A stretch of DNA of 64,000 nucleotides from the NCBI GenBank assembly GCA_031256235.1, contig JAIRQZ010000032.1, positions 5,224 through 69,223 of the forward strand, written 5' to 3'. The DNA comes from Christensenellaceae bacterium (lineage in GTDB: Bacteria > Bacillota > Clostridia > Christensenellales > UBA1242). Below, one piece after another: positions 1 through 64,000 of the stretch. Position 1 is the stretch's first letter; each line of letters begins with the position of its first letter. The translations under genes and the position numbers were made by a program. The notes beneath the pieces are model-generated. The model made no database searches, was not told the DNA's origin, and saw only the letters and a program-made list of their open reading frames with translations.

Positions 1-207
1 TGTTGCCCAAATTGCCCCGAGTACTTTCCGCAAACGCGAACAATTGCGTTAACCAAAGGCCGAAGCAACCTTGGATATGTGCAAGAATTTGCGCATGAAT
101 TTTGGCATCTTTGTGTTGGTGATGAAAAAAGAATGAATTATGATGACCCCCGCGAACAAAAAGCACGGGAGATAACCGAAAAAGTTTGCAAAAAATTTGG
201 TATATAG
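1..207 (+). CDS. partial CDS (3' end only; start upstream of window), HExxH metallopeptidase-like
   Basis: Frame 1 is open from nt 1 to TAG 205-207. My translation ends ...LGYVQEFAHEFWHLCVGDEKRMNYDDPREQKAREITEKVCKKFGI* and contains an HExxH motif. It is not in the ORF track because there is no start codon in the window. Confidence 0.4.
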   Translation, partial: CCPNCPEYFPQTRTIALTKGRSNLGYVQEFAHEFWHLCVGDEKRMNYDDPREQKAREITEKVCKKFGI

Positions 208-225
208 TTCCACCTCACTAAAGTC

Positions 226-254
226 TTGCAAAGTCGTGACACTTGATGTATACT
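226..254 (+). promoter_or_regulatory. sigmaA-type promoter for tRNA-Ser
   Basis: TTGCAA (226-231) - 17 nt - TATACT (249-254), 20 nt upstream of the tRNA 5' end. Confidence 0.4.
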
Positions 255-274
255 ACACACACCCCTGCGGATAT

Positions 275-366
275 GGAGAGTTGGCCGAGTTGGTCGAAGG
301 CGCGTCACTGCTAATGACGTATAGTCCAAAAGATTATCACTGGTTCGAATCCAGTACTCTCCGCCA
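275..366 (+). tRNA. tRNA-Ser (anticodon GCT), type II, CCA encoded
   Basis: Hand-folded cloverleaf: acceptor GGAGAGT/ACTCTCC; anticodon stem CGTCA/TGACG with loop CTGCTAA; long variable arm; T arm ACTGG-TTCGAAT-CCAGT; G + CCA. Confidence 0.9.
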
Positions 367-373
367 AAATGGA

Positions 374-1048
374 TTAGAGTAGAACACTTTTTTTCACGAC
401 GGTTTCAATTAAAGTGTTCATGTTCGGGTTTTTAAGTTTTCGCTCGTAATCTTGGAATAATTGCTCTTGTGTCGTTTTAATGTATTGTGGTTTCAACTTT
501 GCATTTTCGAGCACATCACGTAAAGATTTTTCAGAGAAAAATTGTCGACTTTGTACTTTGTCAAGAAAGTCAGCGTAAGTAATAAACCCCGTCACATCAT
601 CGTATTTAATGTCTGGGCGTTTCAGCTCTGGCTCGTCTATTGAACGCACGACAATAAATGCCTTGCCCGTGTCCTTTAATGTTCGATGTATTTCGTTCAA
701 CGCGATTTTTAATTCGTCTTTTGTTAAATAGTGGAACACAAGGCGAGCATAAATAAAATCAAAAGTATTGTCGCCATATTCCCATACTTTACCGCAGTTT
801 TCGGATTTGCAAATTATTTGATTTTTGTTTGGCGATTTTGCGATTATCGCCTTTGTCAATTCAAGACCTTTCACATCAATCGTCGTTGCAATAATTTTCG
901 CTAATGGACATTTTTTCGCCATTTGTAATTCAGCGCTACCGCCCGTAGAAATGCCAATCGAAAGTATGTCTTTTGCCTTGGGGCCAAGTAAATCAAGACC
1001 ATGCTTTTCGGTTATTGATGGTTGAAAGTCCATACCAAAATGTATCAC
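374..1048 (-). CDS. class I SAM-dependent methyltransferase
   Basis: 224-aa ORF with a motif I-like ILSIGISTGGSAE and a FDFIYARLVFHYL region typical of small-molecule/RNA MTases. GTG start at 1048 (ATG alternative at 1033). The stop lies only 8 nt from the tRNA-Ser 3' end. Confidence 0.65.
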   Translation of the reverse strand: MIHFGMDFQPSITEKHGLDLLGPKAKDILSIGISTGGSAELQMAKKCPLAKIIATTIDVKGLELTKAIIAKSPNKNQIICKSENCGKVWEYGDNTFDFIYARLVFHYLTKDELKIALNEIHRTLKDTGKAFIVVRSIDEPELKRPDIKYDDVTGFITYADFLDKVQSRQFFSEKSLRDVLENAKLKPQYIKTTQEQLFQDYERKLKNPNMNTLIETVVKKSVLL

Positions 1049-1150
1049 TTTGTTTTTCTTTTGTAAACCCCGATAACCACCGCAACGCCATTTACAAAAA
1101 TATATTCACTTTCGTGTTCTACTCTTATCGGTGTTGCTCCGCCAAAATGT

Positions 1151-2365
1151 TCAACTCGTTGTGATTTTAAGATTTTCAAGTTCCTTTGGGTAATAGTCCT
1201 TGTCACACAAATAGATGTCCCATGTTTTATATGGTTTTGCTTTGGTAAAACCGTATTTGGCGAATGCGGAAATTGACGCACTGTTACTGGGATTAATGCA
1301 CATACTTTTGGCAAAGCCTTTCGATTTATCAAACATTATTCTTGCCAAATATTTGGCGTATCCTTTCCCACGGTATTTTGGGAACGTGCAAGCCTCCAAA
1401 AAATGCACTCCGTCTTTATTAAACCAATGCTTTGCGTAATCTATAAAGCAACAGCCAATCCATTCGTCATCGTCAAGCAACACCCAACCTTTAATATCTT
1501 GTTTGGGATTAAGCAAATATCTCGCGTTGCAAAAATCTTCCTTAAGGAATTCAGACTTGGCAAGTTCTTCCCATCTCTTATACTCGCTTGGCAAGAGTTC
1601 CCTGTAAAATAATTGTGGGCAAAGGTCTTCACCCAAGATAACTTTGCAATATTCGCCAAAGAAAATTAACAGTTTGTCAAAGATTTTATCCAAATACCCA
1701 TCCTGAAGATAGATGAAATCACCCGCATACATCCCGTTTTCGTACTCCGTTTTGTTTCCCTTGTGGATATTGTCGGGGAAATTATCTTTCAAGGTGTCAT
1801 ATGCTTGCTTTGTATTATGCTTAAGAAAGTTATTTAATTTGAACAGTAAGTTAAAGGCCTTGTATTTTGGGAACGTTTCAATCACAACTCGGCTGTCTTT
1901 TCCAATCAATTCGCTTGAAAAAGTGAAAAACTCTTTAAGACCGAAATCTTTTTGCTTGTACCCAAGGTCAGTGCATACAATCAACATACAGCGCATTATT
2001 TCAACAGCAATCTTTTGTATGTATTGAAAGAAAAACGATTTTAATATGTCGGCTATCTTTCGTTGCTCGATGTATCTTGCTTTCTCTTTATTGAACAACA
2101 TCCCATCCATCTCGTATGGGTTGTCGTCGCAACCTTCATAAGGAGATTTAAAGCAGCCAAGATACAATTTCGGATTCGGCTCCCCTACTATAGGATAAGG
2201 TGCGGCATACTTGTCGTATTTTCGCGTTTGTTGTTTGTCGAACTCGATGAATGGTTTGATGTTTTCAACCCAATCAGTCTTCAAATTTTTGATACAGTCC
2301 CTAAAAATGCTGTACCGATTCGACTTCTTGTCTTGTGTTTTTTCTTTCATATATGGTTCGCTCAC
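1151..2365 (-). CDS. two-domain protein: unknown ~270-aa N-terminal region + C-terminal GNAT acetyltransferase domain
   Basis: C-terminal ...LEACTFPKYRGKGYAKYLARIM...ASISAFAKYGF fits GNAT motif A (R-x-x-G-x-G/A). GTG at 2365 overlaps the upstream ORF stop (GTGA). An ATG alternative sits at 2350. Confidence 0.6.
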   Translation of the reverse strand: MSEPYMKEKTQDKKSNRYSIFRDCIKNLKTDWVENIKPFIEFDKQQTRKYDKYAAPYPIVGEPNPKLYLGCFKSPYEGCDDNPYEMDGMLFNKEKARYIEQRKIADILKSFFFQYIQKIAVEIMRCMLIVCTDLGYKQKDFGLKEFFTFSSELIGKDSRVVIETFPKYKAFNLLFKLNNFLKHNTKQAYDTLKDNFPDNIHKGNKTEYENGMYAGDFIYLQDGYLDKIFDKLLIFFGEYCKVILGEDLCPQLFYRELLPSEYKRWEELAKSEFLKEDFCNARYLLNPKQDIKGWVLLDDDEWIGCCFIDYAKHWFNKDGVHFLEACTFPKYRGKGYAKYLARIMFDKSKGFAKSMCINPSNSASISAFAKYGFTKAKPYKTWDIYLCDKDYYPKELENLKITTS

Positions 2366-2619
2366 TTCCCGAAAACGGCTTCTTCGTATTTATCAAGCAT
2401 CAAATCGGCATTTTCTTTTCTATATTGACGGCATTGAGCGCAATTCGCCTTATGGGTTTTGTCCTTTGTTGCGACCTCGTCTTCCAAGTTGCTAATCGTA
2501 ACCATGTACTTTTTCAAAACAGCCCTGTCTATCGGGTTCAAATAATGGAACTTGCCCTTGATGGTTGCAAGGCGCAAACCCTCTTGCCATATCTCTTCCC
2601 CTTCCTTACACATTCCCAT
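2362..2619 (-). CDS. hypothetical small protein (85 aa)
   Basis: ORF only. Its stop overlaps the GTG start of the downstream GNAT-fusion gene. No recognisable motif. Confidence 0.4.
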   Translation of the reverse strand: MGMCKEGEEIWQEGLRLATIKGKFHYLNPIDRAVLKKYMVTISNLEDEVATKDKTHKANCAQCRQYRKENADLMLDKYEEAVFGK

Positions 2620-2632
2620 TTTGCTTGGATCC

Positions 2633-3256
2633 TTATGCTTTTATGAAATTGTAACTGCATTTAAAGCCGACGGTTTTGTTGGTTTTTGAAGTGTAGTAAG
2701 ACGCCGTGAGGACAAGAACATCGTCCCAGCGATATTCCAGTTCAAAAAAGATAAACCAAGCCTCTTGGTCGCCTATGGCATTAAGACTTATTACACAATC
2801 GTCCCAAGCACCGTTTGGTATGTATTGACGTTGGACTTTTAACTTATTACCTGCATCAACATAACGGGTGGATTGGCCGTCGGTAAGGCCTGCCTGCAAC
2901 GGCGTCAATGCCCTTAGATCGTCGTGCGGGTTGAATGCCACGTTTGACAACGAAACCGCATTATTTGCACCGATTGTTATTTTTGGCGTCATGGTCATAC
3001 CTTGAAGATAAGCGTTTCTTACGTAGGCAGGCAAGTTTCGAGTCGGAGGGATATCGTTATAACCGCCCAAATAAATAATGGTAGTCGAGTAAGCCGAGGC
3101 ATCGCCCTCGCCAAGGTCAAGCACGTAAAGGCCAGTTGGGATTTCTTCGTCACCGGTTTCTTCTTCACCGCCTTTTTTTCCGAAGTTACACGCCGCAAGC
3201 GTCAGCACGCACGGCACAAGGACCAAGAATACCAAAAACATTTTAAATCTTTTCAT
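2633..3256 (-). CDS. lipoprotein, function unknown
   Basis: Signal peptide MKRFKMFLVFLVLVPCVLTLAAC with lipobox LAAC. TTTACA-N17-TAAAAT promoter ends 6 nt before the ATG. Confidence 0.65.
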   Translation of the reverse strand: MKRFKMFLVFLVLVPCVLTLAACNFGKKGGEEETGDEEIPTGLYVLDLGEGDASAYSTTIIYLGGYNDIPPTRNLPAYVRNAYLQGMTMTPKITIGANNAVSLSNVAFNPHDDLRALTPLQAGLTDGQSTRYVDAGNKLKVQRQYIPNGAWDDCVISLNAIGDQEAWFIFFELEYRWDDVLVLTASYYTSKTNKTVGFKCSYNFIKA

Positions 3257-3262
3257 GTCTTA

Positions 3263-3291
3263 ATTTTACACCCAAAATTTCTTTTTGTAAA
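3263..3291 (-). promoter_or_regulatory. promoter abutting start codon of lipoprotein gene (leaderless geometry)
   Basis: Minus strand TTTACA (3291-3286) - 17 nt - TAAAAT (3268-3263) - 6 nt - ATG (3256). Confidence 0.45.
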
Positions 3292-3307
3292 CTGTTTCGC
3301 GAAATAG

Positions 3308-3336
3308 TAGACATTAATCCCTTATGGCAATATAAT
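3308..3336 (+). promoter_or_regulatory. promoter abutting start codon (leaderless geometry)
   Basis: TAGACA (3308-3313) - 17 nt - TATAAT (3331-3336) - 6 nt - ATG 3343. No Shine-Dalgarno is possible. Confidence 0.5.
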
Positions 3337-3342
3337 AGTAGT

Positions 3343-3999
3343 ATGAAAATTTTTCTTGTAGTTTCCCGGACCTTTTACAAAGAAGTCCATAACGTAAAAA
3401 CAAGGCTTGAAGAACTTGGACACGAGGTTATTGTTCCAATCCTTTACGGTAATTTAATCGCGGACGAAGTCGCACATGCGGCGGGCGCCGAAAAATACGC
3501 CGAATTCCGTCGTAAAGTCATCGCAGCGGGCGACAGAGCAATTTCGGACTCGGATGCAGTTCTGTGCCTTAACTTTGACAAAGGCGGTACAGCGAACTAC
3601 ATATCAAGTGATATGTTCAGCGAACTTTTGCAAGCCTTCGAACGCAAAAAGAAAATCTTTTTATGGAGTTACATCCCCGACGGCGTCCTGCGCGACAGCA
3701 TCCTTGCATGGAACCCAACCGTTATAAAGCGGAAAATATCCACGATCGGAATCGCCGAAAACTTCAAACCTAAACCCGCCGATAAAAAGCCCACGCCTAA
3801 GCCAGCCAAGCCCGTAAAAGAAGCCAAACCTAAACCCGCGAAGGAAGTCAAACCCACGGCGAAGCCCAAGTCCGAAAAACCGAAACCTGCCCCGAAACCG
3901 ACCGCCAAGCCCATAAAAGAAACCAAAACGAAATCCGCACCCAAACCCACAAAGCCTGCGGATAAAAAACCCGCCCCAGTAAAAAAAGTTAAGAAGTAA
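3343..3999 (+). CDS. protein with ~140-aa globular N-domain and 77-aa Lys/Pro/Ala-rich tail
   Basis: The N-domain MKIFLVVSRTFYKEV...SDAVLCLNF... weakly resembles nucleoside 2-deoxyribosyltransferase-like Rossmann proteins (unverified). The tail is KPKPADKKPTPKPAKPVKEAKPKPAKEVKPTAKPK... Confidence 0.65.
   Translation: MKIFLVVSRTFYKEVHNVKTRLEELGHEVIVPILYGNLIADEVAHAAGAEKYAEFRRKVIAAGDRAISDSDAVLCLNFDKGGTANYISSDMFSELLQAFERKKKIFLWSYIPDGVLRDSILAWNPTVIKRKISTIGIAENFKPKPADKKPTPKPAKPVKEAKPKPAKEVKPTAKPKSEKPKPAPKPTAKPIKETKTKSAPKPTKPADKKPAPVKKVKK
3766..3996 (+). repeat. low-complexity K/P/A/T-rich coding repeat
   Basis: Residues 142-218 of the 3343-3999 product. Imperfect KPxP/AKP units are visible in both protein and DNA (aaacc[t/c]aaaccc...). 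Confidence 0.8.
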
Positions 4000-4000
4000 T

Positions 4001-4666
4001 TTACAAATTCTTTTTCAGATGTTGCGTGTAATAAAAAACATACTGTTGGGCGACGCCTGCGTATTTACCGAATGTCGAAAAGTTTATGCCGTGTTCTTGC
4101 GCCTTTTCGATCCAAGTATCCACGGGCGCGACATCAAGGCGGTGGAACGCGAACAACATGACACAGTCGGCGACCTTTCGCCCAACACCCGATATTGACA
4201 TCAAGGTCTTTCGTAATGCTGTGTTGTCAAGTTTGCAAAGTTCCGCATAATCAAGGCCTTTCAGTTGCTTGACGGCTTTGGCCAAATATGGCGCGCGGTA
4301 ACCGCATCCCATGTCGGTAAAATCTTTTTCCGTGTATTTGTCAAGGTTGTTAAAGTCAATCTGCTCTATCGTTTTGGAAAAGCGTTTGATGTTGTTGTTC
4401 GCCGAGATTATAAAAGATACGACGCATTGGGTGAAAGGTTGGCGCAAGATGCGTATCCCCGCGCCCGCCGCAATCGCGGGGACAAGTTCGGGGAAGCGGG
4501 ACAGTTCGCGATTTATGGTATCGTAATCCGTGTCCATATCAAAATAGTGCCAAAACCAATCGGGGGTACTCTCGGGCGGGTCGGTGAATATTTGACCGCT
4601 GTTTCTGATTTTGTACCAATCCAAATTATTTTCTTCACAAAAAGTTTTTGCGTTCACTTTTTTCAT
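4001..4666 (-). CDS. ogg: HhH-GPD DNA glycosylase, 8-oxoguanine glycosylase (Ogg)-type
   Basis: LMSISGVGRKVADCVMLFAFHRLDVAPVDTW (HhH, catalytic Lys in GVGxK, Asp in VD). The ORF-track start at 4693 is TTG and would overlap folD, so ATG 4666 (MKKVNAKTF) is preferred. Confidence 0.7.
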   Translation of the reverse strand: MKKVNAKTFCEENNLDWYKIRNSGQIFTDPPESTPDWFWHYFDMDTDYDTINRELSRFPELVPAIAAGAGIRILRQPFTQCVVSFIISANNNIKRFSKTIEQIDFNNLDKYTEKDFTDMGCGYRAPYLAKAVKQLKGLDYAELCKLDNTALRKTLMSISGVGRKVADCVMLFAFHRLDVAPVDTWIEKAQEHGINFSTFGKYAGVAQQYVFYYTQHLKKNL

Positions 4667-4681
4667 TATACATGTTAAAAT
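4653..4681 (+). promoter_or_regulatory. folD promoter abutting start codon
   Basis: TTCACT (4653-4658) - 17 nt incl. TGt - TAAAAT (4676-4681) - 5 nt - GTG 4687. Confidence 0.35.
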
Positions 4682-4686
4682 AGTTC

Positions 4687-5529
4687 GTGGCAAAAATTCT
4701 TGACGGCAAAGTATTGGCCGAAAAAATCAAAAGTGAACTTAAGACCAAAGCAACGGTGTTTCAAAAAAAACACGGCCGGAAGTGTGGCCTTGCGGTTGTG
4801 CTTGTGGGCAATGACCCCGCAAGCGAAATTTACGTGGCCAACAAAGAAAAGGCCTGCGAAGCCGTGGGCATTGCGTCAATCATCCACAAATGCAAAGACA
4901 ATATAAAACAAGACAAATTGCTAGAGTTAATATCAAGTCTTAACTCCGACAAGAACATCGACGGAGTTTTGGTACAACTGCCCTTGCCCAAACATTTGGA
5001 CAGTGCGAAAATTGTGGGCGCTGTAGCCCCCGCAAAGGACGTGGACGGCTTTTGCGCAGCCAATGTCGGCAATCTTTCATTTGGGGCGCCTTGCGCAATA
5101 CCCTGCACGGCCCGCGGATGTTTGGAACTTGTTAAATCGACTGGGATCAAACTTGCGGGCGCCCACGCGGTCGTCATAGGCCGTAGCAACATCGTAGGCA
5201 AGCCTGTGGCTCAACTTTTGCTGAACAACGACTGTACCGTGACTGTTACCCATTCAAAGACCCGCAACTTGGCCGACCTTACACGGACGGCGGACATCTT
5301 GGTCGCGGCGGCAGGTTGTAAACATCTTGTTACCGCCGACATGGTAAAGCCTGGCGCCGTCGTAATCGACATCGGCATCACCCGTGCGGACGGCAAAATC
5401 TTTGGCGATGTGGACTTTGACAGGGTTCGCGACGTGGCGGGCTATATCACTCCTGTACCTGGCGGAGTCGGGCCCATGACTGTTGCAATGTTACTTAAAA
5501 ATGTCCTTGAAACTGAAAATCACATATGA
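4687..5529 (+). CDS. folD: bifunctional methylenetetrahydrofolate dehydrogenase/cyclohydrolase
   Basis: Full-length FolD pattern: ILDGK..., YVANKEKA, DGVLVQLPLP, VVIGRSNIVGKP, PVPGGVGPMT. GTG start. Confidence 0.92.
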   Translation: MAKILDGKVLAEKIKSELKTKATVFQKKHGRKCGLAVVLVGNDPASEIYVANKEKACEAVGIASIIHKCKDNIKQDKLLELISSLNSDKNIDGVLVQLPLPKHLDSAKIVGAVAPAKDVDGFCAANVGNLSFGAPCAIPCTARGCLELVKSTGIKLAGAHAVVIGRSNIVGKPVAQLLLNNDCTVTVTHSKTRNLADLTRTADILVAAAGCKHLVTADMVKPGAVVIDIGITRADGKIFGDVDFDRVRDVAGYITPVPGGVGPMTVAMLLKNVLETENHI

Positions 5530-5543
5530 TATAATGTGTGTAC

Positions 5544-5618
5544 GCACTTGTGGTGAAATGGATATCACGGAAGTCTACGGAACTTTTATTTCAGGTTCGA
5601 GTCCTGACAGGTGCACCA
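5544..5618 (+). tRNA. tRNA-Arg (anticodon ACG), CCA encoded
   Basis: Acceptor GCACTTG/CAGGTGC (one G-U); D stem GTGA/TCAC; anticodon stem GAAGT/ACTTT with loop CTACGGA; T arm TCAGG-TTCGAGT-CCTGA; A + CCA. 75 nt. Confidence 0.9.
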
Positions 5619-5685
5619 AAGAACATATCCCATTTGTACCCAGTAATGAACTTGTTTTTCATGTGGTAATATGCTACCATGTTAC

Positions 5686-6309
5686 ATGGTATTGTATTTA
5701 TCTTCATATAAATTAGGCAATCGAACTGACGAATTAAAACACTATGCCCAAACGCACAAAAAGATTTTGTTAATTGCGAACTCTCGTGATCACTTTACAG
5801 ATTTGGAGCGGATAGAAAAAGGCGTATCAGTAGACGAAAAACAATTAAGCGAACTTGGATTTGAAGTAACGCGATTGGATTTACGAAAATTTTTTGGCAA
5901 GCAAAAAGACCTAGAAAAATTTATTGCAAAATACAATGGCTTTTATGTAATTGGCGGAAATACTTTTGTTTTGCGCAAAGCATTTGCTTTAAGCGGTATG
6001 GATAATATTCTTTTATCGTTTTGGAGCTATCCAAATTATTTGTATATTGGCTACTCCGCAGGAATTTGTGTTCTATGCGAAGATTTACACGGGCTTATCC
6101 TTGTTGATGAACCCGGGGGTGACCCGATTTGGAATGGTCTGGGATATATTCATCCGATTTATTTGCCACATTATAGAAGCGACCACCCTGAAAGCAAGAT
6201 GGTTAACGATTGTGTTAAATATTGCAAAGCACACGATTTACCGTACGAAACGCTTAAAGACGGCGACGTAAAAATATTAAACTCACATACTTGGAAAAGG
6301 GGTTCTTAA
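5686..6309 (+). CDS. peptidase S51 (dipeptidase E-like) family protein
   Basis: VIGGNTFVL and YIGYSAGICV (Ser nucleophile context). The ORF-track start 5671 lies inside a TGgTAATAT -10-like element, so ATG 5686 (MVLYLSSYKLG) is preferred. Confidence 0.6.
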   Translation: MVLYLSSYKLGNRTDELKHYAQTHKKILLIANSRDHFTDLERIEKGVSVDEKQLSELGFEVTRLDLRKFFGKQKDLEKFIAKYNGFYVIGGNTFVLRKAFALSGMDNILLSFWSYPNYLYIGYSAGICVLCEDLHGLILVDEPGGDPIWNGLGYIHPIYLPHYRSDHPESKMVNDCVKYCKAHDLPYETLKDGDVKILNSHTWKRGS

Positions 6310-6364
6310 CATAAACGTACACATATATGGGTACTTTTGTGTTATGATAGACAATACAATAGAG

Positions 6365-7168
6365 TCATATGTGTCTTTCGGCAAAGTCTTTTGTGGCGTC
6401 AAGTGTGGCCTTGCCGTTCACATCAAGATGCTCAAGTTTCGTTGCATAGCATGCCTTTCCAGAACTTAAGGTTTCAAGCGAATGGTCAAAAGAATATTTA
6501 GCGCAAGCAATATTTTTGGAGATGGCCAGAGAACCAAGAGAACCGTAAAAATGTTTGTAACAATCAATGGGCAAATCAAAATCCCCCGCATTACACATAT
6601 CGACATCATCAAGACAATGCTTGTATTTTCCATTGTCAAGCCCGCTTTTCAAGTCTTCGATATATGGAATAGCACTATCCACACGTTGTTCTAATATAAA
6701 GTTATCCAGGGTGTAATCAGTAATAGAAGTGGTATCAATCTTGAGGTTGTTTAAATAATCAAGCAAATATGCTTCAGAAGCGCGAGGCAAAATTTCGCGG
6801 GCCCAAGTGCCAGTTAAGCACCTTTTGTTCATGTAGACGTGCGTCAACTCATGCACAAGGGAATCAAGAGCATTCAACAAGTCATCGCTTCCATTAATCA
6901 TTATCTCGGTTTTGTCACCATCATAACTAACGCCAGAACTGCAACCAAGAACTATCTCTCGACGTCTTTTTGCGTTCTTGTATTCTTTATTAAGCAAAGG
7001 GCTATACCCTGGTAGTGTTTCTTTGGCCAGATAAAACAAATCTTTAAGTTTGACTTCATCGCCGTATTCGTTTTCTTGTGGCTTTAACTTTTGAGTACGC
7101 AAAAATTGCGTAGCCGGCAAATAAAGATTCAAGACCCGCTTCAACGGGGTTGGGTTTGTTACAATCAT
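6365..7168 (-). CDS. HExxH metallopeptidase-like protein
   Basis: 267-aa ORF with SLVHELTHVYMN. AAGGA lies upstream of the ATG. No further family assignment is possible by eye. Confidence 0.5.
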   Translation of the reverse strand: MIVTNPTPLKRVLNLYLPATQFLRTQKLKPQENEYGDEVKLKDLFYLAKETLPGYSPLLNKEYKNAKRRREIVLGCSSGVSYDGDKTEIMINGSDDLLNALDSLVHELTHVYMNKRCLTGTWAREILPRASEAYLLDYLNNLKIDTTSITDYTLDNFILEQRVDSAIPYIEDLKSGLDNGKYKHCLDDVDMCNAGDFDLPIDCYKHFYGSLGSLAISKNIACAKYSFDHSLETLSSGKACYATKLEHLDVNGKATLDATKDFAERHI

Positions 7169-7225
7169 TTCATTCCTTTGTATTATTTATATCACGTTTT
7201 ACCCCGGAAGTCAATGACGAAACTG

Positions 7226-7254
7226 TTGCATTTGTTGATTTTTTGTGGTATATT
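7226..7254 (+). promoter_or_regulatory. promoter of small Cys-containing ORF
   Basis: TTGCAT (7226-7231) - 17 nt incl. TGg - TATATT (7249-7254), followed by GGAGGG RBS (7264-7269) and ATG 7273. Confidence 0.45.
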
Positions 7255-7272
7255 GAAAAAAATGGAGGGTAT

Positions 7273-7491
7273 ATGAGCCAATTATTCAAACACGAAGAAG
7301 CAGCAAAATTCAGCGAAGAATACAAAGAAAACCTATGCAGTCAAAAAAGGACGAAGTTGGCCGTTGCCCTTGGTACCGATACTGCCACGATAGAGGTGTC
7401 ATGTAAAAAGCCAGGAAACTGCCGAGCACATCACGGAAAGTGCTATGTAATTGAATGCACCGATGCAATAAACCAAGCAATAAACTTGTAA
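7273..7491 (+). CDS. hypothetical small protein (72 aa, 4 Cys)
   Basis: Strong RBS GGAGGG 3 nt before ATG 7273. The ORF-track start 7150 would overlap the divergent gene. Sequence: MSQLFKHEEAAKF...CKKPGNCRAHHGKCYVIEC... Confidence 0.5.
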   Translation: MSQLFKHEEAAKFSEEYKENLCSQKRTKLAVALGTDTATIEVSCKKPGNCRAHHGKCYVIECTDAINQAINL

Positions 7492-7510
7492 TTTTGAAGA
7501 TACTATAAGT

Positions 7511-8632
7511 ATGAAAAGGGCTTTCGCGGTTTTTGCCGTGGCGATGTTGCTTTGCGGGTGCAGTTCCCGCCCGAACAACAACGGCGTCGCAAATCCAAAT
7601 TCCGTCGCGCCAAATCCATCAGGCGCGTTTTTGCGTGGTGCTTGGGTAACAACGATTTGGAATATCGATTATCCAAAAGCACCCACAACCGATAGTACGA
7701 AACTTAAAACCGAAATCGACCAAATCGTCGCCCGCGCGAAAGGATTGGGCCTGAATGCCCTGTTTTTCCAAGTGCGCCCATGTGCGGATGCGTTTTACAA
7801 TTCGGACATCTTCCCGTGGTCAAAGTGGCTTACGGAAACACAAGGCCTTGCGCCCAGTAACGCCTTTGACCCGCTTGAATACATAATCGGCCGTGCGCAC
7901 ACGCACAACATACAACTTCACGCGTGGATTAACCCGTACAGGGTGACGGCACTTGCCACGGAAAAACTTGTTGCGACGCATCCTGCGCGACTGGCTCCAG
8001 AATTGACAATCAACGTCGACGGCAAGTTGTATTGGAACCCAGGCGAGCCCCATGCGCGAGATTTAGTCATCAATGGCGTGCGCGAAATTGTCGAAAACTA
8101 TGCGGTCGACGGGATTCACTTCGATGATTACTTTTACCCCGAAGGTATCACGACCCACGATTTTGGGACTTGGCTTAACTTCGGCGACGGCGATAACATT
8201 GCGGATTGGCGAAGAAGCAACGTCGACCAACTTGTCCATGACACGCACAAAGCCATTAAAGAAATCGCCCCTGGTGTCGTTTTTGGCGTATCGCCAAGTG
8301 GCATCTGGGCCAACAAAAGCCACAACGGCCTTGGAAGTGACACCCAAGGTTTTGAATCGTACTACGAGATTTTCGCCGACAGCCGTGGCTGGGTGAAAAA
8401 GGGCTTTGTCGATTACATCGCCCCGCAAATCTATTGGCGTACCGGCCAATTGGGAAGTGACTTTCAAATAATCCTTGATTGGTGGCGCGACGTTGTTGAG
8501 AGCACCACCGTCAAACTTTACACGGGGATTGGAGCATACAGGTACTTCGGAGCAAATGAATACGAAACGCAAAAACAACTTGCCACCGAAATCGGAGACG
8601 GGTTCATAATGTTTTCATTCGGCGATTTGTAG
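7511..8632 (+). CDS. lipoprotein, glycoside-hydrolase-like family 10 (GHL10/YngK-type)
   Basis: Signal + lipobox (AMLLCGC). RGAWVTTIWNIDYP, HAWINPYRV and DGIHFDDYFYP are typical of GHL10/DUF187 proteins. Confidence 0.75.
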   Translation: MKRAFAVFAVAMLLCGCSSRPNNNGVANPNSVAPNPSGAFLRGAWVTTIWNIDYPKAPTTDSTKLKTEIDQIVARAKGLGLNALFFQVRPCADAFYNSDIFPWSKWLTETQGLAPSNAFDPLEYIIGRAHTHNIQLHAWINPYRVTALATEKLVATHPARLAPELTINVDGKLYWNPGEPHARDLVINGVREIVENYAVDGIHFDDYFYPEGITTHDFGTWLNFGDGDNIADWRRSNVDQLVHDTHKAIKEIAPGVVFGVSPSGIWANKSHNGLGSDTQGFESYYEIFADSRGWVKKGFVDYIAPQIYWRTGQLGSDFQIILDWWRDVVESTTVKLYTGIGAYRYFGANEYETQKQLATEIGDGFIMFSFGDL

Positions 8633-8691
8633 GGCTTTTTCGGCCTTGCGACGCTTGAGTTTGTTTTTATCGAACATCTAGTAATGTCAAC

Positions 8692-9171
8692 CTATTTATA
8701 GGCGCCGGTTATGTGAAGACCGCGAGCCTTTGCATAAATGTACGACGAAAGAGGCCTGTCAAGCGAGTCCATGCTGTGAGTTGCAATTTTGGGGTCGGAG
8801 CCAGATTGGACGACAAGCAAACTGTGCCCGAACTTTGTGCCGTCAAATGATAGTTGGATGATGTCGCCAACTTCAAGGCTTTCGATTGGAGTTTCAACCG
8901 CAACAGGGCCACGGCCTTGCTTGGGACGCATCAGAAACTGGTACAAATATTCTACGCCCGAAAAACTTGCCGAACGCAACTTTGGGCTTTTATAAAACCA
9001 ACCAAACGGGTTGCTGTAATTCATTGGCATGCCACCCGCGACAACGCATTGGCATATAAAATTCGTGCAATCTCCGCCCAACTTTGAAAAGTCCATATAG
9101 CGCGGATTCCTCCGAAATGCCCAAGTGCGGGCATAATTCACGGCCTCGGCACGGTTGTATGTAATGTCCAT
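8692..9171 (-). CDS. putative amidase-domain protein (Amidase_6-like)
   Basis: YNRAEAVNYARTWA...GGDCTNFICQCVVAGGMPM...GDIIQLSFDGTKFGHSLLVV...ATHSMD matches the 'putative amidase domain' pattern. Confidence 0.65.
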   Translation of the reverse strand: MDITYNRAEAVNYARTWAFRRNPRYMDFSKLGGDCTNFICQCVVAGGMPMNYSNPFGWFYKSPKLRSASFSGVEYLYQFLMRPKQGRGPVAVETPIESLEVGDIIQLSFDGTKFGHSLLVVQSGSDPKIATHSMDSLDRPLSSYIYAKARGLHITGAYK

Positions 9172-9193
9172 GGTTCATGTTATGAAATACTAT

Positions 9194-9222
9194 TTACAAA
9201 TAGTGACAATATCTGTTATATA
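9194..9222 (+). promoter_or_regulatory. promoter abutting GT2 start codon (leaderless geometry)
   Basis: TTACAA (9194-9199) - 17 nt incl. TGt - TATATA (9217-9222) - 6 nt - ATG 9229. Confidence 0.45.
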
Positions 9223-9228
9223 ACTTGC

Positions 9229-10554
9229 ATGGAACTTGTAGACCAAATTATTAAATACACAACGTTGGGTGTCGGGATTTTGGCGGGCTATCAAATCGTG
9301 TTGCTGTTAATCGGGCTTTTTTTCAAGGCTCGGATTTGGCCCGAAACCGATGTACGTTCAAACTTTGCGGTGTTGATTCCCGCACGCAACGAAGAGAAGG
9401 TTATCGGGAATCTTATCGAAAGCATCCAAAAACAAAACTATCCCCAGGCCAAAATAACTATCTTTGTAATTGCCGATAATTGCCAAGACAAGACGGCCGA
9501 AATCACAAGGAAGATGGGCGCAGTTGCTTACGAACATAATGACCCGACACAACAAAGGCGCGGTTATGCTCTTGATTACGGGTTGCAATGCATTAAAACC
9601 GACTATGCAACCGAGGCCCAACCAAATGGTATACTTGCATTTGACGGGTACTTTATGTTTGATGCTGATAACTTGTTGGACCCGAATTTTGTGCTTGAAA
9701 TGAACAAAGCATTCCAAAATAAAAAGTACGGGTACTTTATGTCATACATCCATTCAAAAAACATCGACACTTCATTCATTTCCTCTTGGTCAAGCAAGCA
9801 GGCATATGTGAATAACTCTGCCACAAACAGGCCGACGAATATTGTAAGGCACAGCCCCCGTTTGCGTGGGCCTGGTGGTTTGGTACGTGCAGAGTACTTA
9901 AGCAAGGGTTGGCTTTGGCCGAATATCACCGAGGATTGGGATTTTTCATTCCACCATATATCAAGAGGTGTACGTGGTGCATATGTCGAAGCAGCACAGT
10001 TTTACGACGAACAGGCTAACAATTTGAAGATACTTTTGCGTCAACGAAAAAGGTGGGAAAAAGGTCACATCCAGGTTTGGCTTTGGTATTGTCCGATGCT
10101 TTTTTGGGGCATGCTTTGGAACAGGGGCCTAGCCCGAAGATTCAGTTGTTACGACCAACTAATATGCGGATTCCCAACGGGCTTGCTTTCGCTTTTCATG
10201 GGATTTTTGTACCCGCTTGCGACTACAATCTATAATGTTGTAACGGGCACAAGTTCATGGCTCACAATGGCAACATGGGTTGGGACTTACTTTGCCATTG
10301 TATATGCGCAAGACTTTGCCCGCTCTTTCGTTGCAATTATACGCGAGCGCAAACGAATTAGATGCAAGACCCGAAAACTTTTTGCCCGTATGTTCTTTTG
10401 GCCTTTTATCGCAATAATGTTGCAATACAACACTTTGGTTGCGTACATCATCCCTATCAAATGGAAAGTCATCCCGCACACCGAAGACAAGAAAATCGAA
10501 ACAATGAACAAACAATCTTTGATTTTCGAGAGGACGAACAAAAAGGTTGACTAA
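9229..10554 (+). CDS. membrane-integrated family 2 glycosyltransferase (processive synthase type)
   Basis: AVLIPARNEE, VIADNCQDKT, FDADN (DxD), LRQRKRWEKG (QxxRW). TM helices at the N-terminus and in the C-terminal third. Confidence 0.8.
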   Translation: MELVDQIIKYTTLGVGILAGYQIVLLLIGLFFKARIWPETDVRSNFAVLIPARNEEKVIGNLIESIQKQNYPQAKITIFVIADNCQDKTAEITRKMGAVAYEHNDPTQQRRGYALDYGLQCIKTDYATEAQPNGILAFDGYFMFDADNLLDPNFVLEMNKAFQNKKYGYFMSYIHSKNIDTSFISSWSSKQAYVNNSATNRPTNIVRHSPRLRGPGGLVRAEYLSKGWLWPNITEDWDFSFHHISRGVRGAYVEAAQFYDEQANNLKILLRQRKRWEKGHIQVWLWYCPMLFWGMLWNRGLARRFSCYDQLICGFPTGLLSLFMGFLYPLATTIYNVVTGTSSWLTMATWVGTYFAIVYAQDFARSFVAIIRERKRIRCKTRKLFARMFFWPFIAIMLQYNTLVAYIIPIKWKVIPHTEDKKIETMNKQSLIFERTNKKVD

Positions 10555-10575
10555 ATTTTTTCAAGGCTGTATATA
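10547..10575 (+). promoter_or_regulatory. promoter abutting start codon (leaderless geometry)
   Basis: TTGACT (10547-10552) - 17 nt - TATATA (10570-10575) - 7 nt - ATG 10583. Confidence 0.45.
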
Positions 10576-10582
10576 TTAAGAT

Positions 10583-10918
10583 ATGAAATTCAAGTTCAAT
10601 TTACAAAAGTTTCCTTTAAGCCAAATTTACCAAATGGTTGCCGCGGTCTTGTTTTTAATCGGTGCCGTGTTCATGCTGTTCAATACCTTTGCTGACAAAG
10701 TATGGGCCTTTTGGACTGGGCTTGGGTTCGCGTTGGCGGCGTCCGTGGCTTATATCATGATGGTCATCGAGGCCAAACGCGTTTTGCAAAAAAAATTGAC
10801 AGATTCGTCATATTCCGACAAAAAAGATAATACGATAGTACATGAAAAAAATGAGACTAAAACTGAAACTCCCGAAGATAAGCCTGCCAAAACTAAAACT
10901 ACCAAAACTAGGTCGTAA
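10583..10918 (+). CDS. small membrane protein with K/T/E-rich tail
   Basis: Two hydrophobic helices (VAAVLFLIGAVFMLF; GLGFALAASVAYIMMVI), then ...KNETKTETPEDKPAKTKTTKTRS. Confidence 0.55.
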   Translation: MKFKFNLQKFPLSQIYQMVAAVLFLIGAVFMLFNTFADKVWAFWTGLGFALAASVAYIMMVIEAKRVLQKKLTDSSYSDKKDNTIVHEKNETKTETPEDKPAKTKTTKTRS

Positions 10919-11615
10919 GTTTTTCCTTGGCAAAAAGTTCCTTGTTTGCGCTGGACTTGCCGTCATTGTTGCGGTCGGTAGCGTAATCATACTTAATGGC
11001 ATACAGAAAGACAATCTTTATAACACTGCATTGAAGAACGTTGCCGAGGCGCGATATTACATGAAGAGCGCGAAGGGTGGCAATACAACCGTTCAATTCG
11101 TGGTTGGGAAACGCGAGAACCCTTACAAACAAGACGGTGTTACCTCGGCCCCGACGGCGTTTGCGCTTGTCAATGTTACAGGAGATGACACACTTAAGGC
11201 TCTTTCGCAAATCGAGGGAACAATCAACATTGGACAAGACCAATTCCCCGTCACGCTTTTGCAAAACCCTTACAACCCATTGAACTTTTCGTGTGATATC
11301 GTCAGCCAGATTAATCGCGAGGTCAGCCCAAGTGAAGATGTCGAATTGACTTTGTTCATCACAGACAGCAAAACGTCAACGTACTTTAAGTTGGAAAATG
11401 CTTTCGGCGAAGACGCAATTTCGTGGGACAAGGCTTTGCAGGTTGCGACCGCGAAGGTCGGCGACAAATTGAAAGGCCAGGCGTTTGAATCATACATAAC
11501 AATCATGGACAATGTCGCGCAAGACAGCGGTGCATTTTGGTACGTACAGTTCATCACGGGCGAAGGCAAAACACATTATTGCGTTGTTGCCCCCGACGGA
11601 AGCGCGATTTCATAA
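10842..11615 (+). CDS. membrane-anchored extracytoplasmic protein, unknown function
   Basis: Basic N-terminus MKKMRLKLKLPKISLPKLKLPK, then TM LVCAGLAVIVAVGSVIIL. The start (10842, or 10851) lies inside the previous gene in another frame. Followed by an intrinsic terminator. Confidence 0.55.
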   Translation: MKKMRLKLKLPKISLPKLKLPKLGRKFFLGKKFLVCAGLAVIVAVGSVIILNGIQKDNLYNTALKNVAEARYYMKSAKGGNTTVQFVVGKRENPYKQDGVTSAPTAFALVNVTGDDTLKALSQIEGTINIGQDQFPVTLLQNPYNPLNFSCDIVSQINREVSPSEDVELTLFITDSKTSTYFKLENAFGEDAISWDKALQVATAKVGDKLKGQAFESYITIMDNVAQDSGAFWYVQFITGEGKTHYCVVAPDGSAIS

Positions 11616-11624
11616 CGAAACATT

Positions 11625-11652
11625 TTAAAAAAGCCCCGAAGGGCTTTTTTTA
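11625..11652. terminator. bidirectional rho-independent terminator
   Basis: AAAAAAGCCC-CGAA-GGGCTTTTTT hairpin (stem core 11631-11636/11641-11646) flanked by an A-run and a T-run. It sits between convergent 10842-11615 (+) and tuf (-) and overlaps the tuf stop codon. Confidence 0.75.
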
Positions 11653-12852
11653 TTTGATGATTTTGGAAACAACACCCGAGCCAACTGTTTTGCCACCTTC
11701 ACGGATAGCGAAACGAAGACCTTGTTCAATAGCGATGTCGGTGCCAAGTTTGATTGTCATCGAAACGTTGTCGCCAGGCATAACCATTTCAACGCCTTTT
11801 GCAAGTTCGATTGAACCTGTAACGTCGGTTGTACGGAAATAGAATTGAGGACGATATCCGTTGAAGAACGGTGTATGACGGCCACCTTCTTCTTTTTTCA
11901 ATACATAGACTTCGGCAGTGAATTCGGTGTGCGGTGTGATTGTTTTTGGAGCCGCAAGAACTTGACCGCGCTGGATGTCTTTGCGCTCTACGCCACGAAG
12001 AAGTAATCCCGCATTGTCACCACAAATTGCGGAGTCGAGGTTTTTACGGAACATTTCAATGCCTGTAACGGTGATGCCAGCCTTTTTAGATTGCATACCG
12101 ACGATATCAACGATTTGACCGACCTTAAGTTCACCGCGTTCGATACGGCCTGTTGCAACTGTACCACGGCCTGTGATTGTAAAGACGTCTTCAACAGGCA
12201 TAAGGAATGGCTTGTCTTTGTCGCGGGCAGGTTCTGGGATGAAACTGTCCAATGCGTCCATAAGGTCTTGGATTGGTTTGCATGCGGCGTCGTCTTTTTT
12301 GCCTGCACCAGCCGCAGCAAGGGCTTTGGCAGCAGAACCGCGGATGATTGGGGTTTTGTCGCCAGGGAAATTGTACTTTGTAAGAAGTTCACGGATTTCC
12401 ATTTCGACAAGTTCTTGGCTGTCGGAATCGGCAAGGTCACATTTGTTCATAAAGACTACGATATATGGAACACCGACTTGGCGGGCAAGCAGGATGTGTT
12501 CGCGTGTTTGAGGCATAGCGCCGTCCGTTGCGGCAACAACCAATATTGCGCCGTCCATTTGAGCCGCACCTGTAATCATGTTTTTAACATAGTCAGCGTG
12601 GCCCGGGCAGTCTACGTGCGCGTAGTGGCGTTTGCCTGTTTCGTATTCTACGTGTGATGTGTTAATCGTAATACCACGTGCTTTTTCTTCGGGAGCCTTG
12701 TCAATGGCATCATACGCCATGGCTTGGGCGTTACCCAAAAGCGAGCAATATGTACAAATCGCCGCGGTCAAAGTTGTCTTGCCGTGGTCAACGTGTCCGA
12801 TTGTACCTACGTTTACGTGTGGTTTACTCCTATTAAAATTCTCTTTTGCCAT
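11650..12852 (-). CDS. tuf: translation elongation factor Tu
   Basis: Full-length EF-Tu ([21 protein letters not shown], ...). AGGAGG RBS 8 nt upstream. Confidence 0.98.
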
Positions 12853-12901
12853 TTATAAAACCTCCTTTGGCAATGATATTTACCAATGTACAACACTTAT
12901 T

Positions 12902-13654
12902 TTAAAGTGGCAAGTCTTTTTTTAAAAATTTTATGATGCCGATTGTGTAAAGTGTTGCCCCGATGACGAACATCGCGACGAATTGCGCCCAAAAGATATT
13001 GTCAAGCGCGATTATCTTGCCCGTGTTGAACAAAGTGTTAAGTGAAAGGTTGCGAAGGAACTTAAACTCCTTGATATTCGACAGCATGTCAAAGACGGTG
13101 AAGGCTACGGGGACTCCTGCGCTTATAATCATGCTGTAACCACTTTTATTGAACCAACAACTTGCGAAAAACGTTATTCCGCTTATGGCAAAGGCGTACA
13201 AGAACAGTCCCAGCAACATTGCAACAAACCTTCCGAAAGGCAGTTCTTTTCCAGTCGCAGCGCCCGATATCAGGCCGAATAGTCCGACCATTACGACCAT
13301 AGCCAAGATTGCGCCCGCATAGAAAAGTGCCTTTGAAAATATAATTTGCTTGCGGGTCGTGGGGGTGTTAAGGGTGAAACTCATGGTTCCGCGGTCGATC
13401 TCGTTGACGACAAGTTTATTTCCGACGACTACCGCAAAAATTATAAGCATAATGTTCATGTTGGAAAGCATTTGTCCGTAAAGGTCGAGCAAGGTCATAA
13501 CAGGCCTGCCGTTGTGATTTGGGACGTCTCGGGCGGCAAACACGGCCATTACGACCATAAAAAAGCACAATATCCCAGTAAGAATCGTCCAAAGTTTCCA
13601 GTTACCCTTGGCGCTTTGGCGAAGAATATGTTTAGACAAGATTTTGTTATGCAT
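12902..13654 (-). CDS. ABC-2 type transporter permease
   Basis: 250 aa with about 6 hydrophobic segments. The start overlaps the upstream ATPase gene by 8 nt. Confidence 0.7.
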   Translation of the reverse strand: MHNKILSKHILRQSAKGNWKLWTILTGILCFFMVVMAVFAARDVPNHNGRPVMTLLDLYGQMLSNMNIMLIIFAVVVGNKLVVNEIDRGTMSFTLNTPTTRKQIIFSKALFYAGAILAMVVMVGLFGLISGAATGKELPFGRFVAMLLGLFLYAFAISGITFFASCWFNKSGYSMIISAGVPVAFTVFDMLSNIKEFKFLRNLSLNTLFNTGKIIALDNIFWAQFVAMFVIGATLYTIGIIKFLKKDLPL

Positions 13655-14549
13655 CTTGAACCTCCTGTTTATAAAATCCCATAAAGTACTTTTCCAATGT
13701 GAATTTGATTTCGCTTATGTATTCAAGTTTGTACTTTGCGACTGCAGTCAAAAATTCGTTAATTTGTCCATCGTTGACAAGCACTTTCACACGGCTTTTT
13801 TCAAAGTTTTTTTCCGTGAACTCATAGTTTAATTTGGCAAAACTTTGAGCATCGGATTTTGATTTAAATCGGATTTCGAATTCTTTGTCTTTGCGATGTT
13901 CGATGTCTTTCATAATCACGCTTGCGATTATTTTGCCTTGTTTGATAATTGCCACGCGGTCACAGGTCTTTTCTACTTCTTCAAACATGTGGCTTGACAT
14001 GAATATTGTATTACCTTTTGCTTTTTCGGCGGCGATAAGGTCACAAAATTTGGCCTGCATCAATGGGTCAAGCCCAGATGTAGGTTCATCCAAGATTAGA
14101 ATCTCGGGCTCGTGCATGAATGCGATGACCAATGCGATTTTTTGCTTCATGCCTTTTGACATGCGCTTTAATTCGCCGTTGGCTTTAAGTTGAAAATAAT
14201 CGCAAAGTTCTTCGGCGCGTTTCAAGTCGATTCCGCGCATCTTTGCGATTTCTTTTATGAATTGCCAACCTGTCATGTTTTGCGGATAGTTTATTTCGCC
14301 ACTTATATACCCGATGTGCCGTTGCGCCATGGCGGGATACTTCCAGCAATCAAGGCCTTTGATTTCCGCACCGCCACTTTGCGGTCGGGAAAAGCCGAGC
14401 AGGTGGCGTATTGCCGTGGTCTTGCCCGCCCCGTTGGGTCCAAGGAATCCAAAAACTTCGCCTTTTTTTACCTCAAGCGAGACGTCAAAAACGCCACGGG
14501 TTTGCCCATAGTCTTTGGTCAAGTTTTTGACGCAAATAACATTTTCCAT
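13647..14549 (-). CDS. ABC transporter ATP-binding protein
   Basis: Walker A GPNGAGKTT, signature MSKGMKQK, Walker B ILILDEPTSGLD, H-loop SSHMFEE. Confidence 0.9.
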   Translation of the reverse strand: MENVICVKNLTKDYGQTRGVFDVSLEVKKGEVFGFLGPNGAGKTTAIRHLLGFSRPQSGGAEIKGLDCWKYPAMAQRHIGYISGEINYPQNMTGWQFIKEIAKMRGIDLKRAEELCDYFQLKANGELKRMSKGMKQKIALVIAFMHEPEILILDEPTSGLDPLMQAKFCDLIAAEKAKGNTIFMSSHMFEEVEKTCDRVAIIKQGKIIASVIMKDIEHRKDKEFEIRFKSKSDAQSFAKLNYEFTEKNFEKSRVKVLVNDGQINEFLTAVAKYKLEYISEIKFTLEKYFMGFYKQEVQDA

Positions 14550-14579
14550 GTCGAATTATTGCACGCGGAAAGCCGAAAG

Positions 14580-16769
14580 TCAACTGAACGACATTTTGTA
14601 TTTGGTCGCGTCGGTGCTTTTGAACCCGTTGGTGTCGTAATATCTTCGCAAGGCCAGCAATGTGCCTGCATAATCTCCAAGTCGCTTTTCAAAGGCCGCC
14701 AACGTTGCGGGGGACGGCGCGGTGGCGCTTGTATTGGTTTTGAAAGTTTTTAAATCTGTGGTTGAAAATTGTAAACTTGGGTCATCGAAGTCGTACCCGT
14801 AAAACAAGCCGTTATAAAAGCCTATCGCAACCGACACATCACGGAAGTCGCGCCAATCTTTTGCGACGCCGTGGTCCATTCGTGCAAGTACCGAGTTACC
14901 CAGTGTAAAGTTGCTGTTGGTCTGGACATTGAACAGGTGGCAAACGGTTTTATAGACATCGTTATTGCTTGCAAAGCCCGTGACTTTGCGACCGTTATAA
15001 AGCGGGCCTGGGGCGTCACAGTCATTGTCATTTATTACAGCAAGGTCTTCTGGATTGTAAATCATCATGGAAAGTTTCTCGCCTATGGGCGATTCGGTGC
15101 CGTTCGTGGTAAGCACACTGCCCTTTTCGACATTCCGAGCATTGTTGTATGTCATGTAATCATAGTGGTCGGAATAAAACACAAGCGCCGTGTTTTCAAT
15201 CAAGTTGGTATCGTAAAGATGGTCAAGCAGTAGCCCCACGGCCTTGTCGTATCGATGAAGGCCAACAAGATATGTCCAGCACGCGGCCTTTACGTCAAGG
15301 TTGGTGCTTTCAAGTTTCGGGAAGTCCACCAAAAGTTCGGCGTAGTTATTATTGATAAAATCAAGCGAGTCTTGATAGGCTGGGATTGTTTCGATTTGGT
15401 TGGTGGCTGTGTTTATCCATGTATGGGTCGAGCCATAGTGATTTCTTTGCGAACTGAAGTGCGGGGCGTGTGTCGAGATGTTTAGGACGTAACTGAAAAA
15501 TCGTGTGTCTGTGGGAGCGATGTCATTAAGAGCCGCGCCCATAAATAACGCATCGTCGTTGTTCGGGAACAACGGGTCAATGTCGGGAAGCGACGGGTCG
15601 ATTGTCTTGTAATATTCAAGGTCGCGGATTTGGTCAAAGCCAAGGGCGTCGCGGAAGAACCATTTGCGGGAATAAAACTCCTCTGAAAATGGGTGATAGG
15701 CTCCAATCTTTATGGGGGTTGTTGTGCCTTGGCGGGTGTTGGCTTCCTCGAAAGAGCGACGGAAAATGTTGGGCATTGACTGCGGGACCTTAAGGTTCGG
15801 GTAGTCGCGCCACATCTCGGCCCCGCTTGCATACCCTCCCGTAAGTGCCGTAAATTCGGTAAAGCAGGTACGTTCGATGGCGTGATATCCGTCGACCCAT
15901 GTGGACATGTTGCGGACCTTCCACAAATTTTCGGTTAAGACTGGGTGTATGCCCGCAAATTCCGTTGTTTCCATCATAAGCATAATCAAATTGTGGTCGG
16001 CATCAAGCATAAGCGGATTATCGTCTTCGTCCACATATTCGTCATAGTATGTCGCTCCGTCCAAGACCCCGCTTGACACGGGATAGGCTTTCATACTTTT
16101 AAGTCCGAACAGGCTTAACAAGTTGTTAAAATAATACACTGGCGAGCCGAAACTGTACAGGACCCTGTTACGGTTCGTAAGGTACTTTAAAGAAAAAATC
16201 GGGTCGGTAAGTTTTTCAAGATTGCTCATATTCTTTGTTTTGTCTACCGCAAGCAAATGTGTGAACAGCCCTGCCACGACAAACATTACGGCCGCGCCAA
16301 CCGCGCCAAGTTTTCGCAACGAGAAGCCAGCCTTTACTTTTCGAAACTTTATCCCAATGTAAATGCAAAGACCGACGAACCATGCCACGATAAGGCTTAA
16401 CGTCAAATAGTGCCATGTGCCGTCGTATTTGGCGGTGCCTTGGCCCGCCTTGATTTCACGGAAACTTCGGAGCGTTTCGAATATGAACATCTCGGTCAAA
16501 TTATTAAAGGCAATCAAATTCGCCACAGTTGTAACCATTTGGACCGTTATGCAAGTGCAAAGTATGCCTATTTGTGCCCATCGGTTAGGGATGCAACTTA
16601 TCGCGCCTGCGAAGGCAAGCAGGAATAAAAACGAGACTCCGTAATACATTGGAAAACGCACGCCGATTATTATGAACATCGACATGTCCATCGCGAAAGA
16701 CGTGATGATATATGCAAGCGGTATGGCCGCGGTTCCCCAAAAGGACCTTTTCATATATTTATATATCAC
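14580..16769 (-). CDS. LTA synthase/sulfatase-family membrane protein (phosphoglycerol-transferase-like)
   Basis: N-terminal polytopic region (about 5-6 TM), then an alkaline-phosphatase-superfamily ectodomain (MLMMETTEF, ERTCFTEFTALTG, VFYSDHYDY). Confidence 0.7.
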   Translation of the reverse strand: MIYKYMKRSFWGTAAIPLAYIITSFAMDMSMFIIIGVRFPMYYGVSFLFLLAFAGAISCIPNRWAQIGILCTCITVQMVTTVANLIAFNNLTEMFIFETLRSFREIKAGQGTAKYDGTWHYLTLSLIVAWFVGLCIYIGIKFRKVKAGFSLRKLGAVGAAVMFVVAGLFTHLLAVDKTKNMSNLEKLTDPIFSLKYLTNRNRVLYSFGSPVYYFNNLLSLFGLKSMKAYPVSSGVLDGATYYDEYVDEDDNPLMLDADHNLIMLMMETTEFAGIHPVLTENLWKVRNMSTWVDGYHAIERTCFTEFTALTGGYASGAEMWRDYPNLKVPQSMPNIFRRSFEEANTRQGTTTPIKIGAYHPFSEEFYSRKWFFRDALGFDQIRDLEYYKTIDPSLPDIDPLFPNNDDALFMGAALNDIAPTDTRFFSYVLNISTHAPHFSSQRNHYGSTHTWINTATNQIETIPAYQDSLDFINNNYAELLVDFPKLESTNLDVKAACWTYLVGLHRYDKAVGLLLDHLYDTNLIENTALVFYSDHYDYMTYNNARNVEKGSVLTTNGTESPIGEKLSMMIYNPEDLAVINDNDCDAPGPLYNGRKVTGFASNNDVYKTVCHLFNVQTNSNFTLGNSVLARMDHGVAKDWRDFRDVSVAIGFYNGLFYGYDFDDPSLQFSTTDLKTFKTNTSATAPSPATLAAFEKRLGDYAGTLLALRRYYDTNGFKSTDATKYKMSFS

Positions 16770-16796
16770 AAAAAATTACAAAAAGTCAATATCGGG

Positions 16797-19322
16797 TCAA
16801 AACCCGAATTGCGCAGTCGTCCACGTCGCCTTGGGCAGGTTTGTTATGATTCCGTAAAGGTTTGAAAGGCCTTTGGTTTGTTCGTCATATGTTCCCGTCT
16901 TCATTATGTCGTTGTTTTTCAAAAGCATTACGCTGAAGGCAAACACTGTGCCCGCATCTCCTGCATCTACCGCAGTTGTGATTGACATATAGTACGCACT
17001 TCCCGCAACGCTTGGTTTGCTTGGATGGCGTAAAACTTCGTCGCCGATTTCAACCACATTGGCAACTACATTATTGTTGTCAAATGTGTCGACCGAGATA
17101 AATGGCAGGTTGATAAAGTACCCTGCTTGGCCTTCGACGCGCAGTTTGACGTCGTCGTATGCTGGGACATTCATGATACGCGCAAGTTCGCTCGACGCAA
17201 TTTTGGTGATGTTAAGTTTGTCCATGCCTCCTGGAATTTTCATAATCGGGAAAACAAGTTTTAATGAATCTACCCACGTAAAATAGCAGTTGTTGGCGCC
17301 CAAGACCCTGTAATGTGTTCCCGACCAATCATCGTTTGCAAGCATTGCCGAGGTACAGATATCGTAAAAGATATTATTTTTGGAAACCACAAAGTTTCCG
17401 CACGAAAGTGAAACCCTTTGTGGCTTTTCCGTCTTTTTGTCGGCTTCAAATTGTTTCTTTTCCACCCTGCCGATTGCGCTGTAGGCTTGGACCTCCGAGC
17501 CCATACCCATTCCCGTACTTCCGCCCCTTTGTGTTTGGTCGTTGTCCTGGCCTCGGCCGTAAATTCCCGCAAAGCCTGCGTATCGCAAGATACACGATTC
17601 CACGACAATCGGGCGTTCCCTGTGCGGTACATAGTTGGCGCCCACAAGGATAAGGCCTTTTTCAACATAACAGTTTATTACGCGGATATTTTGCACGTAT
17701 TGGTTGTCTTTCCATGCCTTTGCGTTTCGGTCCCATGCTTGGCCTTGGTTAAAGCCCCATGCCCCACCCGCAAGGCCCGAGGTTCCAAGGACGCTTATTG
17801 TTTTATATTCGTTCAAAAGGGGTTCGACACCGCCTGGTTTTACTATATTTTCACCGATAAGTCGGACATTGTCGATTGTTGTGTTATTGGAAAGCATATA
17901 GAACGCAAACTTGTCGCCCCAGCCGTGGCCGTCACGGAAGGACTCGCCCTCGTGCGCGACGCCGATGTCTTTTCCGTTTTGTTCTTGCCAATCATTGCCG
18001 TGGACATTGCGGTATTTGCGTTCGGAGTTTTGTGCGTAAGGTGTGGCGTCCAAAACATAGCCGTTTCCAAATACGTTGCCAAAGAACCATGTGCCCTCGG
18101 CCCAGGTTTGCATATTGGCGCGCAGGACGATATCGCGGTAACGATATGACGGACTCCAACGTTCAAATTCTTTGAAGATTGTACCGACATAGTTACCGCC
18201 GATTGCCATATAGTCTGCGCCAAGCGGGTTTTTGCCCGTGGTCATGAATTGGCGCGACAGCATCTTGGGGTAACTTGACGCCGCCGAAGCATTATAGTAT
18301 TGCGATAGTTGGTTGGCAGGGATTGGGTTAATGTTGGGGTCGTCCGCGACACCGTTCAATATGTAATCAAGTCGAGCGGCTTTTTCTATGGCTTTTACTT
18401 GGTCAAAAGTATAGCAGTTTATCGCGTCGCGAATGTCGTAAGTGTATTCAAAGAAAGCGCTTGATTGTGAAAAGTCGGGGGTGCCGTCTTCGTTGAATTT
18501 GGCGGTACCGTCGACGTGCAAGATGCGTTTGCCTGCTTGTTTGAATTTCAAGTTCAAGGTTCCCGGCACGCCTTCTTTGTTAAGGACCTCTTCAATGTCC
18601 ATTACCGAATCGGGCATGGGCAATCGGTTGCCCGCTTCGTCGTACAAGCCGATATCAAGGGCGATTTTTTCTTTGTACCTCCATGCCAAGTCGACCGTGT
18701 CACCACTTAAAATTTCGGCACCTGTTTTATCCAAGTCCTTCAGCCCAAACATGCGACGCTCGCCAAGGCCAGATTCATAAGGCTCCAAGTTTTGGTGCCT
18801 GAACGAATACAGTGTTTTAAATTCGGATTCGCCAATATCGCGCATGCTTACTTCAAAGGTGCGTTTCTCAAGCCTGTTGCTTCCGTTGATGTTGGCCACA
18901 AAGATGATTGTAGCCCATTGGTCCCCGTCGTCTTTTAATGGAGCAAGCGAAAAACGCCAGCCGTTCGTACCCGTCGGGAAACGCACGGTCGCGATTGAAA
19001 AGTCGGTGGGATTGCCTTTTTTGTCTAGAAACTGGCCACCCGTGGAACGAATCGCGGTGTACGAGCCCGACTCTGTCTCCATGGATTGGATTTGCCAATC
19101 GACGGTATAGTTGGGGTTTTCATCTTCGTCAAGGTCGTCACTTATTATTTTCGGAAAGTTGTACTCGCGACTTTCCGAGCCCGAATAAGTGATTCGCAAA
19201 TAGTCACGCTCAAGTTCATATTTGAATCTTTGTTGACGGCTTATCACCTTCCCGCAACCCGAAAACAACACACTTGTTGTCATCATAAGAATCGCCATTA
19301 AAAATATTGAAAACTTTTTCAT
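16797..19322 (-). CDS. large lipoprotein, putative right-handed beta-helix (polysaccharide-active?)
   Basis: Signal/lipobox MKKFSIFLMAILMMTTSVLFSGC. Central beta-helix-like turns (NVFGNGYVLDA, NTTIDNVRLIGENIV, IRVINCYVEKGLILVGAN). The start overlaps the upstream gene stop by 4 nt. Confidence 0.65.
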   Translation of the reverse strand: MKKFSIFLMAILMMTTSVLFSGCGKVISRQQRFKYELERDYLRITYSGSESREYNFPKIISDDLDEDENPNYTVDWQIQSMETESGSYTAIRSTGGQFLDKKGNPTDFSIATVRFPTGTNGWRFSLAPLKDDGDQWATIIFVANINGSNRLEKRTFEVSMRDIGESEFKTLYSFRHQNLEPYESGLGERRMFGLKDLDKTGAEILSGDTVDLAWRYKEKIALDIGLYDEAGNRLPMPDSVMDIEEVLNKEGVPGTLNLKFKQAGKRILHVDGTAKFNEDGTPDFSQSSAFFEYTYDIRDAINCYTFDQVKAIEKAARLDYILNGVADDPNINPIPANQLSQYYNASAASSYPKMLSRQFMTTGKNPLGADYMAIGGNYVGTIFKEFERWSPSYRYRDIVLRANMQTWAEGTWFFGNVFGNGYVLDATPYAQNSERKYRNVHGNDWQEQNGKDIGVAHEGESFRDGHGWGDKFAFYMLSNNTTIDNVRLIGENIVKPGGVEPLLNEYKTISVLGTSGLAGGAWGFNQGQAWDRNAKAWKDNQYVQNIRVINCYVEKGLILVGANYVPHRERPIVVESCILRYAGFAGIYGRGQDNDQTQRGGSTGMGMGSEVQAYSAIGRVEKKQFEADKKTEKPQRVSLSCGNFVVSKNNIFYDICTSAMLANDDWSGTHYRVLGANNCYFTWVDSLKLVFPIMKIPGGMDKLNITKIASSELARIMNVPAYDDVKLRVEGQAGYFINLPFISVDTFDNNNVVANVVEIGDEVLRHPSKPSVAGSAYYMSITTAVDAGDAGTVFAFSVMLLKNNDIMKTGTYDEQTKGLSNLYGIITNLPKATWTTAQFGF

Positions 19323-19792
19323 ATTGTCACCCCATATATTATAAGCGTTAATTGTCTTTGACTTCCCGCCATTATATCAATGGTTAATGTTCGCAGGTCT
19401 TGACGCAGACCCTGTAACATGCCGTGCGAATTTATAATTGCGGGCGGGTCGTCATTCGGCGTCGTTCCGTTGCGATAGTTGCATTGCAGGTCGGCGAATT
19501 TTGATTTGGCGGGTTGCATGCGAACAAACTTTTTCAAGTCTATGTCCATGCCAATGATAATCGGGTCAATATACCATGTCGAATGGTCATCGCTTTCAAA
19601 AAAGACGTCGCTTCCGTTGTTGCGGAACTCGGAATAAAAGACCCCGCCTTTTGTTTGAAGTTCGGTAGGTATCCAAACGCGTTGAATCTCGACAAAGGCA
19701 ATCTCGCGCCCAACGAAGCCCGCTACCAAAGTTATGACCATTGCTATCATGACCGGGATTATAAGGATTAGGATAAGAATCATTTTTTTCAT
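19319..19792 (-). CDS. membrane-anchored protein, unknown function
   Basis: N-terminal TM MKKMILILILIIPVMIAMVITLVAGFVG. Starts 2 nt after the permease gene stop. Confidence 0.55.
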   Translation of the reverse strand: MKKMILILILIIPVMIAMVITLVAGFVGREIAFVEIQRVWIPTELQTKGGVFYSEFRNNGSDVFFESDDHSTWYIDPIIIGMDIDLKKFVRMQPAKSKFADLQCNYRNGTTPNDDPPAIINSHGMLQGLRQDLRTLTIDIMAGSQRQLTLIIYGVTI

Positions 19793-19794
19793 GG

Positions 19795-21576
19795 CTATTG
19801 CTCCATCCTATAGTAACGCTTTGGCCCATGCAAAAACAAAAGCAGAAACGACACAAGCGCAAACGTGCACGAAAGTGGCAGATATATAAGGCGGTCATAG
19901 GTTCCGATTTTGAATATAAATTTGACAAGGCCTCCCATCTCCATGACGCCCGCCATAGTTTCAAACAATCCTCCAAACATCGATACGATGCCCAACAGTG
20001 CGCCGACACCAAGTCCCGCGCCCATTATAAGGTTCACGTGGGCGGTGGATTTTACAAGTTCACCGCCGCCGATTTGGTTGCAAAGTGGCTTTCGGATATC
20101 AAGGTACATCCCAAGGCATATGTAACCTATGACAAGCGATATCGCCAAACCAAAGATGTATATCGCGTCGGTTACGGGGACTTTCATAATCATGTCGGAA
20201 AGGTTGCTTGGCTTGTATGGAAGTGAAATCATTGCTATGGCTACGGCAACCGCGACAAGCACGGGAAAGAATACTATCCCGGCCTTGATTGCGATTTGTT
20301 TACGGAACGATACGGGTATAAGTTTTGTATGATAAATGTTGTGGCCTTCACGCGTGATTGCCGACGCCGCAAAAGAACTTGAAACAGGCATCAAAATCAT
20401 GATAACGAAAAGCGATGCACCGAAAATAAGGTCTTCGGCAAGTTTGGCATTGTATTGTTGGAAAGTTTGGAACGCCGCGACCATGGCGACGCGGTTACAA
20501 AAATACACAAGCAACGGAGTCAGCACCACAAGCAACAAAAATTGAAAAGTGTAATTGCTTGAACGAAAGATATTAAGACAGTCTTTTCGGATTGTGGCGA
20601 ACAAAGGCTTGCTTCGTTTGTAGGGGGCTTTTTTCTTTAGTGCCGACAGCATAGTCCTTTCGTCCATATAGGTTTTATAATAATTGCGCCCTGCGACGAC
20701 AATTCCGACCGCAAGAAACACAAGCGAGATACCGATGACCGCGATAAGCCCCATGATTGACCAAACAATTCCTTCGTTAAAGACCTTTGCGAAAAGCCAT
20801 TGCACACCAAAGACTTGGCTTACGAACCGTATACCACCCTGCTTTGACAAAAGCATACGTTCAAGGCCTGCGTTATCCAACAGTGCAAACAGCGTGCCGT
20901 TGATGACTTGCATATAACCAATCACCATGCCTATTAACAAACCAAAGTATATAAATGTGGTAAGCATTTGACGGCTTCGCAGGAAATTGACCACACGTTG
21001 AACAGGATACATTACCAAGGAAGCCAAGAAGAATGGGAAAAATGGCGCAAGCACAATTATAAATGGAACGAATAAATAATATCCAAAGTTCATTCCGACA
21101 GCAGTGCCGAACGCAATCAAAATCGGTAACAGCAGGCACGCGGTAAATATAAGTTCGTTCAAATAGGCAACGATGATTTTCGATATGAAAATTTGTTTGG
21201 GCGAAACAGGCCAACGCAAAAGCATCTCGCGATCATTGTTGATATCAAGGGTTCTTATAAGCATCGGTAGCATAAAACACGTTTCAATAGTATGAAAAAT
21301 CACAAACGAAAAAACCAAAAACGCATGCGAAAGGCCGTGCTTTATAAATTGGTCGGCCAACATACCATAAACAAAACTGAAGCCCACGATCGCGGCAATC
21401 GCGATTCCTGCAATGAGCCCAAGTTTGACAATTGTACGCGCTTTGCTTTTGCCACGGGGCATTTTGACACCAGCCTTGAATTGCAGTTTAATCAAGGTCC
21501 ATATGGACGTCCAAGACGCACGGAAAGCCACCATTTTCGGCGACATGCCTTTCGTTTTGCCCGCGCCACGCGTCAT
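19795..21576 (-). CDS. polytopic membrane protein, putative ABC exporter permease
   Basis: 593 aa with at least 12 hydrophobic segments. 4-nt start/stop overlap with the upstream ABC ATPase. Confidence 0.7.
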   Translation of the reverse strand: MTRGAGKTKGMSPKMVAFRASWTSIWTLIKLQFKAGVKMPRGKSKARTIVKLGLIAGIAIAAIVGFSFVYGMLADQFIKHGLSHAFLVFSFVIFHTIETCFMLPMLIRTLDINNDREMLLRWPVSPKQIFISKIIVAYLNELIFTACLLLPILIAFGTAVGMNFGYYLFVPFIIVLAPFFPFFLASLVMYPVQRVVNFLRSRQMLTTFIYFGLLIGMVIGYMQVINGTLFALLDNAGLERMLLSKQGGIRFVSQVFGVQWLFAKVFNEGIVWSIMGLIAVIGISLVFLAVGIVVAGRNYYKTYMDERTMLSALKKKAPYKRSKPLFATIRKDCLNIFRSSNYTFQFLLLVVLTPLLVYFCNRVAMVAAFQTFQQYNAKLAEDLIFGASLFVIMILMPVSSSFAASAITREGHNIYHTKLIPVSFRKQIAIKAGIVFFPVLVAVAVAIAMISLPYKPSNLSDMIMKVPVTDAIYIFGLAISLVIGYICLGMYLDIRKPLCNQIGGGELVKSTAHVNLIMGAGLGVGALLGIVSMFGGLFETMAGVMEMGGLVKFIFKIGTYDRLIYLPLSCTFALVSFLLLFLHGPKRYYRMEQ

Positions 21577-22523
21577 TTTGATGTGTACTCCGCTTTGACT
21601 TGCACCGTACCTTTACTTTTTGCCAAGTCGATGGCAAACGTATTCACACAGGGCGCGTCTTTTGTTTTTTCAATAAGGTCGTGTACCATTTTATCAATCT
21701 TTTTTACCGTAGCCCGCGATGCGCGGTGCTTGCCGACCTTTTTGGCAAGTTCGGCTTCTTCGTCATTAATTTCCTTGCGCATTTGGTTTTGCAACTCGCC
21801 TGCTTGGCGCGTTAATTCCATGAATTCCTTTTCCAAATCTTTGCCTGTGCGGCGATATTCATGCAAGTCTATGTCGGCGATGACAATACCGCCATGGACG
21901 ATGACCGCCCTGTCGCACATGACTTGGACAGTATCCAAGTTATGGCTACTAAAAAACACGCTGTTGCCTTTTTTGGCGTATTCTTTCATGTATTCTTTGA
22001 CTTCGAAAATCGATTGTGGGTCAAGACCTACCATGGGCTCGTCAAGAATCCACAACTTTGGCATATGTATAAGCGCGCCGATAATCGAGATTTTTTGCTT
22101 CATACCATGCGAATAGGACATGATTTGATTGTTGACCGCATGGCCGATTTTGAACTTGGCGCAAAGCATTTCAAAACGTTCCTTGCGCACATTTTCTTCG
22201 ACCCCATAAAGGTCGGCGATATAATTCACATATTCAGACCCTGTTAACTTGTCATAAACGGCGTGGTTATCGGGAACAAAGCCAAAGCATTTTTTTGCGT
22301 TGTATGGGTCCTTTTTATTATCAAAGCCACAGATTTCAATCTTGCCACTTGTGAACGGGATGATGCCCGTAATACATTTGATGCTTGTACTTTTACCTGC
22401 ACCGTTAACACCCAAAAATCCAAAGATTTCGCCTTCTTTGACTTCGAAATTAATATCCCTGGCGGATATATATTTTGCACCGTTATAGTGCTTGAAAAGG
22501 TGTTGAACCTTCAAAATAGCCAT
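21573..22523 (-). CDS. ABC transporter ATP-binding protein with ~100-aa C-terminal extension
   Basis: Walker A GVNGAGKST, signature YSHGMKQK, Walker B LWILDEPMVGLD. Charged helical tail (LEKEFMELTRQAGELQNQMRKEINDEEAELAKK...). ATG 22523 (MAILKVQHL) is preferred over the track start 22604 (GAGGT RBS). Confidence 0.85.
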   Translation of the reverse strand: MAILKVQHLFKHYNGAKYISARDINFEVKEGEIFGFLGVNGAGKSTSIKCITGIIPFTSGKIEICGFDNKKDPYNAKKCFGFVPDNHAVYDKLTGSEYVNYIADLYGVEENVRKERFEMLCAKFKIGHAVNNQIMSYSHGMKQKISIIGALIHMPKLWILDEPMVGLDPQSIFEVKEYMKEYAKKGNSVFFSSHNLDTVQVMCDRAVIVHGGIVIADIDLHEYRRTGKDLEKEFMELTRQAGELQNQMRKEINDEEAELAKKVGKHRASRATVKKIDKMVHDLIEKTKDAPCVNTFAIDLAKSKGTVQVKAEYTSK

Positions 22524-22551
22524 TTGTTTATACCTCACAGAATTTATGTGT

Positions 22552-23040
22552 TTATATATTATATCGAACGCGGGGAACCGCGTATAAAAATATACGCCTT
22601 GCACTTTTTTTTGTCAAGTAGTATAATTCGGTTTCGCACTCGGTCAAAACTTCGGCAACCTGCATTCCGTTATCAAACAGTGATTTCATATGCGCCTTGT
22701 ATTTATCGAACAGTGCTTTCACGTTTTTTAAATTTTGATATGGCCTATCAATTACCACACATGTTATATACAGGTACACTGGGTTAGAAAAACTCATGTT
22801 CGCCAAGTTGACAGCGTCCTCGCCTACTTCGCCGCTTTTTAAACGTTCGTAAAGTTCCTTTTCGACCGCGACTGTGGAAACATAACCTATTACTTTGTCT
22901 TGTTCCTTAAGCGCGCAAATGTATTGTGGGAATTTTTTGTATATTTCAAAGCATTTCGGAGCAGGCACGATACTTTTGAATCCGATGTTGTGGTCGATTT
23001 CTTCCATTCGTATAAAATCGTCAAAAGTAAGTTTATCCAT
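22552..23040 (-). CDS. hypothetical protein (possible GNAT-like fold)
   Basis: 162-aa ORF whose start overlaps the upstream HAD gene stop by 8 nt. Only weak acetyltransferase-like topology by eye. Confidence 0.45.
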   Translation of the reverse strand: MDKLTFDDFIRMEEIDHNIGFKSIVPAPKCFEIYKKFPQYICALKEQDKVIGYVSTVAVEKELYERLKSGEVGEDAVNLANMSFSNPVYLYITCVVIDRPYQNLKNVKALFDKYKAHMKSLFDNGMQVAEVLTECETELYYLTKKSARRIFLYAVPRVRYNI

Positions 23041-23635
23041 GGCTCACCTCAGTTATGGTTTGATAAATTTCAACCCAATCTTCGACTTCATATACAAGCA
23101 AACTTTTTACGCTGCGTGTATGTCGTGCGGGAATAAGAATACAAGGAATTTTTGCCCTTGCACATTCTTCGGCAATTTCGGGATTGTCTTCAATCATGAT
23201 ATCGATTTTATTTTTTTGCAGTGTTTGGATTTTATCCATTTTTGGAACACGACCGCTGAAATCGGTTACACCGTCAAGCCAGCCATCAACAATAATTTTA
23301 TACTTTTGTAACGCTTTTTCCGCTGCGACTATCATTTGTTTGTCCATTGCTTGACGAGTAGAAATGATAAATAATTTGTGGCCCTCTTTTCGCAATCTGT
23401 CTGTCATCTCTTTTACAAACGGTAATGGAGATGCTTTCGCCGTTAATGCTAAATGATATTTTTTGAAAAAACCAAGCACATTTTCACGCGACCAATTGAA
23501 TTTGTCTTGCAACAAAAACGCATCTTTGTCGGCGACTTTGTTTTTAACGATGTCATTATTATAAAGTGTCGCTGCCGCACGCCACCACTTTTCGGTCTCG
23601 AACAAAACTCCGTCAAAATCTATACCAATCCGCAT
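23033..23635 (-). CDS. HAD-superfamily 5'(3')-deoxyribonucleotidase-like hydrolase
   Basis: MRIGIDFDGVL (DxD motif I), FIISTR (motif II), DIMIEDN (motif IV-like). Confidence 0.65.
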   Translation of the reverse strand: MRIGIDFDGVLFETEKWWRAAATLYNNDIVKNKVADKDAFLLQDKFNWSRENVLGFFKKYHLALTAKASPLPFVKEMTDRLRKEGHKLFIISTRQAMDKQMIVAAEKALQKYKIIVDGWLDGVTDFSGRVPKMDKIQTLQKNKIDIMIEDNPEIAEECARAKIPCILIPARHTRSVKSLLVYEVEDWVEIYQTITEVSHG

Positions 23636-23638
23636 AGT

Positions 23639-26600
23639 TCACCTAAAAAGCAAATTCCCTTCACCAAGCAGGCTTCCAAGTTCGACTTTGATTGCGTTAC
23701 AATCGCGCACACGCATGTTTATGGAAAGCGCCTCGCCCGTAGCGATGCATCTTATTGTAACGGGCACTTCACCCACGTATGCGCGCAAGATATTTTGGAC
23801 TTCGGAATGTAAATGTTCATCTTTCGTATTGTATCTTAAGTAGAGTTTCAAAGCCGTATCGGCCTTTCCAGTTATGGAGGTCATCGGACGGGGTTCGGCA
23901 GAAGTGTTGGATAAAAGTTCGATGTTATCGGCCAGTATAATCGGGGCCTCGCCTTCACGAATGGAAATTTTGCCCGAGATTTTTACAACTGTATCTTTTG
24001 TCGCGATTGTTTTTACGCGGTCGTAAATTTGCGGGAAAAGCATGACTTCGATGCTCCCGTACAAGTCCTCGACACGCAAGACCCCCATTTCTTTTTTGGC
24101 GGCCTTTGTGACAAGACGTTTGATATCTGCGACGATTGCGCCGAAAGTGACTTTGGTTTCATTCTGGTCTTCGCCTTCTTCATCAGTATTAAGCATCGAG
24201 GTGTTCCAAGAAAACTGTTCAAACAAGTCCGAGTAACTTGAGAGCGGGTGTCCCGACAGATAAATGCCGACAACTTCTTTTTCAAGTTTAAGTTTTTCTT
24301 CTTTGTCGAACTCGGCTACATGCGGAACTTTGACCGCGACCTGTTGATTGATTGCCCCGAACAAAGACATTTGGCCTTGGTCAGTGGATTTCTTTTCGGT
24401 GCTTATAAGTTTCACAATTGTGGGATAAACCTGCATAAGCGAACTTCGAGTGTGGCCCAATCCGTCGAACGCGCCACCCAATATTAAACTTTCAAGACAT
24501 CGCTTGTTAAGCGCAGCACTGTCCACCCTGTTGCAAAAATCGCCAAAGTCGCGGAACTTACCACCGCGGGTGCGTTCCGCAAGCAGGGTTTTTATGACTT
24601 CTTCACCCACATTCTTTAAGGCGGCAAGTCCAAAGCGGATGTATTCTTTTGGGCCGTGTTTTTCAACCGTGAAGAAGACTTCGGATTTGTTGATGTCGGG
24701 AGACAAAACTTCCAACCCATGTTTACGTGCCGAGTTGATATATTTCGTCATGTCGTCCCATTTGTTGACGCGGTTATTCAAGACATTCGCCATATAATAC
24801 GGGTAATAATAATATTTCAAATATGCGGTTTGATACGATATGAACGCATAGCACGCGGCGTGGGATTTGTTAAACGCATAGCCCGAAAACTTTTCCAACT
24901 TGTCAAAAATGCTTTTGGCTTTTGCAAGGTTTACCCCATTTGCGACCGCGCCCTTGATGTTCATGTCGGCATTGCCGTGGATAAAGACATCTTTTTGGCG
25001 TTCCATTTCTTTGACGTCTTTTTTGCCCATAGCACGGCGGACCATGTCGGCTTGGCCAAGGCTGTACCCACCCATGACGCGGAAAATATCCATGACCTGT
25101 TCTTGGTAAACTATTTGTCCATAGGTGTTTTTCAAAATAGGCTCGAACATCGGGTGGTCGTATTGCGTCAAATCTGGATTATGCTTATATTTACAATAGT
25201 CAGGAATCATATCCATGGGGCCAGGACGGAACAAGGCCACGGTAGCGATGATATCTTCAAATCGGTCGGGTTTAAGGTCGCGAAGCACCCGCTTCATCCC
25301 ACCGCTTTCAAGTTGGAACACGGCGTCTGTGTCGCCTTCGGTAATCATTTTAAAGATATTCGGGTCATCGTATTCAAACGAGTAAAAATCAATATCTTTG
25401 TTCAAGGTCCGCTTGATGTCCCTTATCGTGCCCTGAATATCGGTAAGCGTAATAAGCCCCAAAAAGTCCATTTTCAACATGCCAAGGTCTTCGACTTCTT
25501 TCATGTCGAATTGGCTTGTGACATCCGTGCCGTTCCGTTGCAAGGGCGTGATGTCACCAACAGGATACTTGCAAATTATGACTCCAGCCGCGTGGGTACT
25601 GCAGTTGCGCGGGAAACCTTCGACCTTCATCGCCATGTCCACGATTTTTTTGACCTCGGGATTGTCATTATAAAGGTTTATAAGTTCACGTTTTTGCAAT
25701 CGTAGTAACTTGTCATGCTCTTTGTTATAGGCGTCGATTTCACTTTCTTTGGCGGTCGATGTTGGTTTGTTAAGTTTCTTTAAAGCAAATATATATGGCA
25801 AAAACGGAGGCTTTTCGGTTTGAGGGATATCAATAGGCTTTGTTATTTTGTCGACCTCGGAGTACGGCATTTTAAAAACGCGGGCTATGTCCTTGATGGC
25901 GGCTTTTGCGGCCAAAGTACCGAATGTGATGATTTGTGCCACGTGGTCGCGGCCGTATTTTTGCACGACGTAATCGATGACTTCACTGCGACGCATACAA
26001 CAAAAGTCCAAGTCAAAGTCGGGCATAGACGGGCGCTCGGGGTTCAAAAAGCGTTCAAACAACAGGTTGTACTTCAACGGGTCAAGTTTCGTGATGCCCA
26101 AGGCATAGGCGATTACACTGCCCGCGCCCGAGCCACGACCTGGGCCAGTTGCAATACCGTTATCGTTTGCATACTTCATAAAGTCGGATACAACAAGAAA
26201 GTAATCAACATAGTTCTTGCCGATTATGACGTCGGCTTCCATGTTATATCGGTCAATAATTTTTTTCGGAATTGGATTCCCATATATTTTTTTAAGGCCA
26301 CCTTCCACGGTTTTCCTAAAGTACGCGACCTTGTCACCACCGTTTGGAACGGTGAACTCGGGCAACAAGTCGGCCTGTTCAAACGGGCTACAGTTGCATT
26401 TTTCGGCAATCTTTACCGTGTTTTCCAACGCATCAGGTGCAATCTTGCCAAATATTTTTTGCATCTCTTCGGGAGACTTCAAATAAAATTGGTCCGTCGG
26501 CATTGTCATGTCGCTTGGGTCGTCAAACGTGCTTTTGGTCGTCACACACACAAGAGCCTTTTGCATATCGGCGTCTTCGCGCGTCAAGTAATGCACATCA

Positions 26601-27235
26601 TTTGTCGCGACAAGCGGTATGTTTAACTCGCGCGCCAACTTAATCAATTTCGGGTTTGTTTCGTCTTGTTCGGGAATGCCTTGGTTTTGAAGTTCAATAT
26701 AAAAGTCTTCGCCGAACATGCTACGCAAATCGAGGGCAATTTTCTTGGCCTCGTCGTACATGTTTTGCATCAAGGATTGATTGATATGCCCCGCCAAGCA
26801 ACCGCTTAAGCATATCAAGCCATCGCTGTGTTTCCGTAAAAATTCCCAATCGATTCGCGGTTTTTTATAAAAGCCTTCTATCCATGCTTTGGTGTTAATT
26901 TTACAAAGATTAATATAGCCCTTGTTGTTTTTTGCAAGCAAGACCAAGTGCCCGATGTGTTCGGTAAAGATTTGCTTGGTCAAGTCGTTAACAATATAAA
27001 CTTCACACCCGATAATGGCTTTGAACGGCTTTTCACCAGATTTAAGATTTTCCTTGTTATATGCTTTGATGGCTTTGTAAAATTTATATGTTCCATACAT
27101 GTTGCCATGGTCGGTGATTGCCACGGCGGGCATGCCCAAACTTGTCGCCAACTTCGCAAGTCGCGATACGCGCGCCGCCCCATCAAGAAGGCTGTATTCA
27201 GTATGTACATGAAGATGAACGAAACTCACTTGCAA
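23639..27235 (-). CDS. dnaE: DNA polymerase III alpha subunit (DnaE-type)
   Basis: N-terminal PHP (FVHLHVHTEYSLLDG), palm/fingers (PDFDLDF..., GLLKMDFLGL), OB-fold C-terminus. 1198 aa. The track start is TTG 27235; GTG 27229 is possible (see promoter). Confidence 0.96.
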   Translation of the reverse strand: MQVSFVHLHVHTEYSLLDGAARVSRLAKLATSLGMPAVAITDHGNMYGTYKFYKAIKAYNKENLKSGEKPFKAIIGCEVYIVNDLTKQIFTEHIGHLVLLAKNNKGYINLCKINTKAWIEGFYKKPRIDWEFLRKHSDGLICLSGCLAGHINQSLMQNMYDEAKKIALDLRSMFGEDFYIELQNQGIPEQDETNPKLIKLARELNIPLVATNDVHYLTREDADMQKALVCVTTKSTFDDPSDMTMPTDQFYLKSPEEMQKIFGKIAPDALENTVKIAEKCNCSPFEQADLLPEFTVPNGGDKVAYFRKTVEGGLKKIYGNPIPKKIIDRYNMEADVIIGKNYVDYFLVVSDFMKYANDNGIATGPGRGSGAGSVIAYALGITKLDPLKYNLLFERFLNPERPSMPDFDLDFCCMRRSEVIDYVVQKYGRDHVAQIITFGTLAAKAAIKDIARVFKMPYSEVDKITKPIDIPQTEKPPFLPYIFALKKLNKPTSTAKESEIDAYNKEHDKLLRLQKRELINLYNDNPEVKKIVDMAMKVEGFPRNCSTHAAGVIICKYPVGDITPLQRNGTDVTSQFDMKEVEDLGMLKMDFLGLITLTDIQGTIRDIKRTLNKDIDFYSFEYDDPNIFKMITEGDTDAVFQLESGGMKRVLRDLKPDRFEDIIATVALFRPGPMDMIPDYCKYKHNPDLTQYDHPMFEPILKNTYGQIVYQEQVMDIFRVMGGYSLGQADMVRRAMGKKDVKEMERQKDVFIHGNADMNIKGAVANGVNLAKAKSIFDKLEKFSGYAFNKSHAACYAFISYQTAYLKYYYYPYYMANVLNNRVNKWDDMTKYINSARKHGLEVLSPDINKSEVFFTVEKHGPKEYIRFGLAALKNVGEEVIKTLLAERTRGGKFRDFGDFCNRVDSAALNKRCLESLILGGAFDGLGHTRSSLMQVYPTIVKLISTEKKSTDQGQMSLFGAINQQVAVKVPHVAEFDKEEKLKLEKEVVGIYLSGHPLSSYSDLFEQFSWNTSMLNTDEEGEDQNETKVTFGAIVADIKRLVTKAAKKEMGVLRVEDLYGSIEVMLFPQIYDRVKTIATKDTVVKISGKISIREGEAPIILADNIELLSNTSAEPRPMTSITGKADTALKLYLRYNTKDEHLHSEVQNILRAYVGEVPVTIRCIATGEALSINMRVRDCNAIKVELGSLLGEGNLLFR

Positions 27236-27264
27236 AGTGTATCACAACGGTGCAAGTCACGCAA
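27236..27264 (-). promoter_or_regulatory. dnaE promoter
   Basis: Minus strand TTGCGT (27264-27259) - 17 nt incl. TGa - TACACT (27241-27236). GTG 27229 lies 6 nt downstream. TTG 27235 abuts the -10 box. Confidence 0.35.
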
Positions 27265-27339
27265 CATGCCCGCAAGGTTTAGTTTGCTTTTCTTTGTATC
27301 ATTCTTATGAACATATTTGAAACAACTTTGTCAATCTTG

Positions 27340-27368
27340 TTGACCTTTTCGACAAAAAACGATATAAT
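27340..27368 (+). promoter_or_regulatory. promoter of 27383 gene
   Basis: TTGACC (27340-27345) - 17 nt - TATAAT (27363-27368), 14 nt before ATG 27383, with no SD in between. Confidence 0.45.
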
Positions 27369-27382
27369 AAAATGGTAAGAAT

Positions 27383-27712
27383 ATGGAAGAAACTAAAAAG
27401 AAAGTCTTTAAATACTACCTGTCTTTGACACAAATGAAAGTCCGCGATGAAGATGCCCGGCATTGGGGCCTTGAAAGGCCGATGACCGACACAAGGGTTT
27501 TAACAAATGAAGGTTGGCTGTCATTTTCGGAAGAATTGCAAAGCGACAATTATAATCCCCACGCCAACCAATTCGGAGAATGGCCTTTTTATATGACCGA
27601 AGACCCATACACATATTGCCAAGATATAAAAACAGGCAAAATCGAATATAACAAAAGCGACGAACTTGTCCGAAACAAGGTAAAAGAAATCGAACAAGTA
27701 CTTGCAAGATAA
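27383..27712 (+). CDS. hypothetical protein (109 aa)
   Basis: ORF with a promoter upstream. No recognisable motif. Confidence 0.5.
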   Translation: MEETKKKVFKYYLSLTQMKVRDEDARHWGLERPMTDTRVLTNEGWLSFSEELQSDNYNPHANQFGEWPFYMTEDPYTYCQDIKTGKIEYNKSDELVRNKVKEIEQVLAR

Positions 27713-27736
27713 TTGCGAATACCTTAACATTATCAC

Positions 27737-28408
27737 ATGAAACGAATCGCATCAGTTTTCTTGTTGTGCGCAATTTTAATCGTATCGTGTTCTTTCGTCG
27801 GTTGCACAAGTGCGGAAGAATTACCGTTTCGACAAGAGCAAACAAAGTTCATCGCCCACAGGGGTTTGAGTAGCGTATACCCCGACAATACGATTGAAAG
27901 TTTTACGGCGGCGGGCGGAAGCGACTTTTTTTGGGGAATCGAAACCGACGTTTGGTACATCGGCGATACTTTTTATTTATCGCACGATTGGCCCGAATAT
28001 TTATTCGGATTGCCTACACTTGAAGATTACCTACCGATTTGCAAATCACACGGGAAAACGGCGGTCATTGACATCAAATCAAACCTTACGTTCAAGGCCG
28101 TGCAAGACCTTTTAAATTTGACCGCTGGTTATGACGTCATGTTTATTGATTTCAAGGAAAACGACTTAAGAATGATTAAAAGTCTGTCGCCCCGTGCCCA
28201 TGTCCAACTTCTTTCGCATGATTATTGGCCCGCCAATCACGATTTTGATGTAAGCCTTGATTACCCCGCCTTGACGCGAGGAGTTGTTAATAATGCAAAA
28301 ATTAAGAACAAAGAGATAGCCACTTGGACAGTAAATTCAAAAGAAGAAGCCCAGGCCTTTGTCGATATCGGCGTTGATTATGTGACTACAGACTGTATAT
28401 TTTTTTGA
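27737..28408 (+). CDS. glycerophosphodiester phosphodiesterase-family lipoprotein
   Basis: Signal/lipobox (LIVSCSFVGC). FIAHRGLSSVYPDNTIESF and GIETDVW match GDPD hallmarks. Confidence 0.78.
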   Translation: MKRIASVFLLCAILIVSCSFVGCTSAEELPFRQEQTKFIAHRGLSSVYPDNTIESFTAAGGSDFFWGIETDVWYIGDTFYLSHDWPEYLFGLPTLEDYLPICKSHGKTAVIDIKSNLTFKAVQDLLNLTAGYDVMFIDFKENDLRMIKSLSPRAHVQLLSHDYWPANHDFDVSLDYPALTRGVVNNAKIKNKEIATWTVNSKEEAQAFVDIGVDYVTTDCIFF

Positions 28409-28937
28409 TGCGATGTACAAGTCCGCTTTTGGATATTTGCAAAATCTCGGCTAACTCGTCATATGTGGCTTCGGGATTTTCAAGTCGCGCAGTAACAAGG
28501 CTTTTAAGTTCCGCGGGAAGCCCATTAAATTGGGGGCTTTTTACAAGTGCACTGAAAGTTTCAACCTGGGCTCGCGCGGTTTCGATTTGGCGCCCGATGT
28601 TTGCGGCGTCGCAGTTTGCACGTCGATTTGAAAGATTGCGTACTTGTCGCATTGCAATCTTGTCATGCAGTTCAAGCGCGCTTTTACTTGCACCGACAAG
28701 TGCCAACAGGTTACATATACTTTCGCTGTCCTTGATAACCACCCGAAGTGGGGGCGTCGGCGAGTCACATATGTGGGCAAAAATATCCGAGGTGGCAAAC
28801 TCTTCGCACAATTCGCGCGCTTCGGACAAATTTTCAAGCGCAAACTCTAAATGATAGCCACGGCCTTTGTTAAAACCAACGACGCCATCTTTTTGGCTTT
28901 TTTGAAGTATCTGTTGTTTGATTTTGTTGGGTATCAC
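28386..28937 (-). CDS. whiA: WhiA-family DNA-binding protein, N-terminally short form
   Basis: Aligns by eye to the C-terminal ~180 aa of WhiA (second LAGLIDADG-like half + HTH: ...RQVRNLSNRRANCDAANIGRQIETA...YDELAEILQISKSGLVHRIKKI). GTG start. An in-frame stop lies 14 codons upstream. Confidence 0.7.
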   Translation of the reverse strand: MIPNKIKQQILQKSQKDGVVGFNKGRGYHLEFALENLSEARELCEEFATSDIFAHICDSPTPPLRVVIKDSESICNLLALVGASKSALELHDKIAMRQVRNLSNRRANCDAANIGRQIETARAQVETFSALVKSPQFNGLPAELKSLVTARLENPEATYDELAEILQISKSGLVHRIKKIYSL

Positions 28938-29691
28938 TGTCGCTTTCCTTTTTTGTTTTAAATGAAGTCCATGTTTGATTCAGATTTATTATACACCTTG
29001 GGTCATAGTCGCAATTTTTCAAAAACTCCTCTACCCTTGCAATGTCCCCGACGCGCTTGGGCGAATGGGCGTCGGTATTGATTACGAATTTTGCGCCAAG
29101 CGCCACCATGTGTTCGAAGTCGATTGGTCGAAAGGAAATTTTTTTTGCGGAAAGTTCCAATGCTGTGCCTTTTTCGATACAAGTTCTTGCGACCTCGACC
29201 ACATTCAATTTGAAGTATCGGTTAGGGTGCGTCCATATGTCAATTTGGTTTTTTTCTATGACGCGCTTCACAATGTTTGTGTTACGCCTTTTCAAAAACC
29301 CAGGGACAAAATGAAGCGAATTGAAAAACACATTGGGCAAAAAGAAAGTGAAGAATCCGCGCAAAGAATAAAAAATTGCGACGTGCACACCGAACAGCAC
29401 AATGTCCAACTTTTGACGCATCTTGTCATCAAGGTCGATATGTCCGTCGACGGACACAACGTTGGACTCGACGCCCAACAAAATCGGCATTTCGCTTCGG
29501 GCGCTTTCGACGTCACTTACAAGCCTGTTAAAGTTTTTACGCCTTAACCCATTAAAAATTTTGTTGAAACTATGGTCGGTTATGGCAATCTCTTTAAGGT
29601 CGCGGTCTTTTGCAGCACGAACCATGTCAAGAACCGAGGCCTCGCCATCACTGTAATAAGTGTGCATATGATAATCGCCAAAAATCTTCAT
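28870..29691 (-). CDS. PHP-domain metal-dependent phosphoesterase
   Basis: MKIFGDYHMHTYYSDG...IAITDHS...NTDAHSP (PHP His/Asp motifs). ATG 29691 is preferred (TTGATT-N17-CATACT-N6-ATG); the track start is GTG 29697. The 3' end overlaps whiA-like by 68 nt. Confidence 0.72.
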   Translation of the reverse strand: MKIFGDYHMHTYYSDGEASVLDMVRAAKDRDLKEIAITDHSFNKIFNGLRRKNFNRLVSDVESARSEMPILLGVESNVVSVDGHIDLDDKMRQKLDIVLFGVHVAIFYSLRGFFTFFLPNVFFNSLHFVPGFLKRRNTNIVKRVIEKNQIDIWTHPNRYFKLNVVEVARTCIEKGTALELSAKKISFRPIDFEHMVALGAKFVINTDAHSPKRVGDIARVEEFLKNCDYDPRCIINLNQTWTSFKTKKESDSDTQQNQTTDTSKKPKRWRRWF

Positions 29692-29731
29692 GTCCACAGT
29701 ATGTGCCTAAACCTTTTATAAATCAATAAAA

Positions 29732-32700
29732 TTATGCTTCTTTGCGACGCAAAAAGTACAAAACAACAAGCCCAGCAACCGCAACAAGTCCAACTCCGCC
29801 ACCGATAAGCCCGAACAACAAGCCATTTGGTGCGCCACCTTTAGTTCCGCCACCCGTGCTTGCTTGAAGTGCGCCACTTGCAGGCTTTGTGCGTACTGTA
29901 TCAACAAATACGATGCCTTCGTTATAGTTTTCGTCGCCGATAAATTTCATGTAAATGTCATACTCTTCATCCGAACGCAAATTTTCAAACGAGCAATCGG
30001 CATACCATTCTGCATCTTCGGCCAAACTTTGACCTTTTCGTGTGATTGAGTATTGCACCTCTTGACCGTTATAGTAATGTTTGCCGTCGTTGCCGATTTC
30101 AATGCCTGTTTCGATTATAACAAGGTCAATTGCGTTTTTATCGCTGTTAACTTCACTGAATTTGCCGTTCCATTCTGTGCTTGGAGCCTTTGCGATAACC
30201 AATGTTTTGCTTTCGGTTACTTCGCAGTAATTATCGTTGCCCGTATACGTGACGACAACGGTGTATGTTCCAACTGCGGTAGGCGCGTTGTCAAGTTTAG
30301 TCGCGTCCTTATAGTATTCGACTGTCGAATTGTCGTATGTGCCTGTGATACTTGTTTTTACAGTTCCTGTTTTACCATAAACCCAACCATCGGTTCCCGT
30401 AATTGTAAGAACTCCTGTTGCGCGTTCAATCACGATTGTAACGGCCGAATCAAACACGGTTTCGGCGACATCGTCTGTGCCGTGTACTGTGATTACCACA
30501 ATATATTCGCCCACAAGAGTTGGGATTTCGGTAAATGTTTCTGTTGTACCGACTTTGACAAATTCGATAGTATAATCGTCAAAGTATTCACTTAAGTCGA
30601 TAACGATGCTGTCGCCGTATGTTGCCTCGATGACAAGGTCAACAAGTTCGTCGGGCAATGCATAGAACGGCAAATCCGAGATAGTGAATTTGCGTGTAGC
30701 GGTGTGCGACAGATAGTTCGCGGACTCGGCCCAAACGGCACGAATCGTATAGTCGCCAGGGATAAAGAATCCGTCTGCATCAAGTGGCAACGCCGACATC
30801 CAAATACCGTCCTCGCCCGCGTATTCAAAGGTCGGGATTACACCTGACCATTCTTCGACGAATGTTGTGGTGCTGTATGGGTTTGCAATTTGGTCGAATC
30901 TCCAACCAGTAATCCTTACCGAGCCATTACCTACGCCCTTTGCAATCACAAGTTCGCCCACAATAAATGCCACGCTTGCGTTGTAATAAGTTCCCGCCGA
31001 CAATGTTACTTCGACTTGATATGTACCCGCGTTGACGGGCTTGATATCCGAGTCGTAACCGTTGCCGATATAGCGAACGCTTACAATGCCGTCGTATTCA
31101 GGGAACACAGGTGCGTATTCAACCAACACATTATAGACATTACCGTACACTACGCCAGAGGCGATTTCGACAAGTACGTCCGCGGTGTTGATGTCGTGTT
31201 TTTGGATTGAGAACGTCAAAACAATATCGGTATAAACATAATTTGTACCTTCAAGCGTTATTTTAAGTTGATAATTTCCTATGATTGTAGGTTGTATGCC
31301 TTTGGCTAATCTTACGCCAAATTCATCAAAAGGACGGCTACCCGTTGCAATGTCGGTATAGTCGGCCGTGCATGAACTTACATCGCCGAATGCATTAGCA
31401 TAGTCAACGATGATGCTGTGTTCCAACTCGCCGTATTTCCATGTGATGTTCTCTCCACCAAAGACTTGTACTCCGCCGAAAGTGACAGGCACGATACCCG
31501 CTTTTTTAGAAACAGTAACCGTTACGATTTTGTTTTCAACTTTTTTATAATTGCCGTTCGGGTCTGTCCAAGACGCAAAGAATTTTTGCTCGCCAGTTAC
31601 CCCGCCCCAGGTTACATCGTCAACAACAAGACTTTGTCCCGCATCCCATGTCCAGTTTGCAGGCAACTTGGCATTGGTGAGGGTATCGCCATACGTCGCG
31701 ACGATTCCTGTCGGAGTACCACCCGTGACTGCATCGGTTGCAGTGCCGACAGTTATAGTAAACAGTTGGTTTAATTCACCGACTTTAACGCCAGAATTGT
31801 TTATGATATCGGCCGTCATAAGGTAATCTGTGCCGACCGAGTTCGGCAATGCCGTCGAGCCGTTGTATCTTATAGTGTTGCGAGTTGCGGTGATGTTTAC
31901 GTTGTTGGCATCTCCCCACTCCGCAACATCGGTCGGTAAGGTCGGTACAAAGTTGGTAACGCCATAAGCCGTACTAATCGCGCTTCCCGCATTGACAACG
32001 CCGTTCGCGGTCAAAACAGGTATTGAATAAAATCGGGCTTCGTAAGCGGTTTGAACCAAGTCAAAATCCGAGGTATTAAGTGACAATTTTTTGATTGGGT
32101 CTCCGTGGCTGTCCCATTGAACAAAGAAGTTGTTGGCTTTCCAATTTGCGCTGACAATATTATTGCGAACATTCAAAAATGTTCGTACAGGATTGCCGAT
32201 TTTTACTTCAAGGCCAGCAATATCGGCCGTGGAAGTCGCCGAAACCGTACCCTTGTTTGTGTCGTTGGACGCGAAAGTGATGCTGTTTGGAATTTCGGTA
32301 TAAGTGGTTGTATAGGTAAGGCCTTCGAAAACTGCGGCAGATTGCATGTTTGCGCTTGCGGTGCTGTCGTATCCGCTACAATGGCTGGACAGTTTAACCC
32401 AAAATCCGCCATTCGTTGCGACGTTGACCATTTGTTCCGAAGTCAATGAATATGAAAGGCTTCGGAAAGCGTTCCAGTTATTATTTGCGGTTCCTGTGAA
32501 ACCATAGTGCGTTCCCGCTCCGCCCGAAGTAGAGTTGCGCGGTGAAGAATAAATATCTCCCTTGCGACTGTCGGACATACGACGTGTATCCATTCCTGGA
32601 TTTGATGCACCGCCACCGCCATAGTTAAAGGCAAGCGGGCTTGTATTTTGTTTGTAACTTAAGTCAAAAAAGGTCTCGGTACCACCGTGGGCCGTTGTTG

Positions 32701-33985
32701 TGATGCGGTCTATGTTGGCGGCAACACCAAAATAAAATGTGAAATCAAAAGTACGCAAAACTCCGCGCTTCATCGCTTCGTTCAAATCACCGCCTACATT
32801 AACCCATACTTGCAAAGCCATAGTCGCGGCTTCTTGGCTTCCAAAAAGGTCGTAACTGTTGGATTTATTAAGATAGTTGCTGTATGCAAGTGCATTGCCT
32901 TGGTTGCTGTTTTGCGGGCCGCGTTGACGGATGTCATATGACCCAGTCCATTCGGTTGTGCCCATTCTTTTCGTGGAACCGCTTGCCGCCAAATCATTCA
33001 AGTCCATTACATATCCGCTTGAGGCATTGAACGGAGTGTTGAATACTCGGCGAGTGTCGGTACCTTTTTTGCTACCATCGCCGATGTTCCCGTTAAGCCC
33101 CGAACCCGAAGAGATGATGTCTTGTTTAAGTTTGGTTTCCGAAGCGCCCTTGATACCTTCCCTTGGGTTGCAAGTAATGCCTTCCAAAACGCAAGCGGCT
33201 TCAGCCCACAAAGTGCCGGAGCCAGAGTTATTTGCAAACGCGAACATTTTGACCCAAAAGTATCCACGGCTTGCCAATTCTGTTAACTTTGTGCCTGTGA
33301 AATTGTAATAAGATTCACGCCAACCGCAAGCATTTTTCGAATTATTTTGCACCATACCTTCGTTGCGTTGGGTGCCTGTGCTTGGGTTAAGTGTCCTTGT
33401 GCCTGTGTATGCGCTGTAGATATTGCCTGCACCGCGAAGGCTGTTTGCGTCGGTTGCGACGTCGGCAGAGTTCAAATCAAAAAAGCCTTGCAATGTCGCC
33501 CCGCCACCGTTCGAGAAGGCATATATTGCATATGTAAATCCGAACTCGACGCTTGTTACTGTTTTGTTGTTGATTGCGGACAAAAGGTTACCGTTGACCG
33601 CGACTTTGACTTGGACAGACTTTGCAAAGTTCACACTTCCGCCAGAGTTGCTTGAACCAAAGTCTGTATACGCAACAGGCGCAGGTGCATACCCGTTTCC
33701 AATCAAGGTCGAGTTTTCCGGACCACGCTTACGCATATCTTCGTTTATGTAATTGCTTGTCCCAAAATACGGCCTTACTGTTGTACCGACCAAGCCGTAC
33801 CCAACATTCGAAAAACTTACATCGTTGTTGCGGATTACATTTCCGCTTCGTTGTGCGGTGTCCGCGGCAGCATGCAGTTTGGCACCGCCAAAATCGGCAC
33901 CGCCAACCATTGCCACGCCAAACGCCAACATTGCTATCATTACTATGCCTGCGAACGCAGACAAGACATATTTAAATTGTTTCAT
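29732..33985 (-). CDS. 1417-aa cell-surface protein (signal peptide, duplicated novel N-domain, MBG-like Ig repeats, C-terminal TM anchor)
   Basis: N-terminal signal/TM. C-terminal GLLFGLIGGGVGLVAVAGLVVLYFLRRKEA. Repeated ...GTYxVxVT...NY...xIxKA modules (e.g. VGTYTVVVTYTGNDNYCEVTESKTLVIAKA). GAGGAG RBS. Confidence 0.8.
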   Translation of the reverse strand: MKQFKYVLSAFAGIVMIAMLAFGVAMVGGADFGGAKLHAAADTAQRSGNVIRNNDVSFSNVGYGLVGTTVRPYFGTSNYINEDMRKRGPENSTLIGNGYAPAPVAYTDFGSSNSGGSVNFAKSVQVKVAVNGNLLSAINNKTVTSVEFGFTYAIYAFSNGGGATLQGFFDLNSADVATDANSLRGAGNIYSAYTGTRTLNPSTGTQRNEGMVQNNSKNACGWRESYYNFTGTKLTELASRGYFWVKMFAFANNSGSGTLWAEAACVLEGITCNPREGIKGASETKLKQDIISSGSGLNGNIGDGSKKGTDTRRVFNTPFNASSGYVMDLNDLAASGSTKRMGTTEWTGSYDIRQRGPQNSNQGNALAYSNYLNKSNSYDLFGSQEAATMALQVWVNVGGDLNEAMKRGVLRTFDFTFYFGVAANIDRITTTAHGGTETFFDLSYKQNTSPLAFNYGGGGASNPGMDTRRMSDSRKGDIYSSPRNSTSGGAGTHYGFTGTANNNWNAFRSLSYSLTSEQMVNVATNGGFWVKLSSHCSGYDSTASANMQSAAVFEGLTYTTTYTEIPNSITFASNDTNKGTVSATSTADIAGLEVKIGNPVRTFLNVRNNIVSANWKANNFFVQWDSHGDPIKKLSLNTSDFDLVQTAYEARFYSIPVLTANGVVNAGSAISTAYGVTNFVPTLPTDVAEWGDANNVNITATRNTIRYNGSTALPNSVGTDYLMTADIINNSGVKVGELNQLFTITVGTATDAVTGGTPTGIVATYGDTLTNAKLPANWTWDAGQSLVVDDVTWGGVTGEQKFFASWTDPNGNYKKVENKIVTVTVSKKAGIVPVTFGGVQVFGGENITWKYGELEHSIIVDYANAFGDVSSCTADYTDIATGSRPFDEFGVRLAKGIQPTIIGNYQLKITLEGTNYVYTDIVLTFSIQKHDINTADVLVEIASGVVYGNVYNVLVEYAPVFPEYDGIVSVRYIGNGYDSDIKPVNAGTYQVEVTLSAGTYYNASVAFIVGELVIAKGVGNGSVRITGWRFDQIANPYSTTTFVEEWSGVIPTFEYAGEDGIWMSALPLDADGFFIPGDYTIRAVWAESANYLSHTATRKFTISDLPFYALPDELVDLVIEATYGDSIVIDLSEYFDDYTIEFVKVGTTETFTEIPTLVGEYIVVITVHGTDDVAETVFDSAVTIVIERATGVLTITGTDGWVYGKTGTVKTSITGTYDNSTVEYYKDATKLDNAPTAVGTYTVVVTYTGNDNYCEVTESKTLVIAKAPSTEWNGKFSEVNSDKNAIDLVIIETGIEIGNDGKHYYNGQEVQYSITRKGQSLAEDAEWYADCSFENLRSDEEYDIYMKFIGDENYNEGIVFVDTVRTKPASGALQASTGGGTKGGAPNGLLFGLIGGGVGLVAVAGLVVLYFLRRKEA
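32306..33823 (-). repeat. internal tandem duplication of a ~220-240-aa domain within the surface protein
   Basis: Residues ~55-272 versus ~318-560 share ordered anchors: MRKRGPENS/IRQRGPQNS, FFDL/FFDL, GYFWVKM/GGFWVKL, VLEGIT/VFEGLT. Confidence 0.6.
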
Positions 33986-34079
33986 TAAAGGATTCTCCTC
34001 GAAATTTATGTGAATTTTTAAATATATTATATTTTAAAACCGGATTTCGCCGATAATAGATATATATTACACGAAACTA

Positions 34080-34108
34080 TTGCTAATGTCAATACCTTTT
34101 GGTATATT
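34080..34108 (+). promoter_or_regulatory. sigmaA-type promoter for tRNA-Leu
   Basis: TTGCTA (34080-34085) - 17 nt incl. TGg - TATATT (34103-34108), 9 nt before the tRNA 5' end. Confidence 0.45.
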
Positions 34109-34117
34109 AAGTAACTT

Positions 34118-34202
34118 GCGACCGTGGCGGAACTGGCAGACGCGCAGGACTAAGGATCCTGTCTTTCACGAGGTGGAGGTTCAACCCCTCTCGGTCGCAC
34201 CA
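34118..34202 (+). tRNA. tRNA-Leu, anticodon reads AAG (A34), type II, CCA encoded
   Basis: Acceptor GCGACCG/CGGTCGC; D stem GCG/CGC; anticodon stem CAGGA/TCCTG with 7-nt loop CTAAGGA (U33-AAG-G37); long variable arm; T arm GGAGG-TTCAACC-CCTCT; A + CCA. Confidence 0.85.
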
Positions 34203-34270
34203 AACGGAACAAATAAGAACCAGATTTGTCCCCAAAAGAAAGCAATTGACTGTCTTTTTTATATAAACTT

Positions 34271-34299
34271 TTGACACTTTTTTTACCATGGTTTAGAAT
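34271..34299 (+). promoter_or_regulatory. promoter of MTase-MTase-nuclease operon
   Basis: TTGACA (34271-34276) - 17 nt - TAGAAT (34294-34299). ATG 34310 is 10 nt downstream with no SD (very short leader). Confidence 0.5.
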
Positions 34300-34309
34300 A
34301 AATATAACT

Positions 34310-34927
34310 ATGGCGCGAAAAACATTTGATAATGCCAAAAAAGCAAAGAATGACGAGTTTTATACACAACTCGCGGATATTGAAAATGAAATGAGACATT
34401 ATCGCAATCAGTTTCGCGGAAAGGTTGTATTCTGCAACTGTGATGACCCTTATGAAAGTAACTTTTTTAAATACTTCGCCATGAACTTTAAGTTTCTTGA
34501 ATTAAAAAAACTTATTGCCACTTGTTATATCGGGTCGCCAATTGCGAACAAAGAACTATCCTTGTTTCCACATGAAAGTGTGGAAAATAAAACAACAAAA
34601 GCACCGCATAAGATTGTTATCAATGAAGCCATTGATGAAAACAAAGACGGCGCGTTTGATTTACAAGACATTGTAACGTCACTTACAAATAATAAAAAGA
34701 ACACATTGACGCGACTGAATAGTGACGGCGATTTTCGTTCGGCCGAATGTGTCGCATTGTTAAAAGAAGCCGACATTGTAGTAACAAATCCGCCATTTTC
34801 ATTATTCAGAGAATATGTTGGGCAACTTGTAGATAATAAAAAAGATTTCATTATCGTTGGTAATATCAATGCTATTACGTATAAAGATATATTCCAACTT
34901 ATAAAAGAAAATAAATTGTGGCTTGGC
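34310..34927 (+). repeat. tandem paralogous repeat, copy 1 (catalytic module of M1)
   Basis: Codons 1-206 of M1 against codons 1-206 of M2: 165/206 identical residues by hand alignment, no indels, offset 1108 bp. Confidence 0.85.
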
Positions 34928-35437
34928 AATACGCATCGGAATCGCGGGCTTGGCATGTTTTTTGATATTCCCGAAAGTGTAAATACCGAAACTGCGACTC
35001 GATTAAAAGACGGAAAAATATTTATTGGCGGTGCAGTTTGGTTTACAACATTAGATACACCAATCAATCATCAAAAGATGACTTTTTATAAGAATTATAA
35101 AGGGAATGAGAGCGAATATATTAAATACGACAATTATGACGCGATAGAAATCAGCAAAACTAAAAATATTCCTGACGATTATTATGGTGCTATGGGCGTA
35201 CCAATCACTTTCCTAAATAGTGGATATAATCAAGAACAATTTGAGATATTAGGGTTCACGCACAGAAATGACCCGTATAAATTAAAAACAAAAATATATA
35301 CAAAAAATGACGCGGAAAACTTTAATGATTTGAATGGAAGCCCAATCATCAGAAGTGGCGATGATGTTAGATTTGCTTATATGCGAATAATTATTAAACG
35401 GAAAAGGGAAACACGGAATGGCAACAAAAAACTTTGA
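34310..35437 (+). CDS. N6-adenine DNA methyltransferase, EcoRI-methylase-like (M1)
   Basis: KNDEFYTQLADIE...GKVVFCNCDDPYESNFFKYF N-terminal region as in EcoRI-type MTases (by recall). Catalytic motif IV VVTNPPF at 34787-34798. ATG 34310 (MARKTF); the track TTG 34271 is the -35 box. Confidence 0.85.
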   Translation: MARKTFDNAKKAKNDEFYTQLADIENEMRHYRNQFRGKVVFCNCDDPYESNFFKYFAMNFKFLELKKLIATCYIGSPIANKELSLFPHESVENKTTKAPHKIVINEAIDENKDGAFDLQDIVTSLTNNKKNTLTRLNSDGDFRSAECVALLKEADIVVTNPPFSLFREYVGQLVDNKKDFIIVGNINAITYKDIFQLIKENKLWLGNTHRNRGLGMFFDIPESVNTETATRLKDGKIFIGGAVWFTTLDTPINHQKMTFYKNYKGNESEYIKYDNYDAIEISKTKNIPDDYYGAMGVPITFLNSGYNQEQFEILGFTHRNDPYKLKTKIYTKNDAENFNDLNGSPIIRSGDDVRFAYMRIIIKRKRETRNGNKKL

Positions 35438-36035
35438 CGGGGCAAAGCGGAATAAAGCCGATGAGTTTTACACTCAACTTTCTGACATTGAAAAAGAAAT
35501 GCGTTTTTACCGTGAGCAGTTTCGTGGCAAAGTCGTCTTTTGCAACTGTGACGACCCATTTGAAAGTAACTTTTTCAAATATTTCGCAATTAACTTCAAA
35601 TTTCTCGAACTAAAGCAACTGATTGCAACTTGCTATATAGGCTCGCCAATCGCGAATAAAGAACTGTCTTTGCTCCCACATGAAAGTGTGGAAAATAAAA
35701 CAACGAAAGCGCCACACAAAATTGTTATAAATGAGGCGGTTGACGAAAACAATGACGGTGCTTTTGATTTGCCAGATATTATTTTATCTTTAACCAAAAA
35801 TAAAAACAACACATTGACACGCTTGAATGATGACGGTGATTTCCTCTCCGCTGAATGTATTGAATTGTTAAAACAAGCAGATATTGTAGCCACTAATCCA
35901 CCATTTTCATTATTTCATGAGTTCATAGACCTAATCATAAAACATAAAAAACATTTTATCATTATAGGGAATCAAAATGCGATAACGTATAAAGACATAT
36001 TTGCTCTTATAAAAGCAAATAAATTATGGCTTGGC
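35418..36035 (+). repeat. tandem paralogous repeat, copy 2 (catalytic module of M2)
   Basis: See copy 1. DNA stretches are near-identical (e.g. ccacatgaaagtgtggaaaataaaacaac in both). Confidence 0.85.
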
Positions 36036-36497
36036 TTATCCATGAATGGCAGTAACCGTTGGTTTAGGGTTCCAAATGACTATGCGTTTAGTGAAAATGC
36101 AAAACACAAAGTTGACGAACAAGGGTATCATTACATTTTTGTAAACAATGTTGTATGGTATACAAACATGGATACACCAAAAAGACATGAAAGAATTACT
36201 TTTTATAAAAAGTATTCAAAGACAGAACACAAGCACTTTGATAATTACAATGCAATAAACGTAGACAAAGTAACAGACATACCTACTGATTATTTTGGTG
36301 ATATAGGTGTGCCTATCTCGTTTATGCACAAATATAATCCAGAACAATTTGAAATTGTTGATGCCTTAAATCGTTACGCATTATTAGACACTCAAAACAC
36401 TAACGAAGCGGTTCGTAATGCAAAATCGCATACTTGTAATATTAACGGTATTGCCACATACTTTAGAATTGTCGTTCGCAAAAAGGAGAATACATGA
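35418..36497 (+). CDS. N6-adenine DNA methyltransferase, EcoRI-methylase-like (M2)
   Basis: Paralogue of M1 (KADEFYTQLSDIE..., VVFCNCDDPFESNFFKYF, IVATNPPF at 35895-35906). Divergent C-terminal ~150 aa. The start overlaps M1 by 20 nt. Confidence 0.85.
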   Translation: MATKNFDGAKRNKADEFYTQLSDIEKEMRFYREQFRGKVVFCNCDDPFESNFFKYFAINFKFLELKQLIATCYIGSPIANKELSLLPHESVENKTTKAPHKIVINEAVDENNDGAFDLPDIILSLTKNKNNTLTRLNDDGDFLSAECIELLKQADIVATNPPFSLFHEFIDLIIKHKKHFIIIGNQNAITYKDIFALIKANKLWLGLSMNGSNRWFRVPNDYAFSENAKHKVDEQGYHYIFVNNVVWYTNMDTPKRHERITFYKKYSKTEHKHFDNYNAINVDKVTDIPTDYFGDIGVPISFMHKYNPEQFEIVDALNRYALLDTQNTNEAVRNAKSHTCNINGIATYFRIVVRKKENT

Positions 36498-37588
36498 AAA
36501 TAAAGTTACACGAGATAACAATTCGCGAAGTAGTCGAAAAGTACGTTGATAATGACGAAGAAGGTGTTATCGGTTTTGATGGCAAATTAAACATTCGCCC
36601 CAAATATCAACGTGAATTTGTTTATGACGACAGAAAGCGTAGTGCGGTTATTGAAACAATTCGCAAAGATTTCCCGCTTAACGTAATGTATTGGTGTAAG
36701 AACGAGGATGGTACATTCGAGGTTCTGGACGGACAACAGCGAACAATTAGTTTTTGTCAATTTATCAAAAGTGACTTTTCAATAATGGCCGACGGCCACA
36801 CAAAATATTTTCATACAATGACCGAAACAGAGAAAAACCACATCTTGAATTACAAATTGTTTGTTTACATATGCGAAGGCAACGACAAAGAAAAACTTGA
36901 TTGGTTCCAAATTATCAATATTGCGGGCGAAAAATTGACCGACCAAGAATTACGAAATGCCGTTTACACGGGTACATGGCTATCGGATGCAAAATTAAAG
37001 TTTAGTAAAAGCAATTGCGTCGCATATTTGCATTCAAAAGATTATGTCAGTGGGGCTACAATTCGACAGGAGATACTTGAACTTGCTTTATTATGGATTA
37101 GCAAAGGCAATATCGAAAAATACATGTCCGCACATCAACATGACCCAAACGCAAATGAATTGTGGACGTATTTCAGAAGTGTAATAGATTGGGCGCGTCT
37201 TACTTTCCCCAAAACACGAAAAGAAATGAAGGGTATCAACTGGGGCGGGCTTTATGACACTTTCAAAGACAAAATGTTTGATACAAATAAACTTGAACAA
37301 GAAATCCAAAAACTTATGATTGACGATGATGTAACAAATCAAAAAGGTGTTTACTATTATGTTTTGACACGTGACGAAAAATATTTGAATATTCGTGCAT
37401 TCAGCGAAAGTCAAAGGCGGACGGCATTTGAAAAACAAGAAGGTATTTGTGCTAAATGCAAAAAGCAATTTCAATTAAATCAAATGGAAGCAGACCACAT
37501 AACTCCATGGAGTAAAGGTGGTAAAACAAGCAACGATAATTGCCAAATGCTTTGCCAAGAATGCAACCGCCGAAAATCGGCGATATAA
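36494..37588 (+). CDS. DUF262 (ParB/Srx-like, DGQQR) - HNH endonuclease fusion protein
   Basis: N-terminal FEVLDGQQRTISF (36728-36742). C-terminal zinc HNH CAKCKKQF...EADHITPWSKGGKTSNDNCQMLCQECNRRKS (37448-37585). AGGAG RBS. The ATG overlaps the M2 stop (ATGA). Confidence 0.85.
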   Translation: MKIKLHEITIREVVEKYVDNDEEGVIGFDGKLNIRPKYQREFVYDDRKRSAVIETIRKDFPLNVMYWCKNEDGTFEVLDGQQRTISFCQFIKSDFSIMADGHTKYFHTMTETEKNHILNYKLFVYICEGNDKEKLDWFQIINIAGEKLTDQELRNAVYTGTWLSDAKLKFSKSNCVAYLHSKDYVSGATIRQEILELALLWISKGNIEKYMSAHQHDPNANELWTYFRSVIDWARLTFPKTRKEMKGINWGGLYDTFKDKMFDTNKLEQEIQKLMIDDDVTNQKGVYYYVLTRDEKYLNIRAFSESQRRTAFEKQEGICAKCKKQFQLNQMEADHITPWSKGGKTSNDNCQMLCQECNRRKSAI

Positions 37589-37591
37589 AAC

Positions 37592-37620
37592 TTGCAAACA
37601 TCGGGCAGATGTTTTACACT
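37592..37620 (+). promoter_or_regulatory. typA promoter
   Basis: TTGCAA (37592-37597) - 17 nt - TACACT (37615-37620), then AAGGA RBS and ATG 37640. Confidence 0.4.
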
Positions 37621-37639
37621 TGTTTCGCAAGGAAATGAA

Positions 37640-39439
37640 ATGAACATAAGGAACATCGCAATCATCGCGCACGTAGACCATGGTAAAACAAGTTTGGTGA
37701 ACGAACTATTGAAACAGGGTAACGTTTTTCGCGAAAATCAAAAGGTCGACGACCGCGTCATGGACAACAATGCCCTTGAGCGCGAGCGCGGAATCACGAT
37801 ACTTGCAAAAAATGCAAGTTTCGAATACAAAGATGTAAAGATAAATGTCATCGACACCCCAGGCCATGCCGACTTTGGCGGCGAGGTCGAACGCGCATTG
37901 TGTATGGCGGACGGGGTCTTGTTGTTGGTGGACTCGTTCGAAGGGCCCATGCCCCAGACTCGGTTTGTTTTAGAAAAAGCCATCGCGCTTGGCCACAAAA
38001 TCATCATCGTCATCAATAAAATCGACCGCCCCGATGCCCGCATTAAGGAAGTAAGCGACGAGATTTTGGAATTGTTGCTTGATTTAAATGCAACCAACGA
38101 ACAACTTAACAGCCCCATAATTTATGCAAGCGCCCGACTTGGCATTTCGTCGGAAAGCCCGACAGTCCGAGGTACAAACTTGGTTCCGCTGTTTGAAAAA
38201 ATCATCAGTTATATTGACGAGCCAAAAACAATAAAAGGCACATTCAAAATGTTGGTGTCAAATACTCAACACAGCGACTATTTGGGCAAAATGGCCGTCG
38301 GCAAAATTACAAGCGGGACTCTTAAATCAGGCGAGCAAATTGTAATAGTCGATTACAATAACACAAAACTTAAAACCACCGCCAAAGTCACTGGGCTGTT
38401 CGAATTTTCGGGGCTTTCGCAAAAAGCCGTAGAGGTCGTTCACGCAGGCGATGTCGCAATGGTCGCGCTTACCGCGCCGATACAAATCGGAAGCACGATA
38501 TGCTCCCCTGCCGATGCCACCCCTATAGAATTTACAAAAATAAGCGAACCCAGTGTTGAAATGGCTTTCATGGTAAACGACAGTCCGTTCGCAGGCAAGG
38601 AAGGCAAGTTCGTGACAAGCAGAAACCTGCGCGAGCGGTTGTACCGCGAGGCCGAGCGAGATATAAGTTTGCGCGTCACGGACGGCGAAACCACTGAAAA
38701 ATTTATGGTCGCAGGTCGCGGGGAAATGCACCTTGGAATCTTAATTGAAAACATGCGCCGTGAAGGATACGAATTCGCGGTATCCCAACCCAAAGTTTTA
38801 TACAAAACAATCGACGGACATAAGTGCGAACCTATCGACAAGTTTGTTGTCGACGTACCTGAATCGGCAGTGGGCGCCGTCATGGAAAAAATGGGTCTTC
38901 GCAAAGGTGAACTTTTGCAAATGACGACAATCGGAAGCCGTAACCGATTGGAATTTTTGATTCCATCGCGCGGACTTTTTGGATACAAGTCTGAATTTTT
39001 AACGGACACACGTGGCGAGGGCGTCATGTCAAGCGTGTTTCATTCTTATGAAAAGTACAAAGGCGAAATCTCCCGTCGATTCACGGGAAGCCTTATCGCG
39101 CACGAAGCGGGCGATTCAAACGCATACGGATTGTACCATTCGGAAGACCGTGGGACATTATTTATCGGCGCAGGCGTCCCCGTATACGAAGGCATGGTCG
39201 TCGGCGAAAATCCTAACGGCAATGACTTGGTCATCAATGTGTGCAAACGCAAACAATTAACAAACATGCGCTCCAGTTCAAGTGACGAGGCACTGCGCCT
39301 GACCCCGCCAAAGATTATGAGTTTGGAAAACATACTCGAGTTTTTGGCCGACGACGAATTAATGGAAGTCACCCCAAAAAATGTCCGCATCCGCAAAAAG
39401 ATTTTGGACAAAGACCTGCGCATGAAGGCAAATAAATAA
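37640..39439 (+). CDS. typA: translational GTPase TypA/BipA
   Basis: IAIIAHVDHGKTSLV, DTPGHADFGGEVER, NKIDRP, and the BipA-type C-terminal domain. ATG 37640 with RBS is preferred over the track start 37592. Confidence 0.94.
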   Translation: MNIRNIAIIAHVDHGKTSLVNELLKQGNVFRENQKVDDRVMDNNALERERGITILAKNASFEYKDVKINVIDTPGHADFGGEVERALCMADGVLLLVDSFEGPMPQTRFVLEKAIALGHKIIIVINKIDRPDARIKEVSDEILELLLDLNATNEQLNSPIIYASARLGISSESPTVRGTNLVPLFEKIISYIDEPKTIKGTFKMLVSNTQHSDYLGKMAVGKITSGTLKSGEQIVIVDYNNTKLKTTAKVTGLFEFSGLSQKAVEVVHAGDVAMVALTAPIQIGSTICSPADATPIEFTKISEPSVEMAFMVNDSPFAGKEGKFVTSRNLRERLYREAERDISLRVTDGETTEKFMVAGRGEMHLGILIENMRREGYEFAVSQPKVLYKTIDGHKCEPIDKFVVDVPESAVGAVMEKMGLRKGELLQMTTIGSRNRLEFLIPSRGLFGYKSEFLTDTRGEGVMSSVFHSYEKYKGEISRRFTGSLIAHEAGDSNAYGLYHSEDRGTLFIGAGVPVYEGMVVGENPNGNDLVINVCKRKQLTNMRSSSSDEALRLTPPKIMSLENILEFLADDELMEVTPKNVRIRKKILDKDLRMKANK

Positions 39440-41590
39440 TTAAGGCTTGCCTGGCCTGTAGACAAGATTATCAAATGCGTCTTGCAATCCGTCCAAGACC
39501 CTTTGCAATTCTTGTGCCGTTGCAAATTCGTTCAGTTTCGGATACTCGATCTTGGCCCTTTCCCACGGCAACCATGTTTCGGTCGTGTAGTTACCGCTTG
39601 CAAAATCCTCACCGTTAGCACCTTTTTGGGTGTTTATCAAATTGTTTATTGCCGTACGCAAACTGCTCCTTAAGATTTTGTCGTCAGGCTCAAGCGCTGT
39701 TGCGGCGGCACGAAGTGCGGTAAGCGTTGATGCCATAGCCGTCAGCATCAGGTCGCTTCTGTCGGATTTGTTGTTATCCACAAGCAACGCTTGAGCAGTA
39801 CTTAAGCGGGTTGCAAATGTCGCCCATTTGGCGTCGGCACTGTACAACGCCCCATCCAAATCTTTGACAACAAGATAGTATTTTTCAAGATTGGAATACG
39901 CCAAGGTGATAAGTCCTTCCATTGCGACTTGCAAATCGTGCTCTTTAGCGTGTAGTTTGTCGCTTGCTAAAAAGTCGTCTTCGTTTGTTTGTTCAAGCAA
40001 CATCCTTGCGCTTGTCAATGCCAAACGATAAGTTGTCCATGAAGCCGTAGAATAAATTTGTGTGTTTGTATCTTTCAAATCTGTATAATTTGCCTCGCCG
40101 ATACGTGCAAGCGCATCGTTGTAGATAAGTTGCAAACTGTAATATGCGATCGTCATATGCCCGTCGTAGGTACCCCTTAATCGCATAAATGTAATAACAT
40201 CCGTGGGCGAATAAGTCTTCGGATGGAGCATCGAATAAGGCATAGATACAGAATCGCTGTGTTCGTTAATCGTGCAAATAACGTTGAACGTGCCTATGTT
40301 TTTTGTGACAATGTCAATGCCTAACGTCGCCGAAGACCATGTCGAACCTGTCCATTGCCAACAGCCTTGTGCTCCTACCGCAACGTTCAAGTTTACCCAA
40401 ACGTCCGAGGCTTCAAGCGTATACTCGCCAACGTTGCCGTATTCTGGTTCATAGTCCACGAACGCTTTGCCGTCCCACATCTTGACCCCCGTATATGGCG
40501 ACGACGTAGGGGGCGCACCAGTTGTCCCGTTCCATAAACAAATAAGCATGCCTTCTTTCAAAAAGGACGTGTCTGTCGGTAAAGTCGACCTAAAGTAGCC
40601 CCTGACTTCTTCTGGCCTGATGCCTATTTCTGTTTCTTCTTGGGTTATGTCTAAACTGTATAATACGATGTTGCTACCGACAATATTATAATAAAATGTT
40701 TTTGTCTCGGTCACGTTGGTCGAGCCAAACAAGTACTTGTAAGTAACTGTTCCCTGCGCAGTAAATTCCAAGGTATGGCTGTGCTCCACGGCCGATGGGT
40801 CTTCCAACTTGGCGCAATTCATACCCCATATCGAGTCCGCAACCTCTGGCTTGTACCCGCAACCGTAAGTGCATATTGTCATGTATGCCCCAGCGCCTTC
40901 TAACCTGTCGCACCCAGAAACCACGCGTTCTACCACTTCAAAGTCGTGTGGCTGTTCGTCACCACCGCATCCGATACAGTAGCAAGTATATCCGTTGGGC
41001 CCATAATGGCTGTGCATAAAGTCTTCGCCACAATGCACACATTGGTCGGACCATGCATCTACCGTGCCATGACTGTGTGGTCCCAAAAAGGTGTCGTATA
41101 CAAAATTATACTTGACACCACAAGTCACACCGCTGACCCTGCGCGTACACTCATAATATGTACAGCCATAGTCGACACATGTCGCATCCATGGTGCGCAA
41201 AACGCCAGAGTGCGAAGAGTAAGAACCAAGCCTCCAGTCTACTTCGTATCCGTCGGTTCTGGCGCCGCTCTCACCACGCGCGCAAACCCTGCAATGCCTC
41301 CAATACCAACTTCCCGTGCAACCGTTTGCCGCAAAAAGTTCTTCCCACCCGTCATCCAAATGTTCTTCATATTCTGGAGTAACACCCACCCAAGGGGTCA
41401 TATTTGACAAAAGATGTGTCCCACCGCCCCCGCACGTTTCCGCCGCAGGAGCATCAAATGTAGGAGCGTCTTGAGTAGCATCCCTTATGTTGGGGTTAAA
41501 TTCGATATCGCCACCGCACGCGGTTAACACAATTCCCGACATCAATGCAATCATGGGAACCACAATAGCGGCAAAAAATTTCTTTAGCAT
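39440..41590 (-). CDS. lipoprotein with Cys/His-rich N-terminal half and three FIVAR-like helical repeats
   Basis: MLKKFFAAIVVPMIALMSGIVLTAC lipobox. About 30 Cys cluster with His in residues ~60-260. C-terminal YT..W..Y..AL..A..LL repeats x3. ATG 41590 is preferred (the promoter abuts it); the track start is 41605. Confidence 0.7.
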   Translation of the reverse strand: MLKKFFAAIVVPMIALMSGIVLTACGGDIEFNPNIRDATQDAPTFDAPAAETCGGGGTHLLSNMTPWVGVTPEYEEHLDDGWEELFAANGCTGSWYWRHCRVCARGESGARTDGYEVDWRLGSYSSHSGVLRTMDATCVDYGCTYYECTRRVSGVTCGVKYNFVYDTFLGPHSHGTVDAWSDQCVHCGEDFMHSHYGPNGYTCYCIGCGGDEQPHDFEVVERVVSGCDRLEGAGAYMTICTYGCGYKPEVADSIWGMNCAKLEDPSAVEHSHTLEFTAQGTVTYKYLFGSTNVTETKTFYYNIVGSNIVLYSLDITQEETEIGIRPEEVRGYFRSTLPTDTSFLKEGMLICLWNGTTGAPPTSSPYTGVKMWDGKAFVDYEPEYGNVGEYTLEASDVWVNLNVAVGAQGCWQWTGSTWSSATLGIDIVTKNIGTFNVICTINEHSDSVSMPYSMLHPKTYSPTDVITFMRLRGTYDGHMTIAYYSLQLIYNDALARIGEANYTDLKDTNTQIYSTASWTTYRLALTSARMLLEQTNEDDFLASDKLHAKEHDLQVAMEGLITLAYSNLEKYYLVVKDLDGALYSADAKWATFATRLSTAQALLVDNNKSDRSDLMLTAMASTLTALRAAATALEPDDKILRSSLRTAINNLINTQKGANGEDFASGNYTTETWLPWERAKIEYPKLNEFATAQELQRVLDGLQDAFDNLVYRPGKP

Positions 41591-41595
41591 AAATA

Positions 41596-41624
41596 AATGT
41601 ATCATCTGTCTTTACAAAAGGCAA
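41596..41624 (-). promoter_or_regulatory. promoter abutting lipoprotein start (leaderless geometry)
   Basis: Minus strand TTGCCT (41624-41619) - 17 nt incl. TGa - TACATT (41601-41596) - 5 nt - ATG 41590. Confidence 0.45.
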
Positions 41625-41714
41625 GCGTTCAGATATCTTAAACAGGTGGCAGTCTCGGAAGACGTTGAACAAAAAATCAAGAAGTGGGCATGCTTCAGGT
41701 TCAAAGACCGTGGC

Positions 41715-42086
41715 ATGATATGGTTTTTTTTGCCCGTATTCCCGCTTTTTTTATTTTTGGTGTACAAAACCATAAGTCAGGAAACCCCAAAACGCATACA
41801 AAAAATGGTCAAAAAAGGCAAGTACTACGATGCCTATGATGAGTGTATAAGGCAAACCGCCAACAGCAACACGCGCCGATACGACACAAGCATTGTCGTG
41901 CTTGGGCATTACCTTAATATCGATCCGCGCGTCGTGGAAAAAACCCTCAAGCGCATGGTCGCCAATTCAAAAAACATCTATATAGCATCTGCGCCAGGAT
42001 TTATTTACCTTACCCCCGGCATTTGCGAAATTGCCGACACCTTTGGAATCAAGCACGGCATGCACAAAGATGGGACGGAGATGTGA
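41715..42086 (+). CDS. small membrane protein, unknown function
   Basis: The track ORF 41487-42086 overlaps the divergent lipoprotein gene at its 5' end. The first start clear of it that gives a TM (MIWFFLPVFPLFLFLVY) is 41715. The stop overlaps the U32 start by 1 nt. Confidence 0.4.
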   Translation: MIWFFLPVFPLFLFLVYKTISQETPKRIQKMVKKGKYYDAYDECIRQTANSNTRRYDTSIVVLGHYLNIDPRVVEKTLKRMVANSKNIYIASAPGFIYLTPGICEIADTFGIKHGMHKDGTEM

Positions 42087-43246
42087 TGGCACAACCCGAA
42101 CTTTTAGCCCCAGCAGGCGACATAAACAAGTTGCGCCTTGCAATAAAGTACGGCGCCGACGCGGTTTATTTGGGTGGTCCAAAGTTTGGCTTACGTGCCA
42201 CTGCGGGAATCGACGACGCTTTCCTGCCCCAAGCAGTCAAGTTCGTGCATGAACATGGCAAAAAGGTCTATGTCACCGTCAACATTTTCGCGCGCAATGC
42301 GGACTTTGCCGAACTTAAAACCTATATCAAAAGCCTTGAAAAAATCAATGTCGACGCCGTCATCGTATCCGACCTTGGAGTGCTTGCTTTCGTTCGCGAA
42401 AATTCAAAACTGCCAATTCATATCTCGACCCAAGCCAACGTGCTGAACAAGTACACGGCCGAAGAATATGTCAAATTGGGCGCGTCGCGAATTATTCTTG
42501 CACGCGAATTAAGCCTTTCCGAAATCAAGGAAATCGCCACGCACCTTAAAGGCAAATGCGAGGTCGAAGTCTTTGTTCACGGGGCAATGTGCGTAAGTTA
42601 CTCGGGCAGGTGCATGCTGTCGTCATATACAACAGGACGTGAAGGTAATCGTGGCGAGTGCGCACAGTCTTGCCGATGGAAATACTCGTTGGTCGAAGAA
42701 AAGCGACCAGGCGAATACTTCCCAATCGAACAAGATGCAAAAGGCACATACATTATGAACAGCAAAGACCTGTGTTTAATCAACCACTTGGACGAACTTG
42801 CATCGGCGGGTGTAGCAAGTTTCAAAATCGAAGGCCGCAACAAGTCCGAATACCATGTCGTGGCTGTCGTGAACGCGTACAAGCGTCGCCTGGCCGAGGA
42901 CATTGGAAAAGTTCCACACCGACCATATACCACAGGCTTTGTATTCGACGGCAACAACCCCGACACCTTGTTCCAATCGGACGCGAACCCAGTATCGACA
43001 CACGAAGTCGTGGCTATGTGCCTTGGCGGTGACAAAATTTCTCAGCGTAATGTATTCGCGATAGGCGATGAACTAGAGATAGTGTCTCCAGGTGCAAACC
43101 ATAATAAAACTTTCACCATTGCAATAATCAAAGACAAAAACAGTAAACCCGCCTGCCGTGCTAACCAAGCAGGCGAAACCTATTACATAGGGTGCCCGTA
43201 CACACTTGAACCCGACGAGTTCTTGCGAAAAAGGATACAAAAATGA
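42086..43246 (+). CDS. peptidase U32-family protein (RlhA/TrhP/UbiU-like Fe-S fold)
   Basis: MAQPELLAPAGDINKLRLAIKYGADAVYLGG and the Cys motif CVSYSGRCMLSSY...GECAQSCRW. The start at 42086 is coupled to the upstream stop. Confidence 0.85.
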   Translation: MAQPELLAPAGDINKLRLAIKYGADAVYLGGPKFGLRATAGIDDAFLPQAVKFVHEHGKKVYVTVNIFARNADFAELKTYIKSLEKINVDAVIVSDLGVLAFVRENSKLPIHISTQANVLNKYTAEEYVKLGASRIILARELSLSEIKEIATHLKGKCEVEVFVHGAMCVSYSGRCMLSSYTTGREGNRGECAQSCRWKYSLVEEKRPGEYFPIEQDAKGTYIMNSKDLCLINHLDELASAGVASFKIEGRNKSEYHVVAVVNAYKRRLAEDIGKVPHRPYTTGFVFDGNNPDTLFQSDANPVSTHEVVAMCLGGDKISQRNVFAIGDELEIVSPGANHNKTFTIAIIKDKNSKPACRANQAGETYYIGCPYTLEPDEFLRKRIQK

Positions 43247-43857
43247 ACAAGATAAAAAACGTGTTGGAATTTTATAACCTTACAAACAAGTTGAAAACCG
43301 TCATTCGCACGGGTTGGCAACAATGGCATATCAATGCCCCGCGCGTCGAAAGCGTTGCCGAGCATATCTATGGCACCTGTATGCTGGCGGTGGCAATAAA
43401 CAGCGAATTCGATTATGACATTGATATCAAGAAGGTCGTATACATGCTTGCGGTTCACGAGTTAGAAGAAACGATTATCGGCGACATAACGCCGTTCCAA
43501 GATGTATCGCCGGAAGTAAAAAAACAAAAAGGCCACGAAGCCGTCACCAAAATATTGAAACAACTTGCAAAGAAATCCGACATACAATCCGCAATCGCCG
43601 AATTTGAAGAAAATAAAACCATAGAGGCGCGCTTTGCAAAGTGGGTGGACAAGTTGGAAGCAGGGCTTCAATGCAAACTGTACGATATGGACGGCCATAT
43701 TAATGTGTCGGACGAAAACATCGAGATGGCGCGCCGTCACAATTTAAAAGTCCGCAACTTCGCACGATTGTCCGACAGTTGGCTTGAATACTGCATCGAA
43801 AAATATGGCTTTGATGAAAACTTTATAAAAATTGCAAAGGAGGCACGAAAGCAATGA
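43243..43857 (+). CDS. HD-domain phosphohydrolase (YfbR-like 5'-deoxynucleotidase family)
   Basis: RVESVAEHIYGTCMLA...LAVHELEETIIGDITP (the family's usual HD reads HE here). ATGA overlap with U32. Confidence 0.72.
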   Translation: MNKIKNVLEFYNLTNKLKTVIRTGWQQWHINAPRVESVAEHIYGTCMLAVAINSEFDYDIDIKKVVYMLAVHELEETIIGDITPFQDVSPEVKKQKGHEAVTKILKQLAKKSDIQSAIAEFEENKTIEARFAKWVDKLEAGLQCKLYDMDGHINVSDENIEMARRHNLKVRNFARLSDSWLEYCIEKYGFDENFIKIAKEARKQ

Positions 43858-44885
43858 CAAGCATTGACCCACCAAAAAGTTGGTATGTTGATTGGTATAA
43901 AAAGGACTTGGCAAAGGCCGAACAAGGCGACGCGAAGGCCATGTTGTCCGTGGCACGGCTTGTGAAAAAGGCAATTCCAAAAGACCATTATCACCCTACC
44001 CCAAAAGAAAAATTAAAAGTCGCCGAGTTGGAAACCTTTTGGACGACCAAGTCGGCACAGGCGGGAAATCCCGAGGCACAGTATAAACTTGGGTCATCGC
44101 TTATGAAGTCCGACACAAAGCGCGGAATCGAATTTTGGGAAATGGCGGCGGCACAAAACCATCCCTATGCGCAAGAAAACTTGGCCGACCTTTTTGAAGC
44201 AGGCATGTTCAAATCCGAGGGACTTCAGGGAATCACGGTTCCAAAAGACATCAATCGCTCGATTAAATGGCGAACGGCGCTTGCCGATAACACAGATCCA
44301 TACGACGAAAGGTACTCGTCAAGCAAAGATTCTTGGCACAATGGCAAACGCCAACAAGCGTTTAAAAGCCTTATGCTTGCGTATTTGCGCGGTACCGATG
44401 TGCCCCGCGATTACGATAAAGCATACGAATATTACAAACGCGAGAAAGAATTTGACTACTATTCTTTCGGCAAAGACGCGGAAACCAAAGAAGAATTTAT
44501 CGAATTAATGAAGCCCGACATAGAATGGCACGACTTCAAAAGAAAAGGCTTTTCCGATGTGTGTATCGGCGGGCCGTCTTACCCTGAGTTTGAATCCGAA
44601 AACGACTTCGTGGTCTGCGGTGTCTATATCGTAAAGCACACCAAGACAATCGTGGTCTTTAACGAAATCGTGTACGTTTTCACGGACGCCGATTTCAAAA
44701 AGTTCCGTGCCCACATCATCAAGGATTATTATGAACCCAACACCGAAAACTCGGGATTGCCCGACAACTTCATACGCATCCATTGCAAGAAAGACCGAAG
44801 CGCGTCAAAACAAATTAACAACAATGAAGTATACAACCGTCTTTTGGACGAACTTAAAAATATTGTGATGAAACAACTTTCGTAA
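43854..44885 (+). CDS. Sel1/TPR-like repeat protein with unknown C-terminal domain
   Basis: Sel1-like units (AEQGDAKAMLSVARL, AQAGNPEAQYKLGSSL, AAQNHPYAQENLADLF). ATGA overlap with the HD gene. Confidence 0.65.
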   Translation: MTSIDPPKSWYVDWYKKDLAKAEQGDAKAMLSVARLVKKAIPKDHYHPTPKEKLKVAELETFWTTKSAQAGNPEAQYKLGSSLMKSDTKRGIEFWEMAAAQNHPYAQENLADLFEAGMFKSEGLQGITVPKDINRSIKWRTALADNTDPYDERYSSSKDSWHNGKRQQAFKSLMLAYLRGTDVPRDYDKAYEYYKREKEFDYYSFGKDAETKEEFIELMKPDIEWHDFKRKGFSDVCIGGPSYPEFESENDFVVCGVYIVKHTKTIVVFNEIVYVFTDADFKKFRAHIIKDYYEPNTENSGLPDNFIRIHCKKDRSASKQINNNEVYNRLLDELKNIVMKQLS

Positions 44886-45486
44886 GCGCCATCAACACGG
44901 CATGACTCTCAAGTTCCTCGCGATTCATGCGGCCTTTTGTAAGTTGGTTTACGATGCCGTCGCGACCTTTAAGTGTCTTTACGCCGAAAATTTCGCCAAG
45001 GTGTCCGCACTCTGTCCCTTTTAAAACGTCTTTCATAATCACATTCGGCATGGGAAACGCAGGAGACAGTCCAACGAAAAAGTTTTTGCCGTCGTGTATG
45101 ACCGCCGCGCCAAGCATAAAGTATTCATCGCCGACTTTGAAGCATCCACCTTCAAGCCCAACGGTATAATCACATTTTGTGCCTTGTTTGGAAAAATAGT
45201 CCCACGTGATATTGGCTCGGTTTTTTGCCCCAAGTACAGTTTCGTCAAGCGTAATCGGATTTGTGGAAACTTTGGAGACCTTATCCGTACTGTTGCCAGT
45301 CACTGGCTCGCGAAGGTCTTTTGGCAACAATACATATTCAATCCTGTCGTGCCCACGACCCTGCGTAATAGGGTGCTTCTCATCTGACTTTTCCATGCGC
45401 TCGAGCCAAATATCGCTGTACCTGGCAAATGATTTGCCGATTGCGCCGACTTTGCTTTCTGCCCTTGACCCAATGCCAATTATCAT
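44854..45486 (-). CDS. inosine/xanthosine triphosphatase-like (YjjX/DUF84 NTPase family)
   Basis: MIIGIGS...TVGLEGG...FMLGAAVIHDG...SPAFPMP...GIVNQLTKGRMNREE...AVLMAL parallels YjjX by eye, with an internal insertion. Confidence 0.6.
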   Translation of the reverse strand: MIIGIGSRAESKVGAIGKSFARYSDIWLERMEKSDEKHPITQGRGHDRIEYVLLPKDLREPVTGNSTDKVSKVSTNPITLDETVLGAKNRANITWDYFSKQGTKCDYTVGLEGGCFKVGDEYFMLGAAVIHDGKNFFVGLSPAFPMPNVIMKDVLKGTECGHLGEIFGVKTLKGRDGIVNQLTKGRMNREELESHAVLMALTKVVSSQYF

Positions 45487-45494
45487 GTCATATT
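45465..45494 (+). promoter_or_regulatory. rubrerythrin promoter abutting start (leaderless geometry)
   Basis: TTGACC (45465-45470) - 18 nt incl. TGt - CATATT (45489-45494) - 5 nt - ATG 45500. It lies inside the divergent gene's 5' coding region. Confidence 0.4.
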
Positions 45495-45520
45495 ATAGCA
45501 TGACATTAAAAGGCACACAA
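45492..45520 (-). promoter_or_regulatory. promoter of YjjX-like gene abutting start (leaderless geometry)
   Basis: Minus strand TTGTGT (45520-45515) - 17 nt incl. TGc - TATAAT (45497-45492) - 5 nt - ATG 45486. It lies inside the rubrerythrin 5' coding region. Confidence 0.45.
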
Positions 45521-46039
45521 ACGGAAAAAAACTTGCACGAAGCATTTGCTGGCGAGTCCATGGCACGCAACAAATACACGTATTTTGCGGGCAAAGCACG
45601 AAAAGAAGGATACGAACAAATCGCGGACTTTTTTTTGCAAAGCGCAGATAACGAAAAAGAGCACGCCAAAATATGGTTCAAACTGCTTAACAATAATGAA
45701 GTACCTACCACAACAGATAACCTTTCGGAATCTGCAAAGGGCGAAAACTTTGAACACAGCAACATGTACAAACGCTTTGCCACCGAAGCAAAAAAAGAAG
45801 GCTTTGACGATATTGCGTTCCTGTTCGAAAAAATCGGAGAAATCGAAAAGCATCACGAAGCAAGGTATTTGGCTTTGCTTGAAAATTTGAAGAAAAATCA
45901 AGTCTTCGCACGCAAAGGCAAACAAACTTGGCAATGCAGAAACTGCGGACATGAACTTGTCGGAACCGATGCACCCAAGCAATGCCCTGTATGCAGTCAC
46001 CCACAAGCATATTTTGAAATCAAGAACGCAAACTATTAA
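45500..46039 (+). CDS. rbr: rubrerythrin
   Basis: MTLKGTQTEKNLHEAFAGESMARNKY...EKEHAKIW...IEKHHEARY (diiron four-helix bundle) plus the C-terminal rubredoxin-like CRNCGH...CPVCSHP. The track ORF 5' extension (45206) is antisense to the YjjX-like gene. Confidence 0.9.
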   Translation: MTLKGTQTEKNLHEAFAGESMARNKYTYFAGKARKEGYEQIADFFLQSADNEKEHAKIWFKLLNNNEVPTTTDNLSESAKGENFEHSNMYKRFATEAKKEGFDDIAFLFEKIGEIEKHHEARYLALLENLKKNQVFARKGKQTWQCRNCGHELVGTDAPKQCPVCSHPQAYFEIKNANY

Positions 46040-46051
46040 AAGGAGTCCCAT

Positions 46052-47191
46052 ATGTACCCTGTCTTTCCCGACTACACGAATAATGTCATCAATGTAAGTT
46101 CTACACTTATGAACTTTTTGGGCACAGACAATGGATTGCCGAAAATCAAAGTCTTACAAGACGAGCTTTCAAAAGATTACAAAAACGTTGTCTATATAAT
46201 CGTGGATGGACTTGGGCAAAAGATACTTGATCGTAATCTTAATAAAACCGCCTTTATGCATCAAAACAACCGCCAAACGATTACTACTGTGTTCCCGTCA
46301 ACCACGACCAATGCCACAACAAGTATATTGACGGCGAACTACCCTGCAAGCCACGGTTGGTTCGCGTGGTCGATGAACTTCGGCGACAGGACAATCGAGT
46401 TATTTAAAAACACTGACTATTACACGGGCCAAAAAATATCTGACGTAATTGTCAAAAAGCAACTGCCGTACAAAAACTTTTTTGAAAAGCCCCGCAAAGG
46501 CATATCCACATACACTTTGATGCCCGAAAAAGCCAATGTTGCAACACCAAGTGAAAACGCCTATACCCACAAGGGACCAAAAGACATGTTCAAAAAACTT
46601 GAAATGCTTTGCAAACAAAATGGCAAAAAATTTATCTACAGTTACTTTTGGGACATAGACAACAAAATGCACCAATGCGGGCCCAAAAGCGCAAAAACAA
46701 AAAAGATGGTCAAGCAACTGGACAAACAATTTGAAAAAGTCGTCACAGAAAATCCAGGCTCGCTTTTCGTTTTAACCGCTGACCATGGCCACGTCGACAT
46801 CAAAGGCTTTGTGGACATTTACAAAGACGAAGATATCATCGCCTGCCTTACCGCAAACATATCGCTTGATACACGCGCCACAGGCTTTCACATCAAATCG
46901 GGTATGGAAGGAAAATTTAAATCTGCTTTTGCAAAATACTCTGCCGACTTTGAACTATTTGAAACCTCGGACCTTATCGCCCGTGGCGTGTTCGGCCCAT
47001 TCAAAGGCGACAAGTACAAACAATTCCTTGGCAACTTTATTGCCGCGGGTAAAGATACAGGAAAAATGCTTGTCTTTGCCGAAGGTAAACAAAAAAACTC
47101 GAAAGGTAAAACCCCAGTCAACTTTCGTGGCCACCACACAGGACTTACAGAAAACGAGATGTTGGTCCCGCTTATTATTTCTTCTTGTTAG
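46052..47191 (+). CDS. alkaline-phosphatase-superfamily protein (type I phosphodiesterase/nucleotide pyrophosphatase-like)
   Basis: VVYIIVDGLGQ, FPSTTTNATTSILT, VLTADHGHVD. AAGGAG RBS. Confidence 0.72.
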   Translation: MYPVFPDYTNNVINVSSTLMNFLGTDNGLPKIKVLQDELSKDYKNVVYIIVDGLGQKILDRNLNKTAFMHQNNRQTITTVFPSTTTNATTSILTANYPASHGWFAWSMNFGDRTIELFKNTDYYTGQKISDVIVKKQLPYKNFFEKPRKGISTYTLMPEKANVATPSENAYTHKGPKDMFKKLEMLCKQNGKKFIYSYFWDIDNKMHQCGPKSAKTKKMVKQLDKQFEKVVTENPGSLFVLTADHGHVDIKGFVDIYKDEDIIACLTANISLDTRATGFHIKSGMEGKFKSAFAKYSADFELFETSDLIARGVFGPFKGDKYKQFLGNFIAAGKDTGKMLVFAEGKQKNSKGKTPVNFRGHHTGLTENEMLVPLIISSC

Positions 47192-47975
47192 GGTCGCTGT
47201 GGTCGACGCGCAGATATTTTTTGGTTTCAAACGGAGTTTGTACAATTTGGGCAAAGTCGCGTGGATTAAGCGCCGCGATAGCGAACATAACACCATCGAC
47301 TTCGGGGCATTCAAGATATTCCTTGACGTTAGTTTCGGTAATTTGTCCGCCGAACAAAAGCGTACAGTTCGCGGCCATTGGGTTACCCGTCAATTTGACA
47401 ACCGTTTTACGCATAAAGTCGGCAATGATATTACTGTACTCACCTGTTGTATAAAAGCCCGTTCCGATTGACCATATCGGCATGTAACAAAGCACAACTT
47501 TATCGACTTCACGAACACCCATAAGGCAGTCCCGCATTTGGCGCTCGATAATAACGCGGGTTTGGTCGTTGTCATATTCAATCAAGGTTTCTCCAAAACA
47601 CACAATCGGAGTAACACCATTGGCAAGACATTGTTTGACCTTGCCGTTGATTTGTTGGTCAGTCTCACCCGCCGCACGACGCTCGACGTGACCCAAGATG
47701 CAATATTTGATGCCGATGTTTGCAAGTTGAGCGGCACTTGTTTGCCCAGTGCAAGGACCAGGGCCTTTGTCCGAGCAATCTTGCGCGCCCAGCATAATGT
47801 TGGACGGCACCGAGGCAAGCGCCCCGCTTAAGTGAATCGTGGATGGACAAATGACATAGTCATGTTCCTGTTTGAACAGCGGGCTGTATTGTAAAATCTC
47901 GCGGAACCAAGTGTCCACCTCGCTCATCGAAGTTTTATATGTCTTCCAACTGCCTACGAAAAGGGTCTTTCGCAT
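47175..47975 (-). CDS. tpiA: triosephosphate isomerase homologue with non-canonical active-site residues
   Basis: Occupies the pgk-tpiA position (AGAGGTGA RBS). IMLGAQ, ILGHVERR and PIWSIGTG align to TIM, but NWK reads SWK and residue 165 is Met (codon at 47481-47483) instead of the catalytic Glu. Confidence 0.8.
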   Translation of the reverse strand: MRKTLFVGSWKTYKTSMSEVDTWFREILQYSPLFKQEHDYVICPSTIHLSGALASVPSNIMLGAQDCSDKGPGPCTGQTSAAQLANIGIKYCILGHVERRAAGETDQQINGKVKQCLANGVTPIVCFGETLIEYDNDQTRVIIERQMRDCLMGVREVDKVVLCYMPIWSIGTGFYTTGEYSNIIADFMRKTVVKLTGNPMAANCTLLFGGQITETNVKEYLECPEVDGVMFAIAALNPRDFAQIVQTPFETKKYLRVDHSDPNKKK

Positions 47976-47977
47976 AA

Positions 47978-49180
47978 TTATCTCACCTCTTTAATATTAA
48001 GTAATGCTGCAACGCCTGGCAAGGTCTTGCCTTCCAAAAGTTCCAAACTTGCCCCGCCGCCTGTCGAAAGATGAGTAAACTTGTCCGCCCAACCAAACTT
48101 GGCAACGGTAAAGGCAGTATCTCCGCCACCCGCAATTGTTATGGCCTTGCAATTCGCCATAGCGTTACCAATTTCTTTGGAACCTTGCGCGAATTTATCA
48201 AACTCGGTGACGCCCAAAGGCCCGCACCAAATAACTGTTTTGCTTTTTTGTATAACGCTTATAAAGGCCGCACGTGTCTTTGGCCCGATATCCAAGCCTT
48301 CCCAACCATCACGGATTTCGTTTGTCGCAAAGACACGTGTATTCGCGTCGGGGGCATATTTGTCCGCCGCGACACAGTCGCTTGCAACCACCAAATTAAC
48401 TTTTTTGGCTTTTGCTGTTTTAATAACATTCTTGCAATACTCGACGTTTTCCGCGTCGACGATACTGTTGCCGATTTGCCCACCCGATGCCTTTACAAAT
48501 GTATAGGTCATGCCACCGCCGACCAAAATGTTATCGGCAATTTTCAAAAGGTTGTCCATAACGCCGATTTTGTCTTTGATTTTTTTGCCACCAAAAATGA
48601 TTGTAAGCGGGCGCTTTGGGTTGGCCACGGCCTCGCCCAAAATTTTGACTTCGCGTTCCATTAAAAACCCAGCCACGGCAGGCACATATTTTGCAATACC
48701 CTCGGTCGAGGCGTGAGCCCGATGCGCAGCGCCGAAAGCGTCGTTAACATAATAATCGCACAAGGCGGCCAACTTTTTGGAAAACTCGGGGTCATTTGCG
48801 GTCTCTTCGGGATAAAATCGAATATTTTCAAGATACACAATTTCGCCACTTTTTAACTTTGAAACCGCGTCCTCGACCTTTTTGCCAATGCAATCATCAA
48901 CAAGCGTGATGTTGACGCCCTTAAGGCAATCTTGAAGTTTCTTTACAATCGGTTTAACAGTGAATTGCGTGTCGGCCTTGGATTTTGGGCGACCAAGGTG
49001 CGTACACAAAATTATTTTTGCACCCTTATCAAGGCAGTACTTGATTGTATCCAAACTTTCCCGAATTCGGGTGTCGTCGGTGATGTTGCCTTTGTCATCT
49101 TGCGGTACGTTGTGGTCAACTCGGATAAAGACGCGTTTGTCTTTAATCTCTTTCAAATTCCTTATTGTTGCTTTTTCCAT
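47978..49180 (-). CDS. pgk: phosphoglycerate kinase
   Basis: Full-length PGK (FIRVDHNVP, ILCTHLGRPK, FGAAHRAHAST, GGGDTA...). Confidence 0.96.
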   Translation of the reverse strand: MEKATIRNLKEIKDKRVFIRVDHNVPQDDKGNITDDTRIRESLDTIKYCLDKGAKIILCTHLGRPKSKADTQFTVKPIVKKLQDCLKGVNITLVDDCIGKKVEDAVSKLKSGEIVYLENIRFYPEETANDPEFSKKLAALCDYYVNDAFGAAHRAHASTEGIAKYVPAVAGFLMEREVKILGEAVANPKRPLTIIFGGKKIKDKIGVMDNLLKIADNILVGGGMTYTFVKASGGQIGNSIVDAENVEYCKNVIKTAKAKKVNLVVASDCVAADKYAPDANTRVFATNEIRDGWEGLDIGPKTRAAFISVIQKSKTVIWCGPLGVTEFDKFAQGSKEIGNAMANCKAITIAGGGDTAFTVAKFGWADKFTHLSTGGGASLELLEGKTLPGVAALLNIKEVR

Positions 49181-49418
49181 GCTTCATTATACTGGTTTTC
49201 TTTTTATTGTCCAAATGTTTTTCTGCGGTCTTTTCGACGGTTTGCTGTTGTACATTTTCTTGGGTTTTAGTGTCTTCTAACTCGTACCCGACCATATAGG
49301 GGTCGGCGTCTTCGTTATTATCAAAACTTTCAAGCGGGCTTTTTTTGGTAATTTCGACTTTGCTCCGAAGGAACTTTTCGACAATTTCGCTTGGTACACG
49401 TCTTACAATAAAAGCCAT
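49143..49418 (-). CDS. hypothetical acidic small protein (91 aa)
   Basis: AAGGAG RBS 7 nt upstream of ATG 49418, directly after the recR stop. The 3' end overlaps the pgk start by 38 nt and contains the predicted pgk promoter. Confidence 0.45.
   Translation of the reverse strand: MAFIVRRVPSEIVEKFLRSKVEITKKSPLESFDNNEDADPYMVGYELEDTKTQENVQQQTVEKTAEKHLDNKKKTSIMKHGKSNNKEFERD
49186..49214 (-). promoter_or_regulatory. pgk promoter abutting start (leaderless geometry)
   Basis: Minus strand TTGGAC (49214-49209) - 17 nt - TATAAT (49191-49186) - 5 nt - ATG 49180. Confidence 0.45.
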
Positions 49419-49436
49419 TATTGCATCTCCTTCAAT

Positions 49437-50027
49437 TTATATCTCCACCCTGTTCATAAGTGCCCTTGAAAGGGTCACTTGGTCAGCATACTCCAGATTA
49501 GTTCCGATTGCAAGACCCTGTGCCAACCTTGTGACACGAACCCCGCTTGGTTTGACAAGTGCGGCGATATAATTTGCCGTAGCCTCGCCCTCGACATCTG
49601 GATTTGTGGCAATTATAAGTTCCGTGATTTTTTCGTCGCGGATTCGAACAAGAAGACTTTTCAAGTTGATGTCATCTGGGCCTTTTTTGTCAAGCGGAGA
49701 TATAACGCCATGCAACACGTGATAAGTCCCATTAAAGGCACCGCTTTTTTCAATTGCAATAACATCGCGCGGGTCCCGCACGATACATACCACGTCGCCA
49801 CCGCGCTTTGCGCAAATATTGCACTCGTCTGCGACTGAAAAGTTACCACAACGACGACAGAATTTTACGTTAGCCTTAACGCTTAAAAGCGCATCGCAAA
49901 AATCCTTGGTAAATGCACCGTCTTCTTCCACAATTTTATAGGCGTATCTTTCCGCGGTCTTGTACCCGACTCCGGGCAACTTGGTAAAACAGTTTATAAG
50001 TCGGTTTATGCAGTCCAGGTTTTGCAC
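49437..50027 (-). CDS. recR: recombination protein RecR
   Basis: HhH (KLPGVGYKTAERYAY), C4 zinc finger (CRRCGNFS...CNIC), Toprim (VVCIVRDPRDVIAIEKSG). GTG start with AAGGTG RBS. Confidence 0.93.
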   Translation of the reverse strand: MQNLDCINRLINCFTKLPGVGYKTAERYAYKIVEEDGAFTKDFCDALLSVKANVKFCRRCGNFSVADECNICAKRGGDVVCIVRDPRDVIAIEKSGAFNGTYHVLHGVISPLDKKGPDDINLKSLLVRIRDEKITELIIATNPDVEGEATANYIAALVKPSGVRVTRLAQGLAIGTNLEYADQVTLSRALMNRVEI

Positions 50028-50030
50028 GGA

Positions 50031-50573
50031 TTACACCTTGTATGCTTCCAAAAGTTTTTCGTTAAGTTGGGGGACACAAGTGACAACAATGGTGGCGATT
50101 GCAATCGCATTCAAAATAATCGCAAGCCAGGAATAAATACGGATTTTTTTGGATGTGCTTTTAAGGCTTAAAGTGCTTGAAAGAACGCTACTTAATGCAA
50201 CAAACGGCAAGGATAACAAAGCAATCCACCAACCGTGTTGCGAGAACAGTTGCAAAAAGAATCCCAACACATTCCACGCAATCGCACCGATTGTCATGAA
50301 CACAGCAACAAACAAAAAGTATTTTTTGTACCTACGGAAAAAATCGTAAACAATAATGCGACGTTGAGTTCGCTTTACGTCCTTGTTTTCGTCTTTAAGA
50401 TTTCGCCCAAGCGGGGCGTTGCAACGCGGACATTGTTGGTGCAACTCGACCGACTTTGTGTATTCAAAGTCTTTTCCACATTGTTTGCAAATGATGCGAC
50501 CTTTGATTGCTTCGGGCACATCATCGTGCTTGATTTCAAGGCCTTTATCTTCAGTAACTTTTTTCTTTCCCAT
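50031..50573 (-). CDS. zinc-ribbon membrane protein
   Basis: CKQCG...CPRCN ribbon followed by 3 TM helices. ATG 50573 (MGKKKV) is preferred. Overlaps the spoIIE 3' end. Confidence 0.5.
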   Translation of the reverse strand: MGKKKVTEDKGLEIKHDDVPEAIKGRIICKQCGKDFEYTKSVELHQQCPRCNAPLGRNLKDENKDVKRTQRRIIVYDFFRRYKKYFLFVAVFMTIGAIAWNVLGFFLQLFSQHGWWIALLSLPFVALSSVLSSTLSLKSTSKKIRIYSWLAIILNAIAIATIVVTCVPQLNEKLLEAYKV

Positions 50574-52944
50574 AACTTGCATTATATGGCAAAACAAAAG
50601 ACTTGTCAACCGTTGAATCCAACCTTGCGACCGCGACCGTGCAATCGTCTATCGCAATCTTGTCGGTGCGCTTAAGACATTCCGATACGATTTCGTCGGC
50701 AAGTTTTTGAGGCGTCTTGGCCGACGAGTTATTAATAAAGTTCGCAAGTGCCACCCTGTCGCTGAAACTGTCCAAGACTCCGTCACTGCAAATAACGGCA
50801 TAATCGCCAGGATGAAGGTGCGCCCTTGTGATTTTTGGCACCATTTCCTCCACAATTCCCAAGGGCAAACTGCCCGCCTCTATGACTTCGATTTCGCGGG
50901 CGCGCTTTATGAACCCCTCGACCCCACCAACCTTTATAAAGTTGACCTCGCCGTCGCTTAAGGAAAACACCGCAATGTCGACGGCGGAAAAGCCCTCCTG
51001 TCCCGTAATAATAAGGAGTTGGTTTACGCTTTCGACAATAATTTCGTTGGGGAAGCCCGCCTTGTAAAAGTTTTCAACCAAACTTAATGCCAACACACTT
51101 GCACGCCTGGCCTTTTCTCCCGTGCCCATGCCGTCGCAAACCGACATCATGGTCTTGTCCGATGTGATTTTCAAGAATGAAAATGCGTCGCCGTTTTGCG
51201 GATTAAAGTCCTTTGAAACCTGGGCAATGCCAAAAGTCAGGCCATACTTGGGCGCGGTCTTGACGGTGACAATGGAAAAGCCCGCGGTTTCGGCATCATC
51301 AATAGTGTCAACCGCCATGCGATGCCCCGCGATTTTCGAGATGACACGTTCAATAGCAAGGTTTTGGGCTTCTGCGCGAGGAACCAAAACACTTACGTTA
51401 TACTCGCCGTCTCGGTTCTTTGTAATCAAAACATCGCTTGCCACGATACCTGCGCCCAGCAACGCGTCTTTGATTTCGGCGCCTTTTTCGATGTCAAAGA
51501 CGACCTCGCTTCCAAGTTCCACCGCAAAGTTTTTGCAAAGTCGGTGAAGCCCCGACAAAAGCCCAGCCATCAAGACCTTGCCCGCGTCGGTTTTCATACG
51601 GCTTGTCTCTTGGGTTTGGATCTGACTGACATAACTGTTGGCCGAATTTAAAACCGCATTAAGTTTCGTGCACTTAAGCGACATATCGGGCGTGATATCC
51701 ATAAAATTCACGTTGCCACGCCCAAGTCCGATAAAACACAACTTTTCAAACCCGTCGTCGATATCTTTCGCGGCGTTTGCGTCCCGCTTGCATTTTGGCC
51801 GATGCTCGCACGAACTGCACACGTTATCGCAAAGACGGCGCGCAAGCATCTTGGCGCTTTCTTCGCGCGGAACGCTGCCCGTTACAAGATTTTTGTAGAT
51901 GTTTTGCATCTCGTTGAACACGGAGCCCAAATTATCAAGTCGTCTGTAAACCCCTGCACGATTTTTGTTGATAGTATTTTTGCTTACAAGATAGCCACTT
52001 AAAATGCTTTTTGAAAAATCAAAGTATTTGGACACGGCGCGTGGCAAGACAAGGGCACCCAAGCATGCAAGCGCCAATGGTAAAACATCAAACACCCCGT
52101 ACCCGTAATAGGCCCGAAAGTAAAATCCCAAAACGACATCGGTGACCATAACGGCAATGATACTTAAATATTTTGTACTGCATTTAAAAGATACCGCGGC
52201 CATGGCAAGCAATGTATACGTTGAGACATAAATCAAATCAAGGCTCTGTAAACTTGCGCCCAAGCCAAGACACGCCGCGACCACCATTGCCGTGCGCGAA
52301 TCAAGCATGGACGCAGCAATCAAAATCACAAACACACTTACAAATTTGTGCAAATTAAAATAATCATAACGAAGCCCCATAAGTCCAAGCGACAAAACCA
52401 CAATAAAAACGCCTGCGCAAATCCGTTGGTCAGGTGTCCAAGGGATACGGCCTCCCCGTGTCCCTGTGGCATTGAAAAACATAAGGCAACTTGCCAAAAA
52501 CACCGTCCCGATTGCAAAATTTACACCTGCGCTATATAGTCCCAACAAATCGCCCCACGCAAAAAAGATGCCCGCAATATTGCTTGCCATGTATAAAAAG
52601 AAAATCACAGCGTATTCAAGTTTATATTTTCGCCATACTTTGCGTGCACCATATTTTTGTTTCAATATCGGCAAGCACCATGCAAGCATAAAAAATGTGG
52701 CAACTGCAACGATACTTGCGATGATATCTTGTCGTCCGTCCACCACGAACAAGGAAAACAAAAACACACACAACCCTATACCGACTTTGTTCACACGTAA
52801 GATCACACAAGCAAACAAAAATGCAACCGCAAATGGTGCCACCCTGTTATCGACTTTGGCAAAAGTTAAAACCAACAATGCCATCGCAAGCCCTGCGTTA
52901 AATGATATAATCTTAAGCCACTTAAGCCTTTGTGCCTTGGTCAT
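50551..52944 (-). CDS. spoIIE: stage II sporulation protein E (membrane PP2C phosphatase)
   Basis: About 10 N-terminal TM helices, a central regulatory region and a C-terminal PP2C domain (SVCDGMGTGEKA...ICSDGVLD). 797 aa. Confidence 0.85.
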   Translation of the reverse strand: MTKAQRLKWLKIISFNAGLAMALLVLTFAKVDNRVAPFAVAFLFACVILRVNKVGIGLCVFLFSLFVVDGRQDIIASIVAVATFFMLAWCLPILKQKYGARKVWRKYKLEYAVIFFLYMASNIAGIFFAWGDLLGLYSAGVNFAIGTVFLASCLMFFNATGTRGGRIPWTPDQRICAGVFIVVLSLGLMGLRYDYFNLHKFVSVFVILIAASMLDSRTAMVVAACLGLGASLQSLDLIYVSTYTLLAMAAVSFKCSTKYLSIIAVMVTDVVLGFYFRAYYGYGVFDVLPLALACLGALVLPRAVSKYFDFSKSILSGYLVSKNTINKNRAGVYRRLDNLGSVFNEMQNIYKNLVTGSVPREESAKMLARRLCDNVCSSCEHRPKCKRDANAAKDIDDGFEKLCFIGLGRGNVNFMDITPDMSLKCTKLNAVLNSANSYVSQIQTQETSRMKTDAGKVLMAGLLSGLHRLCKNFAVELGSEVVFDIEKGAEIKDALLGAGIVASDVLITKNRDGEYNVSVLVPRAEAQNLAIERVISKIAGHRMAVDTIDDAETAGFSIVTVKTAPKYGLTFGIAQVSKDFNPQNGDAFSFLKITSDKTMMSVCDGMGTGEKARRASVLALSLVENFYKAGFPNEIIVESVNQLLIITGQEGFSAVDIAVFSLSDGEVNFIKVGGVEGFIKRAREIEVIEAGSLPLGIVEEMVPKITRAHLHPGDYAVICSDGVLDSFSDRVALANFINNSSAKTPQKLADEIVSECLKRTDKIAIDDCTVAVARLDSTVDKSFVLPYNASYGKEKSY

Positions 52945-52998
52945 AAGATGACAGTATCAAACTTACGACAAAATATTTTGTGTATAGCGGGCGAATAA

Positions 52999-53005
52999 TG
53001 ACGAA
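52999..53005 (+). promoter_or_regulatory. candidate Spo0A (0A) box upstream of spoIIE
   Basis: TGACGAA matches TGNCGAA, 55-61 nt upstream of the spoIIE ATG. A short degenerate motif, so a chance match is plausible. Confidence 0.25.
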
Positions 53006-53036
53006 TTATGACAAAATAAAAATCAATAATTTTGCG

Positions 53037-53064
53037 TTGAAAAATCTTTTTTTTATTGTATAAT
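53037..53064 (+). promoter_or_regulatory. secA promoter abutting start (leaderless geometry)
   Basis: TTGAAA (53037-53042) - 16 nt - TATAAT (53059-53064) - 5 nt - ATG 53070. Confidence 0.5.
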
Positions 53065-53069
53065 TTGAT

Positions 53070-55796
53070 ATGGGACTTTTTTCATCTGATAATACGCGCC
53101 ATGTGCGCAGGTTACAAAGAATAGCCAATCGCGTCATGTTACTGGAGGACACCTACAAAGCAAAAACCGACGACGAACTGCGGGCAATGACCGCCGAGTT
53201 TAAAGAGGCCATAAAAAACGGCAAGACAGTTGACCAAATTTTGCCCGACGCATTTGCGACGGTGCGCGAAGCCGCCGACCGCGTTTTGAATCAACGCGCC
53301 TTTTATGTCCAAGTCCTTGGAGGTATCGCGCTTCACCAAGGCCGAATCGCTGAAATGAAGACAGGTGAAGGTAAAACATTAACAAGTATCTTCCCTGTCT
53401 ATTTAAATGCACTTTTGGGGAAAGGCGTACATGTCGTCGAAGTCAACGAATATCTTGCCAAACGTAACCAAGAATGGATGGGTAAGGTCCACCGCTTTTT
53501 GGGACTTACGGTCGGGTACAGCCGTGGCCAAGACGACGGCAAAGAAAAAAAAGCAGCCTATGATTGCGACATCACTTATGTAACATCAAGCGAATTGGGC
53601 TTTGATTACCTGCGTGACAACACGGCCCACGACAAGCGTGAACGTGTTCAGCGCGGTCAATACATGGCAATCGTCGACGAGGCCGACAGTATCTTAATAG
53701 ATGAAAGCCGTACTCCCCTTATCATGTCGTCCCGTACCCAAGACAACAGCAAACAATACCAAATATGCGACAAGTTCGTACGGACTTTGCACGAAGACGA
53801 TTATGAAATCGACCTTAAAGAACGCGCCGTCCGCTTGATGGAATCTGGTATCGAAAAAGCCGAACGCGCCTTTAGTATTGACAACATAAGTGGCGCCGAA
53901 AATATGGAACTTAACCACTTCATCAACAACGCACTTAAGGCGCACCTTATATTCTCGGAAGGCGGCGATTATATCGTCAGCAAGGACAAAGAAATTATCA
54001 TCGTTGACCAAAACACAGGACGCCAAATGCAAGGGCGCCGTTACAGCGATGGACTTCACCAAGCAATCGAGGCCAAAGAAGGCGTACCTATCCGTAACGA
54101 AGACAAAACAGTTGCCACAATCACGATTCAAAACCTGTTCAAGTTATATTCAAAACTGTCGGGCATGACGGGTACCGCGAAAACCGAGGAACAGGAATTT
54201 ATAAAAATTTATGGCGTCGATGTCGTTTGTATCCCGACCAACAAAGACGTCATCCGCGAAGACGCCGCCGACGTTGTGTTCACGAAACTTGAAAAGAAAA
54301 TGCAAGCCATACTTGAAGACGTCGAATATCGATATGGTCGAGGCCAACCTGTCCTTATAGGTACGACTACAATCGAAAAATCGGAAGACATTGCAAAGAT
54401 GTTAAAGATGAAAAAAATCCCCCACAACGTATTGAACGCCAAGCACCACGAACGCGAGGCCGACATCGTCGCACAGGCTGGAAGATTGGCTCAAGTCACA
54501 ATTGCTACCAACATGGCGGGTCGTGGTACCGACATTTTGCTTGGCGGTAACCCAGAATATTTGGCAACCCAACAACTTAAAAAAGAAGAATATGATGACG
54601 AACAAGTCTATAACGCCACAAGTTACCAAGAAACCGACAATCCCGAAATCCACAAACTGCGCGACCATTATAAACAACTGTTTATCCGTTACAAGGAACA
54701 AACCGACAAAGAAAAAGAAAAAGTCATCGACCTTGGCGGGCTTCATATTATAGGAACCGAACGCCATGACAGCCGCCGAATCGATAACCAACTTCGGGGC
54801 CGAAGCGGACGTCAAGGCGACCCTGGCTCGACCATTTTCTATATATCCTGTGAAGACGAAATCATAAAACGCTTTGGAAAGGACGTCATAGGCGGCGCGT
54901 TACGCCTGTTCAGAATGGACGATATACAAAGCCGTATGCTTACACGCATGTTTGAACGCGTACAAAAACGCGTCGAGGGCTATTACTTTGACGCCCGCAG
55001 ATATACATTTGAATATGACAATGTCCTTAACGGTCAACGCGAATTGATTTACAAAGAACGCAACCAGTTACTTGACGGCGCAGACGTCCACAAGCAAATC
55101 CTTAACATGTTCCCCGAAGTCGTACAAAAAATTGTCTCCGAAGCAATCGACACAAGCGCAAACCACACCGAATGGGATTTGGCAAAGGCCAATGAAGTGT
55201 TGGGCTCGCGCCTGTTTGGTAAAAAAGTCGAGTACCTTGACAAAGAAAACACCGACAATGCGGACTATACCGAAATCGAGCAAATGGTTTACGACGCCGT
55301 CATTGAACAATACGAAGCCAAAGTCAAAAAAATCACAGACGACGGCTTTGACTTTGCGGGCCTTGAACGCAACGTGTTGTTGTCCGTCGTCGATAACAAG
55401 TGGATGGACCACATCGACGCGATGGTACAGTTGCGCAACGGCATAGGCCTGCGCGGTTATGGACAACAAAACCCACTTAACGAATATCGTCGCGAAGCAA
55501 TCGATATGTTCAATCTCATGGTCGAAGCCATAAACGAACACGCCGTATTGTTCTTGTTCAAAATCCAAATCGAAAAACAAGCACGCCCGATGCCTGTCCG
55601 AGTCCATGCCAAGCCCGTCTCGGACGCCAGTGCGAAAGGGATCGCACCGACCACTGACCCGTTGTCAACATCAAAGACCCCTGTAGCAACGGCATCCGCG
55701 ACGGGCTCTTATACCAACACTGGCAAAGAAGTCGGGCGCAATGAACCCTGCCCTTGCGGAAGTGGCAAGAAGTACAAAAACTGTTGCGGACAATAG
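53070..55796 (+). CDS. secA: preprotein translocase ATPase SecA
   Basis: Full-length SecA (MKTGEGKTL, DEADSILIDE, TNMAGRGTDI) with the C-terminal zinc motif CPCGSGKKYKNCCG. Confidence 0.98.
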   Translation: MGLFSSDNTRHVRRLQRIANRVMLLEDTYKAKTDDELRAMTAEFKEAIKNGKTVDQILPDAFATVREAADRVLNQRAFYVQVLGGIALHQGRIAEMKTGEGKTLTSIFPVYLNALLGKGVHVVEVNEYLAKRNQEWMGKVHRFLGLTVGYSRGQDDGKEKKAAYDCDITYVTSSELGFDYLRDNTAHDKRERVQRGQYMAIVDEADSILIDESRTPLIMSSRTQDNSKQYQICDKFVRTLHEDDYEIDLKERAVRLMESGIEKAERAFSIDNISGAENMELNHFINNALKAHLIFSEGGDYIVSKDKEIIIVDQNTGRQMQGRRYSDGLHQAIEAKEGVPIRNEDKTVATITIQNLFKLYSKLSGMTGTAKTEEQEFIKIYGVDVVCIPTNKDVIREDAADVVFTKLEKKMQAILEDVEYRYGRGQPVLIGTTTIEKSEDIAKMLKMKKIPHNVLNAKHHEREADIVAQAGRLAQVTIATNMAGRGTDILLGGNPEYLATQQLKKEEYDDEQVYNATSYQETDNPEIHKLRDHYKQLFIRYKEQTDKEKEKVIDLGGLHIIGTERHDSRRIDNQLRGRSGRQGDPGSTIFYISCEDEIIKRFGKDVIGGALRLFRMDDIQSRMLTRMFERVQKRVEGYYFDARRYTFEYDNVLNGQRELIYKERNQLLDGADVHKQILNMFPEVVQKIVSEAIDTSANHTEWDLAKANEVLGSRLFGKKVEYLDKENTDNADYTEIEQMVYDAVIEQYEAKVKKITDDGFDFAGLERNVLLSVVDNKWMDHIDAMVQLRNGIGLRGYGQQNPLNEYRREAIDMFNLMVEAINEHAVLFLFKIQIEKQARPMPVRVHAKPVSDASAKGIAPTTDPLSTSKTPVATASATGSYTNTGKEVGRNEPCPCGSGKKYKNCCGQ

Positions 55797-55811
55797 AGGA
55801 TAGTCAATTAA

Positions 55812-57542
55812 TTAAGCACCCATATATGCTTTGTAATATTTTTTCTTCTTGGCCATCAACTCTTTGTGCGTGCCCTGCTCGGCAATTTTGCCGTTTTCCA
55901 TGTAATAGATTATGTCGCACTTTTCAACAGACGCCAAACGATGCGTCACAAAGATTGTGGTTTGTTTCTTGTTGTTCTTCATGATTTTTTCATACACGGC
56001 CTTTTCAGTAATGGTATCGGTGGCCGACAAAGACTGATGGAATATCGCCACGTCGGGCTTTTGTAAAACCAAGCGCGCGACGCAAAGGGCTTGTTTTTGA
56101 CCAAGACCCAACGCCTCGGTGCTGTCCGTCAAAAACGTTTCATAGCCATTTTCAAGTGTGTCGATAAATTCGTGACTGCCCAACTTTTCCGTAACCGCCA
56201 TTACGTTTTCCGGCAATTCCCGACGCACGCCGTACAACAGGTTCTCTGCAGCCGTGCCTCGGAAAATAAAAGGTTGTTCAAAACAGATACCGACGCATTT
56301 ATAATAACTTTTGGATGAAATCTCGTCCAAATTAATTCCGTCTACCGTTATTTGTCCGCTTGTAGGGTTTCCAAGTTTCGCCAATAAATCCACAAGGTAT
56401 GTCTTTCCACTGCCCGCCTGTCCAACGAATGCAACCGACGCGCCCTGCGGAATATCGAAACTGATTTTATCAAGCAACTTTATGTCATGGTCGATGTACG
56501 ACACGCTCTTGAACGAAAATCCCGTCTTTATGTCGTGTATGTCGATGTGCTCTTTTTGTGTAACGTCTTCGCCGTAATCCAAAATTTCGAAAATGCGCGG
56601 AGCCTTGGTTTTTATGCCTTGAATAAGATTCGTCGCCGTTGTCACAATGACCGCGTTCGACAGGAACCTGTTGGAGTACATGATAAAGGCAGGCAATGCA
56701 CCGAACTCGGTAGGAATAGCCTGCGTAACATACAAAACCCCGAACAAAAACGTGACCAAAAGATACATAAAGTTTTGGATGAACTTGATGTAAACGGAAT
56801 TGAACGCGGTAGCGGTATCTTCGCCGATTGTGGCCTTGACATGATTTTCATTTATGGCCATGAACTTGTCGCCCTCGTCATCAAGCCCGTGGGTGGTGTA
56901 AAATTCTTTTAACGAAAACTTTTGGTCAAGATGTGTATACGTTGTCGAACTTGCTTTTGCATAGTTATAGAAATATTTTTGCGTGCGCTTTGATACAAGC
57001 CGAGCCGATATAATGCAAATCGGCAACGAAAGAACCACAACAATCGCCAAAATCCAGTTAATCATGAACATCATAATCGAAGTAGTGATAAAGAAAATCG
57101 ACAGACGCGCAATCGAATAAAAGGTATTAAGGAATGTCTTTACAATCTCCTCGGTCAAACTTGCAATGCGTCGCGAAAGGTCGCCCGTCGTGAACTTTTG
57201 CAAAAACGATACGGGAACAACGTCAAGTTTGCGTTTGACCTCGGTGATTTTCGCGGTCATTATAACGTCCTCGTACTTCAAAATCATGAAGGTACAAAAA
57301 ACATCGAATAACGCATTTGTGACCGCCAGTATTCCAAAAATAATAAGATACTCGACAACGGACTGCATAGGAACGGGGACATTGGCCGTCTGCATCCACG
57401 CCCTTAACACGTTAAACGAGTCGCGCAAGAACGACGGCATAAAGGCATACAGAACAATACTTAAACTTCCTACAATTATGACGCCAAACACGCGCCACTT
57501 AAGAATCGAGAAGAATGAAAAAATGCGCAATATGTTTTTCAT
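55812..57542 (-). CDS. ABC exporter, fused TMD-NBD half-transporter (partner B)
   Basis: 6-TM exporter domain + NBD. Walker A GQAGSGKT, Q-loop EQP, signature LGLGQ, Walker B position VAIFHQSLSATD, H-loop THR. Confidence 0.85.
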   Translation of the reverse strand: MKNILRIFSFFSILKWRVFGVIIVGSLSIVLYAFMPSFLRDSFNVLRAWMQTANVPVPMQSVVEYLIIFGILAVTNALFDVFCTFMILKYEDVIMTAKITEVKRKLDVVPVSFLQKFTTGDLSRRIASLTEEIVKTFLNTFYSIARLSIFFITTSIMMFMINWILAIVVVLSLPICIISARLVSKRTQKYFYNYAKASSTTYTHLDQKFSLKEFYTTHGLDDEGDKFMAINENHVKATIGEDTATAFNSVYIKFIQNFMYLLVTFLFGVLYVTQAIPTEFGALPAFIMYSNRFLSNAVIVTTATNLIQGIKTKAPRIFEILDYGEDVTQKEHIDIHDIKTGFSFKSVSYIDHDIKLLDKISFDIPQGASVAFVGQAGSGKTYLVDLLAKLGNPTSGQITVDGINLDEISSKSYYKCVGICFEQPFIFRGTAAENLLYGVRRELPENVMAVTEKLGSHEFIDTLENGYETFLTDSTEALGLGQKQALCVARLVLQKPDVAIFHQSLSATDTITEKAVYEKIMKNNKKQTTIFVTHRLASVEKCDIIYYMENGKIAEQGTHKELMAKKKKYYKAYMGA

Positions 57543-59290
57543 GCCTTCACCTCCGCCCCGTCAATCATTACGCCAAGCATCGAAGCATGGAACTCGCGAT
57601 AATCTTTGCTGTCCTTAAGTAACGCCGAATGTGTGCCCGTTGCGGTTATGCGACCGTCCTTAAGGACATAAATCGTGTCGCAACCCTTACAAACCAAACC
57701 GTTATATGTGAAAAAGATAGCGGTTTTCTTCTCGCGCTTCACCTTTTGCATCAAGCGTGTAACATGCGCATTGCTTACATGTTCAAAGCACTGGTTAAAG
57801 ACATACAGATGCGCTGGTTTCAACAAGGCTCGCACAATATTAAGCACATTTTTGTGCCCCTCGGACAAGTTACCGTCCTTGATTTCATAACCCAAAAAGT
57901 CATCGAATTGATTGATTATGCTTGTTGCGCCAATGTCTTTAAAAATTTTGATTACATCATCGTCCGTGGCCTGTGGCGCCAAAAAGCGCATGTTGTCCCG
58001 AATAGTCCCAGGTACGAACTTGGGGCTTGAATCACAATAGGATATAAAATCGCGACGCCAATAGTTGGAATTTATTTGCGCTATGTCTATATCATTAAAG
58101 GTAATGTTACCACCCGTCGGTTCCTTTAATTTGATAATCAAAGATGCAATCATACTCTTACCGCTGTTGACACCGCCAACTATAGAAACCAACTTGCAAT
58201 CTGGTATATCAATATTAACCCCGTTAAGCGGTTTTTTACCATTCGGGTATTTGAATTCTACGTTCTTTAATTTCAAAACATTTGTCTTATATGTAGGAAT
58301 TTCTTTAAGCCCGCCCGCGCGTGGGGCTTCGGGCATTATGTAAAATTTGTCCAACCTTTTAACTGTGAAACGAGTCCGTGGCAACACATCAAGAAACCAT
58401 TGGAAAATTTGATGCGACCCTTCCCAAACTTTGTTTATATATTGAGTCGCAGTATTCAAAATAATAACTCCGTTTGTTTGGGCGGGAGAAAGATTAAAAG
58501 CCGCCGCATAGATGATGATTGCAATTGTTATAAGCGTAAATAAAATCGTATGGAATGCATTGCTTAACGCGACACCTCGGTCAAAAGCGATGCCCTGTCG
58601 ACGTTGCAATCTTACGTACTCTTCAAAGTCTTGGCTTCGCTCTTCGGCCTTACCTAAAATACGGATGTCTTTTGCACCCTTGATTCCTTCTTTGATGTTA
58701 AGAAAGTACTCGTCATAAGCGTCCACGCTTGCTGGGATTGTTTTGCTGAATCGCCTTATACAAATGTAGGTAAATACACCCACAAAAGGGATACTTGCAA
58801 ATGCGAACATTGCATAAACCCAACTTAAAGTGAACAACATTATAAAACTTCCCAAAATTGCAACAGGGAAATAAACAAGAAGAACGATGATGCGTCGGTG
58901 ATACTTTTTAAGCCAGTTTGCATCGTTCATGATTGTCGGCAAGATTCTTGCGATACCGATTTGGTCGATTTGCTCGGGTTGAAGACGGCTGAACTTTTCG
59001 TACAATGAGGCACGCACATTTCCCGCATACTTATTGGTGCAAATTGCCCCGACCCATTCGGATAAATAGTATCCGCCGAACATAACTAAAATAAATCCGA
59101 ATACCAAAAGGCCTTGCAACACAAGCGGTGTCACTGACGGGTTGTTTGAAGCAAATTCACGCTCGGCAACCTTTGTAACATCTTGCAAAAGAATGGGAAA
59201 ATAAAGACACAGCCCCTCGTATGCCGCAAGCGCAAGCACGGAAAGCAAAATATATTTTTTTACGCCTTTGTTGTGATGCAAATTTTTCAA
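57539..59290 (-). CDS. ABC exporter, fused TMD-NBD half-transporter (partner A, degenerate NBD)
   Basis: 6-TM domain + NBD. Walker A GGVNSGKS, Q-loop position DSS, signature LSEGH, Walker B position LYVFNQCFEHVS, H-loop position TYN. TTG start. 4-nt overlap with partner B. Confidence 0.82.
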   Translation of the reverse strand: MKNLHHNKGVKKYILLSVLALAAYEGLCLYFPILLQDVTKVAEREFASNNPSVTPLVLQGLLVFGFILVMFGGYYLSEWVGAICTNKYAGNVRASLYEKFSRLQPEQIDQIGIARILPTIMNDANWLKKYHRRIIVLLVYFPVAILGSFIMLFTLSWVYAMFAFASIPFVGVFTYICIRRFSKTIPASVDAYDEYFLNIKEGIKGAKDIRILGKAEERSQDFEEYVRLQRRQGIAFDRGVALSNAFHTILFTLITIAIIIYAAAFNLSPAQTNGVIILNTATQYINKVWEGSHQIFQWFLDVLPRTRFTVKRLDKFYIMPEAPRAGGLKEIPTYKTNVLKLKNVEFKYPNGKKPLNGVNIDIPDCKLVSIVGGVNSGKSMIASLIIKLKEPTGGNITFNDIDIAQINSNYWRRDFISYCDSSPKFVPGTIRDNMRFLAPQATDDDVIKIFKDIGATSIINQFDDFLGYEIKDGNLSEGHKNVLNIVRALLKPAHLYVFNQCFEHVSNAHVTRLMQKVKREKKTAIFFTYNGLVCKGCDTIYVLKDGRITATGTHSALLKDSKDYREFHASMLGVMIDGAEVKA

Positions 59291-59294
59291 TAAA

Positions 59295-59957
59295 TCATAT
59301 TACAGCACTTGCGATAAGTTGCGCAAGCATCTTTTGATATGCGGTCGTTTTAAGCAACTTCTCTTCGGAGGGATTTGACAAAAATCCGCACTCGACAAGC
59401 ACCGACGGGAACGCCGTGCATTCAAGTATATAATAGTCCCCAACCGTTGCACGCCTGTTGATATTAAGGCTGCTTTTGTTAAAGTTTTCTTGAATGGCTT
59501 GTGCGTATTCTTTGCTTTTCTCACCTGTCTTGTCAAAAAAGGTCTGTAGACCTCGTACAGCAGGATTTGACGGAAAACTGTTAAGATGTATTGATATCAC
59601 TAAATCGGGCTTGACCTGTTCGATGATTTTGCGGCGCTCGTCCATATCGCTCCTCTTTTGATTCTTTGCATATGGACTTGCAAGACTGTGTTCATTGGCA
59701 CGCGTCAATGTAACGCCAGCGCCCCTATGTTCAAACTCGGCCTTAAGATGTTTCGCAATCGCAAGATTTATGTCGCGTTCAAGTGTACCACTTCGACTTG
59801 ATGCACCGCCGTCACGGCCTCCGTGCCCCGCATCAATCACAATGTGAAAGCCTTCGGACCGCGCATGCACCTGGGCACCCGAAAAATCGAACGCAAGACT
59901 TGCAACAACCGCCACGGCAAGTGCGACACATAAGGCAACATAAGACAACTTCCTCAC
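59295..59957 (-). CDS. cwlD: N-acetylmuramoyl-L-alanine amidase (Amidase_3, CwlD-like)
   Basis: N-terminal anchor. VIDAGHGGRDGGA...ISIHLNS...VLVECGFLSN. GTG start. Confidence 0.75.
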   Translation of the reverse strand: MRKLSYVALCVALAVAVVASLAFDFSGAQVHARSEGFHIVIDAGHGGRDGGASSRSGTLERDINLAIAKHLKAEFEHRGAGVTLTRANEHSLASPYAKNQKRSDMDERRKIIEQVKPDLVISIHLNSFPSNPAVRGLQTFFDKTGEKSKEYAQAIQENFNKSSLNINRRATVGDYYILECTAFPSVLVECGFLSNPSEEKLLKTTAYQKMLAQLIASAVI

Positions 59958-59987
59958 TACAATATATATCGTCGATTTTTGTCGATA

Positions 59988-60016
59988 TTGACAAATTTGG
60001 GCAACTGTGATATAAT
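59988..60016 (+). promoter_or_regulatory. consensus sigmaA promoter
   Basis: TTGACA (59988-59993) - 17 nt incl. TGa - TATAAT (60011-60016), a perfect consensus with extended -10. Confidence 0.55.
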
Positions 60017-60035
60017 AAAAATGGAGAAATTTTTA

Positions 60036-60611
60036 ATGAACACTACAGGAAGAAAACTTGGAACATTTATCTTGGCTACTACTTTATTACTTGGACCTAC
60101 AGTAAAAGCAAATGCCGGGCAAGGTCTTTCCCCTAACCACGACACCAATGTCAAAACGGCAATCGAAGACAACAGCCCAATGTGGTATTTAAAAAAGGTT
60201 GCGGAATCCCAAGACAGCATATCCACACAAAAAAAAGTTGCCATTGCGACTATCAACGCCAGCATGAACGCAGTAATGAACGCACAAATGATTTGTGCGG
60301 CATACGGCCGAGGCAACAATATTGAATTAATAAACCAAGCCTATGACATACTTGACCAGGCATTTGCACAAACCATGGTGTTGGACCAAAGTTTAGCGAC
60401 TTTGTATTCCGTGTCAAAAAATATAAAGAAGTATGACCGAGCCCAATTAAGCGAAATCGCGCTGTGGTTGCCAAACATGGCAACAAGTACATTTATGACT
60501 GTAGACGAAATACGACAAATGTGTGCTATGGCAATCGGCAAAGCGCAACAAGCCACAGCAGGAATCCAAATCCCGCAAACGCAAAGAAAAATTCCCGACA
60601 AAACTGTTTAA
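60036..60611 (+). CDS. secreted protein, unknown function
   Basis: Signal peptide MNTTGRKLGTFILATTLLLGPTVKANA. GGAG lies 9 nt upstream of ATG 60036. An alternative ATG at 60021 is 4 nt after the -10 box. Confidence 0.5.
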   Translation: MNTTGRKLGTFILATTLLLGPTVKANAGQGLSPNHDTNVKTAIEDNSPMWYLKKVAESQDSISTQKKVAIATINASMNAVMNAQMICAAYGRGNNIELINQAYDILDQAFAQTMVLDQSLATLYSVSKNIKKYDRAQLSEIALWLPNMATSTFMTVDEIRQMCAMAIGKAQQATAGIQIPQTQRKIPDKTV

Positions 60612-61561
60612 TTCTTTGCAAATTTTTTGAACTTCTTGTTTTGTTTTTTTGAAAAAGCCCTCATGAACCTGTCATGGGCTTTTTTGCTTTTAAAGGTCTT
60701 TGCGTGCGGCCACTTTGCATCGTCGGCCTCGGGTGCGGTTTCAAGCACCGACAAATTGCTGATGATGCGTTCAAAGGACTTCATGACGTGGCTGTAAGTA
60801 AGTCCGTCGATAAAGCGTTCGTCCTCGGTAATGCCAAGTTCGATTACCTTTTCCGACTTGGTTTGACCTGTTTTCGCGTCAACGACAGGCTTTAACTGTT
60901 CTTTACCCATCGTCGCAAAAAACCCGCAGTTTCCAAAGTTATAAAGATGATGCCACACAGGGCCAAGGTGCACGCTTTTCATGTCGCCAAACATCGCACT
61001 CGAATGGAAAGGGCTTACCTCGAACATAAACTTGTCGCTTAACATGCCCCATCGGTCGCATAGTCTTAAGGTCCACACAAACAAACGCAAAAGCGGGTTC
61101 GGCAAACTTCCAAGGAAACTGTCGACTATGTCGTCGGTCGCATTGGTTCCGCTTATAGCATTGGTAATAGTGGCGTCAAGTTTTTGTTTAATCTCGGCAA
61201 TAGTTTCTTTGCCCGTAAAGCGACATTTGACGACCGTTTCTTTTTCGCCCGTGCGCAAATTTTTGTGCATGACCAACCCAAAATCCACAAAATAGCGTTG
61301 ATAAAAATTGCCTTTGACAATAAATCGGTTTAACTCTGGGCGTTGATAAAAAAGCCGTACTATCGTTGCAACGGCTATATCGCGATAGTTGTATTCCATG
61401 CCATGTTTGTTTTTTTCGGCAATCCATTCATCCATGTGGCGCGCAAGCAATTCTTGCGTGTAATAGTTTTGCACGTTCGTGCGATTCTCCCCTACAAGTA
61501 ACGCCCCAAGGCGCAAGAATCCATTAAGTCCTTTGATTTTTAAACCGTCTTTGCGTTTCAT
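60608..61561 (-). CDS. stand-alone 2-oxoacid dehydrogenase E2 catalytic-domain-like (CAT-fold) protein
   Basis: ...VIELGITEDERFIDGLTYSHVMKSF parallels the E2 [ST]xDHRxxDG segment, but with Glu at the His position. No lipoyl or E3-binding domains. Confidence 0.45.
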   Translation of the reverse strand: MKRKDGLKIKGLNGFLRLGALLVGENRTNVQNYYTQELLARHMDEWIAEKNKHGMEYNYRDIAVATIVRLFYQRPELNRFIVKGNFYQRYFVDFGLVMHKNLRTGEKETVVKCRFTGKETIAEIKQKLDATITNAISGTNATDDIVDSFLGSLPNPLLRLFVWTLRLCDRWGMLSDKFMFEVSPFHSSAMFGDMKSVHLGPVWHHLYNFGNCGFFATMGKEQLKPVVDAKTGQTKSEKVIELGITEDERFIDGLTYSHVMKSFERIISNLSVLETAPEADDAKWPHAKTFKSKKAHDRFMRAFSKKQNKKFKKFAKN

Positions 61562-61570
61562 GTAATGATG

Positions 61571-62038
61571 TTACACCCCGCCACGGATTTCCCCAACCGT
61601 TTTTTGTGTTTCACGCTCAATGTCGCGTTCCTTTAACGCGGCTCTTTTATCATAATTCTTTTTGCCCAGTGCAAGCGCGATTTCTAACTTCACGCATCCC
61701 TGTTTGTTGAAATAAATCCGAGTAGGCACACATGTATAGCCCTTTGCCTTGACCGCGGTGTGTATCTTGCGAATTTCACTTTTATTCAAAAGCAACTTCC
61801 TGTCCCGCCTCGTTTCCTGTGTCTTTACATCGCCAAATTGAAAAGGCGAAAAGTGCGCATTTTTCAACCACGCCTCGACAACTCCGTCGGTAACAGTAAA
61901 ATGTACAAAACTGTCTTTTAAATTTACCGTGCTGGCACGTGCCGACTTGACTTCCCACCCAAGCAACGCGACACCCGCCTCGAACTTGTCTTCAATAAAA
62001 AAGTCGTGCCTGGCCTTCCTGTTGTCACTTATGTTCAT
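61571..62038 (-). CDS. smpB: SsrA-binding protein SmpB
   Basis: NRKARHDFFIEDKFEAGVALLGWEVKS...ETRRDRKLLL... full-length SmpB. 4-nt overlap with trpS. Confidence 0.93.
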   Translation of the reverse strand: MNISDNRKARHDFFIEDKFEAGVALLGWEVKSARASTVNLKDSFVHFTVTDGVVEAWLKNAHFSPFQFGDVKTQETRRDRKLLLNKSEIRKIHTAVKAKGYTCVPTRIYFNKQGCVKLEIALALGKKNYDKRAALKERDIERETQKTVGEIRGGV

Positions 62039-62988
62039 TTTACACCTATTGCTTTGCGTACGCGGTCAAGCGTTTCCCGCGCAACCCCGCGCGCCTCGAC
62101 CGAGCCTTTTTCAAGAATCTTTTCAACCTCGGCATAGTGGCTCATTAAATGATTGTATTTTTCACGCATAGGCGCGATTACCTTGTCCATGGCCTCGAAT
62201 AACTTTTGTTTGGCATCGCCCCACCCGATTTTGTTATCAAGTTCCTTGCCCGTGAAATGTTTGTACAACTGGAATATAAGATGTTCCTTGGGTTTGGCCT
62301 CGTTTGGCGCGCTTGAATCCGTAGCAATGCGTTTTACGCACTTTAAAAGTTCTGCACTGTCACAAAACAACGGAATAATGTTACCGTAACTTTTGGACAT
62401 CTTGCGCCCGTCAAGGCCTTGTATCGTCGCAACATCCTCGCGGATAGTTTCCTTTGGCACAACCAAAGTGTCACCGTACACGGCGTTAAACGACTTGGCA
62501 ATGTCGCAGGCAATTTCGATGTGTTGCTTTTGGTCGGAACCCACAGGAACAAGATTAGTATTAAACAACAAAATATCCGCGGCCATCAAAATCGGATAAT
62601 TGTAAAGACCCATATTCACATCAAAGTCGGCATCGCGCTTTTGTTCAATATTCGACGCAATCGCCGCTTTGTACGAATGCGCCCTGTTCATAAGCCCCTT
62701 CGGAGTCACATTTGTCAAAATCGTCGCAAGTTCGAAAACTTCTGGCACATCGGACTGGCGGTAAAACACCGTCTTTTTGGGGTCAAGTCCGCACGCAAGC
62801 CAAGTACACGCAACTTGCTTCACCGACTCGGCATGGGCTTTTGGTTCGTGAACTTGATTCAGTGCATGGTAATCGGCAATAAAGCAATGCGTACCGCCCA
62901 TATCAATCATGGGCCTAATCGCGCCTAAATAATTCCCGACATGTGGCGTGCCTGTGCATTTAATCCCAGTTAAAACTATTTTTCCCAT
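62035..62988 (-). CDS. trpS: tryptophan--tRNA ligase
   Basis: HIGH-type TGTPHVGNYLG, KMSKS, class I Rossmann fold. ATG 62988 (MGKIVLTG) is preferred over the track start 63024. Confidence 0.93.
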   Translation of the reverse strand: MGKIVLTGIKCTGTPHVGNYLGAIRPMIDMGGTHCFIADYHALNQVHEPKAHAESVKQVACTWLACGLDPKKTVFYRQSDVPEVFELATILTNVTPKGLMNRAHSYKAAIASNIEQKRDADFDVNMGLYNYPILMAADILLFNTNLVPVGSDQKQHIEIACDIAKSFNAVYGDTLVVPKETIREDVATIQGLDGRKMSKSYGNIIPLFCDSAELLKCVKRIATDSSAPNEAKPKEHLIFQLYKHFTGKELDNKIGWGDAKQKLFEAMDKVIAPMREKYNHLMSHYAEVEKILEKGSVEARGVARETLDRVRKAIGVK

Positions 62989-62993
62989 ACGAC

Positions 62994-63022
62994 ATTGTAT
63001 CATACAAACACCAACTTGACAC
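62994..63022 (-). promoter_or_regulatory. trpS promoter abutting start (leaderless geometry)
   Basis: Minus strand GTGTCA (63022-63017) - 17 nt incl. TGa - TACAAT (62999-62994) - 5 nt - ATG 62988. Confidence 0.45.
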
Positions 63023-63044
63023 AAGCGAAACTATGTGCTATATT
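63016..63044 (+). promoter_or_regulatory. promoter abutting start of 63051 gene (leaderless geometry)
   Basis: TTGACA (63016-63021) - 17 nt incl. TGc - TATATT (63039-63044) - 6 nt - ATG 63051. Its -35 overlaps the trpS -35 on the other strand. Confidence 0.5.
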
Positions 63045-63050
63045 ACGTTA

Positions 63051-63395
63051 ATGGAAAATAAAGAACTCTGGGACACTCTGTCCACCTATATCAGGGATAC
63101 AGAATCACAAAACAAAAAGGCCATGAAAAAATTTGCTGTGATACCCGAATGGGACTGCAAGACTGCGTTTTTGCAAGGCAAAGCCATAACCCTGTACGAA
63201 GTCGGCAACAAAATGTCAAGGCTTAACGGCGACGTTACCAAACTGCGCAAATACATTACACGCGAACAAAGACAAAACGGCAGGGTCTACAGGCGCTATT
63301 CCAAAAAGCATTCTGTGACCGACCCTGTCAAAACTGGACTTATATCAAGTGGTCTCACATTAAAAAACATCCAAGCCATTATCGGCGAAAATTAA
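63051..63395 (+). CDS. hypothetical basic protein (114 aa)
   Basis: MENKELWDTLSTYIRD... ATG 63051 is preferred from the promoter geometry. No motif recognised. Confidence 0.45.
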   Translation: MENKELWDTLSTYIRDTESQNKKAMKKFAVIPEWDCKTAFLQGKAITLYEVGNKMSRLNGDVTKLRKYITREQRQNGRVYRRYSKKHSVTDPVKTGLISSGLTLKNIQAIIGEN

Positions 63396-64000
63396 TTTAC
63401 GATTTTGATGACTGGCTCTTTGCCCGTCGCCTCGTCAGGCCCGAAAACCATGGCCTGGGTTATTCCATATGACGCAGCATATTCAAATGCCTTTGCAAGA
63501 TTCTTGTTGCCAAGATATACCAAAACACGCTTGCCTTGTTTGCGAAGTCCGTCGGCATACTTTTGCGCCGCCGACTCTGTGCCAAGCGGAATTATCATCA
63601 AATCGACAAGGCCTGTCCGCGCGGGCTTATCGCTTCGTTCATTCAAAACGGCCATAATGGGCTCCAGCCCAAATGACATTCCGACCGCGGGATATTCTTT
63701 CCCGTTGTCAATAAAGTTCCCAATGATTTTATCGTACCTACCGCCACCACCAAGTGACGAAGTCATATTTGAATCCTTGGCAAAGACCTCCCAAACCGTG
63801 CCAGTATAAACATTCAAGCCACGCGCAAGGTTTGGTGTAAATTCGCAATACTTGTTTATGCCAAGTTCCGTTAAATATGTCTCTAATTCCACGACTTCGG
63901 GAATCTTGGTCGCGTTTTTTACGTCATTCAAAAGTTTTTCGGCCGCGGGCTTCTCCATATGCTTGCAAAGGTCGGCGACAAGTTCCTCTCTCGACACCTT
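63392..64000 (-). CDS. hisS: histidine--tRNA ligase, partial (C-terminal ~200 aa; 5' end beyond window)
   Basis: Class II motif 3 region GGGGRYDKIIG...AVGMSFG and the anticodon-binding domain (DLMIIPLG...). The reading frame stays open to the window edge. Confidence 0.88.
   Translation of the reverse strand, partial: KVSREELVADLCKHMEKPAAEKLLNDVKNATKIPEVVELETYLTELGINKYCEFTPNLARGLNVYTGTVWEVFAKDSNMTSSLGGGGRYDKIIGNFIDNGKEYPAVGMSFGLEPIMAVLNERSDKPARTGLVDLMIIPLGTESAAQKYADGLRKQGKRVLVYLGNKNLAKAFEYAASYGITQAMVFGPDEATGKEPVIKIVN

Follow-up and report, generated by a model that had tools for sequence, protein, structure and literature searches.

Leaderless expression is well known in the Actinobacteria and in Deinococcus and rare in the Firmicutes, of which 36 of 1064 (3.4%) fall into GeneMarkS-2 group C (PMC6028130). 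Between 25 and 50% of operons are predicted to be leaderless in group C genomes and in Actinobacteria such as Mycobacterium tuberculosis and M. smegmatis, Streptomyces and Corynebacterium (PMC6028130), and the same paper quotes 167 leaderless transcripts among 262 mapped mRNAs for Deinococcus deserti. Leaderless transcripts at a detectable level, and -10 boxes extended by TG, are also known from the Firmicutes-related Mollicutes (Mycoplasma) and from Lactococcus and Streptococcus (PMC3160421), with 16% leaderless-like transcripts in the reduced genome of M. pneumoniae (PMC10568206). In C. phytofermentans and the solventogenic clostridia, where transcripts have been mapped, 2–4% are leaderless and the 5′UTR length peaks near 30 nt (PMC5171806, PMC9045289). 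The original prediction had called leaderless initiation on the scale described here unexpected for a spore-former, and for a Firmicute these figures bear that out.

The DNA analysed, a 64-kb stretch referred to as the window, belongs to an uncultured termite-gut lineage of Clostridia with a reduced genome, close to 'Christensenellaceae Gut cluster 13', whose MAGs (bins of ~1.1–1.2 Mb, 92–94% coding) are its nearest genomes. About 65–75% of the transcription units in the window look leaderless, an apparent fraction that equals or exceeds the upper end of the quoted bacterial range. As in the Actinobacteria and group C, the -10 (TANNNT) ends ~6–8 nt before the start codons of first genes, which lack a Shine-Dalgarno (SD) site while internal genes carry one; unlike there, the promoter is that of low-GC Gram-positives, in which the -35 is clear and the -10 is extended by TGn, and the host is a Clostridia lineage with a small genome that is 92–97% coding. 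Deinococcus deserti and Deinococcus-Thermus, as far as they are quoted in that paper, resemble the window in having the -10 directly upstream of the ATG and in scale, but they belong to another phylum with large, high-GC genomes and were mapped experimentally, whereas the window is read from sequence alone. Mycoplasma has largely lost SD use (8% of genes), whereas in the window's lineage internal genes retain strong SD sites. Compared with the Mycoplasma and Lactococcus group, the leaderless fraction appears ~2–4-fold higher, and the window, from a walled relative of the Clostridia, carries a spoIIE homologue; this homologue, which scores under the NCBIfam cut-off, is the sole basis of the label 'spore-former'.

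Fourteen genes had been listed as preceded by a sigma-A-type -35, a spacer of 16–18 nt and a -10 ending 5–7 nt upstream of an ATG or GTG. On inspection of the sequence all 14 were present as described, with the same hexamers, spacers and distances to the named codons, and the extended -10 claimed for many of them was found at about half (Table 1). Roughly ten additional sites of the same kind were found in the window, at 1033(-), 4657(-), 14549(-), 16754(-), 41646(+) and 50573(-) and, more weakly, at 5686(+), 27737(+), 9171(-), 52944(-) and 59957(-); the -35 or -10 is weak at several sites (9171, 52944, 59957, 7511 and 10842). When the window's top 50 promoter matches, both strands included, were set against the start positions of ORFs 100 codons or longer, 14 lay 4–8 nt ahead of a start (eight at d = 5, three at 6, two at 7 and one at 4), against a mean of 0.46 ORF starts per other offset from 0 to 60 (Poisson P = 1.6e-7), so that the predicted clustering of -10 elements near starts appears as a sharp peak at d = 5–7, not a background-like distribution. 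Counting instead every ORF with a promoter score of at least 9 at d = 4–8 gave 16 of 52 ORFs (31%), compared with 2–4 in each other 5-nt bin, and the five top-ranked sites of an independent promoter scanner in the 44–64 kb region all fell 4–7 nt before the start of a long ORF. The commonest spacing is N = 5 in the window and N = 6 in relatives; N = 5 needs initiation at the sixth base past the -10, one base nearer than the usual optimum, which counts against an exactly leaderless start.

Table 1. Promoter and ribosome-binding features in the window (start-codon position in brackets; numbered 'listed' sites are the 14 of the original prediction)
Feature	Coordinates	Strand	Elements	Remarks
Methyltransferase-like gene	1031..1067	-	TTTACA-N17-TGaTACATT-N5-ATG(1033)	additional; weak NCBIfam methyltransferase match
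Lipoprotein MKRFKMFLVFLVLVPCVLTLAAC	3254..3291	-	TTTACA-N17-TAAAAT-N6-ATG(3256)	listed 1; signal peptide from that ATG
Gene at 3343	3308..3345	+	TAGACA-N17-TATAAT-N6-ATG(3343)	listed 2; divergent partner of 3256
folD	4653..4689	+	TTCACT-N17-TGtTAAAAT-N5-GTG(4687)	listed 3; FolD residue 1 = profile position 1
Ogg-like glycosylase	4655..4693	-	TTGCCA-N17-TATAAT-N7-GTG(4657)	additional; promoter inside folD, starts just 30 bp apart
tRNA-Arg	5507..5618	+	TTGAAA-N17-TGaTATAAT	-10 ends 8 nt ahead of mature 5′ end
Peptidase S51 (MVLYLSS...)	5652..5688	+	TTGTTT-N17-TGcTACCAT-N5-ATG(5686)	candidate
GT2 glycosyltransferase	9193..9231	+	TTTACA-N18 (or TTACAA-N17)-TGtTATATA-N6-ATG(9229)	listed 4
Small membrane protein	10547..10585	+	TTGACT-N17-TATATA-N7-ATG(10583)	listed 5
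tuf	12853..12900	-	AAGGAGG (12867-12861) 8 nt ahead of ATG(12852)	contrast case with leader; promoter-like sites 32–46 nt upstream
ABC transporter ATPase	14547..14583	-	TTGACT-N17-TGcAATAAT-N5-ATG(14549)	additional; promoter overlaps upstream gene's end; residues 3–5 = profile positions 1–3
Sulfatase-family membrane protein	16752..16789	-	TTGACT-N18-TGaTATATA-N5-ATG(16754)	additional
dnaE	27227..27264	-	TTGCGT-N17-TGaTACACT-N6-GTG(27229)	listed 6; GTG residue = DnaE profile position 1 (NF007079)
Short-leader gene	27340..27385	+	TTGACC-N17-TATAAT-N14-ATG(27383)	predicted leader ~7–8 nt; no clear SD
GDPD lipoprotein	27702..27739	+	TTGCAA-N17-TAACAT-N6-ATG(27737)	candidate
PHP-domain phosphoesterase	29689..29726	-	TTGATT-N17-CATACT-N6-ATG(29691)	listed 7; ATG = profile position 1 (NF006702)
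tRNA-Leu	34080..34202	+	TTGCTA-N17-TGgTATATT	-10 ends 9 nt ahead of mature 5′ end
EcoRI-type methylase	34271..34312	+	TTGACA-N17-TAGAAT-N10-ATG(34310)	near-leaderless; predicted leader ~3 nt, no SD; residue 6 = profile position 2
Large lipoprotein MLKKFFAAIVVPMIALMSGIVLTAC	41588..41624	-	TTGCCT-N17-TGaTACATT-N5-ATG(41590)	listed 8
146-aa ORF heading U32 peptidase operon	41611..41648	+	TTTACA-N17-TATCTT-N6-GTG(41646)	additional; divergent partner of 41590(-), 56 bp
Rubrerythrin	45465..45502	+	TTGACC-N18-TGtCATATT-N5-ATG(45500)	listed 10; Rbr residue 2 = profile position 3; -10 overlaps opposite-strand -10 of 45486, starts 14 bp apart
NTPase (TIGR00258 family)	45484..45520	-	TTGTGT-N17-TGcTATAAT-N5-ATG(45486)	listed 9
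Operon-internal gene	46040..46054	+	AAGGAG 6 nt ahead of ATG(46052)	contrast case
tpiA	47976..47989	-	GAGGTGA 7 nt ahead of ATG(47975)	operon-internal contrast case
pgk	49178..49214	-	TTGGAC-N17 (TGGACA-N16)-TATAAT-N5-ATG(49180)	listed 11; Pgk residue 1 = profile position 1; promoter internal to upstream ORF 49143-49418
Zinc-ribbon/YabQ-like protein	50571..50609	-	TTGACA-N17-TATAAT-N7-ATG(50573)	additional; perfect consensus; kept in relative L082
spoIIE homologue	52942..52972	-	TGaTACTGT-N6-ATG(52944)	weak; no -35, Spo0A-box-like TTTGTCGTAAG at 52972-52962 in its place
secA	53037..53072	+	TTGAAA-N16-TATAAT-N5-ATG(53070)	listed 12; SecA residue 3 = profile position 5
Amidase_3 with signal peptide	59955..59991	-	TATATA-N5 (or TATATT-N3)-GTG(59957)	weak; poor -35
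Window's best promoter	59988..60038	+	TTGACA-N17-TGaTATAAT	start ambiguous, two equal readings: ATG(60021) at N4, or ~13–15 nt leader with GGAG-N9-ATG(60036), same frame
trpS	62986..63022	-	GTGTCA-N17-TGaTACAAT-N5-ATG(62988)	listed 13; ATG = TrpS profile position 1
Gene at 63051	63016..63053	+	TTGACA-N17-TGcTATATT-N6-ATG(63051)	listed 14; -35 overlaps opposite-strand -35 of trpS

The window and ~100 kb of relatives (five related termite-gut contigs), all around secA, were compared with 152 outgroup Clostridia loci (78 + 74). The geometry was found at 31% of ORFs in the window and at 31% in the five related contigs, compared with 51 of 1549 ORFs in the outgroup loci (Fisher p = 5e-11), where its frequency was 2.5–4.3%, or 4.6% in GC-matched outgroups. 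The d = 5–7 peak was absent from both the 78 and the 74 outgroup loci. Typical Clostridia and Christensenellales outgroup loci have the same sigma-A promoter and SD consensus as the window, but promoters in the outgroup loci, Christensenellales included, peak 24–38 nt upstream of starts. In all six clade members secA has the -35/N16–18/-10/N5–7/ATG arrangement despite unalignable upstream sequence, while outgroup secA genes (relatives at ~50% identity) carry GGAG or AGGAG 6–10 nt upstream instead. The leaderless geometry of pgk is kept in L082, and in L002 and L086 an SD site precedes the gene. Coding sequence makes up 96.9% of the window, whose divergent gene pairs are separated, start to start, by just 14–64 bp, leaving no space for leaders; the median divergent gap was 67 bp, compared with 233 bp in outgroups (p = 4e-4), a difference that is independent of any motif.

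The geometry would be an artefact if an ATG or GTG had been picked because it followed a -10-like hexamer, the true start lying elsewhere behind an ordinary SD, and the chosen start is indeed not the first of its ORF in dnaE, trpS, 41590, 63051, 29691, 1033 and 16754. The chosen codons are, however, supported as the true N-termini by NCBIfam and Pfam profile positions and by signal peptides: full-length profiles agree with the starts of FolD, DnaE, PHP, Rbr, Pgk, SecA, TrpS, the ABC ATPase, Amidase_6 and the EcoRI methylase, the first seven with model positions 1–3 on the chosen codon, and lipoprotein and other signal peptides begin there as well. No alternative SD-preceded start lies nearby, and the same permissive picking gave 2.5–4.6% in the 152 outgroup loci and 2–4 hits in other offset bins, so we give this explanation almost no credence. 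In the window, none of the strong sites of leaderless geometry has a 5-mer SD, and among operon-internal genes ~20 of 21 carry an SD; the SD sites reported for operon-internal and some highly expressed genes (tuf, 33985, 36494, 46052, tpiA and 49418) are all in place.

A non-circular test, in which sites were picked on TAnnnT alone and the -35 and TG then scored, showed the hexamer to be a true promoter -10: 26% of sites matched the -35 at 5/6 positions or better at a spacing of 16–18 bp, compared with 0–5% at other spacings, and TG was present in 30%, enriched only at -15/-14. The sites have the consensus TTGnCA-N17-TGnTATAAT. About seven of these promoters lie within or just past co-directional upstream genes (pgk, 14549, 16754, 50573, 10583, 27737 and 29691), where terminator-like sites were not enriched, and read-through mRNAs in which internal leaders stay untranslated are probably made as well. 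Such sites within operons, some with no preceding terminator, would suit a reading in which the genes are translated mainly from longer leadered or read-through transcripts without SD pairing, for example through A/U-rich standby or S1-type binding, the TATAAT-like box being an A/U-rich translation element and not a promoter; A/U-rich upstream regions are generally known to boost translation in other bacteria (discussed in PMC5397173). An RNA element, however, would have no need of TTGACA placed exactly 16–18 bp upstream or of TG at -15/-14, promoters of this type also stand ahead of tRNAs, AT-rich outgroup Clostridia (26–35% GC) show no spacing peak, and at the closely spaced divergent pairs the sole upstream source of transcript would be antisense through the neighbour. 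This makes the A/U-rich reading highly improbable.

Transcription usually prefers to start with a pyrimidine at -1 and a purine next. At the sites of leaderless geometry -1 is a pyrimidine in 74% and C in 44%, compared with 14% C at outgroup SD genes (p = 1.4e-5). The two tRNA genes 8–9 nt behind equally good promoters calibrate the -10-to-start distance independently of translation. The promoters could nevertheless be real with transcription beginning a few bases before, or sometimes after, the ATG, giving mini-leaders of 1–8 nt with SD-free loading. Spacings ranging from N4 to N8, clear near-misses at N10 (34310) and N14 (27383), tRNAs at N8–N11, implying leaders of 1–4 nt, and an N = 5 below the canonical optimum are in keeping with this, but the -1 pyrimidine and the purine of the first codon suit initiation exactly on the start codon, and at N = 5–6 most discriminators lack a suitably spaced purine upstream. 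We consider mini-leaders unlikely, and a 5′UTR of up to 5–8 nt is in any case classed as leaderless in most transcription-start studies (PMC9045289, PMC10568206).

Taken together, we put the probability that most transcription units of the window's lineage are expressed as leaderless mRNAs, with neither leader nor ribosome-binding site, at about 0.78. Every prediction of this reading that could be tested at the sequence level held (promoter identity, starts, SD absence, the -1 base, divergent gaps and secA). The analysis established the promoter geometry, its statistical excess, its conservation and its confinement to the lineage, and that the start codons are correct; as to precisely where transcription begins and how ribosomes load, we infer the following course. 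The housekeeping sigma-A RNA polymerase would recognize the canonical Gram-positive promoter and initiate at a purine 6–8 nt past the -10; this purine would be the A or G of the ATG or GTG, placing the mRNA's 5′ end at, or within ~2 nt of, the start codon. The ribosome, as 70S or 30S-IF2-fMet-tRNA, may then bind the 5′-terminal AUG directly, with no SD pairing. Leaderless genes are a known phenomenon for which this lineage is new, and as classical AGGAGG-type SD sites are retained at downstream cistrons and at a few genes with leaders (tuf, typA), both modes of initiation would coexist in it.

Inspection of the 60 nt upstream of each start codon reproduced exactly the hexamers, spacers and 5–7 nt distances of the 14 sites at which the original prediction placed the −10 box of a sigma-A-type promoter just before the start codon, and the Shine-Dalgarno (SD) sites it quoted are present at tuf, 33985, 36494, 46052, tpiA and 49418. 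A blind scan of the window for strong −35/N16-18/−10 matches returned 192 at a promoter match score of at least 9 and 50 at a score of at least 10. Eight of the best 13 (score at least 11) are followed at 5–7 nt by an ATG or GTG opening a long ORF, one has an ATG at 4 nt, and one lies ahead of a tRNA. Long-ORF starts fall 8, 3 and 2 times at 5, 6 and 7 nt from the 50 strong matches, while the other offsets between 0 and 60 nt average 0.46 (Poisson P = 1.6e-7), so the proposed spacing is well above chance. With an independent promoter scanner applied to 44–64 kb, the top five matches were 50581, 60016, 53064, 49186 and 63044, each 4–7 nt from a long-ORF start. Further sites, some of them weaker, were added to the set, and the curated tally for the ~34 genes that come first in a transcription unit was 22 strong and 3 weak leaderless sites, 3 near-leaderless sites (distances of 4, 10 and 14 nt) and 6 genes with an SD-bearing leader. 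Weak points of the set are that some sites are weak and that some promoters lie inside operons without a terminator before them. The gene at 60021 (+) was rejected as the strongest leaderless case, since a distance of 4 nt is too small and GGAG-N9-ATG comes next in the same frame, and it is ambiguous. One good promoter match (TTCAAA-N17-TATAAT, then TTG at 5 nt) lies antisense within an ABC-transporter gene, where it may mark the start of an antisense transcript or have arisen by chance.

Coordinates of promoter-proximal starts and other features in the window and in L002, a related termite-gut locus
Feature	Position (strand)	Group	Start-codon evidence or remark
	3256 (−)	predicted leaderless	lipoprotein or signal peptide
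	3343 (+)	predicted leaderless	
folD	4687 (+)	predicted leaderless	residue 1 = profile position 1
	9229 (+)	predicted leaderless	
	10583 (+)	predicted leaderless	
dnaE	27229 (−)	predicted leaderless	GTG = profile position 1
PHP-domain gene	29691 (−)	predicted leaderless	ATG = profile position 1
	41590 (−)	predicted leaderless	lipoprotein or signal peptide
	45486 (−)	predicted leaderless	
rbr	45500 (+)	predicted leaderless	residue 2 = profile position 3
pgk	49180 (−)	predicted leaderless	residue 1 = profile position 1
secA	53070 (+)	predicted leaderless	residue 3 = profile position 5
trpS	62988 (−)	predicted leaderless	ATG = profile position 1
	63051 (+)	predicted leaderless	
	1033 (−)	added	not first start codon of ORF
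Ogg-like glycosylase	4657 (−)	added	not first start codon of ORF
	14549 (−)	added	
	16754 (−)	added	not first start codon of ORF
	41646 (+)	added	not first start codon of ORF
Zinc-ribbon/YabQ-like	50573 (−)	added	
	5686 (+)	added, weaker	not first start codon of ORF
	9171 (−)	added, weaker	
	27737 (+)	added, weaker	lipoprotein or signal peptide
	52944 (−)	added, weaker	
Amidase_3	59957 (−)	added, weaker	lipoprotein or signal peptide
	7511		lipoprotein or signal peptide
ABC ATPase			residue 3 = profile position 1
Amidase_6			residue 5 = profile position 2
	7168	SD-led first gene	
72-aa gene	7273	SD-led first gene	
tuf		SD-led first gene	
	22523	SD-led first gene	
	33985	SD-led first gene	
typA	37640	SD-led first gene	
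−10 box of mini-ORF	7249-7254	other	TGgTATATT
Mini-ORF	7262-7276 (+)	other	ATG GAG GGT ATA TGA
tRNA-Ser	275-366	tRNA	
tRNA-Arg	5507-5618 (+)	tRNA	
tRNA-Leu	34080-34202 (+)	tRNA	
tRNA-Thr, L002	449-524 (−)	tRNA	
folD/Ogg-like pair	4653-4693	divergent promoters	
45486/rbr pair	45465-45520	divergent promoters	
59957/60021 pair	59986-59993	divergent promoters	−35 overlap
trpS/63051 pair	63016-63022	divergent promoters	−35 overlap
Spo0A-box-like motif, spoIIE	52962-52972 (−)	other	
Overlapping ORFs	10583-10918 (+), 10842-11615 (+)	other	77-nt overlap
WhiA-like ORF	28386-28937 (−)	other	183 aa
PHP-domain gene	28870-29691 (−)	other	3′ end overlaps WhiA-like ORF by 68 nt
Defence island	34118-37588 (+)	other, probable	
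EcoRI-type methylase	34310-35437 (+)	other	residue 6 = profile position 2
EcoRI-type methylase, paralogue	35418-36497 (+)	other	
GmrSD_N + HNH nuclease	36494-37588 (+)	other	
ORF upstream of pgk	49143-49418 (−)	other	91 aa; 38-nt overlap with pgk
ABC-transporter gene	55812-57542	other	host of antisense match
Antisense promoter match	56277-56311 (+)	other	
ABC-transporter gene	57539-59290 (−)	other	TTG candidates 59290, 59281

The start codons of the leaderless set are 31 ATG and 8 GTG, and the chosen start is not the first start codon of its ORF at 6 of the 14 predicted sites and at the added sites so marked in the table. Full-length family profiles, which begin at or within a few residues of the chosen codons, together with lipoprotein or signal peptides, show that these are, as far as sequence can tell, the true starts, and we regard an artefact of start picking as extremely improbable. 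One ABC-transporter gene offers neither an ATG nor a GTG close to its 5′ end, and its only candidates are two TTG codons, with TAATAT 6 nt upstream; a TTG-initiated leaderless start is possible, as is a coupled one, the amidase gene upstream ending 4 nt earlier.

The lineage specificity of the pattern, its strongest control, was assessed with loci retrieved using SecA of the window as the query (80 genome loci and 80 metagenome loci, of which L083 and L084 duplicate L001 and L002). Close relatives were the termite-gut metagenome-assembled genomes (MAGs) Co191P1_bin89 (L001, 74% SecA identity) and Lab288P1_bin46 (L002, 69%) as well as four termite-gut metagenome contigs, L081, L082, L085 and L086 (77–81%, the best public relative being at 81%); all remaining loci, from Christensenellales, Anaerovoracaceae, Oscillospiraceae and others, were 45–54% identical and served as outgroups. 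The promoter-to-start peak at 4–8 nt is present in the window and in every locus of the clade, with long-ORF starts at this distance from 14 of 50 strong promoters in the window, 6/16 in L001, 6/25 in L002, 6/16 in L082, 3/8 in L085 and 5/10 in L086. It is absent from the genome outgroup (7 starts from 783 strong promoters, ~24 expected) and from the metagenome outgroup (17 from 601, ~19 expected), and no single outgroup locus is enriched at 4–8 nt. In a gene-centric test restricted to ORFs with 120 aa or more, in which any ATG or GTG within the first 40 codons was accepted as the start, a promoter scoring at least 9 at 4–8 nt was found for 31% of ORFs in the window (Fisher p = 5e-11) and 31% in five related contigs of the clade (p = 8e-15), compared to 2.5% in the genome outgroup, 4.3% in the metagenome outgroup and 4.6% in a GC-matched outgroup. 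When offsets were binned by 5 nt, the 4–8 bin held 16 ORFs in the window and 23 in the clade and other bins 1–7, while outgroup promoters climb towards 24–38 nt upstream. AT-richness was rejected as a cause, as outgroups of 26–35% GC show 2.3%. On the ~165 kb sampled, the pattern is a property of the lineage rather than of scattered single genes, the level looked for in a group C type architecture being at least about 20–25% of operons.

Upstream of secA, the six clade members share no alignable sequence, yet each has its own −35, 16–18 bp spacer and −10 ending 5–7 nt before the ATG, with TGn in five of the six; relatives of ~50% identity carry GGAG, AGGAG or GAGGAG 6–10 nt away. Other orthologues appear from their sequences to change state within the clade: pgk would be leaderless in the window and L082 and SD-led in L002 and L086, recR SD-led in the window and leaderless in L002 and L086, trpS leaderless in the window and SD-led in L082, and rbr leaderless in the window and SD-led in L086. 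The expectation that operon-internal genes keep SD sites was borne out, with ~20 of 21 having GGAG, GAGG, AGGTG or AAGGA (a core of at least 4 nt) 4–12 nt upstream, as was the expected lack of SD sites at leaderless genes, since in the window the geometry (score of 9 or more) and a 5-mer SD never occur at the same ORF; they do so at three ORFs in the clade loci. The 5-mer SD frequency is 35% in the window, 27% in the clade and 55–57% in the outgroups. One SD-led first gene, that at 7273, is preceded by a TGn-extended −10 and, 7 nt further on, by a mini-ORF (7246-7276 as a whole) whose GGAGGG doubles as the SD of the gene and whose stop overlaps its ATG; the arrangement would be a leaderless upstream ORF of 4 codons or else simply a 13-nt SD leader.

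The identity of the upstream element was examined in a non-circular manner by picking sites on TAnnnT at 4–8 nt alone. Clade sites have a −35 match of at least 5/6 in 26% of cases at 16–18 bp spacing, compared to 0–5% at seven other spacings, and TG at −15/−14 in 30% (neighbouring offsets mostly 1–12%, one at 21%); outgroup sites show neither the spacing-specific −35 nor the TG signal. The consensus of 39 leaderless sites is TTGnCA-N17-TGnTATAAT, and these promoters have the features of sigma-70/sigma-A extended −10 promoters, with a TTGACA-like −35, a 17±1 bp spacer, TGn and a TATAAT-like −10 with invariant A2 and T6. That the −10-like box is instead a non-SD ribosome-binding motif (Bacteroidetes-style group B) was rejected, given the spacing-specific −35 and TG and the absence of the box from internal genes, and a non-SD translation element acting on leadered RNAs is very unlikely. 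Leaderless sites carry C (44%) or T (31%) directly before the start codon, compared to 14% C at outgroup SD genes (p = 1.4e-5; pyrimidine versus purine p = 0.005). Transcription starts typically show this Y(−1)R(+1) preference, which, like the tRNA promoter spacing, gives indirect support to predicted transcription starts at the start codon (5′UTR of 0 to about 5 nt). We infer, with a probability of about 0.78, that sigma-A RNA polymerase would initiate at the purine of the start codon, that ribosomes would load onto and translate the mRNA without SD pairing, and that internal cistrons would use SD sites. Weak points of the leaderless reading are the small sample and the N = 5 mode in the window, for which the polymerase must start at the 6th base past the −10. 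Mini-leaders of 1–8 nt on these RNAs seem unlikely. Two tRNA genes 8–9 nt behind the same promoter type provide an estimate of the −10-to-start distance that is independent of translation.

The distance from the end of the −10 to the tRNA 5′ end is 8 nt for tRNA-Arg, 9 nt for tRNA-Leu, 11 nt for tRNA-Thr of L002 and 20 nt for tRNA-Ser, and the first three promoters are strong and TGn-extended. A claim of leaderless tRNAs was dropped, as these four spacings make short leaders of 1–4 nt likelier than none. Primary transcripts of tRNA-Arg, tRNA-Leu and the L002 tRNA-Thr would have 5′ leaders of ~1–4 nt, presenting unusually little substrate to RNase P.

Divergent pairs in the curated set are separated, start to start, by 14, 30, 56, 58, 63, 64, 87 and 126 bp, and the paired promoters are therefore interleaved, or share overlapping −35/−10 boxes, inside each other's coding sequence. 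At 45486/rbr, where 14 bp separate the starts, the two opposite-strand −10 boxes overlap, at folD and the Ogg-like gene (30 bp) each promoter lies within the partner's coding sequence, and the −35 hexamers overlap in the two pairs of 63–64 bp. Polymerase should be able to occupy only one of two such overlapping promoters at a time, and the partner's promoter should constrain the N-terminal codons. A motif-free measure on longest ORFs gave a median divergent gap of 67 bp for window and clade together versus 233 bp for the outgroup (p = 4e-4), and genes in the same direction are separated by very little (median gap 3 bp, longest ORFs, window 44001-64000). Intrinsic-terminator-like hairpins in 44001-64000 do not exceed shuffled sequence (25 versus 28.4 ± 5.1) and are therefore unusable for defining operon ends; transcript ends in this termite-gut lineage may be defined in some other way.

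The 64-kb window is extremely compact and has a GC content of 44.5%, and 96.9% of it is covered by the curated gene set (~60 protein genes and 3 tRNAs), including the housekeeping genes folD, tuf, dnaE, typA, rubrerythrin, tpiA, pgk, recR, secA, smpB and trpS as well as a spoIIE homologue, ABC transporters and two EcoRI-type methylases accompanied by a GmrSD/HNH nuclease. The two tandem paralogues of EcoRI-type adenine methyltransferases and the nuclease that follows probably form a defence or restriction-modification island adjoining tRNA-Leu. The similarity of the WhiA-like ORF is confined to the C-terminal part of WhiA (one LAGLIDADG-like domain and the HTH), with a TGTATAAT box upstream of it within the PHP gene, and may be a truncated or mis-framed WhiA. 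Two co-directional overlaps are unusually long, one beginning at 10583 and the other between pgk and an upstream ORF that contains the pgk promoter, and for both pairs the gene models or the starts are doubtful. A Spo0A-box-like motif lies just upstream of the spoIIE −10, which has no −35, and is conserved at the matching place upstream of spoIIE in relatives (TTTGTCGTAAG in the window, TTTGTCGAAAT in L002, TTTGTCGTAAC in L082 and TTTGTCACAT in L086), suggesting that Spo0A-type control has been kept in these ~1.1–1.2 Mb genome bins.

Firmicutes are a textbook SD-dependent phylum. The window shares the GeneMarkS-2 group C architecture, including a −10 ending ~5–8 nt before first-gene starts, and group C comprises 90% of Actinobacteria and 97% of Deinococcus-Thermus genomes and only 36 of 1064 Firmicutes (PMC6028130). 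Leaderless genes make up 4.2% on average and 16.6% at most in Firmicutes, with Lactobacillales and Mycoplasma holding the bulk of them (Zheng et al., PMC3160421), and reach 2–4% in mapped Clostridia (PMC5171806, PMC9045289) and 16% in M. pneumoniae (PMC10568206), in agreement with the original prediction that leaderless initiation on this scale is unexpected for a spore-former. Literature searches covering Christensenellales, termite-gut bacteria and Bacillota found no earlier report of leaderless expression in Christensenellales or termite-gut Clostridia. The pattern, as read from the sequence, would be a new lineage for a known phenomenon, unusually frequent for its phylum, and not a new mechanism. 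Judged by SecA comparison, the nearest relatives include both MAGs that Hervé et al. (2020) listed as Firmicutes; Clostridiales; Christensenellaceae; 'Gut cluster 13', one with a bin of 1.11 Mb (completeness 72%, coding density 94%, GC 43.5%) and the other with a bin of 1.20 Mb (completeness 87%, coding density 92%, GC 40.4%; PMC7024585 supplement).

We put slightly better than even odds on a broader account, in which a streamlined, termite-gut-specific Clostridia lineage independently turned ~2/3 of its transcription units leaderless within the phylum regarded as most SD-dependent, with a recent and dynamic conversion, as seen in pgk, recR, trpS and rbr, which would flip from one genus of the clade to another, and with divergent promoters interleaved in gaps of 14–64 bp. 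Gene finders trained on SD sites will mis-call starts in these MAGs, and a leaderless model is needed for promoter and operon prediction. With leaderless usage like that of Deinococcus and orthologues that change mode between close relatives, such a Clostridia clade would offer a compact comparative system that could reveal the drivers of leaderless gain (genome streamlining, ribosome or initiation factor changes) and the evolution of promoters situated within a neighbour's coding sequence. If the broader account is true, the clade would be a natural system in which to follow the switch of bacteria between initiation modes and its causes, genome compaction being a possible one.

Follow-up and report, generated by a model that had tools for sequence, protein, structure and literature searches.

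M.EcoRI (GAATTC) is a 326 aa adenine methylase encoded after its nuclease, R.EcoRI. In Type IIS and other asymmetric-site systems (M1.X, M2.X), a nuclease gene is clustered with a pair of methylase genes, and that pair is a conserved, required feature. Type I hsdS genes and Type III mod genes undergo shuffling of their target-recognition domains. SspE senses phosphorothioate. GmrSD, BrxU and SspE are nucleases that combine DUF262 with DUF1524 (PMC4619093, PMC12065111, PMC12707154). A widespread two-gene module, M-R, pairs an EcoRI-family methylase with a DUF262-HNH nuclease (PADLOC MTase_II and REase_II); the two genes carry just the annotations 'adenine-specific methyltransferase EcoRI family protein' and, for the nuclease, 'DUF262 domain-containing protein'. 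A full-text literature search returned nothing specific on this M-R module or on any characterised enzyme from which the REase_II model of PADLOC derives.

The window, a 64,000 nt stretch of Christensenellaceae contig JAIRQZ010000032.1, contains M1-M2-R, a three-gene operon with M1 and M2 first and R third (Table 1). Gene families, gene order and translational coupling are those of the M-R module, and the window differs from it by having two methylases. The M1 and M2 genes overlap by 20 nt and M2 and R by 4 nt (ATGA). All three are on the + strand, with no terminator-like site between them and a single promoter-like site upstream of all three; methylase and endonuclease genes adjoin in one transcription unit, as in Type II restriction-modification (R-M) systems. 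The promoter-like site ends 10 nt 5' of the M1 ATG and, given this position, the M1 transcript would be leaderless or nearly so.

Table 1. Features of the M1-M2-R locus (positions are those of the window)
Feature	Position	Strand	Description
tRNA-Leu (anticodon aag)	34118..34202	+	ARAGORN; marks left edge of island
Promoter-like site, TTGACA-17-TAGAAT	34271..34299	+	putative; 11/12 consensus match, best in region
M1 gene	34310..35437	+	375 aa; ATG within longer TTG ORF starting at 34271
M1 N module (aa 1-206)	34310..34927	+	holds presumed AdoMet-binding segment VVFCNCDDP and NPPF
M1 var (aa 196-245)	34895..35044	+	hypervariable segment family-wide
M1 tail (aa 316-375)	35255..35437	+	final ~9 codons run into M2 start region
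M2 gene	35418..36497	+	359 aa; canonical slot directly before R
M2 N module (aa 1-206)	35418..36035	+	80% identical to M1 N module
M2 var (aa 196-248)	36003..36161	+	AF2-modelled long beta-hairpin, strands 204-218 and 238-249
M2 tail (aa 317-359)	36366..36497	+	tail class with 64 members
R gene	36494..37588	+	DUF262 (ParB-like, GmrSD_N) and HNH nuclease, 364 aa

The operon lies in a horizontally acquired island of ~3.4 kb (34203-37590) beside tRNA-Leu. GC content is 0.34-0.37 inside the island versus 0.47-0.48 in the flanks, and falls from ~0.47 to ~0.35 across 34001-37000. A search for att repeats found only an imperfect 20 nt inverted repeat (34276-34295 and 37674-37693), judged to be due to chance as its right arm lies inside a GTPase P-loop coding sequence. 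A database look-up found the exact M1 and M2 proteins in one contig only, and the array is known from that single contig. When palindrome avoidance in the window was used as a guide to the recognition site, GATC, CCGG and AGCT were strongly avoided; as this avoidance is genome-wide, their depletion is not attributable to the island. AATT and GAATTC were merely mildly low.

M1 and M2 are full-length EcoRI-family N6-adenine DNA methyltransferases and appear catalytically intact. Both match Pfam PF13651 over profile positions 2-345 of 345 (M1, E 1.4e-123, 413 bits; M2, E 1.5e-132, 442.5 bits; cut-off 26.4), and each retains 36/36 of the columns that are invariant across 112 family sequences. PADLOC identified M1 as MTase_II, and NCBIfam has no family covering M1 or M2. 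Using as reference the methylase found beside 'type-2 restriction enzyme EcoRI' in the E. coli plasmid NZ_OW967970.1, M1 is 46% and M2 43% identical to M.EcoRI (E 8e-94 and 2e-92). The homology is full-length and includes NPPF (aa 160-163 in both M1 and M2), DEFYTQ, CNCDDP, GDGDFRS, NLD..RH and the C-terminal Y.RI.IK strand. M.EcoRI is shorter and follows its nuclease, and R.EcoRI is a protein unrelated to the DUF262-HNH nuclease R. The AF2 models of M1 and M2 (pLDDT 87.6 and 85.9) matched no PDB fold at E<1e-3 and a PDB sequence search was also empty; thus, the EcoRI-methylase family is without a solved structure.

An earlier note on this DNA reported that M1 and M2 match at 165/206 positions over residues 1-206 with no indels and diverge sharply thereafter, and that the two repeats sit 1108 bp apart. 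Recomputation gave exactly these figures, 1108 nt being the distance from start to start. Overall, M1 and M2 are 59% identical (BLASTP E 3e-152, far above chance), with 80% amino acid identity over residues 1-206, 42% over aa 207-316 and 31% in the tail, for which other comparisons gave 28-34%. CYIGSPIANKELSL (aa 72), PHESVENKTTKAPHKIVINEA (aa 87), KLWLG (aa 202) and EQFEI (aa 309) occupy equal positions in both. This pattern of conservation followed by divergence is that of the entire family. The proposal of two intact paralogous EcoRI-family methylases with clearly different C-terminal modules is borne out by PF13651, the invariant columns and the cassette classes described below. The 618 bp direct repeats that the note described have the position and length given, but at the DNA level are merely 75.4% identical (466/618). 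The longest identical run is a single 29 nt stretch, at 34568 and 35676, and as the substrate for homologous recombination that had been suggested, the repeats would be marginal at best.

The note had also proposed computing dN/dS along the M1/M2 alignment. Here, pS (Nei-Gojobori) was 0.57-1.0 and saturated in every 40-codon window, and 0.76 for the N module. With dS saturated or undefined throughout, dN/dS can neither date nor test a duplication event. A recent tandem duplication would leave copies that are closely alike in nucleotide sequence and differ little at synonymous sites. With nucleotides 75% identical, synonymous sites at saturation and identical runs of 29 nt at most, M1 and M2 are not a recent duplication. 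What they have in common is a single N-module lineage that is old. We also sought the cognate methylase via co-phylogeny with R. The nearest relatives of R are merely 77-79% identical, and the N modules beside them are about equally far from both copies (0.66-0.71 for M1 and 0.62-0.66 for M2).

Clustering of the family split var into 28 classes and the tail into 93, whereas the N module and aa 246-315 each stayed in one cluster. Among 275 sequences, the var class of M1 has 27 members, and M1 var is 98% identical to that of P0122, 80-82% identical to others and 35% identical to that of M2. M2 var belongs to a separate class of 19 members and its best match is 68-69%. The tail class of M1 has 34 members, the closest of which are 68% (normalised to the longer segment) to 79% (aligned positions) identical; these relatives end ~9 residues sooner (...KNKRL). 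M2 tail has a best match of 63-77%, varying with normalisation. Elsewhere, matching cassette classes of both M1 and M2, 63-98% identical, occur in single-methylase systems. There, the N modules joined to the var or tail class of M2 are merely 57-66% identical to that of M2, and those joined to the classes of M1 are 58-62% identical to that of M1, the exception being P0122 (78%). Because the C-terminal segments of M1 and M2 resemble those of other loci far more than they resemble each other, we conclude that M1 and M2 are very probably true mosaics, whose C-terminal modules were imported as ready-made cassettes and did not evolve in place.

We compared ~150 loci whose nucleases share 62-79% identity with R. 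A single methylase lies directly 5' of the nuclease in all of the ~75 genome or look-up loci in which the upstream region is present. Of the 80 metagenome loci, 63 have the plain M-R arrangement; the others are cut off by contig ends or are among the few multi-copy cases. A pair of methylases precedes the nuclease in 0/80 genome loci and, among the 80 metagenome loci, only L115 has multiple methylases upstream, as an M-M-M array with N modules that are 73-80% mutually identical and tails that are unrelated. With its M-M-R order, M1-M2-R is a rare form of an otherwise widespread two-gene module. Nucleases in the 62-79% range were found in Bacillota, Chloroflexota, Lentisphaerota, Patescibacteria and Planctomycetota. 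Those that are 40-61% identical were found on plasmids and in a phage, and the phage copy (40%) is also paired with a methylase.

Cassettes travel within this family by homologous recombination. In four pairs of closely related loci (L029/L037, L052/L060, L069/L070 and L102/L104), homology extends through the flank and the N module, is lost over the C-terminal half of the methylase and returns at or within ~20 nt of the start of R. The same breakpoints were seen at one chromosomal locus in L171/L172. The cassettes are mobile by recombination because conserved sequence flanks them, with the methylase N module on one side and the nuclease gene on the other. Across these swaps R remains 90-96% identical in nucleotides. 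R proteins that are 93-98% identical sit beside unrelated var and tail cassettes, with var identities of 26-47%, and the Spearman correlation of var or tail identity with the identity of any R segment is 0.0-0.18. Such near-identical nucleases beside unrelated cassettes sit uneasily with the retargeting that the earlier note proposed. Among 33 such R pairs, no position of R differs in more than 48% and none switches together with var class. R is uniformly conserved (mean 74%), in contrast to the hypervariable, discrete cassettes of the methylase. The co-variation of recognition parts of methylase and nuclease that marks a Type II system was not found among these loci; the data are still compatible with Type II, provided that specificity lies outside var and tail.

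In M.EcoRI, a tyrosine in the segment homologous to var cross-links to recognition-site DNA. On that basis var can be argued to be a DNA-reading element, in which case the specificities of M1 and M2 may differ. The arrangement resembles hsdS and mod shuffling in having discrete variable cassettes that assort independently between recombination-proficient conserved flanks, and in the simple-sequence repeats of some methylase genes. Unlike Type I and III systems, the proteins here are Type II-like, with no helicase or ATPase Res/HsdR subunit. A methylase family of the EcoRI type, present in thousands of genomes, thus carries two discrete, independently assorting hypervariable cassettes beside a near-constant nuclease. 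If these cassettes set specificity, a common 'Type II' module would act more like Type I or III and provide a simple natural scaffold for re-targeting methylation and restriction. If not, DNA-proximal parts of a methylase vary widely while its target is unchanged. Taken alone, the M1/M2 pair adds a further R-M island, here in a MAG from gut Clostridia.

The nature of the M1/M2 pair is defined by the downstream, translationally coupled R gene. R contains DUF262 (Pfam PF03235, E 1.1e-19) and HNH (PF01844, E 2.2e-13) domains, and retains the DGQQR and D-H...N...N residues. It falls in a recognised restriction endonuclease family, as residues 1-362 match positions 1-370 of 372 of the PADLOC REase_II profile PDLC03418 (E 8.6e-136). 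R is the presumed restriction component. Close homologues number more than 8000, with an EcoRI-family methylase upstream of each wherever the context was read. GmrSD, BrxU and SspE resemble R in having an N-terminal ParB-like DUF262 domain with DGQQR and a C-terminal His-Me finger nuclease. However, R had no hit to DUF1524; its C-terminal domain is a canonical HNH (PF01844/PF14279), which sets it apart from the GmrSD/SspE type. An m6A methylase also invariably accompanies R. The implication is an enzyme that is blocked by modification or senses 'self', not one that depends on modification.

Our preferred reading, to which we assign a probability of about 0.5, is an acquired M1-M2-R R-M island with mosaic methylases in which M1 is an extra copy. 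M2 is the methylase in the canonical slot, and M1 would be an additional, captured second copy, not a required second-strand enzyme. Both would methylate adenine in host DNA, keeping R from cutting, and R-M logic of this methylation-blocked kind is probable. Because this nuclease is compatible with many cassette classes in other loci, our best guess, a tentative one, is that the sites protected by M1 and by M2 coincide or overlap. The earlier note had instead envisaged duplication and retargeting, read here as a local tandem duplication with C-terminal divergence in place, possibly under positive selection, that gave two new specificities. The N modules do leave some room for this: at 80% identity, M1 and M2 stand among the closest family pairs (just 2.5% of random pairs reach at least 0.80), the nearest N module to that of M2 anywhere is that of M1 (runner-up 76%) and the same pattern is seen in L115, a second, independent array. 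The closest relatives of the M1 N module outside the locus are those of P0124 (82%) and P0147 (81%). The C-terminal segments argue otherwise, as M1 var is almost that of P0122, M2 ranks only 271st of 274 for the M1 middle segment and the tails match other systems at 63-79%. With dS saturated in both halves, differential divergence is not demonstrable. Segment phylogeny already largely refutes in-place divergence, and we consider it very unlikely. The note's other suggestion, that M1 and M2 each serve one strand of an asymmetric R site and are both needed, as in Type IIS systems, fits an operon with two adenine methylases ahead of one nuclease. The family can also serve asymmetric sites, as in a Lactiplantibacillus plantarum plasmid an EcoRI-family domain is fused to a Dcm-type methylase. 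Nevertheless, relatives of M1-M2-R manage with one methylase: a single copy per nuclease is the rule among the ~150 related loci, none of which has a conserved pair, and P0122, the nearest relative of M1, belongs to a one-methylase module. A requirement for the pair is thus highly improbable.

It is also conceivable, though unlikely, that only M2 is cognate to R and that M1 is the solitary survivor of a second M-R module that lost its nuclease, and marks an unrelated motif. Tandem modules are known (M-R-M in L125 and R...M-R in L153 and L166), L172 has lost R and retained M, the natural stop codon of M1 has apparently been replaced at the junction with M2, and var cassettes fall into discrete, conserved classes. 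Against this, classical logic would not allow R proteins 93-98% identical to go with unrelated var classes if var were specificity, and no position of R co-switches with var class. Quite unlikely, in our view, is an R that lacks sequence specificity itself and is directed to its target by the methylase, as in Type I and III systems, or that senses m6A as 'self', with the cassettes acting as specificity modules that give one nuclease two specificities. This would account for a conserved R uncoupled from hypervariable, discrete cassettes and barely altered through their exchange, for one R common to several methylases (the window and L115), and for simple-sequence repeats or frameshifts in methylase genes next to intact R, none of which was found in 161 kb of R sequence. 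R also shares an NTPase-like ParB/DUF262 domain with GmrSD, BrxU and SspE (PMC12065111). However, the REBASE-derived PADLOC model files R under Type II REase, M.EcoRI works alone alongside an unrelated nuclease, and frameshifts in M may silence R too, via polarity. In L120, an (AGAGC)x8 repeat is followed by sequence in which all three reading frames restore the C-terminal strand. This speaks for our preferred reading too, and suggests that a functional methylase has to be retained and that arbitrary sequence is acceptable in the variable part of the tail; the methylase would be kept on as R expression changes, in line with classical logic.

Some observations count against our preferred reading, the M.EcoRI tyrosine described above among them. 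The var cassettes are well conserved inside each class (80-98%) and the modelled structure is a hairpin, and disrupted methylase genes occur beside an apparently intact nuclease in L001-L005, L032, L042 and L061. Such disruption of M next to R is hard to reconcile with classical Type II logic.

The M1 and M2 genes overlap by 20 nt, and the stop codon of M2 overlaps the start of R, the DUF262-HNH nuclease gene that follows it (ATGA). Of the promoter-like sites in the region the best is TTGACA-17-TAGAAT, whose end lies 10 nt upstream of the M1 ATG. The R protein is a full-length match to the PADLOC REase_II model PDLC03418 (E 8.6e-136), and the GC content of M1, M2 and R is 0.34–0.37, compared with 0.47–0.48 in both flanks. 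From the operon overlaps, the domains of R, the GC contrast and the tRNA-Leu setting (see the table), we therefore conclude that M1–M2 is the methylase part of a horizontally acquired restriction-modification island, M1-M2-R.

Features of the island and of related methylase-nuclease loci (L numbers)
Feature	Position	Details
tRNA-Leu(aag)	34118-34202	one side of M1-M2-R
M1	34310-35437	375 aa
M2	35418-36497	359 aa
R	36494-37588	364 aa; N-terminal DUF262/GmrSD_N domain, C-terminal HNH domain
TypA/BipA-like GTPase gene		other side of M1-M2-R
L115	126-2661	2.7-kb metagenome contig; three tandem EcoRI-family methylase genes (336 aa, 375 aa, third cut by contig end)
L001-L005	L001:5047-5056	methylase T8 frameshift, in five assemblies
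L032	4159	methylase G12 tract
L042	3916-4851	methylase pseudogene; adjacent nuclease intact
L061	4585-4854	methylase deletion, last ~90 residues left; adjacent nuclease intact
L120	4164-4330	(AGAGC)x8 within family methylase tail

A 20-nt inverted repeat (90% complementary) lies either side of the island at 34276-34295 and 37674-37693, and was judged coincidental because its right arm is inside the GTPase P-loop coding sequence. The island is adjoined on the left by an ORF of 1417 aa (29732-33985, minus strand) that begins with a signal-like segment, ends in a hydrophobic anchor and probably encodes a large surface protein. Across the window (1-64000), three 4-bp palindromes are avoided to an extreme degree, with 18 GATC observed and 174 expected, 21 CCGG (193 expected) and 3 AGCT (86 expected); all three are absent from the 3.4-kb island. 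This suggests that the lineage and the island have long been exposed to 4-bp-cutter restriction systems.

M1 and M2 match Pfam EcoRI_methylase (PF13651) end to end (E 1e-123 and 1e-132) as well as PADLOC MTase_II, and are 46% and 43% identical, respectively, to authentic M.EcoRI, whose gene is next to that of R.EcoRI on an E. coli plasmid. Both have NPPF at aa 160-163 and keep all 36 positions that do not vary across a family alignment of 112 sequences, and neither looks dead from its sequence. Their alignment has 165/206 identities over residues 1-206 (the N module) with no indel and a sharp divergence beyond, as described in the earlier note, and the identical strings quoted there sit at matching positions in M1 and M2. 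Beyond the N module, identity falls to 42% at aa 207-316 and about 31% in the tail (aa 316-end).

The observation in that note is thus confirmed, and its interpretation is partly supported: the mosaic of paralogous methylases is real, though the tested parts of its account of how the mosaic arose and what it does, namely fresh duplication, two strands and a recombination substrate, did not hold. At the nucleotide level the '618-bp repeats' are 75.4% identical and their longest identical run is 29 nt, so that they are at best marginal as a substrate for homologous recombination. The Nei-Gojobori pS values of the N module and the C-terminal part are 0.76 and 0.75 (0.57–1.0 in windows). Because synonymous sites are saturated everywhere, a dN/dS profile cannot tell 'same age, different constraint' from 'different age'. 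That the N modules are 80% identical as proteins reflects purifying selection, not recency. Given the saturation and the separate segment histories set out below, a fresh duplication followed by divergence gives way to an old mosaic built by recombination.

Two methylases are unusual in this setting. Close homologues of R number over 8000, of which the top ~120 are 72–78% identical to it, and its homologues form 495 clusters (50% identity; E<=1e-30). Wherever the context is readable, a single EcoRI-family methylase is directly upstream of the nuclease, mostly overlapping its start. This pairing was found at 10 metagenome places, on plasmids of cultured bacteria, in a Flavobacterium phage and in 80 genomes from Bacillota, Chloroflexota, Lentisphaerota, Patescibacteria, Planctomycetota and others; no two-methylase array occurs at the 80 genome loci. 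A search with M1 yielded 80 metagenome loci: 63 are simple methylase-nuclease (M-R) pairs, L125 is M-R-M, three contain parts of two modules and L115 is M-M-M. L115 is the sole further multi-methylase array found, and its N modules are mutually 73–80% identical while the tails are unrelated. The M1–M2 pair is thus a rare M-M-R form of a restriction-modification module that is very common and poorly described. As one methylase is enough for this nuclease family and related loci typically carry one, it is unlikely that M1 and M2 serve the two strands of an asymmetric site.

In the phage, vB_FspS_laban6-1 (L175:1781-4143), the PF13651 methylase and the DUF262 nuclease, which is 40% identical to R, overlap by 4 nt. 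A 700-aa protein annotated only as 'dcm' on Lactiplantibacillus plantarum plasmid NZ_CP060181.1 (L174:2180-4282) fuses a Dcm-type cytosine-5 methylase with an adenine methylase domain of the EcoRI family (43% identity to M2) and resembles a two-domain enzyme for methylating an asymmetric site.

A conservation profile of 109 non-redundant M-R pairs revealed that aa 1-195 and 246-315 are conserved, aa 196-245 (var) and the tail from aa 316 to just short of the last strand are hypervariable, and a further loop at ~aa 81-100 is variable. The conserved-then-diverged pattern is visible between any two family members. Single-linkage clustering of 275 members at 60% identity left the N module in one cluster and aa 246-315 in essentially one, but split var into 28 classes and tail into 93. 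The var class of M1 has 27 members (P0122 98% identical, others 80–82%) and that of M2 has 19 (best match 68–69%); for the tails, the M1 class contains 34 members and the M2 class 64. In proteins sharing these cassettes (var or tail), the N module is just 57–66% identical to that of M1 or M2, P0122 at 78% being the exception. Between M1 and M2 the N modules are 80% identical, and they are 74–82% identical to those of P0124, P0147 and P0122. N, var and tail therefore have separate histories, and M1 and M2 share an N-module lineage but acquired their C-terminal cassettes ready-made. N-module identity of at least 0.80 is seen in only 2.5% of random family pairs, and the three L115 copies show a like excess (0.73–0.80); thus, co-resident copies share N-module ancestry or a common constraint.

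L171 and L172, an allelic pair from one metagenome with the same flanking genes, are 88% identical in nucleotide sequence through the upstream gene and the methylase to ~aa 196, where homology breaks; their N modules share 91% amino-acid identity. L171 is M-R, and L172 has a different C-terminal module and a nuclease cut down to its last 90 residues. Four more close pairs (L029/L037, L052/L060, L069/L070 and L102/L104) break similarly: flank and N module are homologous at 81–88%, the C-terminal half of the methylase is not, and homology returns at 90–96% at the nuclease start or within ~20 nt of it. Var and tail assort independently of one another. At the sequence level, we take these break-and-resume patterns as direct evidence of cassette exchange, and the cassette behaviour of the module is a more interesting lead than the M1–M2 pair itself.

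The cassettes may set sequence specificity, and there is evidence on both sides. In favour, the classes are discrete and well conserved within class, and the M2 var segment is modelled by AF2, with good confidence, as a long beta-hairpin. In M.EcoRI, Tyr204 can be photo-crosslinked to the DNA of the recognition site, and the H235N substitution changes bending and specificity. In the M.EcoRI gene sequence, Tyr205 is in the var segment and His236 in a conserved NLD..RH motif; we take these to be the same two residues, which fits numbering without Met1. Under classical Type II logic, other observations speak against this. Nucleases that are 93–98% identical are paired with methylases whose var segments are only 26–47% identical and whose tails are unrelated. 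Var and tail identity does not follow identity in any 30-residue segment of R (Spearman 0.0–0.18), and across 33 near-identical-nuclease pairs there is no position of R that differs in more than 48%. In the variable part of the L120 tail, a pentanucleotide repeat and sequence that is out of frame are accommodated as long as the last strand, LYDRIVIKRK, is restored. Near-identical R beside unrelated cassettes, the cassette swaps and the lack of a co-switching R position are in tension with the proposed retargeting of the recognition domain. The best reading is that cassettes are free to vary without altering what the nuclease needs protected, in which case the sites that M1 and M2 protect are probably the same or overlapping, with M1 best seen as a captured extra copy.

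Alternatively, the nuclease could take its specificity, or a self signal, from the methylase. The uncoupling of cassettes from R, the NTPase-like DUF262 domain in R and the existence of multi-methylase arrays speak for this, as do disrupted-methylase loci whose nuclease retains essentially all 103 near-invariant residues; we nevertheless consider it unlikely. At L032 and L001-L005 the methylase is frameshifted and the nuclease is full length with every near-invariant residue present. The intact nucleases beside broken methylases at L042 and L061 are unexpected of a classical Type II pair. A G10 tract also lies within a family methylase gene at L050:4625, and no simple-sequence repeats were found in 161 kb of nuclease genes. 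Downstream of the L120 repeat, the conserved strand at the C terminus, LYDR(I/V)VI(K/R)RK, can be read in all three frames, of which only one terminates beside the nuclease start. A change in repeat number would then leave the methylase whole and alter the translational coupling of M and R, and may thus act as a 'safe' phase switch of the nuclease.

Follow-up and report, generated by a model that had tools for sequence, protein, structure and literature searches.

The gene that follows pgk in the window analysed here, a 64,000-nucleotide stretch of DNA from a Christensenellaceae bacterium, occupies the position of tpiA and encodes a protein with the fold of triosephosphate isomerase (TIM), but carries Met at the site of the catalytic base Glu165. 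Textbooks present TIM as the "perfect enzyme", and its Glu165 is taken to be conserved without exception. No Glu stands at this site in any of 73 related protein clusters (44-100% identity; drawn from JGI, ENA, NCBI and Logan), which have Met, Gln or, once, Thr instead. Judged by its substitution rates, the gene is kept by strong purifying selection. On balance, this Glu-less operonic tpiA has probably been retained for a ligand-binding role and would not encode a proficient DHAP/GAP isomerase, a reading we hold with considerable reserve.

A TIM-like gene coupled to pgk

The features on which the analysis turns are the following:

47175..47975, minus strand: TIM-like open reading frame, 266 aa plus stop codon; Met-type member of the Glu-less TIM clade
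47978..49180, minus strand: pgk, full-length phosphoglycerate kinase, 400 aa (PF00162, 504 bits)
47983..47989, minus strand: ribosome-binding site (RBS) GAGGTGA of the TIM-like gene, within the 3' end of pgk
47943..47951, minus strand: codons 9-11, Ser-Trp-Lys; canonical Asn replaced by Ser, catalytic Lys kept
47682..47690, minus strand: codons 96-98, His-Val-Glu; electrophilic His kept, canonical Ser96 replaced by Val
47481..47483, minus strand: codon 165, ATG (Met), where TIM has its catalytic base Glu165/167
47457..47480, minus strand: codons 166-173, PIWSIGTG; loop-6 lid, intact
47343..47354, minus strand: codons 208-211, FGGQ, in loop 7; canonical Tyr208 and Ser211 replaced
47268..47285, minus strand: codons 231-236, FAIAAL, in loop 8; phosphate-binding Gly232-Gly233 replaced by Ala-Ile

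The pgk stop codon TAA (47980-47978) is followed by TT and then by the ATG of the TIM-like gene at 47975, so that two separate open reading frames, in differing frames, stand 2 nt apart; the TIM-like gene is translationally coupled to pgk. The first-pass annotation had placed a gene with a strong RBS 2 nt past pgk, in the tpiA slot, and both the TAA-TT-ATG junction and the GAGGTGA motif bear this out. Tight coupling of pgk and tpi is also seen in the PGK-TIM fusion of the Thermotoga type (NF010569 / PRK13962), which is the top NCBIfam match of both products (548 bits for pgk, 169 for the TIM-like protein). The window differs from the fusion in having separate open reading frames, and the two scores together stay well short of the 883-bit cut-off. 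In the fusion, the TIM half retains the catalytic Glu.

Residues 6-246 of the TIM-like protein match positions 3-243 of the 245-position PF00121 profile (198.9 bits; cut-off 20.1), in agreement with the end-to-end alignment to TIM reported from the first reading. The AF2 model is confident (pLDDT 90.7) and, in Foldseek superpositions on solved TIMs, reaches an rmsd of 1.5-1.8 A and TM scores of 0.86-0.87; superposition at 1.5-1.7 A makes the alignment at position 165 unambiguous. Canonical TpiA (EC 5.3.1.1; PDB 7rpn, 2btm, 3uwu) has a similar fold and aligns over its full length at 30-38% identity, and the two share Lys12, His95, Glu97, Cys126, Glu129, Tyr164, Pro166, Trp168 and the IGTG of loop 6. 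The protein nevertheless scores below the cut-offs of all nine matching NCBIfam TIM models, among them TIGR00419 (118.9 vs 130.6), NF000722 (135.4 vs 293) and NF011163 (135.5 vs 298): it has the TIM fold and falls short of the equivalog level for EC 5.3.1.1. Matches to TIM-fold paralogues of the PRK15492 and PRK14905 types are weak (88.5 and 93.7 bits against cut-offs of 509 and 485). Another TIM-family paralogue, the L-erythrulose-1-phosphate isomerase EryH/LerI, works on a different substrate. These paralogues have all left the DHAP/GAP reaction, and are still proton-transfer isomerases with a catalytic Glu.

Remodelling of the active site

Residue equivalences were taken from alignments to solved TIMs and to the E. 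coli and yeast enzymes. By these, NWK reads SWK (Ser9, Lys11), FTGE reads CTGQ, GHSERR reads GHVERR (His96 kept, Ser changed to Val97, Glu98 kept), YEPVWAIGTG reads YMPIWSIGTG (Met165), YGGS reads FGGQ and VGGASL reads FAIAAL. The first-pass annotation had called the change from Glu165 to Met, the replacement of the Asn and the altered FTGE, GGS and VGGASL motifs, as well as the retention of Lys and His. All of these are seen in the alignments, with the ATG at 47483-47481 (minus strand) aligned to the catalytic Glu, and with Lys11 and His96 present and invariant in the family.

All 162 canonical TIMs sampled have Glu at the site, while in the family of Met and Gln types (the M/Q family; n=71 at this position) Met is found 45 times, Gln 25 times and Thr once. 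The replacement is far beyond chance. Relatives and independent assemblies have ATG or CAA/CAG codons, and none has the GAA or GAG that would have spoken against the earlier call. The other two catalytic residues follow the opposite pattern: Lys is present in 70/70 ungapped family members and His in 71/71. Tyr164, Pro166, Trp168, Gly171, Thr172, Gly173 and Gly210 are likewise invariant. Position 9 is mixed (Ser 43, Asn 22, Asp 4), against Asn in 157/157 canonical TIMs, and Val stands at the Ser96 site in 62 of the 71, against Ser in 161/162. Apart from this mixture at position 9, the residues that are 92-100% conserved in the 162 canonical TIMs and replaced in the 71-member family are Asn10, Ser96, Glu165, Tyr208, Ser211, Leu230, Gly232 and Gly233, and the window's protein lacks every one of them. 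The phosphodianion gripper is changed in part: loop 6 is preserved without variation in the family, loop 7 (FGGQ) is without Tyr208 and Ser211, and loop 8 (AIAA) is without Gly232 and Gly233. Residue 165 co-varies with positions 208, 211, 232 and 233. At the subunit interface, Thr75 is mostly kept and Gly76 always.

Could another residue have taken over as the base? The sequence alignment has no Asp or Glu beside position 165 of the TIM-like protein, and the family alignment contains neither a clade-specific conserved acidic residue nor any new conserved acid or base. A second Glu in the catalytic register, which the first reading had named as a possible objection, appears neither in the sequence alignment nor in the Foldseek superposition, although a carboxylate brought to the site by folding, from a distant part of the chain, is conceivable. 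Asp66, in the motif GAQD, was considered as an alternative carboxylate and rejected, as it is also found in 67 of the 162 canonical TIMs. Met, Gln, Thr and, in a sister family, Arg are all found at 165, which suggests that the position has no remaining chemical role. This variety, together with the lack of a conserved acid of the clade's own, weighs against an alternative base. The options set out at first reading (neofunctionalised enzyme, pseudoenzyme or alternative base) remain the right ones, the evidence going against the last.

Engineered TIM variants offer a measure of what such changes may cost, since E165D, S96P and N11A are altered at the same positions (165, 96 and 10/11). Even so conservative a change as E165D costs a factor of 1500 in kcat, and 98% of TIMs have Ser at position 96 (PMC12874384); with N11A, kcat/Km falls 13-14-fold (PMC10249627). 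The laboratory variants keep a carboxylate, yet lose 420-1500-fold activity (PMC12874384), whereas the natural TIM-like protein has zero carboxylate at 165 and many further changes. With the catalytic Glu and several substrate-gripping residues lost, it is unlikely, to judge from its residues, that the protein works as a normal TIM.

Conservation and selection among relatives

The carriers found in GTDB are six termite-gut MAGs, with assemblies of 0.7-1.2 Mb and genomes of about 1.1-1.4 Mb. In every pair compared, dN of the TIM-like gene is close to that of pgk (0.129 vs 0.139; 0.208 vs 0.211), and its dN/dS is 0.04-0.12, with dS saturated. Only the prior expectation of an invariant Glu165 speaks for a sequencing or assembly error or a decaying pseudogene, and that account is refuted: 73 independent clusters are without Glu, the open reading frame is intact and its product is modelled with confidence by AF2, and the gene matches pgk in dN, with dN/dS at or below about 0.1. 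The disappearance of Glu165, the purifying selection and a loss common to all 73 clusters together mark the protein as a putative pseudoenzyme.

At PGK identities of 44-53%, pairs of canonical TIMs are on average 48% identical, whereas pairs of a clade member and a canonical TIM average 34% (29-39%). The ratio of TIM to PGK identity is 0.87 within the clade versus 0.94 among canonical pairs. Excess divergence from canonical TIMs, with renewed constraint inside the clade, points to a functional shift of the ancestral operonic tpiA. The family is also set apart by its own profile, which gives 394 bits to the family representative P0084 and 229 bits to the best full-length canonical TIM; only two sequences fall between them, an incomplete member of the family (P0085, 269 bits) and a tandem double-TIM that keeps the Glu (P0086, 241 bits). 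Three GTDB matches with odd His motifs (L018, L026 and L027) were considered as clade members and rejected, since they keep Glu165.

Clostridia of ruminant and other guts have a sister family with Arg, instead of Met or Gln, at position 165, and its gene also adjoins pgk, in the same pgk-TIM-like-gpmI operon. Its members (P0088 and P0234-P0268) come from gut metagenomes; one example is MBO5229240.1, "MAG: triosephosphate isomerase [Clostridia bacterium]". The M/Q family and the Arg-type family are monophyletic by neighbour joining (NJ), with a bootstrap of 99%. Long-branch attraction could inflate the monophyly of two such fast-evolving groups, but it is opposed by derived residues that they share: Phe6, Pro57, Cys163, Pro199, Thr213 and Tyr220. 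Gln211 is a further derived residue common to both, and both are without Glu165. Derived Arg-type members have also lost His95 (GDGTWR) and the loop-6 tip (QRG/ERG), and their PGKs, at 350-368 aa, carry an internal deletion.

Literature searches on Glu-less TIM, TIM pseudoenzymes, TIM-lacking organisms and the metabolism of "Gut cluster 13" returned nothing relevant, and no account of the clade was found in the literature.

Operon context

pgk lies upstream of the TIM-like gene in 12 of 12 independent clade loci, and gpmI lies downstream in six of them (L007, L009, L010, L032, L036 and L037). Canonical Bacillus loci have the identical order, pgk-tpi-gpmI, so that the TIM-like gene, after pgk and before gpmI, stands in the very slot of canonical tpiA. 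Beyond pgk and gpmI, the loci share no conserved neighbours. No second TIM was found in the 64 kb window or in the flanks (±8-10 kb) of 39 loci, in a search that used six-frame hmmsearch with the canonical TIM HMM for the window and L001-L031, and the Pfam annotation of called genes for L032-L039.

In the sister lineage, at locus L033, pgk and the TIM-like gene directly follow a phosphoketolase gene. Phosphoketolase was rejected as a recurrent neighbour of pgk, being adjacent in L033 only and not in L038 or L039, two loci that fall outside the M/Q clade (housekeeping identity 43-46%). When NCBI accession adjacency was used to tie other genes to the carrier MAGs, none of the phosphoketolase homologues compared fell inside the blocks MCL222xxxx, MCL258xxxx and MCL275xxxx.

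Ligand binding, new chemistry or slow isomerase?

We favour a model in which the TIM-like gene is tpiA itself, passed down vertically within the operon in a lineage of uncultured gut Clostridia with small genomes. An ancestor would have lost the general base, the simplest step being Glu(GAR) to Gln(CAR), with a later change from Gln to Met on the branch that includes the window. The catalytic pocket would then have been remodelled, as would loops 7 and 8 of the phosphate gripper, while the TIM barrel, Lys11, His96 and the whole loop-6 lid were kept. With these retained, the protein has most likely kept the ability to close over a small ligand, anionic or phosphorylated; with the C1 proton no longer abstracted, it would not be a proficient DHAP/GAP isomerase. 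It is from the identity of the residues that we infer the loss of TIM activity. Retention in the pgk-(gpmI) operon would then serve ligand binding, either in a non-catalytic pseudoenzyme (a sensor, buffer or partner) or in a protein with a different reaction. Several observations pull the other way: the invariance of Lys, His and loop 6 would be equally natural in a catalytically active enzyme, a working TIM would be expected to stay in a glycolytic operon, and the phosphate pocket itself is altered.

Could the protein instead be a neofunctionalised enzyme, in which Lys11 and His96 act under a closing loop 6 on another phosphorylated or carboxylated substrate, while a canonical tpiA, or a route that bypasses TIM by way of phosphoketolase for instance, covers the interconversion of triose phosphates? 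The invariance of Lys, His and loop 6 in the M/Q family would suit it, and the burst of change on the stem followed by renewed constraint is a classic signature of a functional shift. The co-variation of 165 with 208, 211, 232 and 233 suggests a re-tuned pocket and not decay, and the phosphoketolase gene of L033 is in keeping with the proposed route. The gene neighbourhood, however, yields no candidate reaction or substrate, there is no new conserved acid or base residue, and the loss of His95 and the loop-6 tip in the sister family is hard to square with a shared new chemistry. We regard this account as unlikely, if worth serious attention.

That the protein is still the cell's TIM, with water, His96 or the substrate phosphate as its base or with a much reduced rate that meets the needs of a slow-growing symbiont, seems to us improbable. 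Met, Gln, Thr and Arg are unable to act as a carboxylate base and interchange freely among relatives; E165D alone costs 1500-fold in kcat (PMC12874384); Asn10, Ser96, Ser211 and Gly232/233 are replaced as well; and every NCBIfam TIM equivalog cut-off is missed. This has to be set against a tpiA slot kept between pgk and gpmI, constraint equal to that on pgk, the retention of Lys, His, Glu98 and loop 6, the small size of the carrier genomes, and the finding of no second TIM gene within the 64 kb window or the locus flanks. Very improbable is a redundant, catalytically dead copy whose partner, perhaps in a regulatory heterodimer, is a canonical TIM from another place in the genome. Dimer formation is obligatory for TIM (PMC10249627), and the interface residues Thr75 (mostly) and Gly76 (always) are kept, but these are very small assemblies, the gene holds its ancestral place in the operon and not a secondary locus, and neither the window nor any of the 39 loci has a second TIM.

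Implications for gut Clostridia

A deep clade of TIM orthologues that stays in the operon under purifying selection, with Met, Gln or Arg at 165, amounts to a natural experiment on a TIM barrel without its base, and raises the question of how small-genome gut Clostridia handle DHAP. A bolder idea, possible but doubtful, is that these lineages are without any working TIM and that the former tpiA has a new role in lower glycolysis, possibly binding carboxylate phospho-C3 compounds (3-PGA, 2-PGA, PEP). A neutral residue at 165 (Gln/Met), or a cationic one (Arg, in the sister family), would favour carboxylate-bearing ligands, and ligands of this type are produced and consumed by the products of the flanking pgk and gpmI. 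If there is indeed no working TIM, the clade would be the first TIM lineage in nature to be kept by selection with its catalytic base gone, and a case of TIM-free central carbon metabolism.

Annotation pipelines label the family's proteins "triose-phosphate isomerase", and with this label a complete EMP pathway is probably over-called in termite and ruminant gut lineages. Two minor observations concern the annotation of the window itself: an Rfam scan returned three tRNAs only, and the JGI gene call for the TIM-like protein, P0001, is truncated at its N terminus.

A TIM homologue without the catalytic glutamate

The gene behind pgk in the window matches the Pfam TIM model from end to end (PF00121, 198.9 bits), and its product aligns unambiguously with solved TIMs, E. 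coli TIM and yeast TIM. The first-pass annotation had described, from sequence alone, a TIM homologue 2 nt after pgk with its own ribosome binding site, Met at the Glu165 position, Lys and His retained, and altered SWK, CTGQ, GHVERR, CYMPIWSIGTG, GGQ and FAIAAL motifs. Every one of these elements was found exactly as described:

47175..47975, minus strand: TIM-like ORF, 266 aa
47980-47978, minus strand: pgk stop codon TAA, 2 bases before the TIM-like ATG at 47975
47989-47983, minus strand: RBS GAGGTGA of the TIM-like gene, within the pgk 3' end
GSWK motif: Asn replaced by Ser9, Lys11 retained
CTGQ motif: present
GHVERR motif: His96 and Glu98 retained, Ser replaced by Val97
CYMPIWSIGTG motif: Met165, codon ATG at 47483-47481, minus strand
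FGGQ motif: present
FAIAAL motif: present

An AlphaFold2 model made from an alignment of 40 family sequences has high confidence (pLDDT 90.7, pTM 0.88) and superposes on solved TIMs at 1.5-1.8 Å (TM 0.86-0.87); so close a fit, together with the alignment, appears to leave no room for a shifted register supplying another Glu. All NCBIfam TIM models matching the protein score it below their curated cut-offs (e.g. TIGR00419, 118.9 vs 130.6). Databases label the Glu-less proteins triose-phosphate isomerase, and no description of a natural Glu-less TIM lineage was found in the literature.

The public JGI call (P0001, 250 aa) begins at internal Met17, leaving out 47928-47975 and thereby strand β1 with the conserved Lys11; homologues back the 266-aa start at 47975.

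A conserved clade

A homologue search covering 5.8 billion proteins retrieved 73 clusters at 44-100% identity, and glutamate is absent from 73/73. Of the 71 sequences in the family set, 45 have Met at position 165, 25 have Gln and one has Thr; all 162 of 162 canonical TIMs have Glu there. Independent assemblies were searched for a GAA or GAG codon there and carry ATG in the Met type and CAA or CAG in the Gln type. The group is a conserved clade and not an error; with no Glu in any cluster and these codons recurring between assemblies, an artefact is extremely improbable. A family-profile search of 1.84 billion cluster representatives gave 394 bits for the family representative P0084 and 229 for the best full-length canonical TIM, with only two matches between them: P0085, a partial family fragment (269), and P0086, a tandem double-TIM protein of 640 aa with Glu retained (241). 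Because the list below these is nearly all canonical "YEP" proteins, this search holds no Glu-bearing form with the family's other derived residues.

The family has lost the usual residue at eight positions with 92-100% conservation among canonical TIMs (Asn10, Ser96, Glu165, Tyr208, Ser211, Leu230, Gly232 and Gly233), and Lys11, His96, Tyr164, Pro166, Trp168, Gly171, Thr172, Gly173 and Gly210 do not vary. The phosphate loops change together with residue 165: Gln-type proteins keep Tyr208, mostly Gly232 and, in 14/25, Asn9; the Met type has Phe208, Gln211, Ala232 and Ile/Val233. The simplest order of change would be Glu to Gln by one base change, followed by further remodelling and Gln to Met in the branch that holds the window.

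Some otherwise canonical TIMs with Ser96 replaced (GHMERR, GHADRK) or degenerate loops keep Glu165 (L018:9929-10645, L026:1671-2342, L027:342-1139); they belong to an uncultured Bacilli MAG, a Bacteroidaceae bin and the louse symbiont Ca. Lightella.

When one genome from each GTDB species was scanned by pattern, the Met/Gln family turned up in six species, all termite-gut MAGs (Co191P1bin89 and Lab288P1 bins 80, 73, 95, 46 and 142) from Hervé et al. 2020 (PMC7024585). The supplement of that paper assigns them to "Christensenellaceae Gut cluster 13", but bin142 to "vadinBB60 termite cluster"; the assemblies are 0.69-1.20 Mb, with CheckM completeness of 55-87% and as few as 12-29 contigs.

The Arg-type sister family

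Two further profile matches, P0088 (227 bits) and the fragment P0123 (205 bits), led to a family of ~36 clusters, labelled "triosephosphate isomerase [Clostridia bacterium]", in which Arg replaces Glu (CYRPxW). At least some of these clusters derive from a set of ruminant gut MAGs. His95 and the GTG loop tip survive in the family's basal members and are gone from the derived ones (GDGTWR; QRG/ERG). The two families have Phe6, Pro57, Cys163, Pro199, Gln211, Thr213 and Tyr220 in common and form one clade with 99% NJ bootstrap, a value that long-branch attraction may affect.

The PGKs adjoining Arg-type genes have 350-368 aa (L032:8956-10008, L037:8947-9999, L033:8898-10004, L036:2527-3627) and lack ~35-50 C-domain residues, including a GGGM(A/T)YTF motif present in the window's PGK, a full-length 400-aa protein that has the usual motifs. 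In the Arg-type lineage, the entire lower-glycolysis operon seems to have been remodelled.

Gene order

In 12/12 independent loci the TIM-like gene has pgk upstream, directly adjacent in most. These are the window, L006 (= L001, L002), L008 (= L003, L004), L005, L007, L009, L010, L011, L034 and L035, and the Arg-type loci L032/L037, L033 and L036. gpmI follows in L007, L009, L010, L032, L036 and L037, and canonical-TIM Bacillota loci in the same scan have the identical pgk-tpi-gpmI order. By position, the gene is therefore the tpiA orthologue rather than a paralogue inserted there.

In the Lab288P1bin73 lineage (L003/L008:8062-9929) three genes separate pgk from the TIM-like gene: an unknown 147-aa ORF, a Cof-type HAD phosphatase (PF08282) and a His_Phos_1 phosphoglycerate-mutase-like gene. 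In the window, an alkaline-phosphatase-superfamily phosphodiesterase (PF01663, 379 aa; 46052-47191, plus strand) is convergent with the TIM-like gene, whose 3' end it overlaps by 17 nt; this arrangement, then rubrerythrin and an HD hydrolase, recurs in the relative L035 and is absent from more distant clade members.

Constraint and function

In each pair compared, the TIM-like gene and the adjacent pgk have equal dN (0.129 vs 0.139; 0.208 vs 0.211; 0.308 vs 0.346), and dN/dS is at most ~0.04-0.12, an upper value because synonymous sites are saturated. With PGK identity as the clock, in the 44-53% band canonical TIM pairs are 48% identical and clade members match canonical TIMs at 34% (29-39%); the TIM/PGK identity ratio is 0.87 within the clade, close to the 0.94 among canonical pairs. 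This stem burst of change, then renewed constraint, is the signature of a functional shift, not of decay.

In TIM, even the conservative E165D change cuts kcat 1500-fold, and 98% of TIMs have Ser96 (PMC12874384); N11A lowers kcat/Km 13-14-fold (PMC10249627). With Met165, Val at the Ser96 position, Ser9 and altered loops 7 and 8, the canonical proton-transfer mechanism presumably cannot operate. Position 165 itself would no longer have a chemical role, because Met, Gln, Thr and Arg interchange there among relatives. That Lys, His and the loop-6 lid are invariant suggests continued selection on a ligand-gated pocket in the Met/Gln family. On balance we lean towards a functionally shifted tpiA orthologue whose product is no proficient TIM but retains binding of a small anionic or phosphorylated ligand. 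That the protein catalyses a new reaction is possible, if rather unlikely. Residual or alternative-base TIM activity is improbable, as the family alignment (71 sequences vs 162 canonical TIMs) has no compensating conserved acidic residue. Asp66 was considered as a substitute acid and ruled out, being common in canonical TIMs too. Less probable still is a role as the inactive partner of a canonical TIM whose gene lies elsewhere; within the 64-kb window neither a second TIM nor a further glycolytic gene beyond pgk and the TIM-like gene was found.

Could the shifted orthologue have turned to carboxylate ligands? Loss of negative charge at 165 might favour them. Canonical TIM already binds 3-PGA and 2-PGA (PDB 3uww and 3uwv, among the Foldseek superposition matches to the model) and PEP (PMC3971408), and 3-PGA is produced and consumed by the products of the flanking genes. 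The residues that contact PEP in TIM (Asn11, Ser211, Gly232, Gly233), however, belong to those replaced in this protein, so the idea stays speculation.

One Arg-type locus has a phosphoketolase (XFP) gene immediately before pgk and the TIM-like gene (L033:6456-8873). A phosphoketolase route, if true, would make TIM dispensable for catabolism; the linkage to pgk is not general, since XFP homologues in L038 and L039 do not adjoin it. A comparison of NCBI accessions of family members and phosphoketolase homologues gave no tie between a phosphoketolase and the Met/Gln MAGs.

Other window content

A glycerophosphodiester phosphodiesterase (GDPD) gene (27737-28408, plus strand) could give glycerol-3-phosphate for lipids without DHAP, relevant if the TIM is non-functional. 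Window GC is ~44-46%, and housekeeping genes include spoIIE, recR, secA, tuf, dnaE, typA, hisS and a rubrerythrin. Pfam gave no match for four large ORFs (threshold E<=1e-5, or E<=1e-3 in the case of the 721-aa ORF):

16800-19322, minus strand: 841 aa
19798-21576, minus strand: 593 aa
29735-33985, minus strand: 1417 aa
39443-41605, minus strand: 721 aa

A tRNA (34118-34199) is closely followed by two EcoRI-like adenine methyltransferase genes in tandem (34271-35437 and 35418-36497) and then by a GmrSD_N/HNH nuclease gene (36494-37588); 34118-37588 looks like a small restriction/defence islet.
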